DNA from: Mustelus asterias
Lineage: Eukaryota
Reading direction: 5' to 3'
Length of the DNA stretch: 64,000 nt
Assembly: GCF_964213995.1 (NCBI RefSeq)
Contig: NC_135808.1
Location: forward strand, 24,552,001 to 24,616,000
Positions 1-64,000 of this stretch are shown piece after piece. The position numbers and the translations under genes are program-made. Under the pieces are notes generated by a model. The model was given only the letters and a program-made list of their open reading frames with translations. It had not been told where the DNA came from and searched no databases. How positions within the stretch are numbered: position 1 is the first letter of the stretch; each line of letters starts with the position of its first letter.

Positions 1-883
1 GTGGGAATGATTGATAAGAAAAAACTATAATTGATCTGTTTTTGATTGTATATGCCAGATCTATTGAAGAGGTTTTGTCACTCTGCAACAGAGCTACTGA
101 ATCCTTTGGTGGTCTCCAGGCAGCTGCTTGTTTTTCTTTTAAATAAATGTTCTGTCTTTATACAGAGATATCTGCCTCGTGAGTTTTGCATTGTCGATAG
201 TTTAAGATTGCACCGGTCATCTTGAAATACCCCACAACACCTTGTCCATGATAGTTTGGTATAAAATGACAATTGATAGGCTGGTCATTATGAAAGGCCA
301 TGGGACCATGCAGTGGGGTGTAAGCAAAGACCCCACAACAGGACCCCTGTCTCCCCTTCCCTGCCACTCCCCCCCTCCCCATTGTCCAGAAATAATGTTG
401 GGATCCGAATGCGAGAGTGACTGGATGAGTGTCATTCTGTTACGTGTGAAGTAGGAACTATACGGTCAGTGAGGAGAAGCTTCAGTCTGAGTGAGACAGA
501 GACCAAAGGAGTAAATTTGGGAATGTGGTTCCAAGTGGAAATTTAACTCGGAAATCTTTTGCACGTTCAGTTTTCGAGTAAAGGTCAAATTCTGAACTAA
601 AACCAGCAGCCTTCAAGTAAGTTAAATAGCCTAGCTGCCCCGGGCTGTCTGTCGGTGTGTATCTTCTGTGAAAACCATTGTTGGAAGGTGAAAACAGAAG
701 TAGAAGTCAGCAAGCACACCCACAGTACCCCTGCAATGGCCAGTTTACAGACTCAACTCACAGCCTTACAGGCCACACCACTACTCTCCGAACAGGCGGC
801 ACAGGGACACATCCACAGGCTGCACTGCACATTTGGCCAAATCTAGAGAGATCTCCCCAGCAGACACCCCATCTCCTGGGTCT

Positions 884-1173
884 GGGCAGCACGATGGCGC
901 AGTGGTTAGCACTGCTGCCCCACAGCGCCAGGGACCTGGATTCAATCCCCGGCTTGGGCAACTGTCTGTGCCGAGTCTGCACGTTCTCCCCGTGTCTGCG
1001 TGGGTTTTCTCCGGGTGCTCTGGTTTCTTCCCACATTCCAAAAGTTGTGCTGTTGAGGTGCATTAGAAATGCTAAATTCTCCCTCAGTGTAACTGAACAG
1101 GCACTGGAGGATTTTCACAGTAACCTTCATTGCAACGTTAACGTAAGTCTACTTGTGACACTAATAAATAAAC
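884..1173 (+). mobile_element. tRNA-derived V-SINE (shark HE1-like head, alternative tail)
   Basis: A/B-box-like head ggcgcagtggttagc...ggattcaatccc and conserved core ctccccgtgtctgcgtgggtt. Confidence 0.8.
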
Positions 1174-2986
1174 TGGAAACTTTAACTTTTGTTCAGCACC
1201 CTCTCCCCCCCGCACCGCCCCCCCCCCCCCCCCCGCCCCCCCCCCCTCACCCCAACCATGTGCAAACCCCAAGGCAGCTCTGTCGAAGAGGATGCAGCAG
1301 TGGGGCAAGGCTACAGTGATACAGATAAAATGGGTACATGAACATTGCACAGTCTTCACCTCGATCCTGCTGGGTCATTTCCAAAGGCATTTAAGAGACA
1401 ACCACATTGCTGTGGGTCTGGAGTCACATGTAGGGCAGACCAGGTAAGGACAGCAGATTTCCTTCCTTCAAGGACATTAGTGAACAAGATGGGTTTTTAC
1501 AACAGTCGGCAATGGCTTCGTGGTCATCATTAGACTTTATTTTTTATTGAGTTCAATTTCCATCCTCTACCATAATGGGATTCAACCCAGATTCCCAGAG
1601 CTTTATCCTGTGTCTCTGGATTCCTATCCAGTGACAATACCTCGACACTGCCAGCAGCCCAAACTCCATGTGGAAGTACCGGGCATGTATCACACAGCTT
1701 GATGTGTGGTGGGATTATCAAAATCAGGAATCATTGTGATCCAGCTATAGAGATGTGCAAAGAACAGATTTAATCTTCACTAATAATCCTGTGTGGTAAT
1801 TTTTTTCGAAAGTCCATATACAGAGATCCACCAAATGTTCCCATCACCGTCTGTTACCATCGCTTGATGTGCATTTCTGACCTTGCAAAGGTCCTTCTGC
1901 TGTGAGAGCTGAGAGGACTGTCACTCAGCCTCTGCTGTTCTCAGCCAGCCTCTCTGGCCCAAACACAGCACCCCGTCCCCAGCTACTGTGGGGACCAGTG
2001 GCCGACCGTGACCCTCTTGCCTGCTTGCGCCGATCTACTCTCGCAACTTGCCCCACCTGCTCAGACAGATCGACTTCGCGACACCCCCTCCCACCACAAT
2101 AGCCAGCCCGAACCCCCCCTCCCCTGCCATGGCCAGCCTGGAGCATGCCCCTCCCTCCCCCACTGATCACTGTGGCACAGTGCACAGAGGTTCCCCCCAG
2201 CCCACTAGCACCAATCGGCTGCCCTGGCCTGGCCCCTCCCCAATAGGCCTGCCCCCTCAGGCCCCACCTTCGTAGCATAGCCTGATACCCAGTTGGCAAT
2301 GCCAGGGTGCTAGACTGGCACTGCCCAAGGGGCACCCTCCCTGCCAGCTACCCCTGGCGGAGAGCCACAAGGCCTCTATTTCTACCAGCGAGGCCGTTAC
2401 ATCTGGTCCCCATTGGTGGGGGCCAGCTGTGATTCTCGCTGGAGAGAATCTCTCCCGGTGAGGCCACAGAGGAAAGTGAACACAGACGATAACGTCCCAG
2501 GCTCGTGAACTCAATGCAAAAGATATGTAAATTTTATTTAAATGATTTATTCAGCCTTGCACCGGAAATGGATGCGAAGCTGACCTTGCCGGATGTCTGG
2601 TGTGGGTAAGATCGCAACAGGGGAGAAATCGGGCGTGAACCTGATTTCTCAACTTGCTCACAATATTACCGACTCACCCCGACCATCAGCCAGTGGGGCA
2701 CAAAGGGAAGATCACCTCCCTCGACAGGATAAACAGAGTGAAAGTGTTAATGATCATACAGAATCTGCTATGAGAAAAACCACTGGCCTCTATTAAAGCT
2801 TCCCAGATAAGCGTCAAGGCCGAGACACAAGGAAGGAAAGCCTAGAATAGAGGTTCATTTATTAACAAAGGCTATTAGACTGAAAGAGTTCATTAAATTA
2901 GACATCTGGACATGGGAGAGGTATTTGATATCTACAAACCCAGACTCAAGCTAGGATGTTACAGATAACTTGTAACAACATGAATT

Positions 2987-3303
2987 CATAGAATCCCTAC
3001 AGTGCAGAATGAGGCCATTTGGCCCATCGAGTCTGCACCGACCACAATCCCACCAGGCCCTATTGCTGTAACCCCACATATTTATCCTGCTAATCCCCCT
3101 GACACGAGGGTCAATTTATCATGGCAATCAACCTAACCCGCATCTTTGGACTGTGGGCGGAAACCGGAGCACCCGGAGGAAACCCACACAGGCACAGGGA
3201 GAATGTGCAAACTCCACACAGACAGTGACCCGAGGCCGGAATTGAACCCTGGTCCTTGGTGCTGTGAGGCAGCAGTGCTAACCACTGTGCCACCGTGCTG
3301 CCC
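2987..3303 (-). mobile_element. HE1-like V-SINE
   Basis: tRNA head, V core and CR1-like tail. Confidence 0.82.
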
Positions 3304-3368
3304 CACTGTGCCACCTCTATTAGGTCAGCTAACATGATTAAATCTTCATGCTCATTGGATATTATAAT

Positions 3369-4251
3369 TGTTATAATCCAGGTCAGAAACTCCAAGGTAT
3401 TTTATGAAGTCAGCCTGAACCATAAGTTTTACACTTTGAATTTGGCTGGGGGAAGCATGAGATGTTTCACTTCAGCTATAATTTAAATGACCCGCTAGGG
3501 AGCTTTAATCAAACAAAGTTTATTTAAGAATACAGTTAACAAATAGAATGAAAATGTGCAATAACCTTTACTATTACAAACAAGAAAAAACACAACCATG
3601 ATATTGTATAAACCTTAACAACGAAATACACTGTTCCAATACAACAAACATCCTTATAAACATACACCTGCCTCAGGTTTAGCACAGAAAATAAGAATAC
3701 TCACGCGGTTTTGCAGCTCAGCAATGCCTGCTGTGAATTAGTCCTTTGGATAGAATTGAAACTCTGGTGTCTCAGGCTTGTAACTTCCAGTAGACATTGA
3801 GGTAGAGATAAAGCCACTGCTGGCCTCTAACTATTAACCAGCAAACCACTGACAGCAAGGTTTTCACTCCAGGAAGGCAAGAAAAACTGCTTCCAACAGA
3901 GCAGAATTTCTAATAACAGGGAGAGAGGCACGGAAATACCGCCTTTCAGTCTGAAGTCCAAACACCTTCCAACTAAAAAAGCAGCCAGCAGCCCAAACCA
4001 CAAGTGAAATAACTCTTGTCACCTGACCTATCAATCATTCTTCCCTCTAACAATTGAAAAGGGTTGTAAACTCGTAAAGCTCCAGGACATCACAGTAGGC
4101 CCAGATTAAAAATAAACAAAACCCCATTTAAGCAGCAATAAAAGGACACCTAAGCACACAAGTTGGCAACAATGAAAAAAACACAGCTGCCTACAAACTG
4201 CAGAAAACATGATTTAAATAATACATTTCTTAAAGGCACAGTAATGTCACA
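3369..4251 (-). mobile_element. Solo LTR (TG...CA, 4-bp TSD TAAT)
   Basis: TGTTAT...GTCACA with TAAT at 3365-3368 and 4252-4255; ends resemble 13220-14067 in reverse. Confidence 0.8.
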
Positions 4252-5199
4252 TAATTAAACAGGCATGCAACGGTGGTGATTGGTGTTTAACATTTGTATC
4301 ATATGCATGTTGTAACCTGAATCAATAATTGTGAGTGGATAGAGATAACTCCCATACCTTGATTGGTATGTTGGTTACTCGTAATCATATCTGAAAGTAT
4401 AACTGCTTGTGCAATTCTGAATTCTGTACTCTGGCTGCCTTTCTGGGATCCTTGCGATATAGCTTGCATATCAAACAGATGTGTGACTTGGTTTGGCTAC
4501 ATCAAGGGAAAAAAGTTGTAACAACTTGAGAAGGCTGATCACCAAAAATCCCCACAACACAGGGCAGATCAGAGTAGCTTAAACAGACAGAGCAATGCCT
4601 GAGAGCCCATCACCTCTAGAATCTGCACAGGGTAAACTAGGCAGATCAGAATAGCTTAAACAGTGCAGCTCCTGATACAGCAATGCCTGACAACCCATAA
4701 CCTCTAGAATCAGTGCAGGGTAAACAATGAATCGCCTGATGAAGGAGCAGCGATACAAAAGCTCGTGATCCCAAATAAACCTCTTGGACTTTAACTTGGT
4801 GTTGTGAGACTTCTTACTCCAGAATCTGTGCAGGGTAAACAGGTCAGATCAGAACAGCTTCAAAAGTGCAGCTCCAGATAGAGCAATTCCTGACAAACTA
4901 TTGCCACAGTTCCGTTCACAGAGAGTCACATATGCAGTGTTTAAATCAGTCAGTCGCTGTCATTTCAATTAAATCTTCCCAGATGCTCTCATCCACTCTG
5001 CCGCTGATCTCGGGGCTGGTGTCCCTGGATTACAAACCGGACACTGAGGATGAGAAAGAAATACATCGCTATAGAGTGAGGCAATCCCAGCAGAAGTGGA
5101 ACACCCCCAACAAAACCCCTCAGATCCACCCAACTCCCACATATACCAGAAGCAAAATCCATCAGAACCCTAACACCTAATACTGCAGAAACCTGGAAT

Positions 5200-7000
5200 C
5201 GTACAGAGAGTGTAGGGGTGAAATTAAAAGGGAAACCAGGAAAGTAAAGTGAGAGGATGAAAAATGCTGCCAAGAAAATATCAAGAAACCTCCAAGGATG
5301 TTCTCTAAGTACATGAAGAGAAAAGGAGAAGGAAAGGGTAGAGTCTGTTGGAGACCAATAAGATTGTCCGTGTGAGAGGGTGGAGAATGTGGTGAGATTG
5401 TGAATAAATACATTGCCGCTGTCTTTGGGAAACAGGGAGCAATGCTGACATTGCACTTAAAGAAGAAGAGTGTGAATTACTGCATCAGATAAACATTGTA
5501 ACAGAGAATGGATTAACAGATTTTAGAGTTTTGAAAGTCGATAAATCTCCTGGTTAAAAGAAGCAAGGGAGGACATTCAAGAGGCTCTGATCATCAGAAT
5601 CATCCCTTCCGGGCTACAGGAGTGTGGAAGAAGATTAAAGGACTACCAACATTACACCATGGATTGAAAAGGGAAGAAAAGGTAACCTGAGTAATTATAC
5701 ACCAGTTAGTGTAACTTCGGTGGTGGGAAAATTATTGGAATCAATTTTGAGGAACGGTGCACACCTTCATTTAGACTAAACTGATTTAAAATTTGGAAGA
5801 GGTAAGAAGGAGGGTTGATGAGGGCAGTGGGGTGGACGTGGTCAAGAGAGATTTTAATAATGCTTTAGACAAGGTCCCACACGGCGGGCTGGTCAGAAAT
5901 GTAAAAATCATTGAGATCCAACACACATTGGCAAATCAGACCCCAAATAGCTCAGTGGCAGGAAGCAAAGGGTTAAGGGGTTTTAGTGACTGCAAGGCTG
6001 TTACCAGTGGGGGTTTCAAAGGACCCAGCTCTCACGCCTTTGCTTTTTGTAGTTTATATTAATTAATTAGATTCAAATGTAGGGGGAATGATAAAGAAGT
6101 TTAGAGATGTACAAATATTGTCCGTGTGGGTGACAGTGAGGAGGAAAACTTCAGACTGCAGGAAGATAGAGATGGTCTGGGCAGTTGGGAAGAACAGTGG
6201 AAAATGGAATTCAATCCGGAGCACTGAGAGGTGATGGATTTTGGGAGGATTAACAAGGCAACGGGATTCCCCGATAAATGGGAGGATAATGAGTAATGTG
6301 GAGGAACAGAAGGACCCAGGAGTGTATGTCCCCAGATTGGGAAAGGTATCAGGTCAGGACAGGTTAATAACATGTTTAGGAAGATATATAACATGTTCTC
6401 CTTTATTAGCCAAGACACAGAACAGAGAGGTTTTGCGAGAACTGTAAACAACATCAGACAGACGAGAGCTGAAGCATTGCAAACAGTCTGGTCAGCACAT
6501 TACACAAAAGATGTGATTGTATTGGAGAGAATGCAGCGGAGATTGTTTAATGTGGACAGGACTGGAGAATGTTCACTGTGAGGAAAGAACGGATAGGCTG
6601 GAATAGGATTCTGTCGAACAGAGGAGGCCGAGGGGAGATTTAATTGAGGTGGATATAATTATGAGGAGCCATGGTAAATAGAGATAACACATTTACCCAA
6701 GCACAAGGGTCAAAAACCAAGGGGCACAGGTTTAAAGTAATTGGTAGAAAGATCAGGGTGGAAATGAGGAAAGAGTTTTTCACCCAGAGGGTGCGAGGGA
6801 CCCGGGACTCACTGTCTGAAAGGATGGTAGAGGCAGAAACTCTCACCACATTGAGTCAATTCTTGGATGTCGAGTTGAAGAGCTGTGATCTACAGAGCTG
6901 CAGACCGAGTACAGGAAGGTGAGATTAGGCTGGAGAGCTCTTCATTAACAGGAAGGGATATGATGGGCTGAATGGCCTCACTCTCGATCATAAATTTTCT
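5200..7000 (+). mobile_element. Old decayed CR1 carried in the duplication unit (paralogous at about 21030-22620 and, inverted, about 49030-50900)
   Basis: Degenerate DFNNALDKVPH and FFTQRV motifs with shared private mutations across copies. Confidence 0.7.
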
Positions 7001-7021
7001 GCCATTCAACATTCCATCCAC

Positions 7022-7756
7022 ACAACACCAGTTAAACCCATCAGAGCCCCAAACACAGCTAAACCCATCAGACCCCCAAACACCAGCTAAACCCATCAGA
7101 CCCCCAAACACCACCAAAAGCCATCAGAGCCCCAAACACCAGCTAAACCCATCAGCGCTCCAAACACCAGCTAAACTCATCAGACCCCCAAACACCAGCA
7201 AAACCCATCAGACCCCCAAACACAAGCTAAACCCATCAGACCCCCAAACACCATCAAAACCCATCAGACCCCCAAACGCCAGCTAAACCCATCAGAGCCC
7301 CAGACACCAGCTAAACCCATCAGAGCCCCAAACAACACCAAAAGCCATCAGAGCCCCAAACACCAGCTAAACCCATCAGGCCCCCAAACACCAGCTAAAC
7401 CCATCAGCGCTCCAAACACCAGCTAAAGTCATCAGACCCCCAAACACCAGCAAAACCGATCAGACCCCCAAACACTAGCGAAACCCATCAGACCCCCAAA
7501 CAGCAGCAAAACCCATCAGGCCCCCAAACACCAGCTAAACCCATCAGCGTTCCAAACACCAGCTAAACCCATCAGTCCCCCAAACACCAGCTAAACCCAT
7601 CAGACCCCTAAACACCAGCAAAACCCATCAGACCCCCAAACACCAGCTAAACCCATCAGAGCCCCAAACACCAGCTAAACCCATCAGACCCCCAAACACC
7701 AGCTAAACCCTAAACACCAGCTAAACCCATCAGAGCCCCAAACACCAGCTAAACCG
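7022..7756. repeat. 28-bp minisatellite downstream of class I genes (also 22653-26725, interrupted by two CR1s, and 48869-48990 inverted)
   Basis: Unit aaacaccagctaaacccatcagaccccc. Confidence 0.95.
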
Positions 7757-8751
7757 CGAAGATCCACTCTGTACCCCAAACATTCAGCGAAAGATCAGAA
7801 CCATCACAAAACACGATTGATGTTAAATCCTGTGGGAATGACAGACCCCAATGGCCAAATTCAGGGAAAACTCTGGGAATTCTGTCTTCCTTAAGGAAAT
7901 TGAGCCCTCCCCCCCGCACCCTCTCCCCTCCCCCCCAGCACCCTCCCCCCCGCACCCTCCCACCTCACCCCCACCCCCCGCACCCTCCCCCCCTCACTCC
8001 CCCGCACCCTCCCCCCCAGCACCCTCTCCCCCTCACTCACCGACTCTCACATCCCCCCTCATTCACCGACTCTCACTCCCCCCTCACTCACCGACTCTCA
8101 CTCCCCCCTCACTCACTGACTCTCACTCCCCCCTCGCTCACCGACTCTCAGTAATTTTTGTCCGTACTCCAGATATTTCCTCAGCCACTCGATACACTCC
8201 ACCTCCAGGTAACGTTTCCATCGCTGGTTAATGACCGTGCTGCCCTCCCACTTTTGTTTGATGATCTCTCCCCAAGGGACGGGGGTCACCCACACCAGAA
8301 GATCCTTATCAAAACTGATGAAATCTAGTCCGTCCCACCCGTACTGGTTGAATCCAGTCGTATTCCCATCATCACTCAGGTCACAGCCGGTCATCAGCTG
8401 GTGTATGTGGATCCCGGTGGATTAGAAAGATAACCTGCCAATCAGGGCCAGTCCCAATAAAAGCCGCACTCACCATGAACCCATCCAAACAGATCCGTTC
8501 CCACTGGAGGTCCAGCCACCACACACACACACACACACACACAGCCAATCTGGCCCAATCCAACTGGAGGCAAAGCCACCAAACACACACAATCAGATTC
8601 AGTCGACCAACAGACCTTACAGAGCTCATGCACAACCTCAGTTAATCAGCCCCCAGTCCCAGATCCTGATCCGCTCCCAGTTTCTCCCACTCTGACCCAG
8701 ACGCCCCGCATCCTGAGAGAGAGGCTGAGTGCTGGGAGAGTGAAGACTCAC

Positions 8752-10367
8752 AAAGAACAAAGAACAATACAGCACAGGAACAGGCCCTTCGACCCGCCAA
8801 GCCCGTGCCGTTCCCTGGTCCAAACTAGACCATTCTTTTGTATCCCTCCATTCCCACTCCGTTCATATGGCTGTCTAGATAAGTCTTAAACGTTCCCCAG
8901 TGTGTCCGCCTCCACCACCTTGCCTGGCAGCGCATTCCAGGCCCCCGCCACCCTCTGTGTAAAATATGTCCTTCTGATATCTGTGTTAAACCTCCCCCCC
9001 CGCCTTCACCTTGAACCTATGACCCCTCGTGAACGTCACCACCGACCTGGGGAAAACCTTCCCACCGTTCACCCTATCTATGCCTTTCATAATTTTATAC
9101 ACCTCTATTAAGTCTCCCCTCATCCTCCATCTTTCCAGGGAGAACAACCCCAGTTTACCCAATCTCTCCTCATAACTAAGCCCCTCCATACCAGGCAACA
9201 TCCTGGTAAACCTCCTCTGTACTCTCTCCAAAGTCCCCACGTCCTTCTGGTAGTGTGGCGACCAGAACTGGACGCAGTATTCCAAATGCGGCCGAACCAA
9301 CGTTCTATACATCTGCAACATCAGACCCCAACTTTTATACTCTATGCCCCATCCTATAAAGGCAAGCATGCCATATGCCTTCTTCACCACCTTCTTCACC
9401 TGTGACGTCACCTTCAAGGATCTGTGGACTTGCACACCCAGGTCCCTCTGCGTATCTACACCCTTTATGGTTCTGCCATTTATTATATAGCTCCTCCCTA
9501 CATTATTTCTACCAAAATGCATCTCTTCGCATTTATCAGGATTGAACTCCATCTGCCATCTCTTTGCCCAAATTTCCAGCCTATCTATATCCTTCTGTAG
9601 CTTCTGACAATGCTCCTCACTATCTGCAAGTCCTGCCAATTTTGTGTCGTCCACAAACTTACTGATCACCCCAGTTACACCTTCTTCCAGATCGTTTATA
9701 TGAATCACAAACAGCAGAGGTCCCCATACAGAGCCCTGCGGAACACCACTAGTCACAGCCGGAAAAAGACCCTTCCACTACCACCCTCTGTCTTCTGTGA
9801 CCAAGCCAGTTCTCCACCCATCTAGCCACCGCCCCCTTTATCCCATGAGATCCCACCTTTTTCACCCGCCTACCATGAGGGACTTTGTCAAACGCTTTAC
9901 CAAAGTCCATATAGACCACATCCACGGCCCTTCCCTCGTCAACCATTCTGGTCACTTCTTCCAAAAACTCCACCAGGTTAGTGAGGCATGACCTCCCTCT
10001 CACAAAACCATGCTGACTATCGTTAATGAGTTTATTCCTTTCTAAATGCGCATACATCCTATCTCTAAGAATCTTCTCCAACAACTTCCCCACCACGGAC
10101 GTCAAGCTCACCGGCCTATAATTATCCGGGTTATCCTTCCTACCCTTCTTAAATAATGGGACCACATTAGCTATCCTCCAATCCTCTGGGACCTCACCTG
10201 CGTCCAGTGACGAGACAAAGATTTGCGTCAGAGGCCCAGCGATTTCATCTCTTGTCTCCCTGAGCAGCCTTGGATAGATTCCATCAGGCCCTGGGGATTT
10301 GTCAGTCTTTATATTCTCTAACAAACCTAACACTTTCTCCCTTGTAATGGAGATTTTCTCCAACGGT
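8752..10367 (-). mobile_element. Young 5'-truncated CR1-clade LINE (RT domain + 3' UTR) in intron 2 of copy A
   Basis: KSPGPDG, YRPVSLTS, YMDFGKAFDKV, GVPQGSV, KFVDDTKL and PHLEYCVQFW motifs; (TTCTTTG)n tail; 4-bp flanking duplication GTGA. Confidence 0.93.
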
Positions 10368-10688
10368 TCACCTCCTGACTGGTTGGTTGGTTCGATACAT
10401 GAGGGTCTGAATATTATCTTTGAGACATCGTGCCCCCTCCTGTGTGAGCTTCTTCTTCTGTTCCCAGGACTCAAGCCCCTCACTCTCCACCATCCACTGC
10501 TCCCGGGGGATCAGCTCCCTCCGATCGCTGTCGTACACAACAAACGGGACACCGTCCACATAACCGACAGCCACAAACTCCGGGAAACCTGGAATTGGAG
10601 TCATTCCCGTGAGGAAACACCGGAGAGAGTGAGACCCTGAAATATGGAGAGAAAGAATTCAGGATAGACACCCTAAAAACACCAACAC

Positions 10689-10692
<4 letters not shown>

Positions 10693-10752
<60 letters not shown>
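10693..10752. repeat. (CA)n microsatellite
   Basis: About 30 perfect CA units. Confidence 0.95.
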
Positions 10753-10756
<4 letters not shown>

Positions 10757-11388
10757 ATCAGGGCATGAACCCCAAAACACTGATTCCAAACTGAGAGCAA
10801 GACCTCCACCCATGCCCCTGTACCCAGCCTGGCATTGCCCCTCTCACACCCCATCACTCACTGACCCAAGGTTAATGCCCCAGTGCCCAGCCTGGCACTG
10901 CCCCTCTCACACCCCATCACTCACTGACCCAGGGTTAATGCCCCAGTACCCAGCCTGGCATTGCCCCTCTCACACCCCATCACTCACTGACCCAGGGTTA
11001 ATGCCCCAGTACCCAGCCTGGCATTGCCCCTCTCACACCCCATCACTCACTGACCCAGGGTTAATGCCCCAGTACCCAGCCTGGCATTGCCCCTCTCACA
11101 CCCCATCACTCACCTGCAGACACCTCTCCACACAGAAGGACCAGCTCTATCAGTCCAATCATTGCTGCTTCCCTCATGTTGAGAGAAACATTTGGAGGAA
11201 ACTCTTTTTCAAAGAAAGGCCATTTTCTCAACTCACTCCTTCTGTCTTTTCCTGTTTACACTGAGCCTCAATCTGATTGGACCCGAAATAGGACTGGACC
11301 AATCAGAATAAAGAGATTCAGTGAGTCATCAGTCTCCGGCAGAATAGACACAAACAGGTTGAGAAACTGCCTCAATGTTGAGAACTGT

Positions 11389-11430
11389 CCAATCAGATAA
11401 ATACAGCTGCTGACATCATCAGTTGCCGGG
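11389..11430 (-). promoter_or_regulatory. X1-X2-Y (SXY-type) module upstream of copy A
   Basis: CCCGGCAACTGATG, overlapping TGATGTCA, 20-nt spacer, then CTGATTGG. Confidence 0.7.
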
Positions 11431-12929
11431 TGGAATCAGCTGAAAGGAGTTTGATACAGTGACAGAGGGAAGGACATTAAGAACAGCAGCAGGTCTGAGC
11501 GAACCATTCAGTGAGATCACTGCTGATCTGGACCCCAGTTTCTGACTATAAACCATATCCTCAGATATCATTACCCAATAAAAATCTGTCACTCTGAGAT
11601 TGAAAAGCTCCAATTGTTAACTTTTTATTGTGGAGAGACTGGATGTGGATTCCACACTGCTGAATTATTTTAACATTATAAACAGATCGATCAGATCACC
11701 CATCAACATTCTAAAAGCTGGGGAATAAAAAACCCTTTTATTTAACCTCCTTTTATTATTCTGGTGATCAGAACTGCACCCCCTCCAAGACCAATCTCTC
11801 CTTCCTGAGGTGTGGTGTCCAGAACTGAACACAGTGACTCCGAAAGTGTCTGACCAAGACTCTGTTAAACTGAAGCTTCACTTCCATCACTTTATATACC
11901 AGCCCCCTCCAGATAAAGTTCAATGTGCCCTTAGAGAGAATGGTGAAATGGGCAGATACAAATACAATGCAGAGAAGCGTTTTAAGTGATGCAGTTTGAA
12001 GGGAAGAAGATAAACAGGTAATCTAAACTGAATGGGACGGCGATAAAGGGATTGTGGGAACAGAGAGACCTGAGTGAGTATGAGGCTGGCAGGAAGGTGT
12101 GATGAGGCTGTGAAAGAAGCATTTGGACCCCATTGCTTTATAAATAGAAGCACAGATTACAAAAGCAAGGAGGTCACGCTGAACATTGATAAAATATTGA
12201 TTCGATCTCAGCTGGAGAATTGTATCCGTTTCTGGTCACAATGTTTCAGGAAGGATGTCGAGGCCTTGGAGAGGGTGCAGAGGAAATTTGCTGAATTATT
12301 GGAGATGAGAAACTTCTGACTGACAGTAGGACTAATCCAATGTGTTGGGACAATCATACCTTCCAAATATCTTGGAAAGACATTGCATTATCTGGTAATG
12401 GATGATGACCTCGCAATTTTTTTTAAGAAGGCCATAAGTTCTCCTTGGACAGGGAGCCAGCCTGTCTTCACCTGAGCTGTGTGGGACTTGAGGAAGAGAT
12501 GTTTGTTTGTTCTGAACTGGAATCACTTTAATTGATGGGGAATAAAACTGAAAAGTAAAGGCTAGTGATGTTCTGGAAATCACATGGCAGGGACAGAGTT
12601 TAAGTTTTGAACCTGTTGGTTTTGAAATCAGTCTCCTTGGGGAATAAGTTGAGAAATGGAGACGGCCCGACCTGATTCTCTCTCTACCTTGCCTCAAGTT
12701 GTGTCTGGTTCACTACTACCTGCCAGAGAATCCTCATCTGAGTGTAACCTGTCTGCATTTTGGACCTGCAAAGCTGAAACAGGAAGAATTGGTCCAGATC
12801 CATATTCTCCTCCGCGCCAAAGCTCTGTTGGTGTGAAACGCCAGACATCCACTGGTCTTCACATGAGGGAACACCAGCACGACAGCATTGAACCCTTTCA
12901 ATCTTTATCCTTTATTTTAAAAAGCCTAT

Positions 12930-14457
12930 CCTCTGCATAGAGACCCAATGTCCTTGTTCTTTAATTGTACAGGAGTTGAGGGCAATGTATTTGCATGAAT
13001 AGAGGATTGGCTAATGGACAGGAAACATTGATTTGGCATAAATGGGGCATTTACAAGTTGGCCGACTGTGATTAGTGGAGTGTCACTAGGATCAGTGCTG
13101 GGACAATCAGTCATTGACAATCTTTATGTGTGACTCAGATGCAGAGACAGAATGTGATGGATCTAAATTTGGAGCAGCTACAAAGATAGGAAATGAGGAG
13201 AGATTGAGTCGGTTGGGATTGTGACGTCAGTGTACTTTTGAGAAAGTTTTTTAAAAATCATGATCTCTGCAACTCTCACAGCTTCAATATTTTCTCAGCT
13301 CACAGCCTCAGGTAATGTCATTTGCTGCTGGTTTGATTGGAGATGTCCTTTTATTGCTACTTCAATTGTTTAAATGGGGTCTGTCTATTTTAACTCTGGG
13401 TTGTTTTGTGACCTTGCATTGCTAGGAGGATGGACATGTGTTTTTGGACAGTTTTTTTTTCAGTGAGTTTAAGGTTTCATTTTCTGTTTGGCTGCAGGTA
13501 GAGTTGAGTTTCAGAAGGGGCAGCAAGCTGAAAGTCTCTCTCTCTCTCTCTCCCTGGTTTTGGAAATTCTGCTCGTAAGCTGAAAGCCTTTCTGAAGGGG
13601 AGAAATCTGCTGTTGGTGGCTTGCCGAGAGTCCCTGGTGTTTGTGGAAGCTGTTCTGACTCCAAACTGTTCCGAGTCTATCCAGGGAACTGCAGACTTCA
13701 TCCAAAGGACTCAAGTCCAGTATCACATGAGCATTAGACTGTGCTGTGTTAACCCTGTGAACAGGGTATTTTGTCTATGGGATTGGTTTGATTGGAACAC
13801 ATTAGATATATTTGTTAAGGATTATACATTATCGTGATTGTTTTGTTTCTTGTTTGTAATTCATAAGAGTTCTTGCTAATTTTCTGACTGTTCAGATTAA
13901 CTATATTCTTAAATAAACTTTGTTTGATAAAAGCTCCCGAGTGGATCAATTGAATCATATCTGAAGGGAAGCCTATCATGTTATTCCGAGCCAAATTGAT
14001 GATGCAAAACTTATGATCCAGGCGAGCTCCATAAAACCCTTTCTAGTTTCTGACCTCAACCATAACAGGATTGTATTTGCTGGAGTTTAGAAGAATGAGG
14101 GGCATCTCATAGAAACCTATAAAATTGTAACAGGAAGAGACAGAGCAAGTGCAGGAAGGATGGTGGGGGAGTCCAGAACCATGGGTTGTCCTCTAAAGAT
14201 AAAGGGTAAACCATTGAGGACTGAGATGAAGAGAAATAACTTCACCCAGATAGTGGAAAGCCTGTGGAATTCATTACCTCAACAAGCCATTGAGGCTAAA
14301 ACATTGTTTATTTTCAAGAAGGAGGGGCGAAGGGGATCAATGGTGGAGACTGGATCAGGCTATTAAGTTGGAAGATCAGCCATGATGATAATGAATGGCA
14401 GAGCAGGATTGAAGGGCCGAATGGCCTACTCCTGTTCCTCTTTTCTATGTTTCTATG
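12930..14457 (+). mobile_element. Decayed CR1 fragments interrupted by a solo LTR
   Basis: ERLSRLGL|YLLEFRRMRG is split by the LTR; FTQIVESLWNSLP. Confidence 0.7.
13220..14067 (+). mobile_element. Solo LTR (TG...CA, 4-bp TSD GGAT)
   Basis: TGTGAC...ATAACA with GGAT at 13216-13219 and 14068-14071; AATAAA near 13912; interrupts a CR1 reading frame. Confidence 0.85.
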
Positions 14458-14964
14458 AAACGCAAACTGTATGGAGGACATGGAGAGAGCTGCAAAGTGA
14501 TGTGGAGAAGTTAATCAAATGGGCTGCAAGGTGGTAGATGGAGTGTAATGTGGGTGGATGTGGGGGTTAGACTGTGTCTCCTGCCAACACAATATGGCCT
14601 TCTGCGAATTCGTACTGGTCCGTACGGATGTCACTCTGCTAAACCAGCCTGCTAGTAGCCCTTTACATTGAAGCAAGTCCAGCCTTCACTAAGAGCGTCC
14701 TACTTTGCTACACTGTGCAAAGAGAGGGCAGAGTGAGAGACAGAGTCAGAGTGAGCCTTCGTTGTGTGGCACAGATGATCAAACAAAGTATTGGTTCCAG
14801 GAAACCTTGTAAAGTCTGTCTCTTACCTAAAAAAGTTCTGTCGAAGAGGCAGTCTCATCTCTTTGTGATATTGTTTCGGAGACAAGCACAGTATTAATCT
14901 CACACTCAGCCTCTCTGACCTATTGAAATATCTGCAGATTTGAAATGTTTTTTAAAGTTTATTT

Positions 14965-15266
14965 TAAAGTTATTTATTAGTCACAAGTATGCTTACATTA
15001 ACACTGCAATGAAGTTGCTGTGAAAATCTCCTAGTTGCCACACTGCGGTGCATGTTCGGATACACTGAGGGAGAATTTAGCATGGCCAATGCACCTAAGC
15101 AGCACATTTTTCAGACTGTGGGAGGAAACCGGAGCACCCGGAGGAAACCCACGCAGACACGGGGAGAATGTGCAAACTCCGCACAGACAATGACCCAAAG
15201 CCGGAATTGAATCCGGGACCGTTGCGCAATGAGGCAGCAGTGCTAACCACTTGCCATCGTGCTGCC
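14965..15266 (-). mobile_element. V-SINE (alternative tail)
   Basis: Same head, core and tail as 884-1173. Confidence 0.8.
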
Positions 15267-16294
15267 CATAACTGATTCTGTGTAAGGATATTTCTGAGAC
15301 CAGAGCACATTGATGGACTTATTAATTCAGGTGAAATGAAGTCAAACAGTTTTGGCTGTGGGTTCAGTGAATACACATGTCATAATGACTGTGTCTTTGA
15401 GTTGAAATGTTCCTTCCTGTTTCACACAGTTGGAAAGCACTCAAACTGCCTGTATGTGGCAGAGGACACAGCTGTGGGGGCTATTCAACTTTGCGAGCAA
15501 GGATGGAAAAGTAGAACACTTCTTTTAAAATGAGTCACTTGTATGCAGTCTACAAGGAACACAGAAACTCCTCCAGGTAGAATCATAGAGGGAGAATGTG
15601 CAAACTCCACATAGAGTCATGCAAACTCGGATTGGACCAGGGTCCCTGGTGCTGTGAGACAGCAATGTGCCACCGTGCCACGCCTTTAAAGCACAACCAG
15701 GAAAGCAAATGGTACTTTGGTCTTTATTGTAAAGGGATTACAGAACAGAATAAATCAGCCTTGTGACAAATGTACACACCATTGTTAACACCACACCTGT
15801 AATTTGTGTCAGTGTTTTTCTGGCAGATGTACAGAGAATGTTTATTTGGAATGATTGGGATTTGTTTTATGAGAGTAAGTTGAGCAGGTTGGGGATTTAT
15901 TCATTGGAGTTCAGAACAATGAGAGGTAATCTCACTGGAAAAGGTTGGACTCTGACAGGGCTTGATAGGGTCGATAGTGAAAGATTCTTTCTGTTGATGA
16001 GCAATAAAACATGAGGGCAAAGCCTCAGGGTAAGAGGTGAATCATTTAAGATGAGGAGAAATTTCTTCACTCAAAGGGTTGTGAACCTTTGATTCTCTAT
16101 CCCAGAGAATTGTGGATGCTTCATTCCTGAAGATATTGAAGAGAGACAGATTTGTGGTGTCTCAGGGAATGGAGGTGTCCAGAGAGTAGGACTGAAATTG
16201 AGATGAGGCAGAAGATTAGCCATGATTGTGTTGAATGATGGGACAGTCTCATGAGGATGAACAGTCTATTCCTGCTGTTATCCCTCATGTTCTC

Positions 16295-16440
16295 TACTGA
16301 CTGAGGTTAATATCTAACCCCGGCACTCCCTGCTCACACCCCATCATCGATCGAAATCACTGCACACAGAGGGACCAGCACATTCCGTTCAAAAATTGTT
16401 GCTTCCTTCACCAGGTTGGGACGGGAAATCTATGGAAAAA
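16295..16440 (-). pseudogene. Decayed orphan class I leader exon plus first intron-1 repeat unit
   Basis: The reverse strand reads gaaggaagcaacaatttttgaacggaatgtgctggtccctctgtgtg...gatggggtgtgag and aligns by eye to exon 1 (gagggaagcagcaatgattggactgatagagctggtccttctgtgtg...gatggggtgtgag). The ATG and donor are lost. Confidence 0.65.
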
Positions 16441-16449
16441 CTTTTCCGA

Positions 16450-16770
16450 GTGTCTCCCAGCTGCACCCTGTACTGATTCTGTCACTCTCAGTCTGAGCTG
16501 TGTCCTGTACTGATACTGTCCCTCTCAGTCTGAGCTGTGTCCTGTACTGATTCTGTCCCTCTCAGTCTGAGCTGTGTCCTGTACTGATTCTGTCCCTCTC
16601 AGTCTGAGCTGTGTCCTGTACTGCTACTGTCCCTCTCATGTCCTGTACTGATACTGTCCCTCTCAGTCTGTGAGCTGTGTCCTGTACTGCTACTGTCCCT
16701 CTCATTCTGAGCTGTGTCCTGTACTGATACTGTCCCTCTCAGTCTGAGCTGTGTCGTGTCCTGATATCAA
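16450..16770. repeat. 37-bp minisatellite (39-bp inverted paralog at 54730-55015)
   Basis: Unit tgtcctgtactgatactgtccctctcagtctgagctg. Confidence 0.9.
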
Positions 16771-16967
16771 ACCCTGTTCCTGTTTAATTATGTAAATAGT
16801 AACTGGACACCAAATACCATTGAAGAATTCAGGGCCGCAATTCTCCCAAAAAAGTTCTAAGTTTGGACTTTGCGGGAAAACTGGTGCAAATCACTCCAGT
16901 TTTTTCAGTGCAACTTCACACTTGACTCTCCCACACTCTGTGCAATGCAGAGGTCTCAATCGGGAAT

Positions 16968-17293
16968 GGGGCGGCACGGTAGCACAGTGGTTAGCACTGC
17001 TGCTTCACAGCTCCAGGGTCCCGGGTTCGATTCCCAGCTTGGGTCACTGTCTGTGTGGAGTTTGCACATTCTCCTCGTGTCTGCGTGGGTTTCCTCCGGG
17101 TGCTCCGGTTTCCTCCCACAGTCCAAAGATGTGCGGGTTAGGTTGATTGGCCAGGTTAAAAATTGCCCCTTGGGATGCGTAGGTTAGAGGGATTAGTGGG
17201 TAAATATGTGGGGGTAGGGCCTGGGTGGGATTGTGGTCGGTGCAGACTCGATGGGCCGAATGGCCTCCTTCTGCACTGTAGGGTTTCTCTATC
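16968..17293 (+). mobile_element. HE1-like V-SINE
   Basis: Full head, core and tail. Confidence 0.85.
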
Positions 17294-20200
17294 ATGAAAA
17301 GCTCGGGGGGGGCGGGGCATAGTCACAGACAATTCCGGAACTCTACACATGCGCAGTGGCCCCTATCTGTCATTCTCCCAATCACTGGCTATCCCGGGAC
17401 CCTGGCAGTGCTGCCCCTCCAGCTGATGTTCCCCTCCAGCAGTGATGATAACCCCACCCCAGCAGACCTCCTCCCCAGCACACCCCCCAGGCTGATCCCT
17501 CAGGCCACCCTGATCGCAAACCTCCCTCTGGTCTCCCTCACGGCTCAGATGGTGCTGCATATCTGACGCGAGGAGAGGTGCGCACGGCGGAACGCATGCG
17601 CAAATCCCGTGAGTCGAACGACACGCAATTCTCTCAACCTGCTGTGCTAAACATTAGTGTGGCGGGATGGGAGAATCACTCCCCCCGGGATACACACAGG
17701 ACACAGCTTGTCGAGTCCTGTTTGAAAAGTTACTGTGTTTGTTCAGGAAGGAATTGATTTGAAAAAGTGAAGAGTTGATCGGGCAGAGTTAAATTGAAAG
17801 GTAAAATGGTGCACAAAGAAACAGTATTTGGAGATTTGATGCTTGGATCAGAGTCGGGAGATTGGAATGTTTGGGAGAAAGTCGACAGGAAGAAACAAAT
17901 AGTGAGAGATCACGGAGATGTGAGACCAAAGATTAGATTATTGAATCAGGATGAAGAAATGGATCTCGCTGCTTTTCAGAAATGGGCTGTTGATGTCTGG
18001 TTGGTGGAATATCAGAAGGTTAGAAAAATGAAATTGAAGAAACTCACAATAAAGTTTAAAATACTGTGTGAACAACCGGGTTGTTTCTGTTCAGAGATAT
18101 CCTGATTTGTAAACAAACTGTTCCTTTTACTAAATGAATATTCCTCCATTCTGTGCACAGATCTAAAGGATGTGAAGCAACCTGTGTCCATGTGGGTGAC
18201 ACGGTGGCACAGTAGTTGGCGCTGCTGCCTCACTATACCAGGGATCAAGGTTCAATTCTGGCTATGGCCAACTGTCAATTTGGATAAGATGCTCTTTTGG
18301 AGAATCAGCATGGAGGTGATGAGCTAAATGGCCTCCTTCTGCACTGTAGGAATTCTGTGGATTCTATGTGATGCAAGAGGTGAACAAAATTCAGGCTTAC
18401 GCTGATAAGTGGACGATTACATTCACACCCACAAGTGCCAGGCAATGGCCATCTCTAACATTAGTGAAGCTAACTATCTCTCCTTGACATTTGGAGTTAC
18501 AGAATTGTTCTGGTGTTGACAGGCTATTTGGCCCATTGTCCTATAATTTTCAAGTTGAAGAAGTTTGGAGAAGTTTTGGAATTGAAACATACTCTGTTGG
18601 AAACTCCGCCCTCTGTAGTTGCAATGTAACAATCTTCAATGTTTCCTTTTCTGTTATTTGTGAAACGAGGTTTTCCCTTAGTTTCAACAACAGACATTAG
18701 TGAAGAAAGAAGATGTGATGGAATTTATTTTATCCCCTTTTAAAAGACACGTTTTTAATGTTGAAAAGATCCAGAGTGAAACTTGAAGTGATGTGAGAAA
18801 GAATTGTGTGTACAGATGTGTGTGTGTAAACTCCCTGTTAGTGAATGAGGAAAGGCTGTGTGAATGCTCTGCATTGCTGTTCCTTTAGGCCAGCTCCAAC
18901 TCTGATGTTTTTTCCTGAAAATGGTTAGGTCTAAAGGGGGAGAACAGTTTAAAAGTTTTTAAACTGGGAGCTTGTTGCCGCTACAATGAAACTCTGTTGA
19001 AACGGGTGAAACATGCGAGATTTCTAATCCAGATACAAATTCACATCTGTCAGAGTGGGGTCGTTTTTTTAAAGCTTTGATGGTGTAACTTCGAATTCAG
19101 GAGCTGAATTTAAGGTGATTGCTCATGGATTATTCTTGTGTTTAAAATCTTCATAAAAATGACCCTGGGGAACATTTGGCACGTTATCTTCTAATCCATT
19201 TTTCTCCAAGGTTTTTATTCGGAAGTATCCAGTTTGAAATGGTGAATCCACAAGACATGAAGAAATATCTTTGTTCTGCTGAAACCGCCATTACTCTGAG
19301 AACATTGTAACCCAGTCTCTTTTTGAAATCGCGGTGACAGTGAATTCCTTCACCGAACGTGTTCTAATTTAGAATTAACCCATTCAGCTCCAAGCAGAAT
19401 AAACCTTTTCTGTTGTTTTAATAAAACACACACACACACGTAACAATTGTGTCCAATACTGCAAAGTGTAACAATATTTCCAACAGTGACAAGAATGGGA
19501 AACTTATCTGCAGCTCCAAATGTCAGATCGCGGTGACAGTTTGATACAAAGGCTCTGATATTTCAATAATGTTTGTTATTTCCCCAGACAGAGTGCTTGG
19601 GAAGGGGGGATGTGACATAAACACACTCACTAATGAATAACAGACATTAAAAGAAAAAATCAGGAAAGGGCAGAAGATATTGGAATTCATGAGTTCAATA
19701 CAGATGAGATTCGCTCCCGATTTCTCACACATTGCGGCGCGAGGCTGAATAAAATACTTGACTACATTCAAAACCTGTTATGAACAAAATGAGCGAGCCC
19801 GCGGCGCAATCATCTGGGCTCTCGTCTCTGTGGCCTCACGGGAGAGGTTCACTCCAGCGAGAATCACAACAGGGACCAGACCCGATGCCTCGCTAGTGGA
19901 TCCAGAAGCCATTGAAGCCACCCCGAGAAGTTGGGGGGAGTGCCTTGCGGACAGTGCCAGCCTGGTATCTTGGAAGTGCCCACCAGGCAGTGGGAGTGGG
20001 AAGGGTGTGGAGCCTGATGATTTGGAGGGGGGCTCTACTGGGGTGGGACCAACCTGTGGTGATGGGGGCCGGGGGGGGGGGGGGGCGGTGCGCTGCACGC
20101 TATGCATTTGCAATTTGGGGTGTGAGGGGGCTACTGCCACTAAGTATTTGCCATCAGTGAGGGAAGTAGTGGGGGCTACTGCATTGCGATCGGTGGTGGG

Positions 20201-21876
20201 ATGGACAGGGAAAGTGGGTCCGAATTGGGGGGAGGGGGGTCACGGGGTTCAATCTGTCCCAGAGGCGCGGTTTGGTCTGTCCGGGCATGTAGGGGGTCAC
20301 GGGGTCAATTGGTCCGACCATCAGGGTTCCATTAGGCAGCTGGGGAGTCCGTGTTTAGGCCATGGAGGTCTGGTGAAAGCAGCAGAGGCTGACTGACAGG
20401 TCTCTCTGTCGCTCAGAGCAGAGGGATCTGCACATGCGCAATGGTGTCCTCTGATGCTTTCAGGCAGCATTCTGGTTATTTAAGATCTGCCCCCTCCCCC
20501 GACAAGGGTGAGAAACAAGTGCATAAGATTGTAGATTTGGAGTCGCCAAAAGGCGGATCAGAAACTCTCCCATTTTCATGCTCTTTCTGGACAGAGAATT
20601 TTTTTCATAAGATCGTCCTCCAGTGACTGTGCAGAATAAACAGCTCAGATCAGAATAGCTTAGAAAGTGCAGCTCCAGAAAAAGCAATTACTTCCTAACC
20701 ATCATCACAGTTCCATTTAAACAGAATCACAAATGTGGAGCTTGAATCAGTCGGTCGCTGTCACCTTGATGAAATCACATCTTCCCTCATTCTCTCATCC
20801 TCTCCTGCTGCTGTTCTTGGGAACTGGTGTTCCTGGATTACAAACCCTGGAATGCACTGGAGGGCACTGGGGATGAGAAAGAAAAACTGAGGCAAAGCCA
20901 GCAGAGCTGGAACACACCCAACAAAACCCATCAGACCTCCACAAAAAACAGCAGCAAAATCCATCAGACCCCTCACGCCTAATAATGCAGAAACCTGGAA
21001 GAGATACAGAGAGAGGAATACTGGGAAAGGAGAGGGGGCACGACAAAATACTGGCAAGAAAAATCAAGGAACCTCCAAGGATGTTCTTTAAGTACCTGAA
21101 GAGAAAAGGATAAGGAAAGAGTAAGGCCTGGTGGAGACCAATAAGATAGTCTGTGAGAGAGGAGGGAGAATGTGTTGAGGTTGTGAATAAATACATTGCC
21201 ACTGTCTTTGGGAAACAGGGAGCAATGCTGATATTGCACTTAAAGAAGAAGTGTGTGAATTACTGCATCAGATAAACATTGTAAGAGATGATGTATTCAG
21301 GGATTTTATAACTTTGAAAGATGGTAAATCACCGGGTTAAAAGAAGCAAAGGAGGGAATTGCAGAGGCTCTGATCATCAGAATCATTCCTCCCGGGTTAC
21401 AGGAGTGTGGAAGAAGATTAAATGACTGCCAACATTACACCATGGATTGAAAAGAGAAGGGACAATCTGAGTAATTATACACCAGTTAGTGTAACTTCGG
21501 CAGTGGGAACATTGTTGGAACCAATTATGGGGAACGGTACAAACCTTCATCGAGAAAGGCACAGATTAGTCGAGGAAAGTTAGCGTGGATTTAAGGGGAG
21601 CTCATCTCAAGCTTTCTGACTGAAAATTTGGAAGAGGTGAGAAGGAGGGTTGATGAGGGCAGTGAGGTGGACATGGTCAACATGCATTTTAATCATGCTT
21701 TGGACAAGGTCCCACATGGCAGGCTGGTCAGAAATGTAAAACTCATCGAGATCCAAGAGACATTGACAAATCAGACCCCAAATTAGCTCAGTGGCAGGAA
21801 GCAAAGGGTTAAGGGGTTGATTGCGACTAGAATGATGTCCATGATGTGGAGATGCCGGCGTTGGACTGACCATCAC

Positions 21877-21913
21877 TCATCTGACGAAGGAGCAGTTCTC
21901 CGAAAGCTCGTGA
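21877..21913 (+). ncRNA. Minimal hammerhead ribozyme motif
   Basis: TCAT-CTGACGA-A-GGAG-CAGTT-CTCC-GAAA-GC-TC-GTGA. Confidence 0.62.
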
Positions 21914-22734
21914 TTCCGAGTTGGATTTTACCCTGATGTTGAGAGACTTCTCAGACCTAAACAAGACTTCTTGTTACCAGTGGGGGTTCCACAGGACCCA
22001 GCACTCACGCCTCACTTTTTGTAGTTCATGTGAATCATTTAGATTCAAATGCAGCAGGAATGATAAAGAAGTTGACAGAGGTACAAATATTATCTGTGTT
22101 GGTTTTTAGTGAAGAGGAAAGCTTCAGACTGTAGGAAGACAGAGATGGTCTGGGCAGTTGGGAAGAACATTGGAAAATGGAATTCAGTCCGGAGCAGTGA
22201 GAGGTGATGGATTTCGGGAGGATGAACAAGGCAAAGGGAATCCCCAATAACTGGGAGGATAATGAGTAATGTGGAGGAACAGAGGGATCCAGGAGTGCGT
22301 GTCCACAGATTGGGAAAGTTTTCAGGACAGGTTAATTACATGGTAAAGAAGGTACATAACATGCTTTTCTTTCATCAGTTGAGACAGACAGCAGAATGGT
22401 TTTGCTAGAATTGTAACAACACCAGACAGATGACAGCTGAAGCACTGTCTGAAAGGATGGTAGACGCAGAAACTCTCACCACATTGAATCAATTCTTGGA
22501 CGTCGAGTTGAAGAGCTGTGATCGACAGAGCTACAGATCAAGTACATGAGGTGAGATTAAGCAGGAGAGTTCTTCATGAACAGGAAGGGATATGATGGGC
22601 TGAATGGCCTCGCTCTCAATCATAAATATTCTATCCTTCAACATTCCAACCACACACCAGCAGCAAATCCCATCAGACCTCCAAACACCAGCTAAACCCA
22701 GCAGACCCCTAACACGAGCAAAACCCATCAGACC

Positions 22735-23648
22735 AAGATTGGTGGCATGGTGGACAGTGAGGAAGGTTATCTCCAATTGCAGCGGGATCTTGATCAATTG
22801 GGCCAGTGGGCTGACGAATGGCAGATGGAGTTTAATTTAGACAACTGCGAGGTGATGCATTTTGGTAGATTGAACCAGGGTAGCAGTTACTCAGTTAATG
22901 GTCGGGCATTGGGGAGAGTTACAGAACAAAGAGATCTAGGGGTACATGTTCATAGCTCCTTGAAAGTGGAGTCACAGGTGGACAGAGTGGTGAAGAAGGC
23001 ATTCGGCATGCTTGGTTTCATCGGTCAGAACATTGAATACAGGAGTTGGGACGTCTTGTTGAAGTTGTACAAGGAATTGGTAAGGCCACACTTGGAATGC
23101 TGTATGCAATTCTGGTGACCCTATTATAGAAAGGATATTATTAAACTAGAAAGAGTGCCGAAAAGATTTACTAGGATGGTACCGGGACTTGATGGATTGA
23201 GTTATGAGGAGGGGCTGAATAGACTGGGACTTTTTTCTCTGGAGTGTAGGAGGCTAAGGGGTGACCTTATAGAGGTCTATAAAATAATGAGGGGCATAGA
23301 CAAGGTAGAGAGGCAATATCTTTTCCCAAAGGTCGGGGAGTCTAAAACTAGAGGGCATAGGTTTAAGGTGAGAGGGGAGAGATATAAAAGTGTCCAGGAG
23401 GTGCAATTTTTTCACACAGAGGATAGTGAGTGTCTGGAACAAGCTGCCAGAGGTAGTAGTAGAGGCGGGTACTATTTTATCTTTTAAAAAGCATTTAGAT
23501 AGTTACATGGGTACGATGCGTATAGAGGGATATGGGCCAAATGCGGGCAATTGGGATTAGTTTCGGGGTTTTAAAAAAAATATAAGGGCGGCATGGACAA
23601 GTTGGACCGAAGGGCCTGTTTCCATGCTGTAAACCTCTATGACTCTGT
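22735..23648 (+). mobile_element. CR1-clade LINE 3' fragment inserted in the 28-bp minisatellite
   Basis: LQRDLDQLGQWADEWQMEFN...RPHLECCMQFW; (ACTCTATG)-type tail. Confidence 0.9.
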
Positions 23649-24109
23649 GAGCACAAACACCAGCAAAACCCATCAGACCCCCAAATACCAGCAAAACCCA
23701 TCAAACCCCCGAAACACCAGCTAAACCCACAAGAGCCCCAAACACCAGCTAAACCCAACAGAGCCCCACACACCAGCTAAACCCATCAGAGCCCCAAACA
23801 CCAGCTAAACCCATCAGATCCCCAAACACCAGCTAAACCCATCAGACCCTCAAACACCAGTAAAACCCAGCAGATCCCCAAACACCAGCTAAACCCATCA
23901 GAGCCCTAAACACCAGCTAAACCCATCATAATTCCAAACACCAGCAAAAACCATCAGAGCCCCAAACACCAGCCAATCCCATCAGACCACAAATACCAGC
24001 AAAATCCATCTGACCCCCAAACACCAGCGAAACACATCAGACTCCCTAACACGAGTTAAACACATCAGACCCCCAAACACCAGCAAAACCCATCGGAGCC
24101 CCAAACACC

Positions 24110-26187
24110 AGTCTTTTAAGGAACAGTTGTTAGGGCTACAGGACAGGCATGTGCCTGTAAAAAAGGATAGGAAGGGTAGGATTCGAGAACCGTGGATAAC
24201 CAGGGAAATTGAGGGACTAGTCAAAAAGAAAAGAGAGGCGTATGTTAGGTCCAGGCAGCTAAAAACGGAGGGAGCTCTGGAGGAGTACAAAGCAAGTAGG
24301 AAAGAACTCAAATGGGGAATTAGAAGGTCAAAAATGGGTCACGAAATGTCCTTGGCAGACAGGATTAAGGAGAATCCCAAGGCATTTTATTCATACGTTA
24401 GCAACAAAAGGGTTGTCAGGGAAGAAATCGGACCTCTCAGGGACAAAAGTGGGGAATTATGCTTGGAGCCCAAAGAAGTAGGGGAGATCCTAAATGAATA
24501 CTTTGCGTCAGTATTCACAAAGGAGAGGGATGTGTTGATTGGGAGTGTCTAGGAGGGGAATGTTGAACCATTAGAGAAAATCTCCATTATAAGGGAGGAA
24601 GTGTTCGGTTTGTTAGAGAATATAAAGACTGACAAATCCCCAGGGCCTGATGGAATCTATCCAAGGCTGCTCAGGGAGACAAGAGATGAAATCGCTGGGC
24701 CTCTGACGCAAATCTTTGTCTCGTCACTGGACGTAGGTGAGGTCCCAGAGGATTGGAGGATAGCTAATGTGGTCCCATTATTTAAGAAGGGTCGGAAGGA
24801 TAACCCGGGTAATTATAGGCCGGTGAGCTTGACGTCCGTGGTGGGGAAGTTGTTGGAGAAGATTCTTAGAGATAGGATGTATGCCCATTTAGAAAGGAAT
24901 AAACTCATTAATGATAGTCAGCATGGTTTTGTGAGAGGGAGGTCATGCCTCACTAACCTGGCGGAGTTTTTTGAAGAAGTGACCAGAATGGTGGACGAGG
25001 GAAGGGCCGTGGATATGGTCTATATGGACTTTAGTAAAGCGTTTAACAAAATCCCTCATGATAGGCTGGTGAAAAAGGTTGGATCTCATGGGATAAAGGG
25101 GGCGGTGGCTAGATGGGTGGAGAACTGGCTTGGTCACAGAAGACAGAGGGTGGTAGTGGAAGGGTCTTTTTCCGGCTGGAGGCCTGTGACTCGTGGTGTT
25201 CCGCAGGGCTCTGTATGGGGACCTCTGCTATTTGTGATTTATATAAACGATCTGGAAGAAGGTGTAACTGGGGTGATCAGTAAGTTTGCGGACGACACAA
25301 AGTTGGCAGGACTTGCAGATAGTGAGGAGCATTGTCAGAAGCAACAGAAGGATATAGATAGCTGGAAATTTGGGCAAAGAAATGGCAGATAGAGTTCAAT
25401 CCTGATGAATGTGAAGTGATGAATTTTGGTAGAAATAATGTAGGGAGGAGCTATACGATAAATGGCAGAACCATAAAGGGTGTAGATACGCAGAGGGACC
25501 TGGGTGTGCAAGTCCACAGATCCTTGAAGGTGACGTCACAGGTGGAGAAGGTGGTGAAGAAGACATATGGCATGCTTGCCTTTATAGGACGGGTCATAGA
25601 GTATAAAAGTTGGGGTCTGATGTTGCAGATGTATAAAACGTTGGTTCGGCCACATTTGGAATACTGCATCCAGTTCTGGTCGCCACACTACCAGAAGGAC
25701 GTGGAGGCTTTGGAGAGAGTGCAGAGGAGGTTTACCAGGATGTTGCCTGGTATGGAGGGGCTTAGTTATGAGGAGAGATTGGGTAAACTGGGGTTGTTCT
25801 CCCTGGAAAGACGGAGGATGAGGGGAGACTTAATAGAGGTGTATAAAATTATGAAAGGCATAGATAGGGTGAACGGTGGGAAGGTTTTCCCCAGGTCGGT
25901 GGTGACGTTCACGAGGGGTCATAGGTTCAAGGTGAAGGGGGGGGGGGGAGGTTTAACACAGATATCAGAAGGACATATTTTACACAGAGGGTGGTGGAGG
26001 CCTGGAATGCGCTGCCAGGCAAGGTGGTGGAGGCGGACACACTGGGAATGTTTAAGACTTATCTAGATAGCCATATGAACGGAGTGGGAATGGAGGGATA
26101 CAAAAGAATGGTCTAGTTTGGACCAGGGAGCGGCACGGGCTTGGAGGGCCGAAGGGCCTGTTCCTGTGCTTTATTGTTCTTTGTTCT
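24110..26187 (+). mobile_element. Young CR1-clade LINE, same family as 8752-10367, inserted in the 28-bp minisatellite
   Basis: ORF2 pieces 24127-24552, 24601-25392 and 25416-26066 with RT motifs (FADD); same 3' tail. Confidence 0.93.
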
Positions 26188-27151
26188 TAAAACCTATCAG
26201 ACCCCCAAACACCAGCAAAACCCATCAGATCCCCAAACACCAGCTAAACCCATCAGACTCCTTAACATCAGTTAAACCCATCAGACCCCCAAACACCAGC
26301 AAAACCCATCAGACCCCCAAACAACAGCTAAACCCATCAGAATCCCAAACACCAGCTCAACCCATCAGGACCCCAAACACCAGCTAACCCCATCAGAGCC
26401 GCAAACACCAGCTAAACCCAATAGAGCACCAAACACCAGCTAATCCCATCAGACCACCAAACACCAGCTTAAATCATCAGACCCCCAAACACCAGCAAAA
26501 CCCATCAGACCCCCAAACACAAGCTAAACCCATCAGACCCCCAAACACCAGCAAAACCCATCAGACCCCCAAACAACAGCTAAACCCATCAGAACCCCAA
26601 ACACCAGCTAAATCCATCAGGACCCCAAACACCAGCTAAACCCATCAGAGCCGCAAACACCAGCTAAACCCAATAGAGCACCAAACACCAGCTAATCCCA
26701 TCAGACCACCAAACACCAGCTTAACTCCTAAACTCTACTGCACACCCCAAGCATCCAGCTAATGATCAGACTCATCACAAAACACGACTAAAATAAAAAC
26801 CTGTGGGAGCGGCACAGCTCAGTGACCAACTTCAGGGAAAAGTCTGGGAGTTACAAATTCCTTCAGGAAATTGAGCAGCTCAGAGGAGGCTGTCCAGGGT
26901 GAGATGTTTCCGGATGTCTCTACAGGTCAAAACCCACAATGTCTCCACCCTCAGACTGTACAGGAGCAGCCGTCTCCAGAAGGCCAGTCTCAAAGCTCAG
27001 TGTTGGATTGGATGAGCTGCTCTTTAGTGACGATGCAGCGAGAGACAGACACTGAGCTCACATCCCACCCACCCGATTGTACAGCTAAATCCAGCGGGAA
27101 TATCCCAGTTAGAAGGATCAGCTCCCAATATTTATCAACACAGTTCATACC

Positions 27152-30100
27152 TCAGGTACTTGTGGAGGGTCTGGGTGAGGAATCCCCATCATCAGAAGCT
27201 GTTAAAGGAAGAAGAGGTGTTAAAACATTGTTCAACATCAGAGAGACAGAGGCAGAGACTGTGGATATGATAAAGAGAGAATGAGAGAGACAAAGACAGA
27301 CAGACACAGAGGAAGAGGTTCTCACACACCCATACTAACGGTGACACACAGAAGCCCACACACCCACACACAAACGCACGATGCACGCACACGCGCACAC
27401 ACACACACACGCTATATTTGAAACAGAATGAACAATAATGTACACAGTGGCACAGGGACAATGTTTGATGATCAGCTTACTATTTGCAGGATTGTAGTCA
27501 CTCTTCCCTCTCCCTGTAAAACATGGAATGCTCAGTGAGTGACGAGACTGAGAGAAAATCAGAGACAGAGGCTGGAACTCTCGCTCGTACTGAGCCCCTA
27601 CAACACAATTCTGAACCCTCACTCCCACCACAACCCGAGACCCTCACTCCCACCCTGACCCTGGACCCTCACTCCCACCCTGACCCTAGACCCTCACTCT
27701 TAGCTGAGCCCTCACTGATACCCTGAACTCCTCATCCAATTTGAGACCCTTCCCACAATTCTGACACTCCCCCTTTATCATGAGCTCCTAACTGTCCCTG
27801 TCCCCACCCTGCAGCTCTTCCACCCACCCACCACCCCCCCCTCCCCACCCCCACACCAACCTGCGACCCACAGCCTGAGCCACCGACACCCTGGAATACT
27901 CTCCCAGAATCCCTGCCCCCAGTGAGCTGTCATCCGGTGGATCTGACATCCATCATTATGAAATGATTCGAAAGGCTAGTCATGGCACGAATCAATTCCA
28001 GCCTCCCGGACTGCCTGGATCCACTACAGTTCACCCACCGCTCTTTTCCCTCCAATTCCTACCTTTCTTGTTGTAGATGACGACAGCCACAATGATGAGA
28101 GTGATGAGCACGAGGACCCCGACCACAATCCCGACAGTAACAGCAACCTGGGAGCGAGACTTTGGTTCTGTTAGAGAGAGAGAATCAGAGAGACTGAGTG
28201 AATCAGGGAGAGGGAAAAGTGAGAATCAGAGAGAGAGAATGTGAGAGACTGAGTGAATCAGGGAGAGGGATAAGTGTACATCAGAGGGAGACAGAGTGGG
28301 AGAGAATAGGAGACAGTGGGAGAGATAGGAAGAGAAGAGTGGAAGAGAATACGAGAGCGATGGAGAGAGAATGAATCGGAGAGAAAGAAAAAAATCAGAG
28401 AGCGAGAGAGAGAATTAGGAAACACAGGATATACGACACAGAAAACAACCTTTCAGCCCATCCAGCTGATGCTGGTGTTAATGTTCCACCTGAACCTCTT
28501 CCCGTCTTTCCACATCTAATTCCACCATCTTAACTACCTATTCCCTTCTCTCTCAGTGACTTGTCTATCTTCCCCTTAAACTATACTGTTCAGTTCAGCC
28601 ACTCCCTGTGGCAGCGAGCCCCACATTCTCATCACTCTTTGGGTGAAGAGGTTTCATGAATTCCCCACTGGGTTTCTTGGTGAGTATCTTGTATTGATGA
28701 CCTCTTGTTACGATCTTCCCACAAGAGGAGACATTATCTCTGTATCCTGTCTATGAAAACCTTTCAGAATTTTAAATCCTCGATTAGGTCAACCCTCAGC
28801 CTTCTGTTTTCCCGAGAGCAGAGACCCAGCCGGTCAATCCTTTCCTGAGATGTCCACCCACTCATTTCTGGAATCATCTCTGTAAATCTTCTCGACACTC
28901 TCTCCCCTGACTCTATATCCTTTGTATGAAATGGTGACTGGAACTGCACACAATCTCTAAATGTGGTCTAACCAATTTTGATAAAGGTTTAGCAATAACT
29001 TACAATTGTACAAATTGTAATTACTAATGTACAATTCTATCGCTCGAGAAATGAAACCTGGTTTTCTGTTTGTTTTGTTTATAGCCTTGTCTAACCTGTT
29101 ACTGATTGGTGTATTTATCCACCCAGATCCCTTTGTTCCTCAATCCCATCCAGACTGACACCTTCCTCGTAATAAGTGACCTCCTTATCCATCCTTAACA
29201 GAAAACTACCTCACGTTTATCTGTGCTGAACTCCAGACACCAATTATTTGCCCATTCTACAATTTTATTAATGTCCTACGAATTACCTGCAGTTCTCCTC
29301 AATATCAAATAATTCCCCCAATTTGGTGCCATCTGCAAATTAAGAAATGGTATTTTTGATTCCAATATCCAAGTTATGGAGTGTAAGTTGTGAACAGCGA
29401 TGATCCCAGCACTGATCCTTGTGGGACACCATTTCCCACCTTCCGTCACTCTGAATAACTCCCTTTACTCACACTCTCTGCTTTCTGTCTCAAAGTCAGT
29501 GAGTGATCCATTCTGTCACTTATCCCTAACTCCACATTCTCTGACCTTATCCATTCGTCTATCACCAGTCACCTTATCGATTTCATTTGAAAAATCATAT
29601 TAAATTACATCCATTACATTACCATTGACTCCTCCCTCTGTTACATCCTCACAAAATTCACAAAGTGGAGTAAAATAAGATTTTCCATTTCAAAATCCAT
29701 GCTGATGATTCATTGTTATGTTATTTGATTTCTAGATTTTCATGAATTCTCTCCAATAGAAGGAGTTCCATTATTTTTCTGAAACTCTGATTTAATCTGA
29801 CTGAAGTAAACTTCCAGGATGCACTGGGCTTTGTTGTACTGTAATATCCCAGGATGCACCGGGCACTGTTGTACTGTAATAATGATGTGGAGCTGCCAGT
29901 GTTGGACTGGGGTAAGCACAGTAAGAAGTCTCACAACACCAGGTTAAAGTCCAACAGGTAGCAGAAGCCACAAGCTTTCGGAGCACTGCCCCTTCATCAG
30001 GTGAGTGGGAGTTTTGTTCACAAACAGGGCATATAAAGACACAAACTCAATTTACAAAATAATGGTTGGAATGCAAGTCTTTACAGCTAATCAAGTCTTA

Positions 30101-33100
30101 AAGGTACAGACAATGTGAGTGGAGAGAGGGTTAAGCACAGGTTAAAGAGATGTGTATTGTCTCCAGCCAGGACAGTTAGTGAGATTTTGCAAGCCCAGGC
30201 AAGTCGTGGGGGTCACAGATAGTGTGACATGAACCCAAAGTCCTGGTTGAGGCTGTCCTCATATGTGAGGAACTTGGCTATCAGTTTTTGCTCAGCGATT
30301 CTGCGTTGTCATGTGTTGTGAAGGCCGCCTTGGAGAACGCTTACTCGAAGATCGGAGGCTGAATGCCCGTGACTGCTGAAGTGTTCCCCAACAGGAAGAG
30401 AATACTCCTGCCTGGTGATTCTCGAGTGGTGTTCATTCATCTGTTATCGTACCGTCTGCATGGTCTCCCCAATGTACAATGTCTCGAGACATCCTTTCCT
30501 GCAATGTATCAGGTAGACAACGTTGGCCGAGTTGCAAGTGTATGTACCGCGTACCTGGTGGATGATGTTCTCACGTGAGATGATGGCATCCGTGTCGATG
30601 ATCCGGCACATCTTGCAGAGATTGCTGTGGCAGGGTTGTGTGGTGTCGTGGTCACTGTTCTCCTGAAGGCTGGGTAGTTTGCTGCGGACAATGGTCTGTT
30701 TGAGGTTGTGCAGTTGTTTGAAGGCAACTGAGCAGACCCTGTGTATATGGAGGGCCTGTCTGTAGGGGATGGCTTCTTTAACGTGTTTAGGGTGGAAGCT
30801 GGGGAAGTGGAGCATCGTGAGGTTATCCGTGGGCTTGCGGTACAGTGAAGTGCTGAGGTGACCGTCCTTGATGGAGATGCGTGTGTCCAAGAGTGCAAGC
30901 AATTCTGGAGAGAAGTCCATGGTGAGTCTGATGGTGGGATAGAACTTGTTGATGACATCATATCGTTGTTTCAGTGACTGTTCGCCATGAGTCCAAAGGA
31001 AGAAAATGTCATCGATGTATTTAGTGTATAGCGTTGGTTGAAGGTCCTGAGCATTCCACGATGCTCCACTTCTCCAGCTTCCACCCTAAACACGTTAAAG
31101 CAGCCATCCCCTCTGGACAAGCCCTCCGTATTCACAGGATCTGCTCAGATGAGGAGGATCGCAACAGACACCTCCAGACGCTGAAAGATGCCCTCATAAG
31201 GATAGGATATGGTGCTCGACTAATTGATCGACAGTTCCGATGCGCCACAGCGAAAAACCGCACCGACCTCCTCAGAAGACAAACACGGGACACGGCGGAC
31301 AAAGTATCCTTCGTCGTCCAGTACTTCCCCGGAGTGGAGAAGCTACGACATCTTCTCCGGAGCCTTCAACATGTCATCGATGAAGACGAACATCTTGCCA
31401 AGGCCATCCCCACACCCCCACTTCTTGCCTTCAAACAACCACACAACCTCAAACAGACCATTGTCCGCATCAAACTACCCAGCCTTCAGGAGAACAGTGA
31501 CCACGACACCACACAACCCTGCCACAGCACCTCTGCAAGATGCGGATGCCATCATCTCACGTGAGAACACCATCCACCAGGTACACGGTACATACACTTT
31601 CAACTCGGCCAATGTTGTCTACCTGATACGTTGCAGGAAAGGATGTCCCGAGGCATGGTACATTGGGGAAACCATGCAGACACTGCGACAACAGATGAAT
31701 GAACACCGCTCGACAATCACCAGGCAAGAGTGTTCTCTTCCTGTTGGGGAACACTTCAGCAGTCACGGGCATTCTGCCTCTGATATTCGGGTAAGCGTTC
31801 TCCAAGGCGGCCTTCACGACACACGACAACGCAGAATTGCTGAGCACAGACTGATAGCCAAGTTCCGCACACATGAGGACGGCCTCAACCGGGACCTTGG
31901 GTTCATGTCACACTATCTGTGAGCCCCACGACTTGCCTGGGCTTGCAAAATCTCATTAACTGTCCTGGCTGGAGACAATACACATCCCTTTAACCTGTGC
32001 TTAACACTCTCTCCACTCAAATTGTCTGTACCTTTAAGATTTGATTACCTGTAAAGACTCGCATTTCAACCATTATTTTGTAAATTGAGTTTCTGTCTTT
32101 ATATGCCCTGTTTGTGAACAGAACTCCCACTCACCTGGCGAAGGAGCAGTGCTCTGAAAGCAAGTGGCTTCTGCTACCAAATAAACCTGTTGGACTTTAA
32201 CCTGGTGTTGTGAGACTTCTTACTGTGTTTACCCCAGTCCAACACCGGCATCTCCACATCATGACTACCGTAATATCCCATGATACACTGTATTATACTG
32301 TGATATCCCAGGTTACTCTGGGCCTTGTCATTCTGTAGTTTCCCAGGACTCAATGGGGCATGTTTCATATCAAATCCTCGACGTACAATTAATTTGCACT
32401 AATGGCCATTGTATATTATGCATGGAAAATTAATATTTATTTCCCTCTCTCTGTATCTGGGCTGACAGCTCAGCACTGACCCTCCCCTCCTGTGATCCTG
32501 GTCTGAGGCTGGGTCCTCTCTAACAGTGAGAAACAGTCTTACCGTAAATCACCACCAGTGTCTCCTTCACCCCGCTGTGTTCCACCCGACAGGAATACTC
32601 GGCCTGGTCCTCTGGATCAAACTCGACCCATTTCCGGATCTGGTAGGTGCTGTCGGGATTGGGTAAGATCCCACTGGACAGAGTCTCATCAATCACCACT
32701 CCGTCTCTCCACAGATTCACCTCGATGGGTTGAGGGTAAAACCCGGTGACGGCACAGGACAGCCGGGTAGAATCACCCAGACGGGTAAAGGACACGACGG
32801 GGGCAACTGAGAGAGAAAGAAAGAGGAGTCAGTACAGGAACCTCGAGATAGAGAGTCCCGGCATCACCCCCTTCACCGACTCTCACCCCCCCCTCACTCA
32901 CCGATTCTCACACCCCCCCTCACTCACCGACTCTCACTCCCCCCTCACTCACCGACTCTCACTCCCCCCTCACTCACCGACTCTCACTCCCCCCTCACTC
33001 ACCGACTCTCACTCCCCCCTCACTCACCGACTCTCACTCCCCCTCACTCACCGACTCTCACTCCCCCCTCACTCACCGACTCTCCCTCCCCCTCACTCAC

Positions 33101-36100
33101 CGACTCTCACTCCCCCCTCACTCACCGACTCTCACTCCCCCCTCACTCAGCGACTCTCACTCCCCCCTCACTCACCGACTCTCCCTCCCCCTCACTCACC
33201 GACTCTCCCTCCCCCTCACTCACCGACTCTCACTCCCTCCTCACTCACCGACTCTCAGTAGTTTTTGTCCATATTTCAGATATTTCCTCAGCCATTCGAT
33301 ACACTCCCCCTCCAGGTAATGTTTAAATCGCCTTTTGACGATGACATCCTGATCCCAGATGTTTTTGATGCTCTCCCCCCAGGGGACCGGAGTCACCCAC
33401 ACCATGTGATCCTTGTCGAAGCTGATAAAATCTTGTCCATTCCACGCGTACTGGTTGAATCCACTTGTGGTCCCATCATCGCTCAGTTCACAGCCAGTCA
33501 TCATCTGGAAGACATGGATCCCTGTGGATCAGAAAAAACAAACAGCCAATCAGTGCCAGTCCCAATGGGAGATCCCACCTCCACAGCCAATCATAGCCAG
33601 TCCCACTGATTGGCCCCACCCTCTGTAGAAACAGCGAATCAAATCCAGCTACACTGAGAGGCGCTTCCCACTCGATAGTAGACTGCCAATCAGAGCCAGT
33701 TACACAGAGCGGGCCCATGTCCGACATGCACATCCAATCAGAGCCAGTCTCACTTGGACATAATCCCTCCACACACACACACACACACAGCCAATCGCAT
33801 TTACTGTCACATCTCCAATCGCAGCCAATCAGCCTCTGGCTCCCAGCTCCTGATCCACTCTGGGTTTCTCTTCATTACAAGCTGGACGCCGAGAGCCAGG
33901 TCTGACAAAGTGTCATCCAGACCTGAAAGGTTAGCTCTGTTCTCTCTCCACAGATGCTGTCAGACCTGCTGAGGTTTTCCAGCATTTTCTGTTTTGGATT
34001 CAGATTCCAGCATCCGCAGTATTCTGCTTTTATATATGGGGCAGAGTGAGGACTCACCTCCTGTCTGGTTGGTCCGGGACATGAGGGTCGGAATACTAGT
34101 TTTGAAATGCATCTCCCCCTCCCGTACGAGCATCATCTTCTGCTCCCAAAACTCAGACCCATCGCCCTCCACCATCCACCGCTCCGGGTGAATCACCTCC
34201 TTCCGATCACTGTCATATGTCACAAACTGGATATCGTCCACATAACCGACAACCACAAACTCCGGGAAACCCGGGATCGGAGTCATTCCCGTGAGGAAAT
34301 ACCGGAGAGAGTGAGAGCCTGAAATATAGAGAAAGAGAGAGACATCAGGGTGTGAACCCCAAAACACCAACACCCAGAGAGAGAGAGACATCAGGGTGTG
34401 AACCCCAACATACCAACACCCAGAGAGTGAGAGACATCAGGGTGTGAACCCAAAACACCAACACCCAGAGAGAGAGACATCAGGGTGTGAACCCCAAAAC
34501 CCAACACCCAGAGAGAGAGAGAGAGACATCAGGGTGTGAACCCCAAAACACCAACACCCAGAGAGAGAGAGAGAGACATCAGGGTGTGAACCCCAAAACA
34601 CCAACACCCAGAGAGAAAGAGAGAGACATCAGGGTGTGAACACCAGAACCAGAGCGTTGTGCCCCATTGACCTGGTAAAATCCACCTCACTGATATTTGT
34701 GTCAAAATTGGAGAACTCTTCAACAATCTGGTGAAGCAACAGTCTGACAGAGTTATACTCACTGTGACACACGATGTGAAAGGTCGCAACCACCCTCCCC
34801 ATCCCTGGTTATGGCCTATCTCACTGGCAGGGTGAACCCGGGGATGACCTGTCTCAGTGGCAGGCTGTTTCCAGGGATGACCTGTCTCACTGGCAGCGTG
34901 TATCCGGGGATGACCTGTCTCACTGGCAGCGTGTATCCGGGAATGATCTGTCTCACTGGCAGGGTGTATCCGGGGATGACCTGTCTCACTGGCAGGGTGG
35001 ATCTGGGTGTGACCTGTCTCACTGACATGGTGTTTCCGGGGATGACCTGTCAAAGTGGCAGGGTGGATCTGGGTGTGAGCTGTCTCACTGGCAGGGTGTA
35101 TCCGGGAATGACCTGTCAAAGTGGCAGGGTGGATCTGGGTGTGAGCTGTCTCACTGGCAGGGTGTATCCGGGGATGACCTGTCTCACTGGCAGGGTGGAT
35201 CTGGGTGTGAGCTGTCTCACTGGCAGTGTGTATCCGGGGATGACCTGTCTCACTGGCAGGGTGGATCTGGGTATGACCTGTCTCACTGGCAGGGTGGACC
35301 CACCACATGCTTTGGCACAGTAATCTTCACTGGGAATGGCGTTCCCCTTAGAAACGTTTCTGGACCCGATGAGGTCTCAGGTATTCAGTCAAACTTCGGC
35401 AGCAAAACCTCTATTTGATTGTTACCGAAAATCCTCCCCCAGCTGAGGAATCAGTATCTCTCCATGTTCAACACTCCTTGGAAAAAACACTAAGGGAGAT
35501 GAGGACTCAGACTCTACTCTGGGTGGGGCTTGAATGTCCTTCCCTCAGAGTGACTCAGGAATATAACTGCAGACTGAGCAGTCCGAGTCCGGAATGATAC
35601 ATCTGTGACTTAGCCTGTGGCCTTTCCTGTGAAAATAAGGAGTGTGATGCCTCTGTAGTTGTCGCAGGCTCCTCGATTAGTCTTCTCTGCAGCATATTTT
35701 CTGTAAACAGTGTGATGGAACTCAGTCTATTTTCCAGCAGAGGGAGCTGCTCATAAAGGTGTGGGAATTGATGGCTCTTTTCCTGCTGGGATTCCATTCT
35801 TGCCAAGAGCCTTTCCGTTCACTAAGCAGCCTAACCAGCCTTCTCAAGCTCAAGTGGTGAAATCAAGTGAACACTATTCCTTGAGCTGTCAACAAAAGTG
35901 AGGTTAGCACTGCTGCCTCACAGCGCCAGGGACCCAGTTTCAATTCTGGCCTTGGGTGACTGTCCCTGTGGAGTTTGCACATTCTCTCCGTGGGTGTGGT
36001 TAAGATATTCTGTCAGAGGGTTGGTGGAGACTCAATGGGTTCCTTCTGCACTGTCGGGATTCTCTGATTCTTCCTCTAACTCATTCACCACAGGAAACTG

Positions 36101-36520
36101 TGGGAGAATATCTAGGGGGTGGACTGGGAGATGGACTGGGAGCAACTTTGGTGAGGGCAGAGACATGAACCTTCTTGATCCTTCCTGCACAGCTCACAGG
36201 TTGCTATTGTCACAGGAAGTTTAGATTTCTTGATGCACGTGGTGTATTCCTCCAAACCCTCCCTCTCTCGGTCTCTCTCTTAACTCTCCAGCCTCATGTC
36301 CCTGCCCTTATTTCCCTCACAATCTACAATTTTGCTCCTTCTACAGACCCAGTACCCAGTCAGATATTGTTCCTCTCACACCCCATCACTCACTGACCCA
36401 GGGTTAATGCTCCAGTACCCAGCCTGGCATTGCCCCTCTCACACCACATCGCTCACCTGCAGACACCTCTCCACACAGAAGGACCAACTCTATCAGTCCA
36501 ATCATTGTTGCTTCCCTCAT
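27152..36520 (-). CDS. MHC class I heavy chain, nonclassical-looking (copy B); join(36520-36457,34318-34058,33521-33249,32806-32543,28167-28063,27513-27481,27198-27152), 348 aa
   Basis: Seven GT-AG exons of 64/261/273/264/105/33/47 nt, all phase 1, giving an open frame. Motifs: GSHSLRYF, N86 sequon NQT, alpha2 Cys pair, Ig-C1 alpha3 (LSCAVTGFYP...YSCRVEH), hydrophobic TM, tail GRGKSDYNPANTSDDGDSSPRPSTST*. Confidence 0.92.
27929..28039 (+). mobile_element. About 111-bp internal Rex/Babar-like RT fragment in intron 5 of B; also 63886-63996 (minus) in D
   Basis: Translates HPVDLTSIIMK*FERLVMARINSSLPDCLDPLQF. Confidence 0.65.
28063..28167 (-). CDS. Copy B exon 5 (connecting peptide + TM)
   Basis: EPKSRSQVAVTVGIVVGVLVLITLIIVAVVIYNKK. 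Confidence 0.88.
29882..32262. mobile_element. Penelope-like retroelement, two divergently oriented halves forming a long inverted repeat, in intron 4 of copy B
   Basis: RT YIDD motif on the minus strand near 31010; GIY-YIG endonuclease (NVVYLIRC...WYIGET...RQQMNEH) on plus in 31224-31922 and on minus in 30444-30920; inverted termini ATGATGTGGAG...CTCCACATCAT. Confidence 0.9.
29968..30004 (-). ncRNA. Minimal hammerhead ribozyme motif
   Basis: TCAC-CTGATGA-A-GGGGC-AGT-GCTCC-GAAA-GC-TT-GTGG. Confidence 0.68.
32543..32806 (-). CDS. Copy B exon 4 (alpha3, Ig C1)
   Basis: VAPVVSFTRLGDSTRLSCAVTGFYPQP...YSCRVEHSG. Confidence 0.92.
33249..33521 (-). CDS. Copy B exon 3 (alpha2)
   Basis: IHVFQMMTGCELSDDG...ECIEWLRKYLKYGQKLLRV. 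Confidence 0.92.
34058..34318 (-). CDS. Copy B exon 2 (alpha1)
   Basis: GSHSLRYFLTGMTPIPGFPEFVVVGYVDD...SRTNQTG; tttcag acceptor and gtgagt donor. Confidence 0.92.
34325..34650. repeat. About 45-bp tandem repeat at the 3' end of B intron 1
   Basis: Unit (ag)n-acatcagggtgtgaaccccaaaacaccaacaccc. Confidence 0.9.
34811..35300. repeat. 33-bp minisatellite in B intron 1
   Basis: Unit gatgacctgtctcactggcagggtgtatccggg. Confidence 0.9.
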
Positions 36521-36709
36521 GTTGGGAGAAACATTTGGAGGAAACTCTTTTTCAAAGAAAGGCCATTTTCCCAACTCACTCCTTCTGTCTTTTCCTGTTT
36601 GCACTGAGCCTCAATCCTATTTTGGAGCCAATCAGAATAAAGAGATTCAGTGAGTCATCAGTCTCCGGCAGAAAACAATTTCTCAAACAAGCTGCCTCAA
36701 TTACATTGT

Positions 36710-36751
36710 CCAATCAGGTAAATACAGCTGATGACATCATGAGTTGCCGGG
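36710..36751 (-). promoter_or_regulatory. X1-X2-Y (SXY-type) module upstream of copy B
   Basis: CCCGGCAACTCATG, overlapping TGATGTCA, 20-nt spacer, then CTGATTGG. Confidence 0.7.
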
Positions 36752-36801
36752 TAGAATCAGCTAAAAGAAATTTGATACAGTGACAGAGGGAAGGACATCA
36801 A

Positions 36802-37700
36802 GTCCCGGTAGCATCCGAGTAAATCTCTTCTGCACTCTTTCTAGTTTAATAATATCCTTTCTATAATAGGGTGACCAGAACTGTACACAGTATTCCAAGT
36901 GTGGTCTTACCAATGTCTTGTAGAACTTTAGCAAGTCCAAAGATGTGCGGGTTAGGTTGATTGGCCATGCTAAAATTGCCCCTTAGTGTCCTGAGATGTG
37001 TAGGTTAGAGGGATTAGTGGGTAAATATGTAGGGATATGGGGGCAGGGCCTGGGTGGGATTGTGGTCAGTGCAGAATCGATGGGCCGAATGGCCTCCTTC
37101 TGCACTGTAGGATTTCTTTGATTTCTATGACATCACAACTCCTGTATTCAATATTCTGACCGATGAAACCAAGCATGCCGAATGTCTTTTCACCACTAGG
37201 TCCACCTGTGACTTCACTTTCAAGGAGCTATGAACATGTACCCCCAGATCTCTTTGTTCTGTAACTCTCCCCAACGCCCTACCATTAACTGACTAAGTCC
37301 TGCCCTGGTTCGATCGACCAAAATGCATCACTGGCATTTATCTAAATTAAACTCCATCTGCCAATCATCAGCCCACTGGCCCAATTGATCAAGATCCCGC
37401 TGCAATCCTAGATAACCTTCTTCACTGTCCACTATGCCACCAATCTTGGTGTCATCTGCAAACTTATTAACCATGCCTACTAAATTCTCATCCAAATCAT
37501 TGATATAAATGACAAATAACAGTGGACCCAACACCGATCCCTGAGGCACATCACTGGTCACAGGCGTCCAGTTTGAAAAACAACCCTCTACAACTACCCT
37601 CTGTCTTCTGTCATCAAGCCAATTTTGTATCCATTTGGCTCCCTCACCCTGGATGCCGTGAGATTTAACCTTATGCAATAACCTACTGTGTGGTACCTTG
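36802..37700 (-). mobile_element. CR1-clade LINE fragment with a nested SINE half (36934-37128), at the junction of the two inverted arms
   Basis: ORF 37328-37723 contains DKVPH...VPQGSVLGP...FADDTK. Confidence 0.88.
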
Positions 37701-38427
37701 TCAATGGCCTGAAGGATGGACATGTATCAATTTAAAGGCCTTCTGGCAGGCTGGGCTCAGCAGAGTGATGTCTGTATGGGCCAGTGTGAATGCGCAGAAG
37801 GCCATATTGTGTTGGCAGGAGACAAAGTGTAACCCCACACTGACCCCCGTTACACCCCATCTGCCACCTTGCAGCCCATCCGGTTAACTTGTCCTAATCT
37901 CTTTGCAGCTGTCTATGTTCTCCATACAGTTTGCATTATTCCTCATATGTAAATCCCTCAGACCCGGGATCAACCGAGTGAACATGTTCTGGACTGCCTT
38001 CAACACCAGTACATCTTTCCTTATATAAGGGGACCAAAAATATTCACAGTATTCCAGATGTGGTGTAACTAGTCTTTAGCAAGACTTCCCTATTTTATAC
38101 TCCATTCCCTTTGAAATAAAGGCAAACATTCCATTTATCTTCCCTCATATCTGCTGAATTGGCGTGCTGGCTTTCTGTGATTTATGTATGAAGGCTCCGA
38201 CATTCTTCTGTGCTGCTCCTTTCTCCCTTCAAATTAAATTCAGCTCCTTTATTCTTCGTACCAAATGAATAACTTTACATTTTCTGACAGGATATTTCAC
38301 CCGCCAAATTTTTGCCCACTCACTGAACCTGATCCAGACTCGAAATGTTGGCTCACACTGAAGCAGGATTAGGAGAATTCATCAAGATCCCTATTAGTCA
38401 TCACCCGAATATAATCAGCAGCATGGA

Positions 38428-39620
38428 TGAGATTCTCCAAAAAAAAAGTGTCGAATTCACAATTTTTTCAGTGGGACTTTGGAAATGAATCTCCCACACT
38501 CTGCATCACGGAGTACACGAGTGCGAATCTCGCTAAAAATCAGTGGGCAGGGACTATTCTCGCTGGAGAGGCCGGCAGCAGAGTGTTGAGCAGGCCACTG
38601 TGCATGCACGATCTCTCAGTGCCGAGATTGGCACATGCGCAGTAGCCCCGCACTGCGAACCTCCCGATCGCTGGCCAACTCATTCGCTGGCCAACTCATT
38701 TGGCTTTTGCTACCAAATAAACCTGTTGGACTTTAACCTGGTGTTGTTAAACTTCTTACTGTGTTTACCCCAGTCCAACGCCGGCATCTCCACATCACAA
38801 CTCATTCGCTGGCCAGCCCCACGACCCTGACATCGCTGCCCCTCCAACTCCCCCATGGACCGATCACTGGCACCCCGGACGTGTCTGGGCCAACATTGCC
38901 CATCCTCCCCACCCCTCCAGTCCACCTCAATCTCCCGCCAGCAGTCCCAATCTCCCCCACAGTCCTGAACCCCCACCCCACAGCCCTGACCTCTCCCACA
39001 CCCTACCCCCTGACAGACGGACCTTCCCCCTCTTGTGGCCAGCCCCGATCGCTGTCCTCCCTCCCTCTGTCACTCAGCCCAAGTGCAGAGTGGCAGCGGG
39101 ACACCCCACCCCCCCAATCCATCAATCAACATCCCCCCCCCCCCCCAGACACCCTGCCCCCATCAGGCCATGCTACATTAGGCCCCACCCCTTGACATTG
39201 CCCAATGCCCCCCCCCCCCATTGGGCAGTGCCAAGTTGCCCCAACTGGGCATTGGCACCTTGCCCCTTGGGCAGTGCTGGGGGGCCAGGCTGGCACTGAC
39301 AAGCTGGCAATGCACAGGAGGGGGAACCCTTTCTACCCCCGCCCCCTTCACTCCATTGGGGTCAGGCCGCCAGCAAGTGGGGATCTGTTGTGAACCCGAC
39401 TGGGGTGAAACACTCCTGGCGGGACGCGGGGTGGAGACGCTGGCGGGCCCGGAGAATTCCGTCCCAGGCCCGCTAATTAGATTGAAATCATGGTTTAAAT
39501 AAATGATACAGCTCCGCGCCGGAAATCCGGCGTGCAGCGGGAAGCTCGCTGCACAGCCCCCGCTATAGTCTCCCTGCACCCTGCGCTGCTAAAGTAGCAC
39601 AATGCGCTGGGAGAATCGCA
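38428..39620. repeat. GC-rich interspersed repeat with short inverted ends (related sequence at about 1860-2730, 16831-17680, 19700-20600 and 51360-52260)
   Basis: GATTCTCC...GGGAGAATC ends and shared internal motifs (attctcgctggag, cacatgcgca); family not identified. Confidence 0.45.
38701..38798 (+). mobile_element. Short Penelope terminal fragment (similar fragments at about 4735-4818 and 21840-21955)
   Basis: ctaccaaataaacctgttggactttaacctgg...ctccacatc, flanked by duplicated aactcattcgctggcca. Confidence 0.75.
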
Positions 39621-39660
39621 ACACATTTCTTTACCACAATTAAACACAAAGTTTGTTTCC

Positions 39661-39822
39661 CAATCAGCTTTGTGTCTATTCTGCCGGAGACTAATGACTC
39701 ACACAATGTTTTTATTCTGATTGGTCCAATCAGTTTGCAGTAAGTTACCGGAACAGGAACACCTTTTCCTGGAAATACAGGACACAGCTAACGGGCTGAG
39801 AACTCCAAATGTTTCCCCCAAC
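39661..39822 (+). promoter_or_regulatory. Copy C truncated proximal promoter (TGACTCA 39695-39701, CTGATTGG/CCAATC)
   Basis: Partial homology to the A/B/D proximal promoters; no X1-X2-Y module visible. Confidence 0.45.
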
Positions 39823-42800
39823 ATGAGGGAAGCAGCAATGATTGGACTGATAGAGCTGGTCCTTCTGTGTGGAGAGGTGTCTGCAGGTGAGTGATGGGGT
39901 GTGAGAGGGGCAATGCCAGGCTGGGTACTGGAGCATTAACCGTGGGTCAGTGAGTGATGGGGTGTGAGAGGGGCAATGCCAGGCTTGGTACTGGGGCATT
40001 AACCCTGGGTCAGTGAGTGATGGGGTGTGAGAGGGGCAATGCCAGGCTGGGTACTGGGGCATTAACCCTGGGTCAGTGAGTGATGGGGTGTGAGAGGGGC
40101 AATGCCAGACTGGGTACTGGGGGATTATCCCTGGGTCAGTGAGTGATGGGGTGTGAGAGGGGCAATGCCAGGCTGGGTACTGGGTTTCTTAAAGGAGGGA
40201 AACTGGGATGTGAGGAAAATGAGAGCAGGGACGTGGGATTGGAGATCGAGGAGCGAGACAGAGAAAGGGAGAGGTTGAAGCATTACAGGAACAGGAGGGG
40301 AATAATCTAAACTCCATTTTCTGCATCCCCACAAAAATCCATCTCAATTTTGAAAGCTGCAATTGATCCACAACAGCTGCAGCTTCTTGCGGGAAAGAGG
40401 ATTTCAGATTTCCACAACCATTTTGGTGAGGAGGTTCCTGGCTGAAGACAGCAGGCAGCAACCAGGAAAGAGAGAGTGAGTGTAGATGAATAGCAGAGAC
40501 TGGTTAAAGGCTTCAGTAAGAAGTCTCACAACACCACGTTAAAGTCCAACAGGTTTATTTGGTAGCAAATACCATAAGCTTTCGGAGCGCTGCTCCTTCA
40601 TCAGATGGAGTGGAAATCTGCTCTCAAACAGTGCAAACAGACAGAATCAAGTTGCAGAATACTGATTAGAATGCGAATACTACAGCCAGCCAGGTCTTAA
40701 ATGTACAGACAATGTGGGTGGACGGAACATTAAACACAGGTTAAAGAGATGTGTATTGTCTCCAAACAGAACAGCTCGTGAAATTTTGCAAGTCCAGGAG
40801 GCAAGCTGTGGGGGTTACTGATAATGTGACATAAATCCAACATCCCGGTTTAGGCCGTCCTCATGTGTGCGGAACTTGGCTATCAGTTTCTGCTCAGCGA
40901 CTCTGCGCTGTCGTGTGTTGTGAAGGCCGCCTTGGAGAATGCTTACCTGAAGATCCAAGGCTGAATGCCCATGACTGCTGAAGTGCTCCCCCACAGGAAG
41001 AGAACAGTCTTGCCTGGTGATTGTCGAGCGGTGTTCATTCATCCGTTGTCGTAGCGTCTGCATGGTTTCCCCAATGTACCATGCCTCGGGACACCCTTTC
41101 CTGCAGCGTATCAGGTAGACAACGTTGGCCGAGTTGCAAGAGTAGGTGCCGTGTATCTGGTAGATGGTGTTCTCACGTGAGATGATGGCATCCGTGTCGA
41201 TGATCCGGCACGTCTTGCAGAGGTTGCTGTGGCAGGGTTGTGTGGTGTCGTGGCCATTGTTCTCCTGAAGGCTGGGTAGTTTGCTGCGGACAATGGTCTG
41301 TTTGAGGTTGCGTGGTTGTTTGAAGGCAAGAAGTGGGGGTGTGGGGATGGCCTTGGCGAGATGTTCGTCTTCATCAATGACATGTTGAAGGCTCCGGAGG
41401 CTCCACTCCATCTGACGAAGGGGCAGCGCTCCGAAAGCTTATGGTATTTGCTACCAGATAAACCTGTTGGACTTTAACCTGGTGTTGTGAGACTTCTTAC
41501 TGTGTTCACCCCAGTCCAACGCCGGCATCTCCACATAAAGGCTTCAGCAACAGTGCACGATTAGAGAGAGAGAGAGCAGCAGAAGTATAGTGTCATAGAA
41601 TCCCTGCAGTGCAAAAGAAGGCTATTTAGCCCATCGAATCTGCACTGAGAACAATCCCACCTGGGCCCTATTCCCGTAACCCCATGTATTCATCCTACTA
41701 ATCATCTTGACACTAAGGGGCAATTTAGCATGGCCCATCAACCGAACCCGCACATCTTTTGAATGTGGGAAGAAACCGGAGAACCTGGAGGAAACCTACG
41801 GGGAGAACGTACAAATTCCACGCAGACAGTCACCCGAGGCCGGAATTGAACCCGGGTCCCTGGTGCTATGAGGCAGCAGTGCTAACCACTCTGCCACCGT
41901 GCTACCCATATAATCAGACCCAGTAAAAGACTCCCAGCAGCAATGCATGAATAGCGAGAGAGTGTGTGTAAAGGAATAGCACAGGCCTAGTTAGGGACTC
42001 CAGCGCAATGCACAATTGGAGAGTGATGGGGAGGGAGGAGAAATCAGACCTGGCTGGAGACTCCAGCATTTCTACAATTCCTTAGCTGATGTCCTGAGGA
42101 AGATTCTGGATGACTGGAGTCTTTTCAGCCTAAGTGACTTCAACAATGTGTTGGGACAGACAGTGATCATGGCCATTGTGCCTCGGTCATCACGGTGTGA
42201 GCAAGATCATCGATAATTATATTTGACCGAATGCATGGGACTTCTATGCTGAGGACTCTCAGGGGAACTGTATTGTGGAAGCACATCACTGCACCAATAC
42301 CTCTGGTGGGTCTGTTGTGCGAGTCAGACAGTTATATCCAGCTTCTAAGCACCTTCTGGAGCTTTGCCATCTGAATGAACTCTCCATCACCAACACTTAC
42401 CCCCAGGGCAAACATTGCCTCAAAGTATCGTGGCATCGCTCAAGGTGTAACCCTGGCACCAACTAGACCTGCGTAATCAAGAGGAGACACAATCTGCCCA
42501 GCTTTCTCCACACCCACACCAAGCACAGAGCAGATTGTGATAGTGCCCACTGTCCTGTCCGTCGCAGTGTGAAACTGCATCCCTGAATAATTCACAGTCC
42601 CAAACACCATGGCCTGTCGCGTGTTAATGGGTTCGTACCCTGATGTCCCTCTCTGTGTGGGTGTTGATGGTTAGGGGTTCAAATCCTGATATCTGTGTGT
42701 CAGCGTTTTTAGGGTGCATATCCTGAATTTCTCTCCCTCTCTGTTTTTCAGGCTCTCACTCTCTGCGGTATTTCCTCTCGGGAATGACCCCGGTCCCCGG

Positions 42801-45800
42801 TTTCCCAGAGTTTGTAGCTGTCGGTTATGTGGACGATGTCCAGTTTGTTGTGTACGACAGTGATCGGAGGGAACTAATCCCCCGGGAGCAGTGGATGGTG
42901 GAGAGCGAGGGGCTTGAGTCCTGGGAGCGGAAGAAGATGCTTGTACAGGAGCAGGAACGGTATTCCAAAGCCGATATTCCGCTCTTCATGTCTCGGGCCA
43001 ACCAGTCAGGAGGTGAGTGCTCACTCTCCCACAACTCTGGGATCAAGTTGGTCAATGTGGCTCCTCCCAGTGTAGTTGGCATTGATTGGCTGTGTGTGTG
43101 GTGCTCCCAAGTGACACTGTCTCTGATTGGTTGTTTGTGTTTCTGATCCACAGGGATCCATGTCTACCAGACGATGACTGGCTGTGACCTGAGGGATGAT
43201 GGGACCACGAGTGGATTCAACCAGTTTGGGTGGGACGGAAAAGATTTTATCAGCTTTGACAAGGATCACATGGTGTGGGTGACCCCGATCACATGGGGAG
43301 AGATCATCAAAAACAATTTGGACAGGGACATAGCCAACAGCAAGGGATGGAAAAGTTACCTAGAGGGAGAGTGTATCGAGTGGCTGAAGAAATATCTGGA
43401 GTATGGACAGAGAGAACTGAGAGTTGGTGAGTTGGTAAGTGAGAGATGAGATGCCCGGGACTCTCTATCTCAAGGTTCCTGTACTGACTCCTCTTTCTTT
43501 CTCTCTCAGTTGCCCCCGTCGTGTCCTTTACCCGCCTGGGTGATTCTAACCAGCTGTCCTGTGCCGTCACCGGGTTTTACCCTCAAGCCATCGAGGTGAA
43601 TCTGTGGAGAGACGGAGTGGTGATTGATGAGACTCTGTCCAGTGGGATCTTACCCAATCACGACAGCACCTACCAGATCCGGAAATGGGTAGAGTTTGAT
43701 CCAGAGGACCAGGCCGAGTATTCCTGTCGGGTGGAACACAGCGGGATGAAGGAGACACTGGTGGTGATTTACGGTAAGACTGTTTCTCACTGTTAGAGAG
43801 GACACAGCCTCAGGCCAGGATCACAAGAGGGAGGGTCAGTGCTGAGCCTGAGACCCAGGATACAGAGAATGGGAAATAAATATTAATCTTCAATACTTTA
43901 TTTATCATGGCGCTACCTTTAGAGGACAGTAATTGTGTGTCCAGGGATTTAATGTGAAATGTGCCCCTATTATTTGGCTACTAATTCAAACTCTTTGCAA
44001 ACATTTCAGTTTAGTCGGACAAAGGACAGAAGCCGAGTCTATTCCACTTAATAATCTATTTAACACTTTAAGTACCAAACTCAAACTTACAACAGTTGCA
44101 ACATTTTAACTCTTTTTGTGGACATTAATTCTTTAACTGAACATTAATTCTCATTCCTTAACTGCAAACAGATATTCTAATCCTTTAACTGGAAATAGAT
44201 ATGTCCTGGTTTAGAGTAAAATGTCTGTTCCCGATGTAGAACTTTCCTCAGCGTCTTTCTCTGAAGATGTTCTGCAGGGTACACTTCTTGCGATGGTTGA
44301 TCTCTGGAGTTATTGCTGGAAACAAAGGGCTGACGTGTGCCTTTACCCCCAAAACTGTTCTCACTTTCCAGAAAATTCTGTAACACCCAGCCAATGGTGT
44401 AACTGGGAACTGATCATGTTGCTCGACCAAGCCAATGAATTACTTGTAACCGATTCCACAATGCTCACTCAAGCCTGCATGCAGGACACATAGCTTATCC
44501 TCTGTCGGTGCCATCAGGTCTAACTCAAAGTAAACAACTTCCCATATTTGGTCAGTACAGGAACTAGAACAAGGAACAGGCCCTTCGGCCCTCCAAGCCT
44601 GCACTGACCATGCTGCCCAACTTAACTAAAACCCCCTACCCTTCCGGGGACCATATCCCTCTATTCCCAAAGAACAGTGTCAGGTCACAGTTCACCGGGC
44701 AGACCACATCAAGAACAGCTTTACGACCTGCATCTGTTTTTAAATATAAGTTGACCAAAAATCTCAGCATGCTTAACCCTCTGCCAGAATCACACTTAGC
44801 GCCATTATTGTTGTTAAAGAACAACTGCAATAATGATTTTATCTGTCTGCACCCCATTGTATCCTGGGATATTACAGGTGAAAGGGCACAGAGTATCCTG
44901 GGATATTACGGTGCAACAGATTCCAGTGTATCCTGGGAAATTATAGTACGTCACACTGCAGTGTATCCTGGGAAATTACAGGAGGGGTAGGGCCCAGAGT
45001 ATCCTGGGACATTACAGTGCAACACAATCCAGTCGATCCTGGTGTATTACAGTGCGCCAGGATCCAGTGACTCGTGAGATATTTCAGGAGGGATGGGGCT
45101 TGGTGTATCCTGGAATATTACAGCATGACAGGGCCCAGTGCATCCTGGGAAATAACAGGAAGCACAGGAACCATTGTATCGATGGATATTACAGTAAGAC
45201 AGGGCTGTGTATCATGAGCTATTATAGTTGGTCAGGGTGCAGTATATCTGGGATATTACAGCCTGACAGGACATGGAGTATCCTGGGATGTTACAGTATG
45301 ACAGGATGCAGTGTATCCTGGGATATTACTGGATGACGGGACTCAATGTCTGTTGGAATTTTAGAGAAGGGACAGGGCCTGGTGTGCTTGGGATTTCAGA
45401 GGAGGGATAGGACCTGGTGTATTGGGATATTGCAGGATGGCAGGGCCCAGTGTCTGCTGTGATATTACAACCTGAGAGGACCCAGTGTGCCCTGGGATGT
45501 TATATTAGGACAAGGCCCAGTGTATCCTGGGATATTACAGTAGGATAGGACCCAGTGCATCCTGGGAGTTTACTTCAGTCAGCTTCAGATCAGAGTTCAG
45601 AAAAATAACTCCTTCTATTGGAGAGAATTCATGAAAATCTAGAAATCAAAAAATATAACAATGAATAGTCAGCATGGATATTGAAATGGAAAATCTTGTT
45701 TTTCTCCACTGAGTGGATTTTTTGAGGATGTAACAGAGGGAGGAGACAATGTAATAGATATAATTTAATATGATTTTTCAAATGTAATCGATAACATAGC

Positions 45801-48202
45801 TCATGATAGATTAATGAATCGGGTCAAAGAATGTGGATTTAGACGATAAGTGACAGAATGGATTGCTCGTTGACTTTGAGACAGAAAGCAGAGAGTGTGA
45901 GTAAAGGGAGTTATTCAGAGTGATGGAAGGTGTTCCACAAGGATCAGTGCTGGGATTACTGCTCTTCATGCTTTACACTCACTGATTTGGACATTGGAAT
46001 CAAAATAAAATTGACCAATTTGCAGATGACACCAAATTGGGGGAATTATTTAATACTAAGGAGAACTTCAAGAAATTAATAGGACGTTAATAAACTTGTC
46101 GAATGAGCAAATAATTGGTGAATGGAGTTCAGCACAGATGAATAAGACGTAGTTTTCTGTTAAGTGACCTCCCGATACATCCTTATTACGAGGAAGGTGC
46201 AGGTCTGGATGAGGTTGAGGAGCAAAGGTGTACAAATACACCAATTAGACACAGGTTAGACAAGGCCATAAACAAACCAAACGAAAAACCAGGTTTCATT
46301 TCTTGATGGATAGGATTGTCAAATATGGACGTTATTTGTAAACCTGTATGAAACCTACATTATAGCACATTTAGAGTACCATGTGCAGTTCCAGTCACCA
46401 TCTCATACAAAGGATATAGAGTCAGGGGAGAGAGTGTGGAGAAGATTTACAGAGATGATTCCAGAAATGAGTGGGTGGAAATCTCAGGAAAGGATTGACC
46501 GGCTGGGTCTCTGCTCTCGGGAAAACAGAAGGCTGAGGGTTGATCTAATCGAGGTCTTTAAATTTATGAAAGATGTTTTATAGATCAGACACATGGAGAA
46601 TGTTTCCTCTTGTGGAAAGATCATAACAAGGTCATCAATACAAGACAGTCACCAAAAAATCCAATGGGCAATTCAGGAGAAACCTCTTTACCCAGAGTGG
46701 TGAGAATGTGAGCTCACTACCACAGGGAGTGGCTGAACTGAACAGTATAGTTTAAGGGGAAGATAGACAAGCAAATGAGGGAGAAGGGAATAGAGTTAAA
46801 ATGGTTGTTTTAGATGAGGAAAGATGGGAGGAGGCTCAAGTGGAACATAAATACCAGCATCAACTGGATGGGCTGAATGGCTGGTTTCTGTGTTGTATAT
46901 CCTGTGTTTCCTGATTCTCTCTCTCTCTAATTCATTCTGTCTCATTTTTCTTTCCCGTTTTATGGGCGGCACAGTAGCACAGGGGTTAGCACTGCTGCCT
47001 CACAGCACCAGGGACACAGGTTCGATTCCCGGCTTGGTCACTGTCTGGATGGAGTTTGCATGTTCTCCCCGTGTCTGCGTGGGTTTCCTCCGGGTGCTCT
47101 GCTTTCCTCCCACAGTTCAAAGATCCACTGGTTAGGTGGATTGGCCGTGCTAAATTGCCCCTTAGTGTCAGGGGGTTTGCAGGTTAAATACATGTTACAG
47201 GGATAGGGCATAGATGGGATTGTTGTCAGTGCAGACCTGATGGGCCGAATGGCCTCCGTCTGCACTGTCGGGATTCTATGATTCACTCTCACATTCTCTG
47301 CCTCTCTCATTCTCTTTTTCCCCCTCTCTGCTTCTCACTTTTCCCTCTCCCTGATTCACTCAGTCTCTCTGATTCTCTCTCTCTAACAGAACCAAAGTCT
47401 CGCTCCCAGGTTGCTGTTACTGTCGGGATTGTGGTCGGGGTCCTCGTGCTCATCGCTCTCATCATTGTGGCTGTCGTCACCTACAACAAGAAAGGTAGGA
47501 ATTGGAGGGAAAAGAGCAGCTCCTCACTGGGGGGAGGGATTGTGGGAGAGTATTCCAGGGTGGGGGTGGCTCAGGCTGTGGGTCTCAGGTTGGTGTGGGG
47601 GGGGGCACAGAGTGGGTGGAAGAGCTGCAGGGTTGGGATAGGAAGGGTAAGGGGCTCATGATAAAGAGGGAGTGTCTGAGAATTGTGGGAAGAGTCTCAG
47701 ATTGGATGAGGAGCTCAGGGTATCAGTGAGGGGCTGAGGTCAGTGTGGGAGTGAGGGTCTAAGGTCAGAGAGAGGGTCACTGGCAAGGGCAAAGTGAGGG
47801 TCTTAGGTTGTGGTGGGAGTGAAGGTTCAGAATTGTGTTGTCGGGGCTCAGTGCGAGCGAGAGTTCCAGCCTCTGTCTCTGATTTTCTCTCAGTCTCGTC
47901 ACTCAATGAACATTCCATGTTTTACAGGGAGAGGGAAGAGTGACTACAATCCTGCAAAGAGTAAGCTGATCATCAAACATCATCTGTATCTCTGTGTAAT
48001 GTGTGAATCATTGTTCATTCTGTGTCAAATATACTCAACCAAATGGTGTGTGTATGTATGTGTGTGTGTCTCTTTCTCTATGTATCTATATCTTGTGCAC
48101 AGTCTCTGTCTCTCTGATAATGAACAGTTTTTAATGTCTCTCCCTCCTTTAACAGCTTCTGATGGTGGGGATTCCTCATCCAGCTCCTCCACGCGTTCCT
48201 GA
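39823..48202 (+). CDS. MHC class I heavy chain, nonclassical-looking (copy C); join(39823-39886,42752-43012,43154-43426,43510-43773,47390-47494,47928-47960,48156-48202), 348 aa
   Basis: Same exon sizes and phases as B, canonical splice sites and an open frame. Tail is GRGKSDYNPAKTSDGGDSSSSSSTRS*. Confidence 0.92.
40572..40608 (-). ncRNA. Minimal hammerhead ribozyme motif
   Basis: CCAT-CTGATGA-A-GGAGC-AGC-GCTCC-GAAA-GC-TT-ATGG. Confidence 0.7.
41408..41444 (+). ncRNA. Minimal hammerhead ribozyme motif (Penelope pLTR)
   Basis: CCAT-CTGACGA-A-GGGGC-AGC-GCTCC-GAAA-GC-TT-ATGG: core boxes, stem I, stem II and palindromic AGCT stem III. Confidence 0.7.
41594..41907 (-). mobile_element. HE1-like V-SINE
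   Basis: Full head, core and tail. Confidence 0.8.
42060..42620 (+). mobile_element. Decayed RTE-clade LINE endonuclease remnant
   Basis: FYNSLADVL...SDFN and LLELCHLNELSITNT...KVSW...WHQLDL resemble APE motifs of RTE elements. Confidence 0.55.
42752..43012 (+). CDS. Copy C exon 2 (alpha1)
   Basis: GSHSLRYFLSGMTPVPGFPEF...SRANQSG. Confidence 0.92.
43154..43426 (+). CDS. Copy C exon 3 (alpha2)
   Basis: IHVYQTMTGCDLRDDG...ECIEWLKKYLEYGQRELRV. Confidence 0.92.
43510..43773 (+). CDS. Copy C exon 4 (alpha3, Ig C1)
   Basis: LSCAVTGFYPQAIEVNLWRDG...YSCRVEHSG. Confidence 0.92.
44855..45570. repeat. Degenerate tandem repeat in intron 4 (also 61720-62150, and flanking the Penelope in B)
   Basis: Recurrent gtgtatcctgggatattacag. 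Confidence 0.75.
45600..46905 (+). mobile_element. Old decayed CR1 in intron 4 (paralogous at about 28420-29770 on minus and about 62190-63470 on plus)
   Basis: QFQSPSHTKDIESGERV...RRLRVDLIE present in B, C and D. Confidence 0.7.
46963..47282 (+). mobile_element. HE1-like V-SINE in intron 4 of C
   Basis: Full head, core and tail. Confidence 0.82.
47390..47494 (+). CDS. Copy C exon 5 (TM)
   Basis: EPKSRSQVAVTVGIVVGVLVLIALIIVAVVTYNKK. Confidence 0.88.
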
Positions 48203-48574
48203 GGTATGAACTGTGTTGATAAATATTGGGAGCTGATCCTTCTAACTTGGATATTCCCGCTGGATTTAGCTGTACAATCTGGTGGGTGGGATGTGAGCTC
48301 AGTGTCTGTCTCTCGCTGTATAGTCACTAAAGAGCAGCCCATCCAATCCAACACTGAGCTTTGAGACTGGCCTTCTGGAGACGGCTGCTCCTGTACAGTC
48401 TGAGGGTGGAGACATTGTGGGTGTTGAGGTATAGAGACATCCGGAAACGTCTCACCCTGGACAGCCTCCTCTCAGCTGCTCAATTTCTTTCAGGAAGTCG
48501 TAATTCCCTGAGATTTCCCTGAAGTTGGTCACTGGGCTGTGCCACTCCCACAGGATTTAACATCAGTCTTGTTT

Positions 48575-48812
48575 TGTCTGTGTGGAGTTTGCACATTCTC
48601 CCCGTGTCTGCGTGGGTTTCCTCTGGGTGCTCCGGTTTCCTCCCACACTCCAAAGATGTACAGGTTATGTTGATTGGCTGTGCTAAATTACCCCTTACTG
48701 TGAGGGGGATTAACAGGATAAATACATGGGGTTACAGGAATACGCCCTGGGTGGGATTGTTGTCGGTTCAGGCTCGATGGGCTGAATGGCCTCCTGTGCT
48801 GTAGGGATTCTG
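48575..48812 (+). mobile_element. 5'-truncated HE1-like V-SINE
   Basis: Core and tail only. Confidence 0.75.
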
Positions 48813-49499
48813 TGACACATGATGGGTCTGTTCTTTCACTGGATGTTTGGGGTTCGGAGTGGATCTTAGGGGTTTAGCTGGCATTTGGGGCTCTGATGGG
48901 TTTAGCTGGCGTTTCGGGCTCTGATGGGTTTAGCTGGCGTTTGGGGCTCTGATGGGTTTAGCTGGCGTTTGGGGCTCTGAGGGGTTTAGCTCGTGGTGCG
49001 TGGTTGGAATGTTGAATGATAGAAAATGTATGTTTGAGAGCGAGGCCATTCAGCCCATCATGTCCCTGCCTGTTAATGAAGAGCTCTCCAGCCTCATCTC
49101 ACCTTCCTGTACTCGGCCTGCAGCTCTGTAGATCACAGCTCTTCAACTCGACATCCAAGAATTGACTCAATGTGGTGTGAGTTTCTGCCTCTACCATCCT
49201 TTTAGACAGTGAGTCCCGGGTCCCTCCCACCCTCTGGGTGAAAAACTCTTTCCTCATTTCCACTCTGATCTTTCTACCAATTACTTTAAATCTGTGCCCT
49301 CTGGTTTTTGACCCTCTGTGAGGGTAAATGTGTCATCTCTATTTACCATGGCTCCTCATAATTATATCCACCCCAATTAAATCTCCCCTCGGCCTCCTCT
49401 ATTCTACAGAATCCTATTCCAGCCTATCCGCTCTTTCCTCACAGTGAACATTCTCCAGTCCTGTCCACATTAAACACTCTCCTCTGCATTCTTTCCAGT

Positions 49500-50445
49500 A
49501 CATAGAAACCAGAAGCAGGAGTAGGCCATTTGGCCCTTCAAACCTGCTCTACACTGAGGGAGAATTTAGCATAGCCAATGCACCTAACCAGCACGTCTCT
49601 CAGACTGTGGGAGGAAACCGGAACATCTGGAGGAAACCCACGCAGACACGGGGAGAACGTGCAGATTCTGCACAGACAGTGACCTAAGTTGGAAATCGAA
49701 CCCGGGCCCCTGGCGCTGTGAGACAGCAGTTCCAATCATCAAATTCAATATGCTGATCCACCCTTCCTCCCATATCCCTTGATCTCTTTAGCCCCAAGAG
49801 CTACATCTAATTTCTTCTTGAAATCAGACGTTTTTGCTTCAACTACATTGTGTGGTAGTGAATTCCACATATTCACCACCCTCTGGGTGAAGAAATTTCC
49901 CCACACCTTAGTTCTAAATGTTTTACCCCTTATACACAAACTATGGCCCCTCGTCCTGGACTCCCCCTCCATTGGGAACATCTTTTCTGAATCTACCCGC
50001 TCTAATCCTGTTAGAATTTTATAATTTCTATGAGATCCCCTCTCACTCTTCTAAACTCCAGTGAATATAATCCTAACTGACTTTGTCCTGCCATCCCAGG
50101 AACCAGCCTGGTATACCTTCATTGTACTCCCTCCATAGCAAGGACATCCTTCCTCAGATAAGGATACCAAAACTGCACACAATACTCCAGGGGTGGCTTC
50201 ACTAATGCCCTATACAATTGCAGTAAAACATCCCTATTATTATGTTCAAATCCTCTCGCTCTGAAGGCCAGCAGACCATTTGCCTTCTTTATTGCTTGCT
50301 GTACTTTACTTTCAGCGACTGATGCATGAGGACATCAAGGTCTCGCTGAGTATCCACCTCTCTCCATTGACACCCATTCAAATAATAATCTGTCTTCCTA
50401 TTATTGCTACCAAAGTGGATAACCTCATATTCATCGACATTATAT
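49500..50445 (-). mobile_element. CR1-clade LINE 3' fragment with a nested SINE (49550-49730)
   Basis: ESRTRGHSL...FFTQRVVNMWNSLP; 3' UTR. Confidence 0.8.
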
Positions 50446-53179
50446 AATATTTTTTGTGTAATGTGCTGACCAGACTGTTTGCAGTGCTTCAGCTGTCGTC
50501 TATCTGGTATTGTTTACAGTTTTCGCAAAACCACTCTGCTCTGTGCCTTGGCTAATAAAGGAAAGCATGTTATATACCACCTTTACCTCATTTATTAACC
50601 TGTCCTGACACCTTTCCCAGTCTGTGGACATACACTCCTGGGTGCCTCTCTTCCTCCACATTATTCATTATCCTCCCACTTATTGGGGATTCCCTTTGCC
50701 TTGTTAATCCTCCCAAAACCCATCACATTCTCCACCCTCTCAAACAGACTATTTTATTTATTTTTTTATCATTTAGGGCACAGACTATTTTATTGGTCTC
50801 CAAAATGCTCTACTTTCCTTATCCTTTTCTCTTCAGGGACTGATAGGACATCCTTGGAGGTGCCTTGATTTTTCTTTCCAGTATTTTGTCGTGCCCCCTC
50901 TTTTCTTTCCTAATCTTCCTCTCTCTGTATCTCTTCCAGGTTTCTGCATTATTAGGCGTGAGGGGTCAGATGGATTTTGCTGCTGGTAGATGTGGGAGTT
51001 GGATGGATCTGATGGGTTTTGTTGGGGGGGCGACGGGGCGGTTTCCAGCTCTGCTGGCTTTGCCTCACTCTATAGTGATGTATTTCTTTCTCGTCTCCAG
51101 TGCATTCCAGGGTTTGTAATCCAGGAACACCAGTTCCCAAACATAGTAGCAGGAGTGGATGAGAGAATCAGGGAAGATGTGATTTCATCAAGGTGACAGC
51201 GACTGACTGATTCAAGCTCCACATATGTGATTCTGTTTAAATGGAACTGTGGTGATGGTTTGGAAGTAATTGCTATATCTGGAGCTGCACTTTAAGCTAT
51301 TCTGATCTGATCTGTTTATCCTGCACAGACGTGAGAGGGCGATCTTGCAAAAAATATTCTCAGTCCAGAAAGAGTATGAAAACGAGAGAGTTTCTGATCC
51401 GTCTTTTTGGTGAATCCAATTCTGCAATCTTATGCACTGAGAGCAGAAAAGAACCCCTAATCTGTTTCTTGCCTGTAGGGGGAGTGGGCAGGGCTTAAAT
51501 CACCAGAATGCTGCCTGACAACAGCAGAGGACACCATTGTGCATGTGCAGGTCCCTCTGCTCTGAGCAACAGAGAAACCTGTCACTCAACCTCTGCTGCT
51601 TTCACCAGGCCTCCATGGCCTAAACACGGACCTCCCCAGCTGCCACGGCGGTCTGTGGCCTCATGCGACCCCTGATGGTCGGACCAATTGCCCCCGTGAC
51701 ACCCCACCTGCCCGGACAGATCAAACCTCGTGATCCCACCGCTCGGGCCGATTTCCCCTCCCAATCGCAATGCAGTAGGCCCCACTGCTTCCCCTCACCA
51801 AAGGCAAATACTGAGTGGCAGTCGCCTTCCCCCCCCCCCCCGCCGCCAAATTGCAAATGCAGAGTGTGCGGCACATCCCCTCCCATCACCACTGATATTC
51901 CCACCACGGTTTGCTCCCCCAACAAATCAGGCTCCACACCCTTCACACTGCCAGAGTACCAGGCTTGGCACTGTCCACAAGGCACTCCCCCCCCCCCCCC
52001 CCCCCCGCCTCCCCACCCGCCAACTTCTCGGGATGGCTTCAACAGCCTCTGGATCCACTAGTGAGGCTATCGGGTTTTGCCCCGTTGTGATTCTCGCTGG
52101 AGTGAACCTCTCCCGTGAGGCCACAGAGACGAGAGCCCAGATGATTGCGCCGCGGGCTCGCTCATTTTGTTCAAAACAGGTTTTAAATGTAGTCAAGTAT
52201 TTTATTCAGCCTCGCGCCGCAATGTGTGAGAAATCGGGAGCGAATCTCATCTGTATTGAACTCATGAATTCCAATATCTTCTGCCCTTTCCTGATTTTTT
52301 TCTTTTAATGTCTGCTTGTCATTGGTGAGTGTGTTTATGTCACATCCCCCATTCCCAAGCACTCTGTCTGGGGAAATAACAAACATTATTGAAATATCAG
52401 AGCTTTTGTATCAAACTGTCATCTGCAACTCCAAATGTCAAATCGCGGTAAATTTCCAATTCTTGTCACTGTTGGAAATATTGTTACACTTTGCAGTATT
52501 GGACACAATTGTTACCTGTGTGTGTGCGTGTGTTATTAAAACAACAGAAAAGGTTTATTCTGCTCGGAGCTGAATGGGTTAATTCTAAATTAGAACACGT
52601 TCGGTGAAGGAATTCACTGTCACCGCGATTTCAGAAAGTGACTGGATTACAATGTTCTCAGAGTAATGGCGGTTTCAGCAGAACAAAGATATTTCTTCAA
52701 GTCTTGTGGATTCACCATTTCAAACTGGATATTTCCGAATAAAAACCTTGGAGCAAAATGGATTAGAAGATAAAGTCCCAATTGTTCCCCAGGGTTGTTT
52801 TTAAATGGAGATTTTAAAAACAAGAATAATCCATGAACAATCACCTTCAATTAATTCCTGAATTTGAAATTACACTATTAAAGCTTAAAAAAAAACGACC
52901 CCACTCTGACAGATGTGAATTTGTATCTGGATTAGAGATCCCACATGTTTCACCCGTTTCAACAGAGTTTCATTGTAGCGGCAACAAGCTCCCAGTTTCA
53001 AAACCTTTAAACTGTTCTCCGCCTTTAGACTCACCATTTTGAGGAAAACACAGAGTTGGAGCTGGTCTGAAGGAACAGCAACACAGAGCATTCACACAGC
53101 CTTTTCTCATTCACTAACAGGAAGTTTACACACACACATCTGTCCACACAATTCTTTCTCACATCACTTCAAGTTTCAC

Positions 53180-54062
53180 ATTTGGAGGAAAATGTAACTG
53201 GATTGATTAGTCAGTTTGCGGACGACACAAAGGTTGGTGGATTTGCGGACAGCGATGAGGACCATCAGAGGATGCAGCAAGATATAGATCAGTTGGAGAC
53301 TTGGGTGGAGAGATGGCAGGTGAAGTTTAATCCAGACAAATGTGAGGCAATGCATTTTGGAAGGTCTAATACAGATAGGAAATATACAGTAAATGGCAGA
53401 ACCCTTCAGAGTATTGATAGCAAAGGGATCTGGGTGTACAGGTACACAGGTCACTGAAAGTGGCAATGCAGGTGGAGAAGGTAGTCAAGGCGGCATATGG
53501 CATGCTTACCTTAATTGGCTCTTGGAATATCGTGTTCCATTCTGGTCGCCACACTACCAGAAGGATGTGGAGACTTTGGAGAGAGTACAGAAAATATTTA
53601 CCAGGATGTTGCCTGGTATGGAGGGCATTAGCTATGAGGAGAGGTTGGAGAAACTTGGTTTGTTCTCACTGGAGCGACGGAGGTTGAGGGGAGGCCTGAT
53701 AGAAGTCGACAAGATTATGAGGGGCATGGACAGAGTGGATAGTCAGAAGTTTTTTCCCAGGGTGGAAGAGTCAATTACTAGGAGGCACAGGTTTAAGGTG
53801 CGAGGGGCAAGGTTTAAAGGAGATGTACGAGGCAGATTTTTTTTTAAAACAAAGAGTAGTGGGTGCCTGGAATTCGTGGCCAGGGGAGGGAGTGGAAGCG
53901 GGTATGGCAGTGACTTTTAAGGGGCGTCTTGACAAGTACATGAATAGGATGGGAATAGAGGGATATGATTCCCGGAAGGGTCGGGGGTTTTAGTTAAGTC
54001 AGGCAGCATGGTTGGTGCAGGCTTGGAGGGCCGAAGGGCCTGTTCCTGTGCTGTAATTTTCT
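53180..54062 (+). mobile_element. CR1-clade LINE 3' fragment, absent at the homologous site near 18780
   Basis: FADDTKV, FWSPHYQKD, and a 3' UTR ending gggccgaagggcctgttcctgtgctg. Confidence 0.9.
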
Positions 54063-55384
54063 TGGCATATATTCCTATTCTCATGAAAGAGCATCTTATC
54101 CAAACTGACAGTTGGCCAAGGCCGGAATTGAACCCGCGTCCCTGGTACTGTGAGGCAGCAGCACTAACCACTGCCACTGTGTCACCCACTTGGACACAGG
54201 TTGCTTCACATCCTTTAGATCTGTGCACAGAACGGAGACATATTCATAAAGTAAAAGGAACGGTTGTTTGTTTGCAAATCAGGATATCTCTGAACATAAA
54301 CAACCCGGTTGTTCACACAGTATTTTAAACTTTACTGTGAGTTTCTTTAATTGCTTTTTTCTAACCTGCTTCTGATATTCCACCAACCAGACATCAACAG
54401 CCCATTTCTGAAAAGCAGCGAGATCCATTTCTTCATCCTGATTCAATAATCTAATCTTTGGCCTCACATCTCCGTGATCTCTCACTATTTGTTCCTTCCT
54501 GTCGACTTTCTCCCAAACATTCCAATCTCCCGACTCTGATCCAAGCATCAAATCTCCAAATACTGTTTCTTTGTGCACCATTTGACCTTTCAATTTAACT
54601 CTGCTCGATCAACTGTCCACTTTCCCAAATCACTTCCTTCCTGAACAAACGCAGTAACTTCTCAAACAAGGCTCGGCAAGCTGAGACCTATTTTTATCGT
54701 GATTGCTTCAATGGTACAAGGTTTAATATAAGTACAGGACACAGCTCACACACTGAGAGGGACAGTATCAGTACAGGACACAGCTCACAGACTGAGAGGG
54801 ACAGTATCAGTACAGGACACAGCTCACACACTGAGAGGGACAGTATCAGTACAGGACACAGCTCACAGACTGAGAGGGACAGTATCAGTACAGGACACAG
54901 CTCACACACTGAGAGGGACAGTATCAGTACAGGACACAGCTCACAGACTGAGAGGGACAGTATCAGTATCAGTACAGCACAGCGCTCACACACTGAGAGG
55001 GACGCTATCAGTGCAGAACTGTGACCGGGATGCAGAATGATCTGGACAGGTTGAGTGAGTGGACAAATTGATGGCAGATGCAGTATAATTTGCATAAATG
55101 TGAGGTTATTCACTTTGGAAGCAAAAAAAAGGCAGATTACTATCTGAATGGTGTAAATTAGGAGAAGGGAGTGTGCAGTAGGATTTGGGTGTCCTTGTGC
55201 ATCAGTCACTGAAGGTAGGCACGCAGGTGCAGCAGGCGGTAAAGAAGGCAAATGGCATGTTCGCCTTCACTGCGAGAGGTTTTGAGTGCAGGGGCAAGGA
55301 TGTGTTGTTGCAATTAAACAGGGCCTTGGTGAGGCCACACCTAGGGTATTGTGTGCAGTTTTGGTCTTTGTTTACTTGCAACAA

Positions 55385-56614
55385 TGATGTGGAGATGCCG
55401 ACGTTGGACTGGGGTAAACACAGTCAGAATTTTAACAACACCAGGTGAAGGTCCAACAGGTTAATTTAATGGCAAATGCCATCAGCTTTTAGGTGTCTGT
55501 TGCGATCCTCCTCCAGACGCTGAAAGATGCCTTCATAAGAGCAGGATATGGCGCTCGACTCATTGATCGACAGTTCCGACGCACCACAGCGAAAAACCGC
55601 ACCGACCTCCTCAGAAGACAAACACGGGACTCGGTGGACAGAATACCCTTCGTCGTCCAGTAGTTCCCGGAGCGGAGAAGCTACGGCCTCTCCTCCGGAG
55701 CCTTCAACATGTCATTGATGAAGATGAACATCTCGCCAAGGCCATCCCCACACCCCCACTTCTTGCCTTCAAACAACCACGCAACCTCAAACAGATCATT
55801 GTCCGCAGCAAACTACCCAGCCTTCAGGAGAACAGTGACCATGACACCACACAACCCTGCCACAGCAACCTCTGCAAGACATGCCGGATCATCGACACGG
55901 ATGCCATCATCTCACGTGAGAACACCATCCACCAGGTACACGGTACATACTCTTGCAACTTGGCCAACATTGTCTACCTGATACGCTGCAGGAAAGGATG
56001 TCCTGAGGCATGGTACATTGGGGAAACCATGCAGGTGCTACGACAACGGATGGATGAACACCGCTCGACAATCACCAGGCAAGACTGTTCTCTTCCTGTG
56101 GGGGAGCACTTCAGCGGTCACGGGCATTCAGCCTCTGATGTTCGGGTAAGCATTCTCCAAGGCGGCCTTCACGACACACGACAGCGCAGAGTCGCTGAGC
56201 AGAAACTGAGAGCCAAGTTCCGCACACATGAGGACGGCCTAAACCAGGATGTTGGGTTATGTCACACTATCAGTAACCCCCACAGCTTGCCTCCTGGACT
56301 TGCAGAATCTCACTGGTTGTCCTGTCTGGAGACAATACACATCTCTTTAACCTGTGCTTAATGCTCCCTCCACTCACATTGTCTGTATCTTTAAGACCTG
56401 GTTGGCTGTAGAGATTCGCATTCTAATCAGTATTCTGTAACTTGATTTTGTGTCTCTGTATGCCCTGTTTGAGAGCAGATTTCCACTCTGACGAAGGAGC
56501 AGCGCTCCGAAAGCTAATGGCATTTGCTACCAAATAAACATGTTGGACTTTAACCTGGTGTCGTTAAAACTCTTATTGTGTTTACCCCAGTCCAACGCCG
56601 GCATCTCCACATTA
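55385..56614 (+). mobile_element. Penelope-like element with an inverted 5' segment, nested in CR1
   Basis: GIY-YIG ORF 55960-56361; same terminal sequence as the other copies. Confidence 0.9.
56483..56520 (+). ncRNA. Minimal hammerhead ribozyme motif, stem I weakened
   Basis: CCACT-CTGACGA-A-GGAGC-AGC-GCTCC-GAAA-GC-TA-ATGG. Confidence 0.55.
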
Positions 56615-57382
56615 TTGTTGCAAGTAAACAGGGCCTTGGTGAGGCCACACCTCGAATATTGTGTGCAGTTTTGGTCTCCTTTTCTGAGGAAGGATGTTCT
56701 TGCTCTCGAGGGAGTGCAGCAAAAGTTTACCAGGCTGATTCCGGGGATGGCGGGACTGATGTATGAGAAGAGATTGACTAGGTTAGGATTGTTTTCGCTG
56801 GAGTTCAGACGAATGAGGGGGGATCTCATAGAGACTTATAAAATTCTAACAGGACTAGAAAGGGTAAGTGCAGGGAGGATATTCCCAATGGTGGGGGAGT
56901 CCCAAACCAGGGATCACAGCCTGAGGATTCAGGGTGGACCATTTAGGATTGAGGTGAGGAGACATTTCTTCACCCAAAGTGTGGTGAGCCTGTGGAATTC
57001 ATTACCACAGGAAGTAGCTGATGCTAAAACATTGAATGTATTCAAGACGCAACTGGATAAAGCACTTGGGGCGAATGGGATCAAAGGTTATGGAGAAAAA
57101 GCAGGATTAGGCTATTGGATTGGATGATCAGCATGATTGTAATGAATGGCGGAGCAGACTCGAAAGGTCAAATGGCCTCCTCCTGCTCCTATCTTCTATG
57201 TTTCTGTGTTTCTATGGACCAATTCTTCCTGTTTCAGCTTTGCAGGTCCAAAATGCAGACAGGTTACACTCAGATGAGGATTCTCTGGCAGCAGGTTGTG
57301 AACCAGACACAACTTGAGGCAAGGCAGAGAGAGAATCAGGTTGCGTTGCCTTCATTTTCCAACTTTTTGCCCAAAGAGACTC

Positions 57383-57678
57383 ATGGAATGCCTACAGAGC
57401 AGAAGAGGCCATTCAGCCCATTGAACCTGCACCAACAACAATCCCATCCAGGCCCTATTCCTGTAACCTCACATATATACCCTGTTAAACCCCCTGACAT
57501 TAAGGGGCAATTTAGCATCACTAATCCACCTAACCAGCACATCTTTGGACTGTGGGAGGAAACCAGAGAACCCAGAGGAAACCCATGCAGACACAATCAG
57601 TCACCCAAAGGTGGAATTGAATCTGGCTCCCTGGCACGGTGAGGCAGCAGTGCTGACCACTGTGCCATCATGGCACCC
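57383..57678 (-). mobile_element. HE1-like V-SINE, absent at the homologous site near 12630
   Basis: Head, core and tail. Confidence 0.8.
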
Positions 57679-58607
57679 CAATTCAATTCAAACCAGCAGT
57701 TTCAAAACTTAAAGTTTCTCCCTGCCATGTGATTTCCAGAACACCACGAGACTTTGCTTTTCAGTTTTATTACCCAGCAATTAAAGTGAATCCAGTTCAA
57801 AACTAGCAAACAACTCTTCCTCAAGTACCATACAGGTCAGGTGAAGGCAGGCTGGCTCCCTGTCCAAGGGGTATTTATGGCCCTCTTTTGAGAAAAAAAC
57901 TCCAAGTCAGTATCAACTATCCGGACAATGCAATATGTTTCCATGTTTTATGAAAGATATGCGTTTCCCAACACATTGAATTGTCCCAGTGTCATTCAGA
58001 AGTCCCTTATCTCCAATAATATTCCAGCAAATCTCCTCTGCACCCTCTCTAATACGTTGATATTCCTCCTAAAACACTATGACCAGAAGTGGGGTCAATT
58101 CTCCAGCTGGGATCTAATCAATATTTTATCAATGTTCAGCGTGATCTCCTTGCTTTTGTACTCTGTGCCTCTATTTATAAAGCAATGGGGTCCAGATGCT
58201 TCTTTCACAGTCTCATCACACCTTCCTGCCAGCCTCATACTCACTCAGGTCTCTCTGTTCCTGCAATCCCTTTATAACTGTACCAATCAGTTTACATTAC
58301 CTCTGTACATTCTTCTGCTCAAACTGCATCACTTCAAATACCTCACTGGATTGTATATCACCTGCCCTGTGTCTGCCCATTTCACCAACCTGTCCAATGG
58401 AACATTGATTGTGTCTGGATGGGAGACAAAGTGATGGAAGTGAAGCTTCAGTTTCACAGAGTCTTTGTTCAGACCCTGTCTGGAGTAACTGTGTTCAGTT
58501 CTGGACACCGCACCTCAGGAAGGGGAGATTGGTGTTGGAGAGGGTTCCGATCACCAGAATAATAAAAGGAGGTTAAATGAAAGAGGTTTTTATCCCCCAG
58601 AGTTTAT

Positions 58608-58828
58608 CTGATTGGACAGTTCTCAATATTGAGGCAGTTTCTCAACCTGTTTGTGTCTATTCTGCCGGAGACTGATGACTCACTGAATCTCTTTATTCTG
58701 ATTGGTTTAAATCCTATTTTGTGTCCAATCAGATTGAGGCTCAGTGTAAACAGGGAAAGACAGAAGGAGTGAGTTGAGAAAATGGCCTTTTGTTTGAAAA
58801 AGAGTTTCCTCCAAATGTTTCTCCCAAC
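58608..58828 (+). promoter_or_regulatory. Copy D proximal promoter: Y box, AP-1-like TGACTCA (58676-58682) and further CCAAT boxes; X boxes missing
   Basis: Homologous to 11178-11401. Upstream of the Y box it joins sequence homologous to about 11717 onward. Confidence 0.55.
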
Positions 58829-59234
58829 ATGAGGGAAGCAGCAATGATTGGACTGATAGAGCTGGTCCTTCTGTGTGGAGAGGTGTCTGCAGGTGAGTGA
58901 TGGGGTGTGAGAGGGGCAATGCCAGGCTGGGTACTGGGGCATTAACCCTGGGTCAGTGAGTGATGGGGTGTGAGAGGGGCAAAGCCAGGCTGGGTACTGG
59001 GGCATTAACCCTGGGTCAGTGAGTGATGGGGTGTGAGAGGGGCAATGCCAGGCTGGGTACTGGGGCATTAACCCTGGGTCAGTGAGTGATGGGGTGTGAG
59101 AGGGGCAATGCCAGGCTGGGTACTGGGGCATTAACCCTGGGTCACTGAGTGATGGGGTGTGAGAGGGGCAATGTCAGGCTGGGTGGAGGCCTTGCTCTCG
59201 GTTTGGAATCAGTGTTTTGGGGTTCATGCCCTGA

Positions 59235-59265
<31 letters not shown>

Positions 59266-62200
59266 TGGTGTTTTTAGGGTGTCTATCCTGAATTCTCTCT
59301 CTCTCTATTCCAGGCTCTCACTCTCTCCGGTATTTCTTCACGGGAATGACTCCGATCCCGGGTTTCCCGGAGTTTGTGGCTGTCGGTTATGTGGACGGTG
59401 TCCAGTTTGTTTTGTACGACAGCGATCGGAGGGAGCTGATCCCCCGGGAGCAGTGGATGGTGGAGAGCGAGGGTCCGGCAGCCTGGGAGCGGAAGAAGGA
59501 TCTCGCACAGGAGCAGGAGATGTACTCCAAACTTACTATTCCACTGCTCATGACCCGCACCAACCAGACAGGAGGTGAGTGCTCACTCTCCCAGCACCCT
59601 GGATCCAGGTGGGAATGAGGAGAAACCCAGAGTGGATCAGGAACCGGGAGCCAGAGGCTGATTGGCTGCGATTGGAGATGTGACAAGAAATGTGATTGGC
59701 TGTGAATGTGTGGAGGGATTGTTTCCAGGGAGGTCTGGCTCTGATTGGCTGTGTGTGAGGGGGGGGGGGGGCAGAGTACTTGATGTTGATTGGCTGGTAG
59801 GATGAGATCGCCCAGTGAGACTAGTTCTGATTGGCTGTGCAGGTGGGATCGCCCATTGGGACTGTCTCTGATTGGCTGTTTGTGTTTCTGATCCTTAGGG
59901 ATCCATGTTTACCAGCTGATGACTGGCTGTGACCTGAGGGATGATGGGACCACGAGTGGATTCAACCAAAGGGGATGGGACGGAGATGATTTTATCAGCT
60001 TCGACAAGGATCACATGGTGTGGGTGACCCCGGTGCCCTGGGGAGAGATCACCAAAAACAAGTTGGACAGGAGCACAGTCGACATTCAGCGATGGAAACA
60101 TTACCTGGAGGTGGAGTGTATCGAGTGGCTGAGGAAATACCTGGAGTACGGACAGAAAGAATTGAGAGTCTGTGAGTGAGGGGGGAGTGAGAGTTGGTGA
60201 GTGAGGGGGGGGAGTGAGAGTCGGTGAGTGAGGGGTGAGTGAAAGTCGGTGAGTGAGGGGGGGAGTGAGAGGCGGTGAGTGAGGGGGGAGTGAGAGTCGG
60301 TGAGTGAGGGGGGAGTGAGAGTCGGTGAGGGAGGGAGGGAGCGAGAGTCGGTGAGTGAGGGGGGAGTGAGAGTCGGTGAGTGAGGGGAGTGAGAGTCGGT
60401 GAGTGAGGGGGGAGTGAGAGTCAGTGAGTGAGGGGGGAGTGAGAGTCGGTGAGTGAGGGGGGAGTGAGAGTCGGTGAGTGAGGGGGGAGTGAGAGTCGGT
60501 GAGTGAGGGGGGAGTGAGAGTCGGTGAGTGAGAGGGGAGTGAGAGTCGGTGAGTGAGAGGGGAGTGAGAGTCGGTGAGTGAGGGGGGAGTGAGAGTCGGT
60601 GAGTGAGGGGGGAGTGAGAGTCGGTGAGTGAGGGGGGAGTGAGAGTCGGTGAGTGAGGGGGGAGTGAGAGTCGGGGAGTGAGAGTCGGTGAGTGAGGGGG
60701 GAGTGAGAGTCGGTGAGTGAGGGGGGAGTGAGAGTCGGTGAGTGAGGGGGGGTGAGAGTCGGTGAGTGAGGGGGGAGTGAGAGTCGGTGAGTGAGGGAGG
60801 AGTGAGAGTCGGGGAGTGAGAGTCGGTGAGTGAGGGGGGAGTGAGAGTCGGTGAGTGAGGGGGGAGTGAGAGTCGGTGAGTGAGGGGAGTGAGAGTCGGT
60901 GAGTGAGGGGGGAGTGAGAGTCGGTGAGTGAGGGGGGGTGAGAGTCGGTGAGTGAGGGGGGAGTGAGAGTCGGTGAGTGAGGGGGGAGTGAGAGTCGGTG
61001 AGTGAGGGGGGAGTGAGAGTCGGTGAGTGAGGGGGGAGTGAGAGTCGGTGAGTGAGAGTCGGTGAGTGAGAGTCGGTGAGTGAGGGGGGAGTGAGAGTCG
61101 GTGAGTGAGGGGAGTGAGAGTCGGTGAGTGAGGGGGGAGTGAGAGTCGGTGAGTGGGGGGGGGTGAGAGTCGGTGAGTGAGGGGGGAGTGAGAGTCGGTG
61201 AGTGAGGGGGAGTGAGAGTCGGTGAAGGGGGTGATGCCGGGACTCTTATCTCGAGGTTCCTGTACTGACTCCTCTTTCTTTCTCTCTCAGTTGCCCCCGT
61301 CGTGTCCTTTACCCGTCTGGGTGATTCTAACCGGCTGTCCTGTGCCGTCACCGGGTTTTACCCTCAAGCCATCGAGGTGAATGTGTGGAGAAACGGAGTG
61401 ATGATTGATGAGACTCTGTCCAGTGGGATCTTACCCAATCACGACAGCTCCTACCAGATCCGGAAATGGGTCGAGTTTGATCCAGAGGACCAGGCCGAGT
61501 ATTCCTGTCGGGTGGAACACAGCGGGATGAAGGAGACACTGGTGGTGATTTACGGTAAGACTGTTTCTCACTGTTAGAGAGGACCCAGCCTCAGACCAGG
61601 ATCACAGGAGGGAGGGTCAGTGCTGAGCTGTCAACCCAGGATATATAGAGAGGGAAATAAATCTTATTCAATGCGTTATATATCATGGTTCCACAGTGCA
61701 ACATGATACAGCGTATCATTGGATATTGGGATCGCACTGGACCTGGTGTAACATTGGACACAAGAGTAGGTCTGGGCCTGGGGTATTCTGGGATATTACA
61801 GTATGGTGGGGCCCAGTGAACCCTGGGATATTGCAGTAGTACAGACCGTGGTATATCCTGAGATACTCTCGTAGGACACATCCCAGTGAACCCTGGGATA
61901 TTGCAGTAGTACAGACCGTGGTGTATCCTGAGATATTCTCGTAGGACAAAAACCAGTGTATCCTGGGATGTTGCAGTGTGTCAGGGTCTGGTGTATCCTG
62001 GGATATTACAGGAGGTTGGGCACCGTGGAATATCAGAGGATGGAGAGAGCCTGGTGTATCCAAGAAACAATGCTTTTCACTGTGTACCAATACATGTGAC
62101 AATAATAAATCACATCAAATATTACAGTAGGACTGGACCCAGTGCATCCTGGAAGTTTACTTCAGTCAGATTAAGATCAGTATTCAGAGAAATAATGGAA

Positions 62201-63862
62201 TTCCTTCTATTGGAGACAATTCATGAAAATCTAGAATCAAATACTATAACAATGAATATTCAGCATGGATTTTGAAATGGAAAATCTTGTTTTACTCCAA
62301 TTAGTGGATTTTTTGAGGATGTAACAAAGGGAATAGACAATGGTAATGTAATAGATATAATATCATATAATTTTTTTAATGTAATAGAAAAGGGGGTTCG
62401 TGATGGACTGATTGACAAGGTGAAAGCATGTGGAGTTAGGGGATGAGTGACAGAATGGATCACTCACTGACTTTGGGACAGAAAGCAGAGAGTGTGAGTA
62501 AAGGGTGTTTCAGAGTTACAGAAAGTGTTCCACAAGGATCAGTGCTGGGATCACCGCTGTTCACAAGTTACACTCCATAACTTGGATATTGGAATCAAAA
62601 ATACCATTTCTTAATTTGCAGATAACATCAAATTGGGAGAATTATTTGATTTTGAGGAGAACTGGAATAAATTAATAGGACATGAATAAACTTGAACAAA
62701 TAGTTGGTAAATAAAGTTCAGCACAGTTAAACGTGAGGTATTTTTCAGTTAACGATGAATAGGGAGGGTTGAGGAACAAAGGGATCTTGATGTACAAATA
62801 CACCAATCAGTAAACATAGAGTTACAGGTTAGACAATAAACAAAATACAATCGAAAACCAGGTTTGATTTCTCGAGGAATAGAATTGTAAAGTAGTGATT
62901 TTATTGCTAAACCTGTATCAAACCTTGGTTAGACCACATTTAAAGACCGTGTGCAGTTCCGGTCACCATTTCATAAAAAGGATATAGAGTCAGGGGAGAG
63001 AGTGTAGAGAAGATTTACAGAGATGATTCCAGAAATGAGTGGGTGGACATCTCAGGAAAGGATTGACCGGCTGGGTCTCTGCTCTCGGGAAAACAGAAGG
63101 CTGAGGGTTGACCGAATCGAGGATTTAAAATTAGGAAAGTTTTTTTTATAGGCCAGACACATCGAGAGTGTTCCTCTTGTGGGAAGAGCATATCCAGTGG
63201 CCATCAATACAAGAAACCCAATGGGGAATTCATGAGAAACCTCTTCACCCAAAGAGTGATGAGAATGTGGAGCTCGCTGCCACAGGGAGTGGCTGAACTG
63301 AACAGTATAGTTTAAGGGGAGGATAGACAAGCAAATGAGGGAAAGGGGAATAGAGTTAAAATGGTTGAATTAGATGAGGAATGATGGGAGAAGGCTCAAG
63401 TGGAACATAAATACCAGTATCAACTAGATGGGCCGGAAGGCCATTTTCTATGTTGTATATCCTGTGTTTCCTGATTCACTTTCACTCTGATTCTCTCTCA
63501 CATTTCTCTTTCTTTCACTCTGATTCACTCTTTCATTCTGTCTCTCTGATCTTTCTCTGTCTCTCATTCTCTCTCTTCCTCACTCTTAGTTGCTCATCCT
63601 CTCTCTCATTCTCTCCCACTCGCTCACATTCTATTTCTCTCTGAGTCTCACTGTTCCCTCTCCCTGATTCACTCAGTCTCTCACATTCTGTCTCTCTGAT
63701 TCTCACTTTTTTCTCTCCCTGACTCACTCAGTCTCTCTGATTCTCTCTCTCTAACAGAACCAAAGTCTCGCTCCCAGGTTGCTGTTACTGTCGGGATTGT
63801 GGTCGGGGTCCTCGTGCTCATCGCTCTCATCATTGTGGCTGTCGTCATCTACAACAAGAAAG
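58829..63862 (+). CDS. MHC class I heavy chain (copy D), 3'-partial; join(58829-58892,59314-59574,59899-60171,61291-61554,63758-63862); cytoplasmic exons beyond the window
   Basis: Five exons of 64/261/273/264/105 nt, GT-AG, with an open frame through the TM exon. Confidence 0.9.
58893..59184 (+). repeat. 63-bp tandem repeat at the start of intron 1 (also 10812-11113, 36345-36456 and 39887-40183)
   Basis: Unit gtgagtgatggggtgtgagaggggcaatgccaggctgggtactggggcattaaccctgggtca. Confidence 0.95.
59314..59574 (+). CDS. Copy D exon 2 (alpha1)
   Basis: GSHSLRYFFTGMTPIPGFPEF...TRTNQTG. Confidence 0.92.
59899..60171 (+). CDS. Copy D exon 3 (alpha2)
   Basis: IHVYQLMTGCDLRDDG...ECIEWLRKYLEYGQKELRV. 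Confidence 0.92.
60163..61230 (+). repeat. About 25-bp G-rich minisatellite filling intron 3 of D (also 32870-33257 in B and 8030-8150 in A)
   Basis: Unit gagagtcggtgagtgaggggggagt. Confidence 0.95.
61291..61554 (+). CDS. Copy D exon 4 (alpha3, Ig C1)
   Basis: LSCAVTGFYPQAIEVNVWRNG...YSCRVEHSG. Confidence 0.92.
63758..63862 (+). CDS. Copy D exon 5 (TM)
   Basis: EPKSRSQVAVTVGIVVGVLVLIALIIVAVVIYNKK. Confidence 0.88.
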
Positions 63863-64000
63863 GTAGGAATTGGAGGGAAAAGAGCGGTGGGTGAACTGTA
63901 GTGGATCCAGGCAGTCCGGGAGGCTGGAATTGATTCGTGCCATGACTAGCTTTTCGAATCATTTCATAACGATGGATGTCAGAGCCACCGGATGACAGCT

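Follow-up and report, generated by a model that had tools for sequence, protein, structure and literature searches.

The closest described relatives of the genes reported here are the elasmobranch MHC-Ib genes UBA, represented by nurse shark AAC60347 and horn shark AAC60348 (Bartl et al. 1997, cited in PMC12562908), described as derived from UAA (PMC12562908), and located in a cluster (PMC10751288) in which the published genes have c4 and rxrb as flanks. Classical UAA, as set out in section 5 of PMC10751288, is a single gene linked to TAP/PSMB. The Xenopus XNC/mhc1-uba genes also form a tandem class Ib expansion with copy-specific grooves (PMC12562908), but that expansion is independent and the name 'uba' is common by nomenclature only.

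The window analysed here, a 64,000-nucleotide stretch of the Mustelus asterias genome (NC_135808.1, positions 24,552,001 to 24,616,000), contains four class I copies, designated A to D. Genes B, C and D are intact members of UBA, a nonclassical, multicopy lineage of elasmobranch MHC class I genes, and gene A is a broken member. Their exons, in window coordinates, are as follows.

8142..8414, minus strand: gene A alpha2 exon; acceptor CG instead of AG, no alpha3 or transmembrane exon after it
10372..10636, minus strand: gene A alpha1 exon; 265 bases, 4-base insertion near the end; C7, S59, K63
11114..11177, minus strand: gene A leader exon
27152..27198, minus strand: gene B last coding exon (cytoplasmic 2, stop)
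27481..27513, minus strand: gene B cytoplasmic exon 1
28063..28167, minus strand: gene B transmembrane exon
32543..32806, minus strand: gene B alpha3 exon
33249..33521, minus strand: gene B alpha2 exon; Y116, I143, I146, W147
34058..34318, minus strand: gene B alpha1 exon; F59, K63
36457..36520, minus strand: gene B leader exon
39823..39886, plus strand: gene C leader exon
42752..43012, plus strand: gene C alpha1 exon; S59, K63
43154..43426, plus strand: gene C alpha2 exon; F116, I143, N146, L147
43510..43773, plus strand: gene C alpha3 exon
47390..47494, plus strand: gene C transmembrane exon
47928..47960, plus strand: gene C cytoplasmic exon 1
48156..48202, plus strand: gene C last coding exon
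58829..58892, plus strand: gene D leader exon
59314..59574, plus strand: gene D alpha1 exon; A59, K63
59899..60171, plus strand: gene D alpha2 exon; R116, T143, K146, L147
61291..61554, plus strand: gene D alpha3 exon
63758..63862, plus strand: gene D transmembrane exon
L049:436-495 and 739-831, just past the window end: the two gene D cytoplasmic exons

The alpha1-3 regions of genes C and D are identical to the NCBI models P0083 and P0079, respectively. A preliminary description of this DNA had counted four copies; B, C and D stand as intact genes, but A is a pseudogene, which rules out four working genes. Gene A carries its 4-base insertion ahead of the alpha1 donor and a dead alpha2 splice acceptor, and its resemblance to intact relatives ends at about position 7946. 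No alpha3 exon was found for it within the window or in the 10 kb beyond it, and a genome-wide alpha3 search gave no match between C8:24538317 and 24584544.

Phylogenetic analysis with IQ-TREE (n=32 taxa, a set with the UCA, UDA, UFA and UGA lineages outside the trees) grouped B, C and D with nurse shark UBA in a single clade, with UFBoot values of 100 for alpha1-3 and 98 for alpha1+2. FastTree grouped all 21 copy types, A included, with this Gici-UBA reference (P0084 = O19479 = AAC60347; UBA label from the PMC10751288 supplement) to the exclusion of UAA-like sequences (support 0.898). Identity of B-D to Gici-UBA amounts to 59–65% in alpha1, 64–67% in alpha2 and 76–82% in alpha3, versus 53–57%, 57–60% and 43–44%, respectively, to the dogfish class I protein P0110. 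When compared by eye with the reference sequences aligned in the PMC10751288 supplement, the alpha3 domains of the window fit the UBA row and not those of UCA, UDA, UFA or UGA. The genes had been suspected to be nonclassical and close to UAA/UBA, as is now supported, but their lineage had been left unassigned. That the remodelled groove marks a new or unassigned lineage is not supported: the genes lie inside a described lineage with a bootstrap of 100. A new lineage is rejected on the tree, the reference residues and the consistent synteny; the window reveals none, and UBA had been named previously.

Classical class Ia genes are marked by tight linkage to TAP1/2 and PSMB8/9, broad allelic polymorphism and ubiquitous expression, and their products keep nine anchor residues, namely Y7, Y59, R84, F/Y123, T143, K146, W147, Y159 and Y171. 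These are incomplete in every copy (6/9 in A, 6/9 in B, 5/9 in C and 7/9 in D), which excludes classical UAA alleles. Likewise, about 55 copies situated 17–20 Mb from the UAA-like genes at 41.6–42.4 Mb do not conform to the single-gene arrangement of UAA. Y7, R84, Y159, W167 and Y171 are mostly common to shark UAA and the window genes, whereas UAA has Y59, E63, T143, K146 and W147. Shark UAA (6lup) is also the closest solved structure: it shows 59% identity to the paralog P0003 and was the top match of its AlphaFold model (pLDDT 82), with a target-normalised TM of 0.88.

Residues were numbered on the HLA-A2/shark alignment of the PMC10751288 supplement and on structure 6lup, and the positions previously assigned by eye were all reproduced. 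Thus, position 59 is S/F/S/A in A/B/C/D and K63 is present in all four; positions 143/146/147 read I-K-W in A, I-I-W in B, I-N-L in C and T-K-L in D; position 116 is Y/Y/F/R; Y7 occurs in B, C and D (C7 in A); and R84, N86, F123, Y159, W167 and Y171 are found in 4/4. The nurse shark reference has F59, K63, L123, I143, R146 and F159. The described lineage into which the genes fall already shows F59 and K63 in this reference, an outcome previously named as counting against the reading first proposed. The window copies share with Gici-UBA the loss of Y59, K63 and, commonly, I143 and an altered 146. Within the cluster, K63 was present in 51/51 alpha1 exons and Y59 in 0/51, and C101, C164, Q96 and D122 were invariant in 16/16 de-duplicated intact copies. 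Because the K63 codon is AAG in all 51 exons, with no synonymous change, its constancy within this genome partly reflects shared ancestry. The argument for K63 retention is carried by cross-species data and not by this genome alone: K63 without Y59 was found in 21 of the 61 aligned non-Mustelus proteins, from 13 shark/ray species including two rays. Exceptions among UBA-clade proteins are S63 in P0090 and P0094 and L63 in P0098, and Heptranchias P0032 combines K63 with Y59. The Y59 loss and K63 are an old trait of the UBA lineage, neither new nor local. A literature search found no study of K63 in class I.

The UBA cluster comprises 55 alpha2 loci at C8:21.6-24.75 Mb, 36 of them with open alpha1-alpha3 exons and canonical splice sites and 19 broken or partial; the intact copies represent 16 distinct types at 97.5%. 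It consists of UBA genes only and is separate from both the class Ia region and the UDA/UEA cluster; other class I types lie outside it at 28, 31–33.6, 35, 40 and 41.6–43.4 Mb. On one side of the cluster, at 20.30 and 21.07 Mb, lie exons of the C3/C4 family that may come from either paralog; on the other, at 26.06 Mb, lies an RXR AF1-like exon (a weak match, E 8.9e-4). These flanks are consistent with the c4/rxrb setting published for UBA, where a multicopy cluster separate from class Ia is bordered by complement and RXR genes. Segmental blocks are repeated at 97–99.97% identity over 1.5–4 kb, introns included, in line with the recent expansion that had been proposed; some of the 99–99.97% copies could be uncollapsed haplotypes. 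Taken together, the expansion is recent and the groove remodelling old.

Diversification of the groove had also been predicted, and a comparison of dN/dS at groove and non-groove codons had been suggested; selection was assessed in the 16 de-duplicated intact copies. The alpha1 domain is under positive selection: the M8a versus M8 comparison gave a 2dL of 39.4, with an omega of 3.35 at 17% of sites, and of the 11 sites under selection, 8 face the groove (Fisher p 0.0006). A recombination artefact did not reproduce this signal, the maximum in 30 mosaic-tree simulations (one recombination scheme) being 16.1. The alpha2 domain is only weakly selected (M1a/M2a p 0.26; M8a/M8 p 0.038; 7 of 11 selected sites groove-facing), and the alpha3 control gave a 2dL of 2.2. 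Selected floor positions include 9, 24, 95, 97 and 116. Pairwise counting (Nei-Gojobori) yielded a groove dN/dS of 1.03 with a wide error, noisy for alpha2 and not decisive, compared with 0.34, indicative of purifying selection, at non-groove alpha1/alpha2 sites.

Amino acid identity among B, C and D is 69–80% in alpha1, 71–80% in alpha2 and 91–94% in alpha3, and 96–100% in the transmembrane segment; the near-identity of alpha3 and transmembrane regions reported for all four copies therefore holds for B, C and D but not for A, which is without either. The four-fold-site distance is 0.054 in alpha3, versus 0.171 in alpha1 and 0.214 in alpha2, and the old groove of locus L039 is joined to an alpha3 just 1.9% from those of B-D. 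Purifying selection alone is rejected as the source of the alpha3 likeness because four-fold sites are 3–4 times closer there and the L039 alpha3 differs so little; alpha3 appears instead to have been homogenised by DNA exchange. Neither the site-level selection nor the alpha3 homogenisation figures appear in the UBA literature text examined.

On balance, we favour the reading that B-D and the broken A belong to UBA, a lineage whose products probably associate with beta2-microglobulin and probably present peptide-like ligands without the classical N-terminal anchor. What Y59, residue 63 and W167 do in pocket A has been described (PMC10439229, PMC2193201), and on a UBA pocket geometry taken from HLA, the absence of Y59 would weaken the amino-group network of pocket A and may open that end of the groove. 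A lysine substituting for E/N63 where pockets A and B meet would take away the group that accepts the peptide backbone NH, and would place a positive charge at the site of the free amino group. Favoured ligands might thus be N-blocked, N-extended or acidic at P1/P2, or K63 itself might fill the site. The non-standard N-terminal anchoring previously put forward is a reasonable inference for the whole UBA lineage. A literature search found no ligand, binding or structural data for any UBA.

Mouse H2-M3, a class Ib binder of N-formyl peptides, also has a rebuilt pocket A with a positive residue near the ligand N-terminus, His9 in its case (PMC2193201), but M3 alters W167 and Y171, both retained in UBA, whereas UBA alters 59 and 63; the likeness would be one of functional analogy, with no orthology. 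A bolder proposal, which we regard as improbable, is that the lineage-wide K63 and Y59 loss, kept in sharks and rays, mark out a class Ib pocket specialised for microbial peptides that are N-terminally blocked (formyl/acyl) or N-extended. It would be the shark equivalent of H2-M3, reached by a different route and here diversified under positive selection into at least 16 specificities that cover C-terminal anchors by gene number and not by alleles.

Other readings of the groove were weighed. UBA copies might present anionic or carbonyl metabolites of small size, or the head groups of lipids, with K63 as a fixed lysine in contact with the ligand, and so work in the manner of MR1 and not of a peptide binder. 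An invariant lysine at the A/B pocket border beside small A/S59, T99 and hydrophobic L45/L66 would suit this, several UBA-clade proteins are named 'MHC class I-related gene protein-like' by NCBI, and MR1 chains ranked high in the fold search. However, those names are automatic, the MR1 matches score under shark UAA, and R84, Y7, Y159 and Y171 are mostly retained. The reactive K43 on the groove floor of MR1 corresponds roughly to HLA position 45, where 36/36 intact copies have L or V. Selection along the entire alpha1 helix (9-80) fits an elongated, varied ligand, and we consider the metabolite reading unlikely.

The copies could instead mainly engage germline receptors, whether NK-type or chemosensory, as their ligands or as decoys, with helix variation tracking receptors or pathogen evasion proteins and not bound ligands; expanded class Ib families with roles of this kind are known in mammals (the M10 family). 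The selected sites do include 65, 76, 151 and 158, presumably upward-facing, but they are significantly enriched in groove-facing positions in both domains, the floor among them, and we give this account little credence. An expansion largely due to neutral drift in a region that duplicates in segments, with most copies decaying and groove differences due to relaxed constraint, would agree with the broken or partial loci, the duplication of entire blocks and the pairwise groove dN/dS of about 1. It seems very unlikely, however, given an alpha1 site class with omega above 3 that holds up against M8a as well as against the mosaic simulations, the constraint at non-groove sites and the 36 of 55 loci that retain open alpha1-alpha3 exons.

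Returning to peptide-like ligands, the favoured arrangement would combine a fixed, altered N-terminal pocket with copy-specific central and C-terminal pockets. With C-terminal specificity fixed in each copy, breadth would come from gene number and not from alleles, while birth-and-death turnover and DNA exchange would hold alpha3, the transmembrane segment and the tail alike. Genes B, C and D, together with the residue pair 59/63, are ready candidates for refolding and elution. UBA has been known since 1997; the copy set of this window separates its apparently fixed N-terminal pocket from the positively selected central and C-terminal walls.

Four MHC class I heavy-chain genes, set among LINE fragments and minisatellites, are located in G000:C8:24552001-24616000 (C8 being contig NC_135808.1, to which all Mb positions refer). 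Genes B (minus strand) and C (plus strand) each comprise leader, alpha1, alpha2, alpha3, TM and two cytoplasmic exons, with AG/GT splice sites wherever inspected, and the final two exons of gene D (plus strand) fall directly beyond the window edge. B, C and D are intact. The remaining gene of the preliminary description, A (minus strand), is a pseudogene with four bases inserted where alpha1 ends, a CG alpha2 acceptor and residue C7; no alpha3 or TM of gene A was found within the window or in the 10 kb that follow. The same broken gene recurs at 22.94 and 23.36 Mb.

In A, B and D, a 25-base minisatellite begins at the alpha2 donor, with 5, 15 and 42 copies, respectively; C lacks it and has an intron of 83 bases there. 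The similarity of A to intact relatives stops just beyond this minisatellite, at the boundary between groove and alpha3, which have different histories. In intron 1 of A, C and D, a 63-base repeat of about five copies starts at the leader donor site.

Repeats in the class I genes (window positions)
8028-8150, 25-base minisatellite, gene A (minus strand)
32873-33257, 25-base minisatellite, gene B (minus strand)
60163-61225, 25-base minisatellite, gene D (plus strand)
10812-11113, 63-base intron 1 repeat
39887-40184, 63-base intron 1 repeat
58893-59184, 63-base intron 1 repeat

Within 300 bases upstream of the leader ATG, all four window genes share a block of a TGACTCA element followed by ATTGG (inverted CCAAT), which resembles the X2-Y part of an MHC promoter; the upstream sequence of gene C otherwise differs.

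HLA numbering was taken from the published HLA-A2/shark UAA/UBA alignment (PMC10751288, supplement file 10, parts 97-98). So numbered, all earlier residue calls, including Y59 loss and K63 in the four copies, are correct, and the groove feature is real and was accurately seen. Of what we take to be the nine anchor residues, 6 are retained in B, 5 in C, 7 in D and 6 in A.

In a 32-taxon tree, B, C and D share a clade with nurse shark UBA (AAC60347), horn shark AAC60348 and ray proteins (UFBoot 100 for alpha1-3, 98 for alpha1+2), and all 21 copy types fall in the UBA clade of an 83-sequence FastTree phylogeny. The consulted portions of PMC10751288 describe a cluster of multicopy UBA genes only, separate from the class Ia region, between c4 and rxrb; here, C3/C4-family exons (20.30 and 21.07 Mb) lie on one side of the cluster and an RXR AF1-like exon (26.06 Mb; a weak match, E 8.9e-4) on the other, with UAA-like genes at 41.6-42.4 Mb. 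The window genes are thus further members of the already known UBA lineage, an assignment that we hold to be nearly certain. A recent nonclassical expansion near UAA/UBA had been proposed; the expansion stands, but the lineage is already named, as a class Ib family that derives from UAA and has expanded (PMC12562908, in the part consulted, citing Bartl 1997), and its Y59 loss and K63 are old.

Outside the cluster, a solitary class I gene (L054, G000:C8:27.97 Mb) groups among UAA-like sequences; it keeps Y7, Y59, R84, K146 and W147, carries S143 and S167, and no UBA-type alpha3 was found within ~13 kb. On the same contig, a UEA/UCA-type alpha2 and alpha3 pair at G000:C8:3662445-3663101 lies ~27 Mb from the cluster of that type (31-33.6 Mb).

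Searches with alpha1, alpha2 and alpha3 exons, whose counts are lower bounds, placed the UBA cluster at C8:21.6-24.75 Mb, with at least 55 alpha2 loci, 51 of them outside the window; all 55 were retrieved. Intact loci, defined by open alpha1-alpha3 exons with AG/GT sites alone, number 36 of 55. The 51 alpha1-bearing loci form 21 groups at 97.5% identity, 16 of which include an intact member. Block copies of window genes are 97-99.97% identical over 1.5-4 kb, introns included (94-97% for gene B and locus L017), which argues that copy number owes much to very recent segmental duplication; some copies could be uncollapsed haplotype.

Every one of the 36 intact loci has K63 and W167, and none has Y59 (position 59: A 24, S 6, F 5, N 1); T99 is found in 34 and E163 in 30, and positions 70, 77, 116, 146, 147 and 152 vary freely. 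Nine of the 36 (L008/L014/L027 groups) carry C147, several together with C95, as unpaired cysteines near the F pocket. Another subtype (L006, L010, L022, L034, L042, L052) keeps K63 and open exons but also lacks Y7, R84, the N86 sequon, Y159 and Y171 (I7, L84, Q86, L159, F/S171), with a far more hydrophobic groove.

We aligned 67 homologues, most partial, fused and isoform entries being left out. K63 occurs in 22 of 61 proteins not labelled Mustelus, 21 of which, from 13 species including Pristis and Hemitrygon, lack Y59 (one as a gap); Y59 is present in 32 of 39 non-Mustelus proteins without K63, and three UBA-clade proteins lack K63. This distribution indicates that Y59 loss with K63 is an old UBA signature common to sharks and rays, predating this expansion. 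The remaining K63 protein, P0032 of Heptranchias perlo, combines K63, T99 and E163 with Y59, T143, K146, W147 and a UAA-2-type alpha3; the tree of alpha1+2 places it as the sister of UBA (UFBoot 69). It is a possible intermediate, which suggests that K63 preceded Y59 loss.

Divergence at four-fold degenerate sites is 0.054 for alpha3 vs 0.171 for alpha1 and 0.214 for alpha2, and alpha3 domains cluster mostly by taxon. The groove of L039 groups with Stegostoma P0090 (UFBoot 100) and differs from B-D by 29-31%, vs 1.9% in alpha3. Alpha3 has probably been homogenised by gene conversion or exon exchange, so that its near-identity would not date the grooves. L039 and L044 (G000:C8:23.745 and 24.43 Mb) represent a UBA subtype that carries F59, T143 and W146 and has one extra codon in alpha2, its groove orthologous to P0090 and Hemiscyllium P0094 (both S63) and its alpha3 probably homogenised locally.

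Selection was analysed in 16 intact, de-duplicated copies. Pairwise dN was 0.38 at the 41 codons that we take as groove-facing, as against 0.13 for the rest of alpha1/alpha2 and 0.03 for alpha3; groove dN/dS by pairwise counting was 1.03, with wide error. The codon models that we fitted ourselves (F3x4, FastTree topology, scaled branch lengths) gave alpha1 2dL values of 37.5 (M1a/M2a), 50.9 (M7/M8) and 39.4 (M8a/M8) and put 17% of sites in a class of omega 3.35, with selection at positions 9, 24, 35, 57, 65, 67, 70, 73, 76, 77 and 80. The alpha2 values reached only 2.7, 12.6 and 4.3 (omega 1.5), and alpha3 showed no signal (2dL 2.2). Groove-facing codons make up 8/11 selected sites in alpha1 (p 0.0006) and 7/11 in alpha2 (p 0.001). 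In 30 simulations of the null on mosaic trees of four segments, 2dL never exceeded 16.1. Given these models and this null, the expected nonsynonymous excess at groove codons is borne out for alpha1 and equivocal for alpha2.

An AlphaFold model of paralog P0003 (pLDDT 82.2) adopts the class I fold, with shark UAA (6lup) as top match; the alpha2 disulfide cysteines and Q96/D122, which we take to be beta2m contacts, are invariant in 16/16 copies. In HLA, according to the portions consulted of PMC10439229 and PMC2193201, Y7, Y171 and, via water, Y59 hold the free amino group, residue 63 at the A/B border bonds the P2 backbone NH, and W167 shuts the groove end, with displaced Y59 opening pocket A. 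Thus, a small residue for Y59 together with Lys for E/N63 would be expected to disfavour a free N-terminus, and may favour blocked, extended or acidic ligand starts. Selected walls with variable positions 116, 143, 146 and 147 may give each copy its own specificity.

Taken as a whole, UBA membership with an altered N-terminal pocket and copy-specific specificity is the reading we consider fairly probable. That the copies present metabolites as MR1 does seems unlikely to us, as does, equally, a role as receptor ligands; neutral decay of duplicated copies is less likely still. Literature searches turned up no work on UBA ligands or on K63, though the two Almeida papers may contain such analysis, and the consulted portions of PMC6523485 and PMC1513397 added nothing. 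The interest of the window genes, which is modest, lies in the alpha1 selection signal and in a testable hypothesis of the altered pocket.

Follow-up and report, generated by a model that had tools for sequence, protein, structure and literature searches.

Why an MHC class I gene of Mustelus asterias should repeat one of its own splice donors dozens of times, and whether the repeats influence how the gene is spliced, are the questions raised by the locus described here. It lies in a 64-kb stretch of DNA (the window: 64,000 nt, positions 24,552,001 to 24,616,000 of NC_135808.1) that contains four MHC class I genes, referred to as A, B, C and D. A preliminary description of this sequence had proposed that the repeat count adjusts the ratio of full-length product to transcripts lost to nonsense-mediated decay (NMD) or encoding a secreted alpha1-alpha2 product. 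Coordinates are window positions unless a contig is named, and a bar within a motif marks the exon-intron boundary.

Class I genes of the window

Five exons of gene D were mapped in a spliced frame on the forward strand: exon 1 (leader, 58829..58892), exon 2 (alpha1, 59314..59574), exon 3 (alpha2, 59899..60171), exon 4 (alpha3, 61291..61554) and exon 5 (transmembrane, 63758..63862). Spliced together they form one open frame through exon 5, the cytoplasmic exons lying beyond the mapping. The alpha1 and alpha2 exons (C8:24611313 and 24611898) scored 67.5 and 82.7 bits against a Pfam MHC_I cut-off of 28.3, covering positions 1-91 and 91-179 of the model, respectively (E 4.8e-20 for alpha2), while exons 4 and 5 are what we take, from their translation and familiar motifs, to be an Ig C1-type alpha3 domain and a transmembrane segment. 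The alpha2 exon is 273 nt long and ends in T, the last base being G in most paralogs. Intron 3 spans 1119 nt and closes with a unique tail (61234..61290, forward strand) comprising a pyrimidine tract and the acceptor; the same tail is present in genes with no array.

The other three genes differ in what follows alpha2. Gene A (minus strand) carries a junction array of 4.9 copies at 8028..8150 with no alpha3 exon behind it, and genes of its type (window 8142-11177; L032 and L034) are broken, with an insertion between alpha1 and alpha2, a CG in place of the alpha2 acceptor, and a missing alpha3. The long insertion is presumably LINE-like. Gene B, also on the minus strand, has an array of 15.5 copies (32873..33257) in an intron of 442 nt, and its first donor reads TCG|GTGAGT. 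Gene C (forward strand) has an 83-nt intron 3 (43427..43509) with no array and with an 8-nt donor duplication. This duplication (43427-43442) places TTG|GTAAGT directly after TTG|GTGAGT and is absent from the array-less genes L020 and L022; splicing at the second of these sites would alter the reading frame.

A 63-bp array of 4.6 copies occupies the start of gene D intron 1 (58893..59184, forward strand). It begins at intron position +1, so that the intron side of the donor is repeated and the exon end is not. Arrays of this unit, likewise starting at donor +1, are found in intron 1 of gene C (39887-40184) and gene A (10812-11113); these genes thereby possess a further kind of donor-anchored repeat, whose pseudo-donors are weaker.

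A junction minisatellite in intron 3

Tandem Repeats Finder (TRF) placed a 25-bp minisatellite of 42.5 copies (90% matches) at 60163..61225 on the forward strand of gene D. Its unit, TGAGAGTCG|GTGAGTGAGGGGGGAG, comprises the last 9 bases of the alpha2 exon and the first 16 bases of intron 3, and the array begins at 60163, 9 bases inside alpha2 (exon end 60171), such that the first unit spans the exon-intron boundary and 41 copies of the donor follow downstream. Cutting the array by unit yielded 45 pieces, of which 22 were perfect. The 17-nt core of the unit matched 64 times in the window, compared with 0.02 matches expected from shuffling. The last unit (61213..61227, forward strand) is degenerate, reading TCG|GTGAAG, and is common to the array-bearing paralogs. 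The gene D array is an exon-intron junction minisatellite of the type described in human F7 and CBS and in the amphioxus 'mirage' repeats. The preliminary description had already identified the unit as the end of the alpha2 exon plus its donor, and its rough copy numbers for genes A, B and D agree with the TRF values; it had also noted the 83-nt intron of gene C, which lacks an array.

Distribution within the paralog cluster

At least 40 paralogs of the gene D alpha2 exon were found, every one of them on contig C8 in the interval from 21.6 to 24.7 Mb. The cluster set consisted of 51 genes with an alpha2 exon, plus an orphan array accompanied by alpha3 alone; statistics were calculated on 49 cluster genes, leaving out L062 and L063 (found later), the orphan L043, and L036 (a second entry for a locus already included). 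The host genes make up a class I cluster of many copies, located on the same contig as the other class I hits, an arrangement resembling the multicopy nonclassical class I (MHC-Ib) clusters, UBA and UEA, reported from elasmobranchs (PMC10751288). The portion of that source available here makes no mention of a junction array, and no earlier description of the array was found in the literature searched, most subscription papers lying outside that search.

Among the 49 cluster genes the number of units ranged from 0 to 113. The exact two-unit pattern occurred 203 times on the forward and 154 times on the reverse strand of the whole genome, and all 357 of these 357 matches fell inside cluster loci, which rules out a dispersed genome-wide repeat for exact dimers. 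The DNA-like run X19 covered the array to a very high depth with sequence of 80% likeness, indicating that similar G-rich repeats exist. An array of the gene D unit was absent from the seven class I hits outside the cluster. Two loci further along the contig, L058 and L059 (C8 41.6 and 42.4 Mb), carry a different, GC-rich 23-bp minisatellite from +11 of the intron after alpha2, and repeats have therefore arisen behind the alpha2 donor more than once.

Array length is unstable between paralogs. Within this one assembly, copies with identical alpha2 exons had intron 3 lengths of 1119 and 1094 nt, 792 and 765 nt, 801, 801 and 1306 nt, and 5388, 5388 and 5911 nt. First donors varied as well, with exon ends of TCG in 29 of the 49 genes, TCT in 9, TTG in 5, CTG in 4, and CCG and TCA in one each. 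The TCT donor of gene D was found in two separate clades of the alpha1-alpha2 tree, suggesting conversion or repeated change.

Donor strength and the stop codon behind the first donor

Donors were scored by pairing positions -3 to +8 with the 5' end of this genome's own U1, a crude proxy that ignores U1 base modifications. By this measure the authentic donor of gene D alpha2 (donor 1, TCT|GTGAGT, 60169..60177, forward strand) scored -6.3 kcal/mol, compared with -10.0 for donor 2 (TTG|GTGAGT, 60194..60202, forward strand), which lies 25 nt downstream and would be the expected site of any leak, and -10.2 for the usual unit. All 41 downstream donors, which lie in unit register and read TCG|GTGAGT in 37 cases, were stronger than donor 1, and donor 1 was the weakest of the five donors of the gene, in agreement with the weakening noted in the preliminary description. 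The contig of the class I cluster also carries U1 snRNA genes, in two tandem arrays (C8 12.9-13.1 Mb and 18.8-18.9 Mb).

Reading past donor 1 leads, after two codons, to a TGA (60177..60179, forward strand), making donor 1 the sole alpha2 donor of gene D ahead of the stop. Twelve of the 41 later donors are in frame and all twelve lie behind this TGA; in-frame rescue by a later donor of gene D was thereby ruled out. The immediate stop, which the preliminary description had reported for genes B and D, was present in 43 of 48 paralogs, including the array-less L020 and L022, and in L056, L058 and L059, three of four outside-cluster class I genes with scored donors. It is a consequence of the bases GTGAGTGA in a phase-1 intron. 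The array as the origin of the stop was ruled out by its presence in the array-less and outside-cluster genes, and from this distribution in sequence the stop is older than the array.

The outside-cluster gene L056, in which no alpha3 exon was seen within the sequence examined, reads CCT|GTGAGTGA at this junction; its donor has T at -1 and a U1 score equal to that of gene D donor 1, and it carries no array. Another class I locus, L057 (C8 35.07 Mb), seemingly has a GC rather than a GT donor after alpha2, with an alpha3-like exon downstream.

Splice junctions in run contigs

Evidence for splicing was sought in contigs from five of 22 sequencing runs (X1, X2, X3, X9 and X19), with organisms given in code and no run recorded as RNA. 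On gene C, X1 contigs joined across introns 2 and 3 with GT..AG ends, and X2, X3 and X9 contigs had an in-frame alpha2-alpha3 joint at the corresponding position, from which these four runs behave as RNA and were guessed to be such. X1 is near this genome, with 1 difference in 117 nt and 5 in 262.

The scaffold used for array-bearing genes was L010, a broken paralog with 4 units and a 171-nt intron. Contigs of X1, X2 and X3 skipped the whole 171-nt intron at depths of 566, 198 and 780, respectively, with a second X1 joint at 613, while the DNA-like X19 showed no such joint and covered the intron tail. Two of the three joints listed on L010 were at donor 1, and the remaining one was a 404-nt skip in X2 with no splice ends. 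No unit donor served as the start of any of these three joints, rare isoforms being liable to drop out of contigs. Furthermore, one loose end in X1 matched an exon end unique to L038 (gene B) and L039, each with 15 units in this assembly, and was joined straight to alpha3. Sister genes therefore likely join alpha2 to alpha3 at the first donor.

Contigs indicate presence rather than absence, NMD would deplete leak products, and the run contigs do not span arrays. No junction of the gene D type (TCT) was among the joints and loose ends listed for the run contigs. X1 did contain the alpha1 end of the D clade; its motif is also compatible with L007 and L008, two genes carrying the usual donor. Array bins on L010 were covered at depths of 20-348 in X1, 0-22 in X2 and 0-41 in X3, and one X1 contig in these bins continued into other sequence, the 12-nt core of which matched none of the 49 paralog loci. 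The statement that the first donor alone is used whatever the array length, which the preliminary description had set against its own proposal, thus agrees with the joints listed for sister genes, but gene D itself has no junction among them. Judging from its weak first donor, gene D may leak.

G-runs and polyadenylation signals

The array of gene D is G-rich, with a G4Hunter mean of 1.32 and 80% of windows at or above 1.2. The canonical G-quadruplex motif (four runs of G3+ with loops of 1-7 nt) had 0 matches in the array, and 11 were obtained with loops of up to 20 nt; a long-loop RNA G-quadruplex may form. None of the four types of poly(A) hexamer searched for was present in gene D intron 3, leaving a secreted alpha1-alpha2 mRNA with no obvious end.

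Mammalian G-runs act as enhancers when they lie downstream of a donor and as silencers when they lie in an exon, and those of TP53 sustain use of a weak donor despite a stronger cryptic one (PMC12062376). A role for the G6 runs of the array as intronic splicing enhancers is plausible, and by analogy the layout of the unit would, we infer, favour donor 1 as in TP53. This polarity step is weak, given that G triplets are dispensable in F7 (PMC1557585) and that G-run enhancers, or G-rich intron elements, are rare in fish introns, according to a source whose available part does not mention sharks (PMC3606033).

Origin, homogenisation and possible selection

The junction of array-less L020 (last 9 exon bases and first 16 intron bases) matched the unit at 21 of 25 bases, and introns with and without the array have the intron-3 tail in common. 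The degenerate end unit common to array-bearing genes points to a single origin. The array-less C type falls in an unresolved fork of both trees; it may be ancestral or may have lost its array, and rooting it as ancestral failed because both trees leave that fork unresolved.

Among 21 representatives, mean identity was 84% for alpha1, 76% for the intron-2 tail, 83% for alpha2, 95% for the intron-3 tail and 96% for alpha3, and synonymous distances were 0.18 and 0.25 for alpha1 and alpha2, compared with 0.07 for alpha3. The C type was as homogenised as the array genes at alpha3 (97.0% vs 95.8% identity) and likewise at the intron-3 tail; the start of intron 4 alone was more divergent in the C type (88.7% vs 96.9%).

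Array length did not distinguish intact from broken genes. Medians were 21 units in intact genes (n=32) and 29 in broken genes (n=17; p = 0.91, and p = 0.94 for 21 gene types), where L015 was scored as broken since its exon 2 lay outside the stretch, an open alpha1 match further upstream making the split probably 33/16, and where the alpha3 of L050 was only partly in view. Eleven genes scored as intact had at least 43 units, and all nine TCT-donor genes were intact in exons 2-4. The idea that long arrays kill genes was rejected, as the comparison of intact and broken genes gave no signal. Within the unit, 118 distinct variants were recorded from 26 representative genes. Donor position +1 varied 13 times and +2 16 times, compared with 1-18 times for other non-CpG positions, whereas the two CpG positions varied 24 and 20 times, mostly from C to T and G to A (a rough count with no formal test). 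This variation looks like mutation with CpG decay, with no clear removal or protection of decoy donors.

Known junction repeats

The closest parallel is the 37-bp VNTR in intron 7 of human F7, in which the first unit also spans the boundary, the donor is reiterated, G triplets are present, and only the most upstream donor is used (PMC1557585). Donor choice there was unchanged by 1 to 12 repeats, and stronger pseudo-sites offered no competition up to CV 91, while a perfect downstream site took 70-90% of splicing and mutation of donor 1 activated the second unit (PMC1557585). In contrast to the 5-9 units of F7, with identical donors in one gene, the shark array has 0-113 units in about 50 paralogs, in nine of which donor 1 is weaker than its copies. 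Junction minisatellites of the same anatomy in 6-16 (IFI6), CBS intron 13, lamin B2 and PDGF, as cited in PMC1557585, use the authentic donor alone or with the two nearest copies. These are single-copy human genes, and 6-16 and CBS leak to two proximal pseudo-sites, whereas no such leak is among the shark joints listed.

The 25-bp VNTR in human ABCA7 intron 18 is likewise anchored at the donor and has a wide range of lengths; retention of one unit, leading to a premature stop and NMD, is unaffected by VNTR size (PMC5954066). Its unit, by contrast, starts at GT with no exon bases, and its length lowers expression and raises skipping of exon 19 (PMC5954066), meaning that an effect of length is possible in principle. 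The amphioxus 'mirage' minisatellites resemble the shark array as tandem duplications of exon-intron boundaries with unstable length, a homogenised interior and divergent end units, but occur in cephalochordate genes, have units of 10-160 bp and affect both donor and acceptor sides; they are reported as harmless to splicing (PMC3087553).

Competing explanations

The interpretation that we consider probable is that the array is a near-neutral 25-bp junction minisatellite whose first donor is kept by the spliceosome whatever the array length, near-neutrality being likely because retention of the first donor is likely regardless of length. On this view the array is likely an ordinary repeat with counterparts in human genes, and not a switch. 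It would have arisen once at the junction by slippage or unequal exchange and then spread by gene duplication and conversion, with length changes as in any VNTR. As in human F7, the donor furthest upstream would prevail. The G6 run may assist it, since donor 1 has this run on its downstream side only, whereas each later donor also has one immediately upstream. Transcripts that occasionally used a later donor would contain the stop (positions +6 to +8) and be degraded by NMD, given the distant downstream position of the alpha3/transmembrane junction.

A rival reading concerns the nine TCT genes, in which a sizeable share of splicing could slip to donor 2 and be lost to NMD, making them lower expressers independently of array length and with no adaptive tuning. 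The gap in U1 pairing between donors 1 and 2 of gene D (-6.3 vs -10.0) is consistent with such leakage, as are activation of the second unit by donor 1 mutation in F7 (PMC1557585) and one-unit retention in ABCA7 (PMC5954066), and the D-type junction is missing among those listed even though a D-clade alpha1 end is present in X1. That alpha1 motif, however, matches L007 and L008 as well, with their usual donor, exons 2-4 are open in 9 of 9 TCT genes, the array-less L056 likewise has T at -1 of its donor, and no unit-retaining joint is among those listed for any run. We regard sizeable leakage as unlikely. The notion that G6 runs hold the weak donor of the TCT genes against dozens of stronger copies, with array length or purity setting the share of productive mRNA, appears decidedly doubtful.

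Tuning as set out in the preliminary description, with decoy donors, G6 enhancers or G-quadruplexes as the means by which repeat number would shift the balance of full-length class I chain against NMD or a secreted product of alpha1 and alpha2, draws on the spread of 0-113 units among paralogs, the high G4Hunter values, the length effects in ABCA7 (PMC5954066) and the rescue of a weak donor by G-runs in TP53 (PMC12062376). It is nevertheless judged very unlikely: donor 1 is used in the listed alpha2-alpha3 joints, no sign of selection was seen on the GT of the unit (118 variants) or on length, which does not separate intact from broken genes (49 genes), the stop predates the array and occurs in array-less genes, gene D intron 3 lacks both a poly(A) hexamer and a canonical short-loop G-quadruplex motif, and repeat number had no effect in F7 (PMC1557585). 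A further proposal, that the array is a recombination or conversion boundary parting the diverging alpha1-alpha2 exons from a homogenised alpha3 block, accords with the step in identity from 76-84% (alpha1 to alpha2) to 95-96% (intron-3 tail and alpha3) and with the TCT donor in two clades, as conversion would give. The array-less C type is homogenised to the same degree at alpha3 and the intron-3 tail, and the array is thus not needed for the pattern. The difference between alpha1-alpha2 and alpha3 is explained by selection that acts on the groove exons and opposes conversion, and a boundary role for the array is accordingly highly improbable.

Implications and further features of the cluster

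On present evidence the array adds one case to a repeat type already described, and in practice it calls for caution when the cluster is annotated or assembled. A modest use of the cluster lies in the study of 5' splice-site choice beyond mammals, for which it offers about fifty naturally varying paralogs with a near-identical acceptor and alpha3 that differ in array length (0-113 units) and first-donor strength. Were length to set productive output, nonclassical class I genes would possess a rapidly mutating control of expression, for which no support was obtained here; were the G6 runs to buffer the weak donor, with array length or purity setting the productive share, the cluster would offer a natural series, about fifty immune genes in number, with output dialled by a donor-bearing VNTR of 0-113 units.

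Several loci show additional rearrangements. The orphan L043 (C8 21.81 Mb) retains an array and alpha3, but the DNA preceding them is unrelated and alpha2 is lacking within about 14 kb; L028 has an insertion directly after donor 1. L031, L033, L035 and L037 have a common 1-nt frameshift in alpha3, with alpha1 and alpha2 exons intact.
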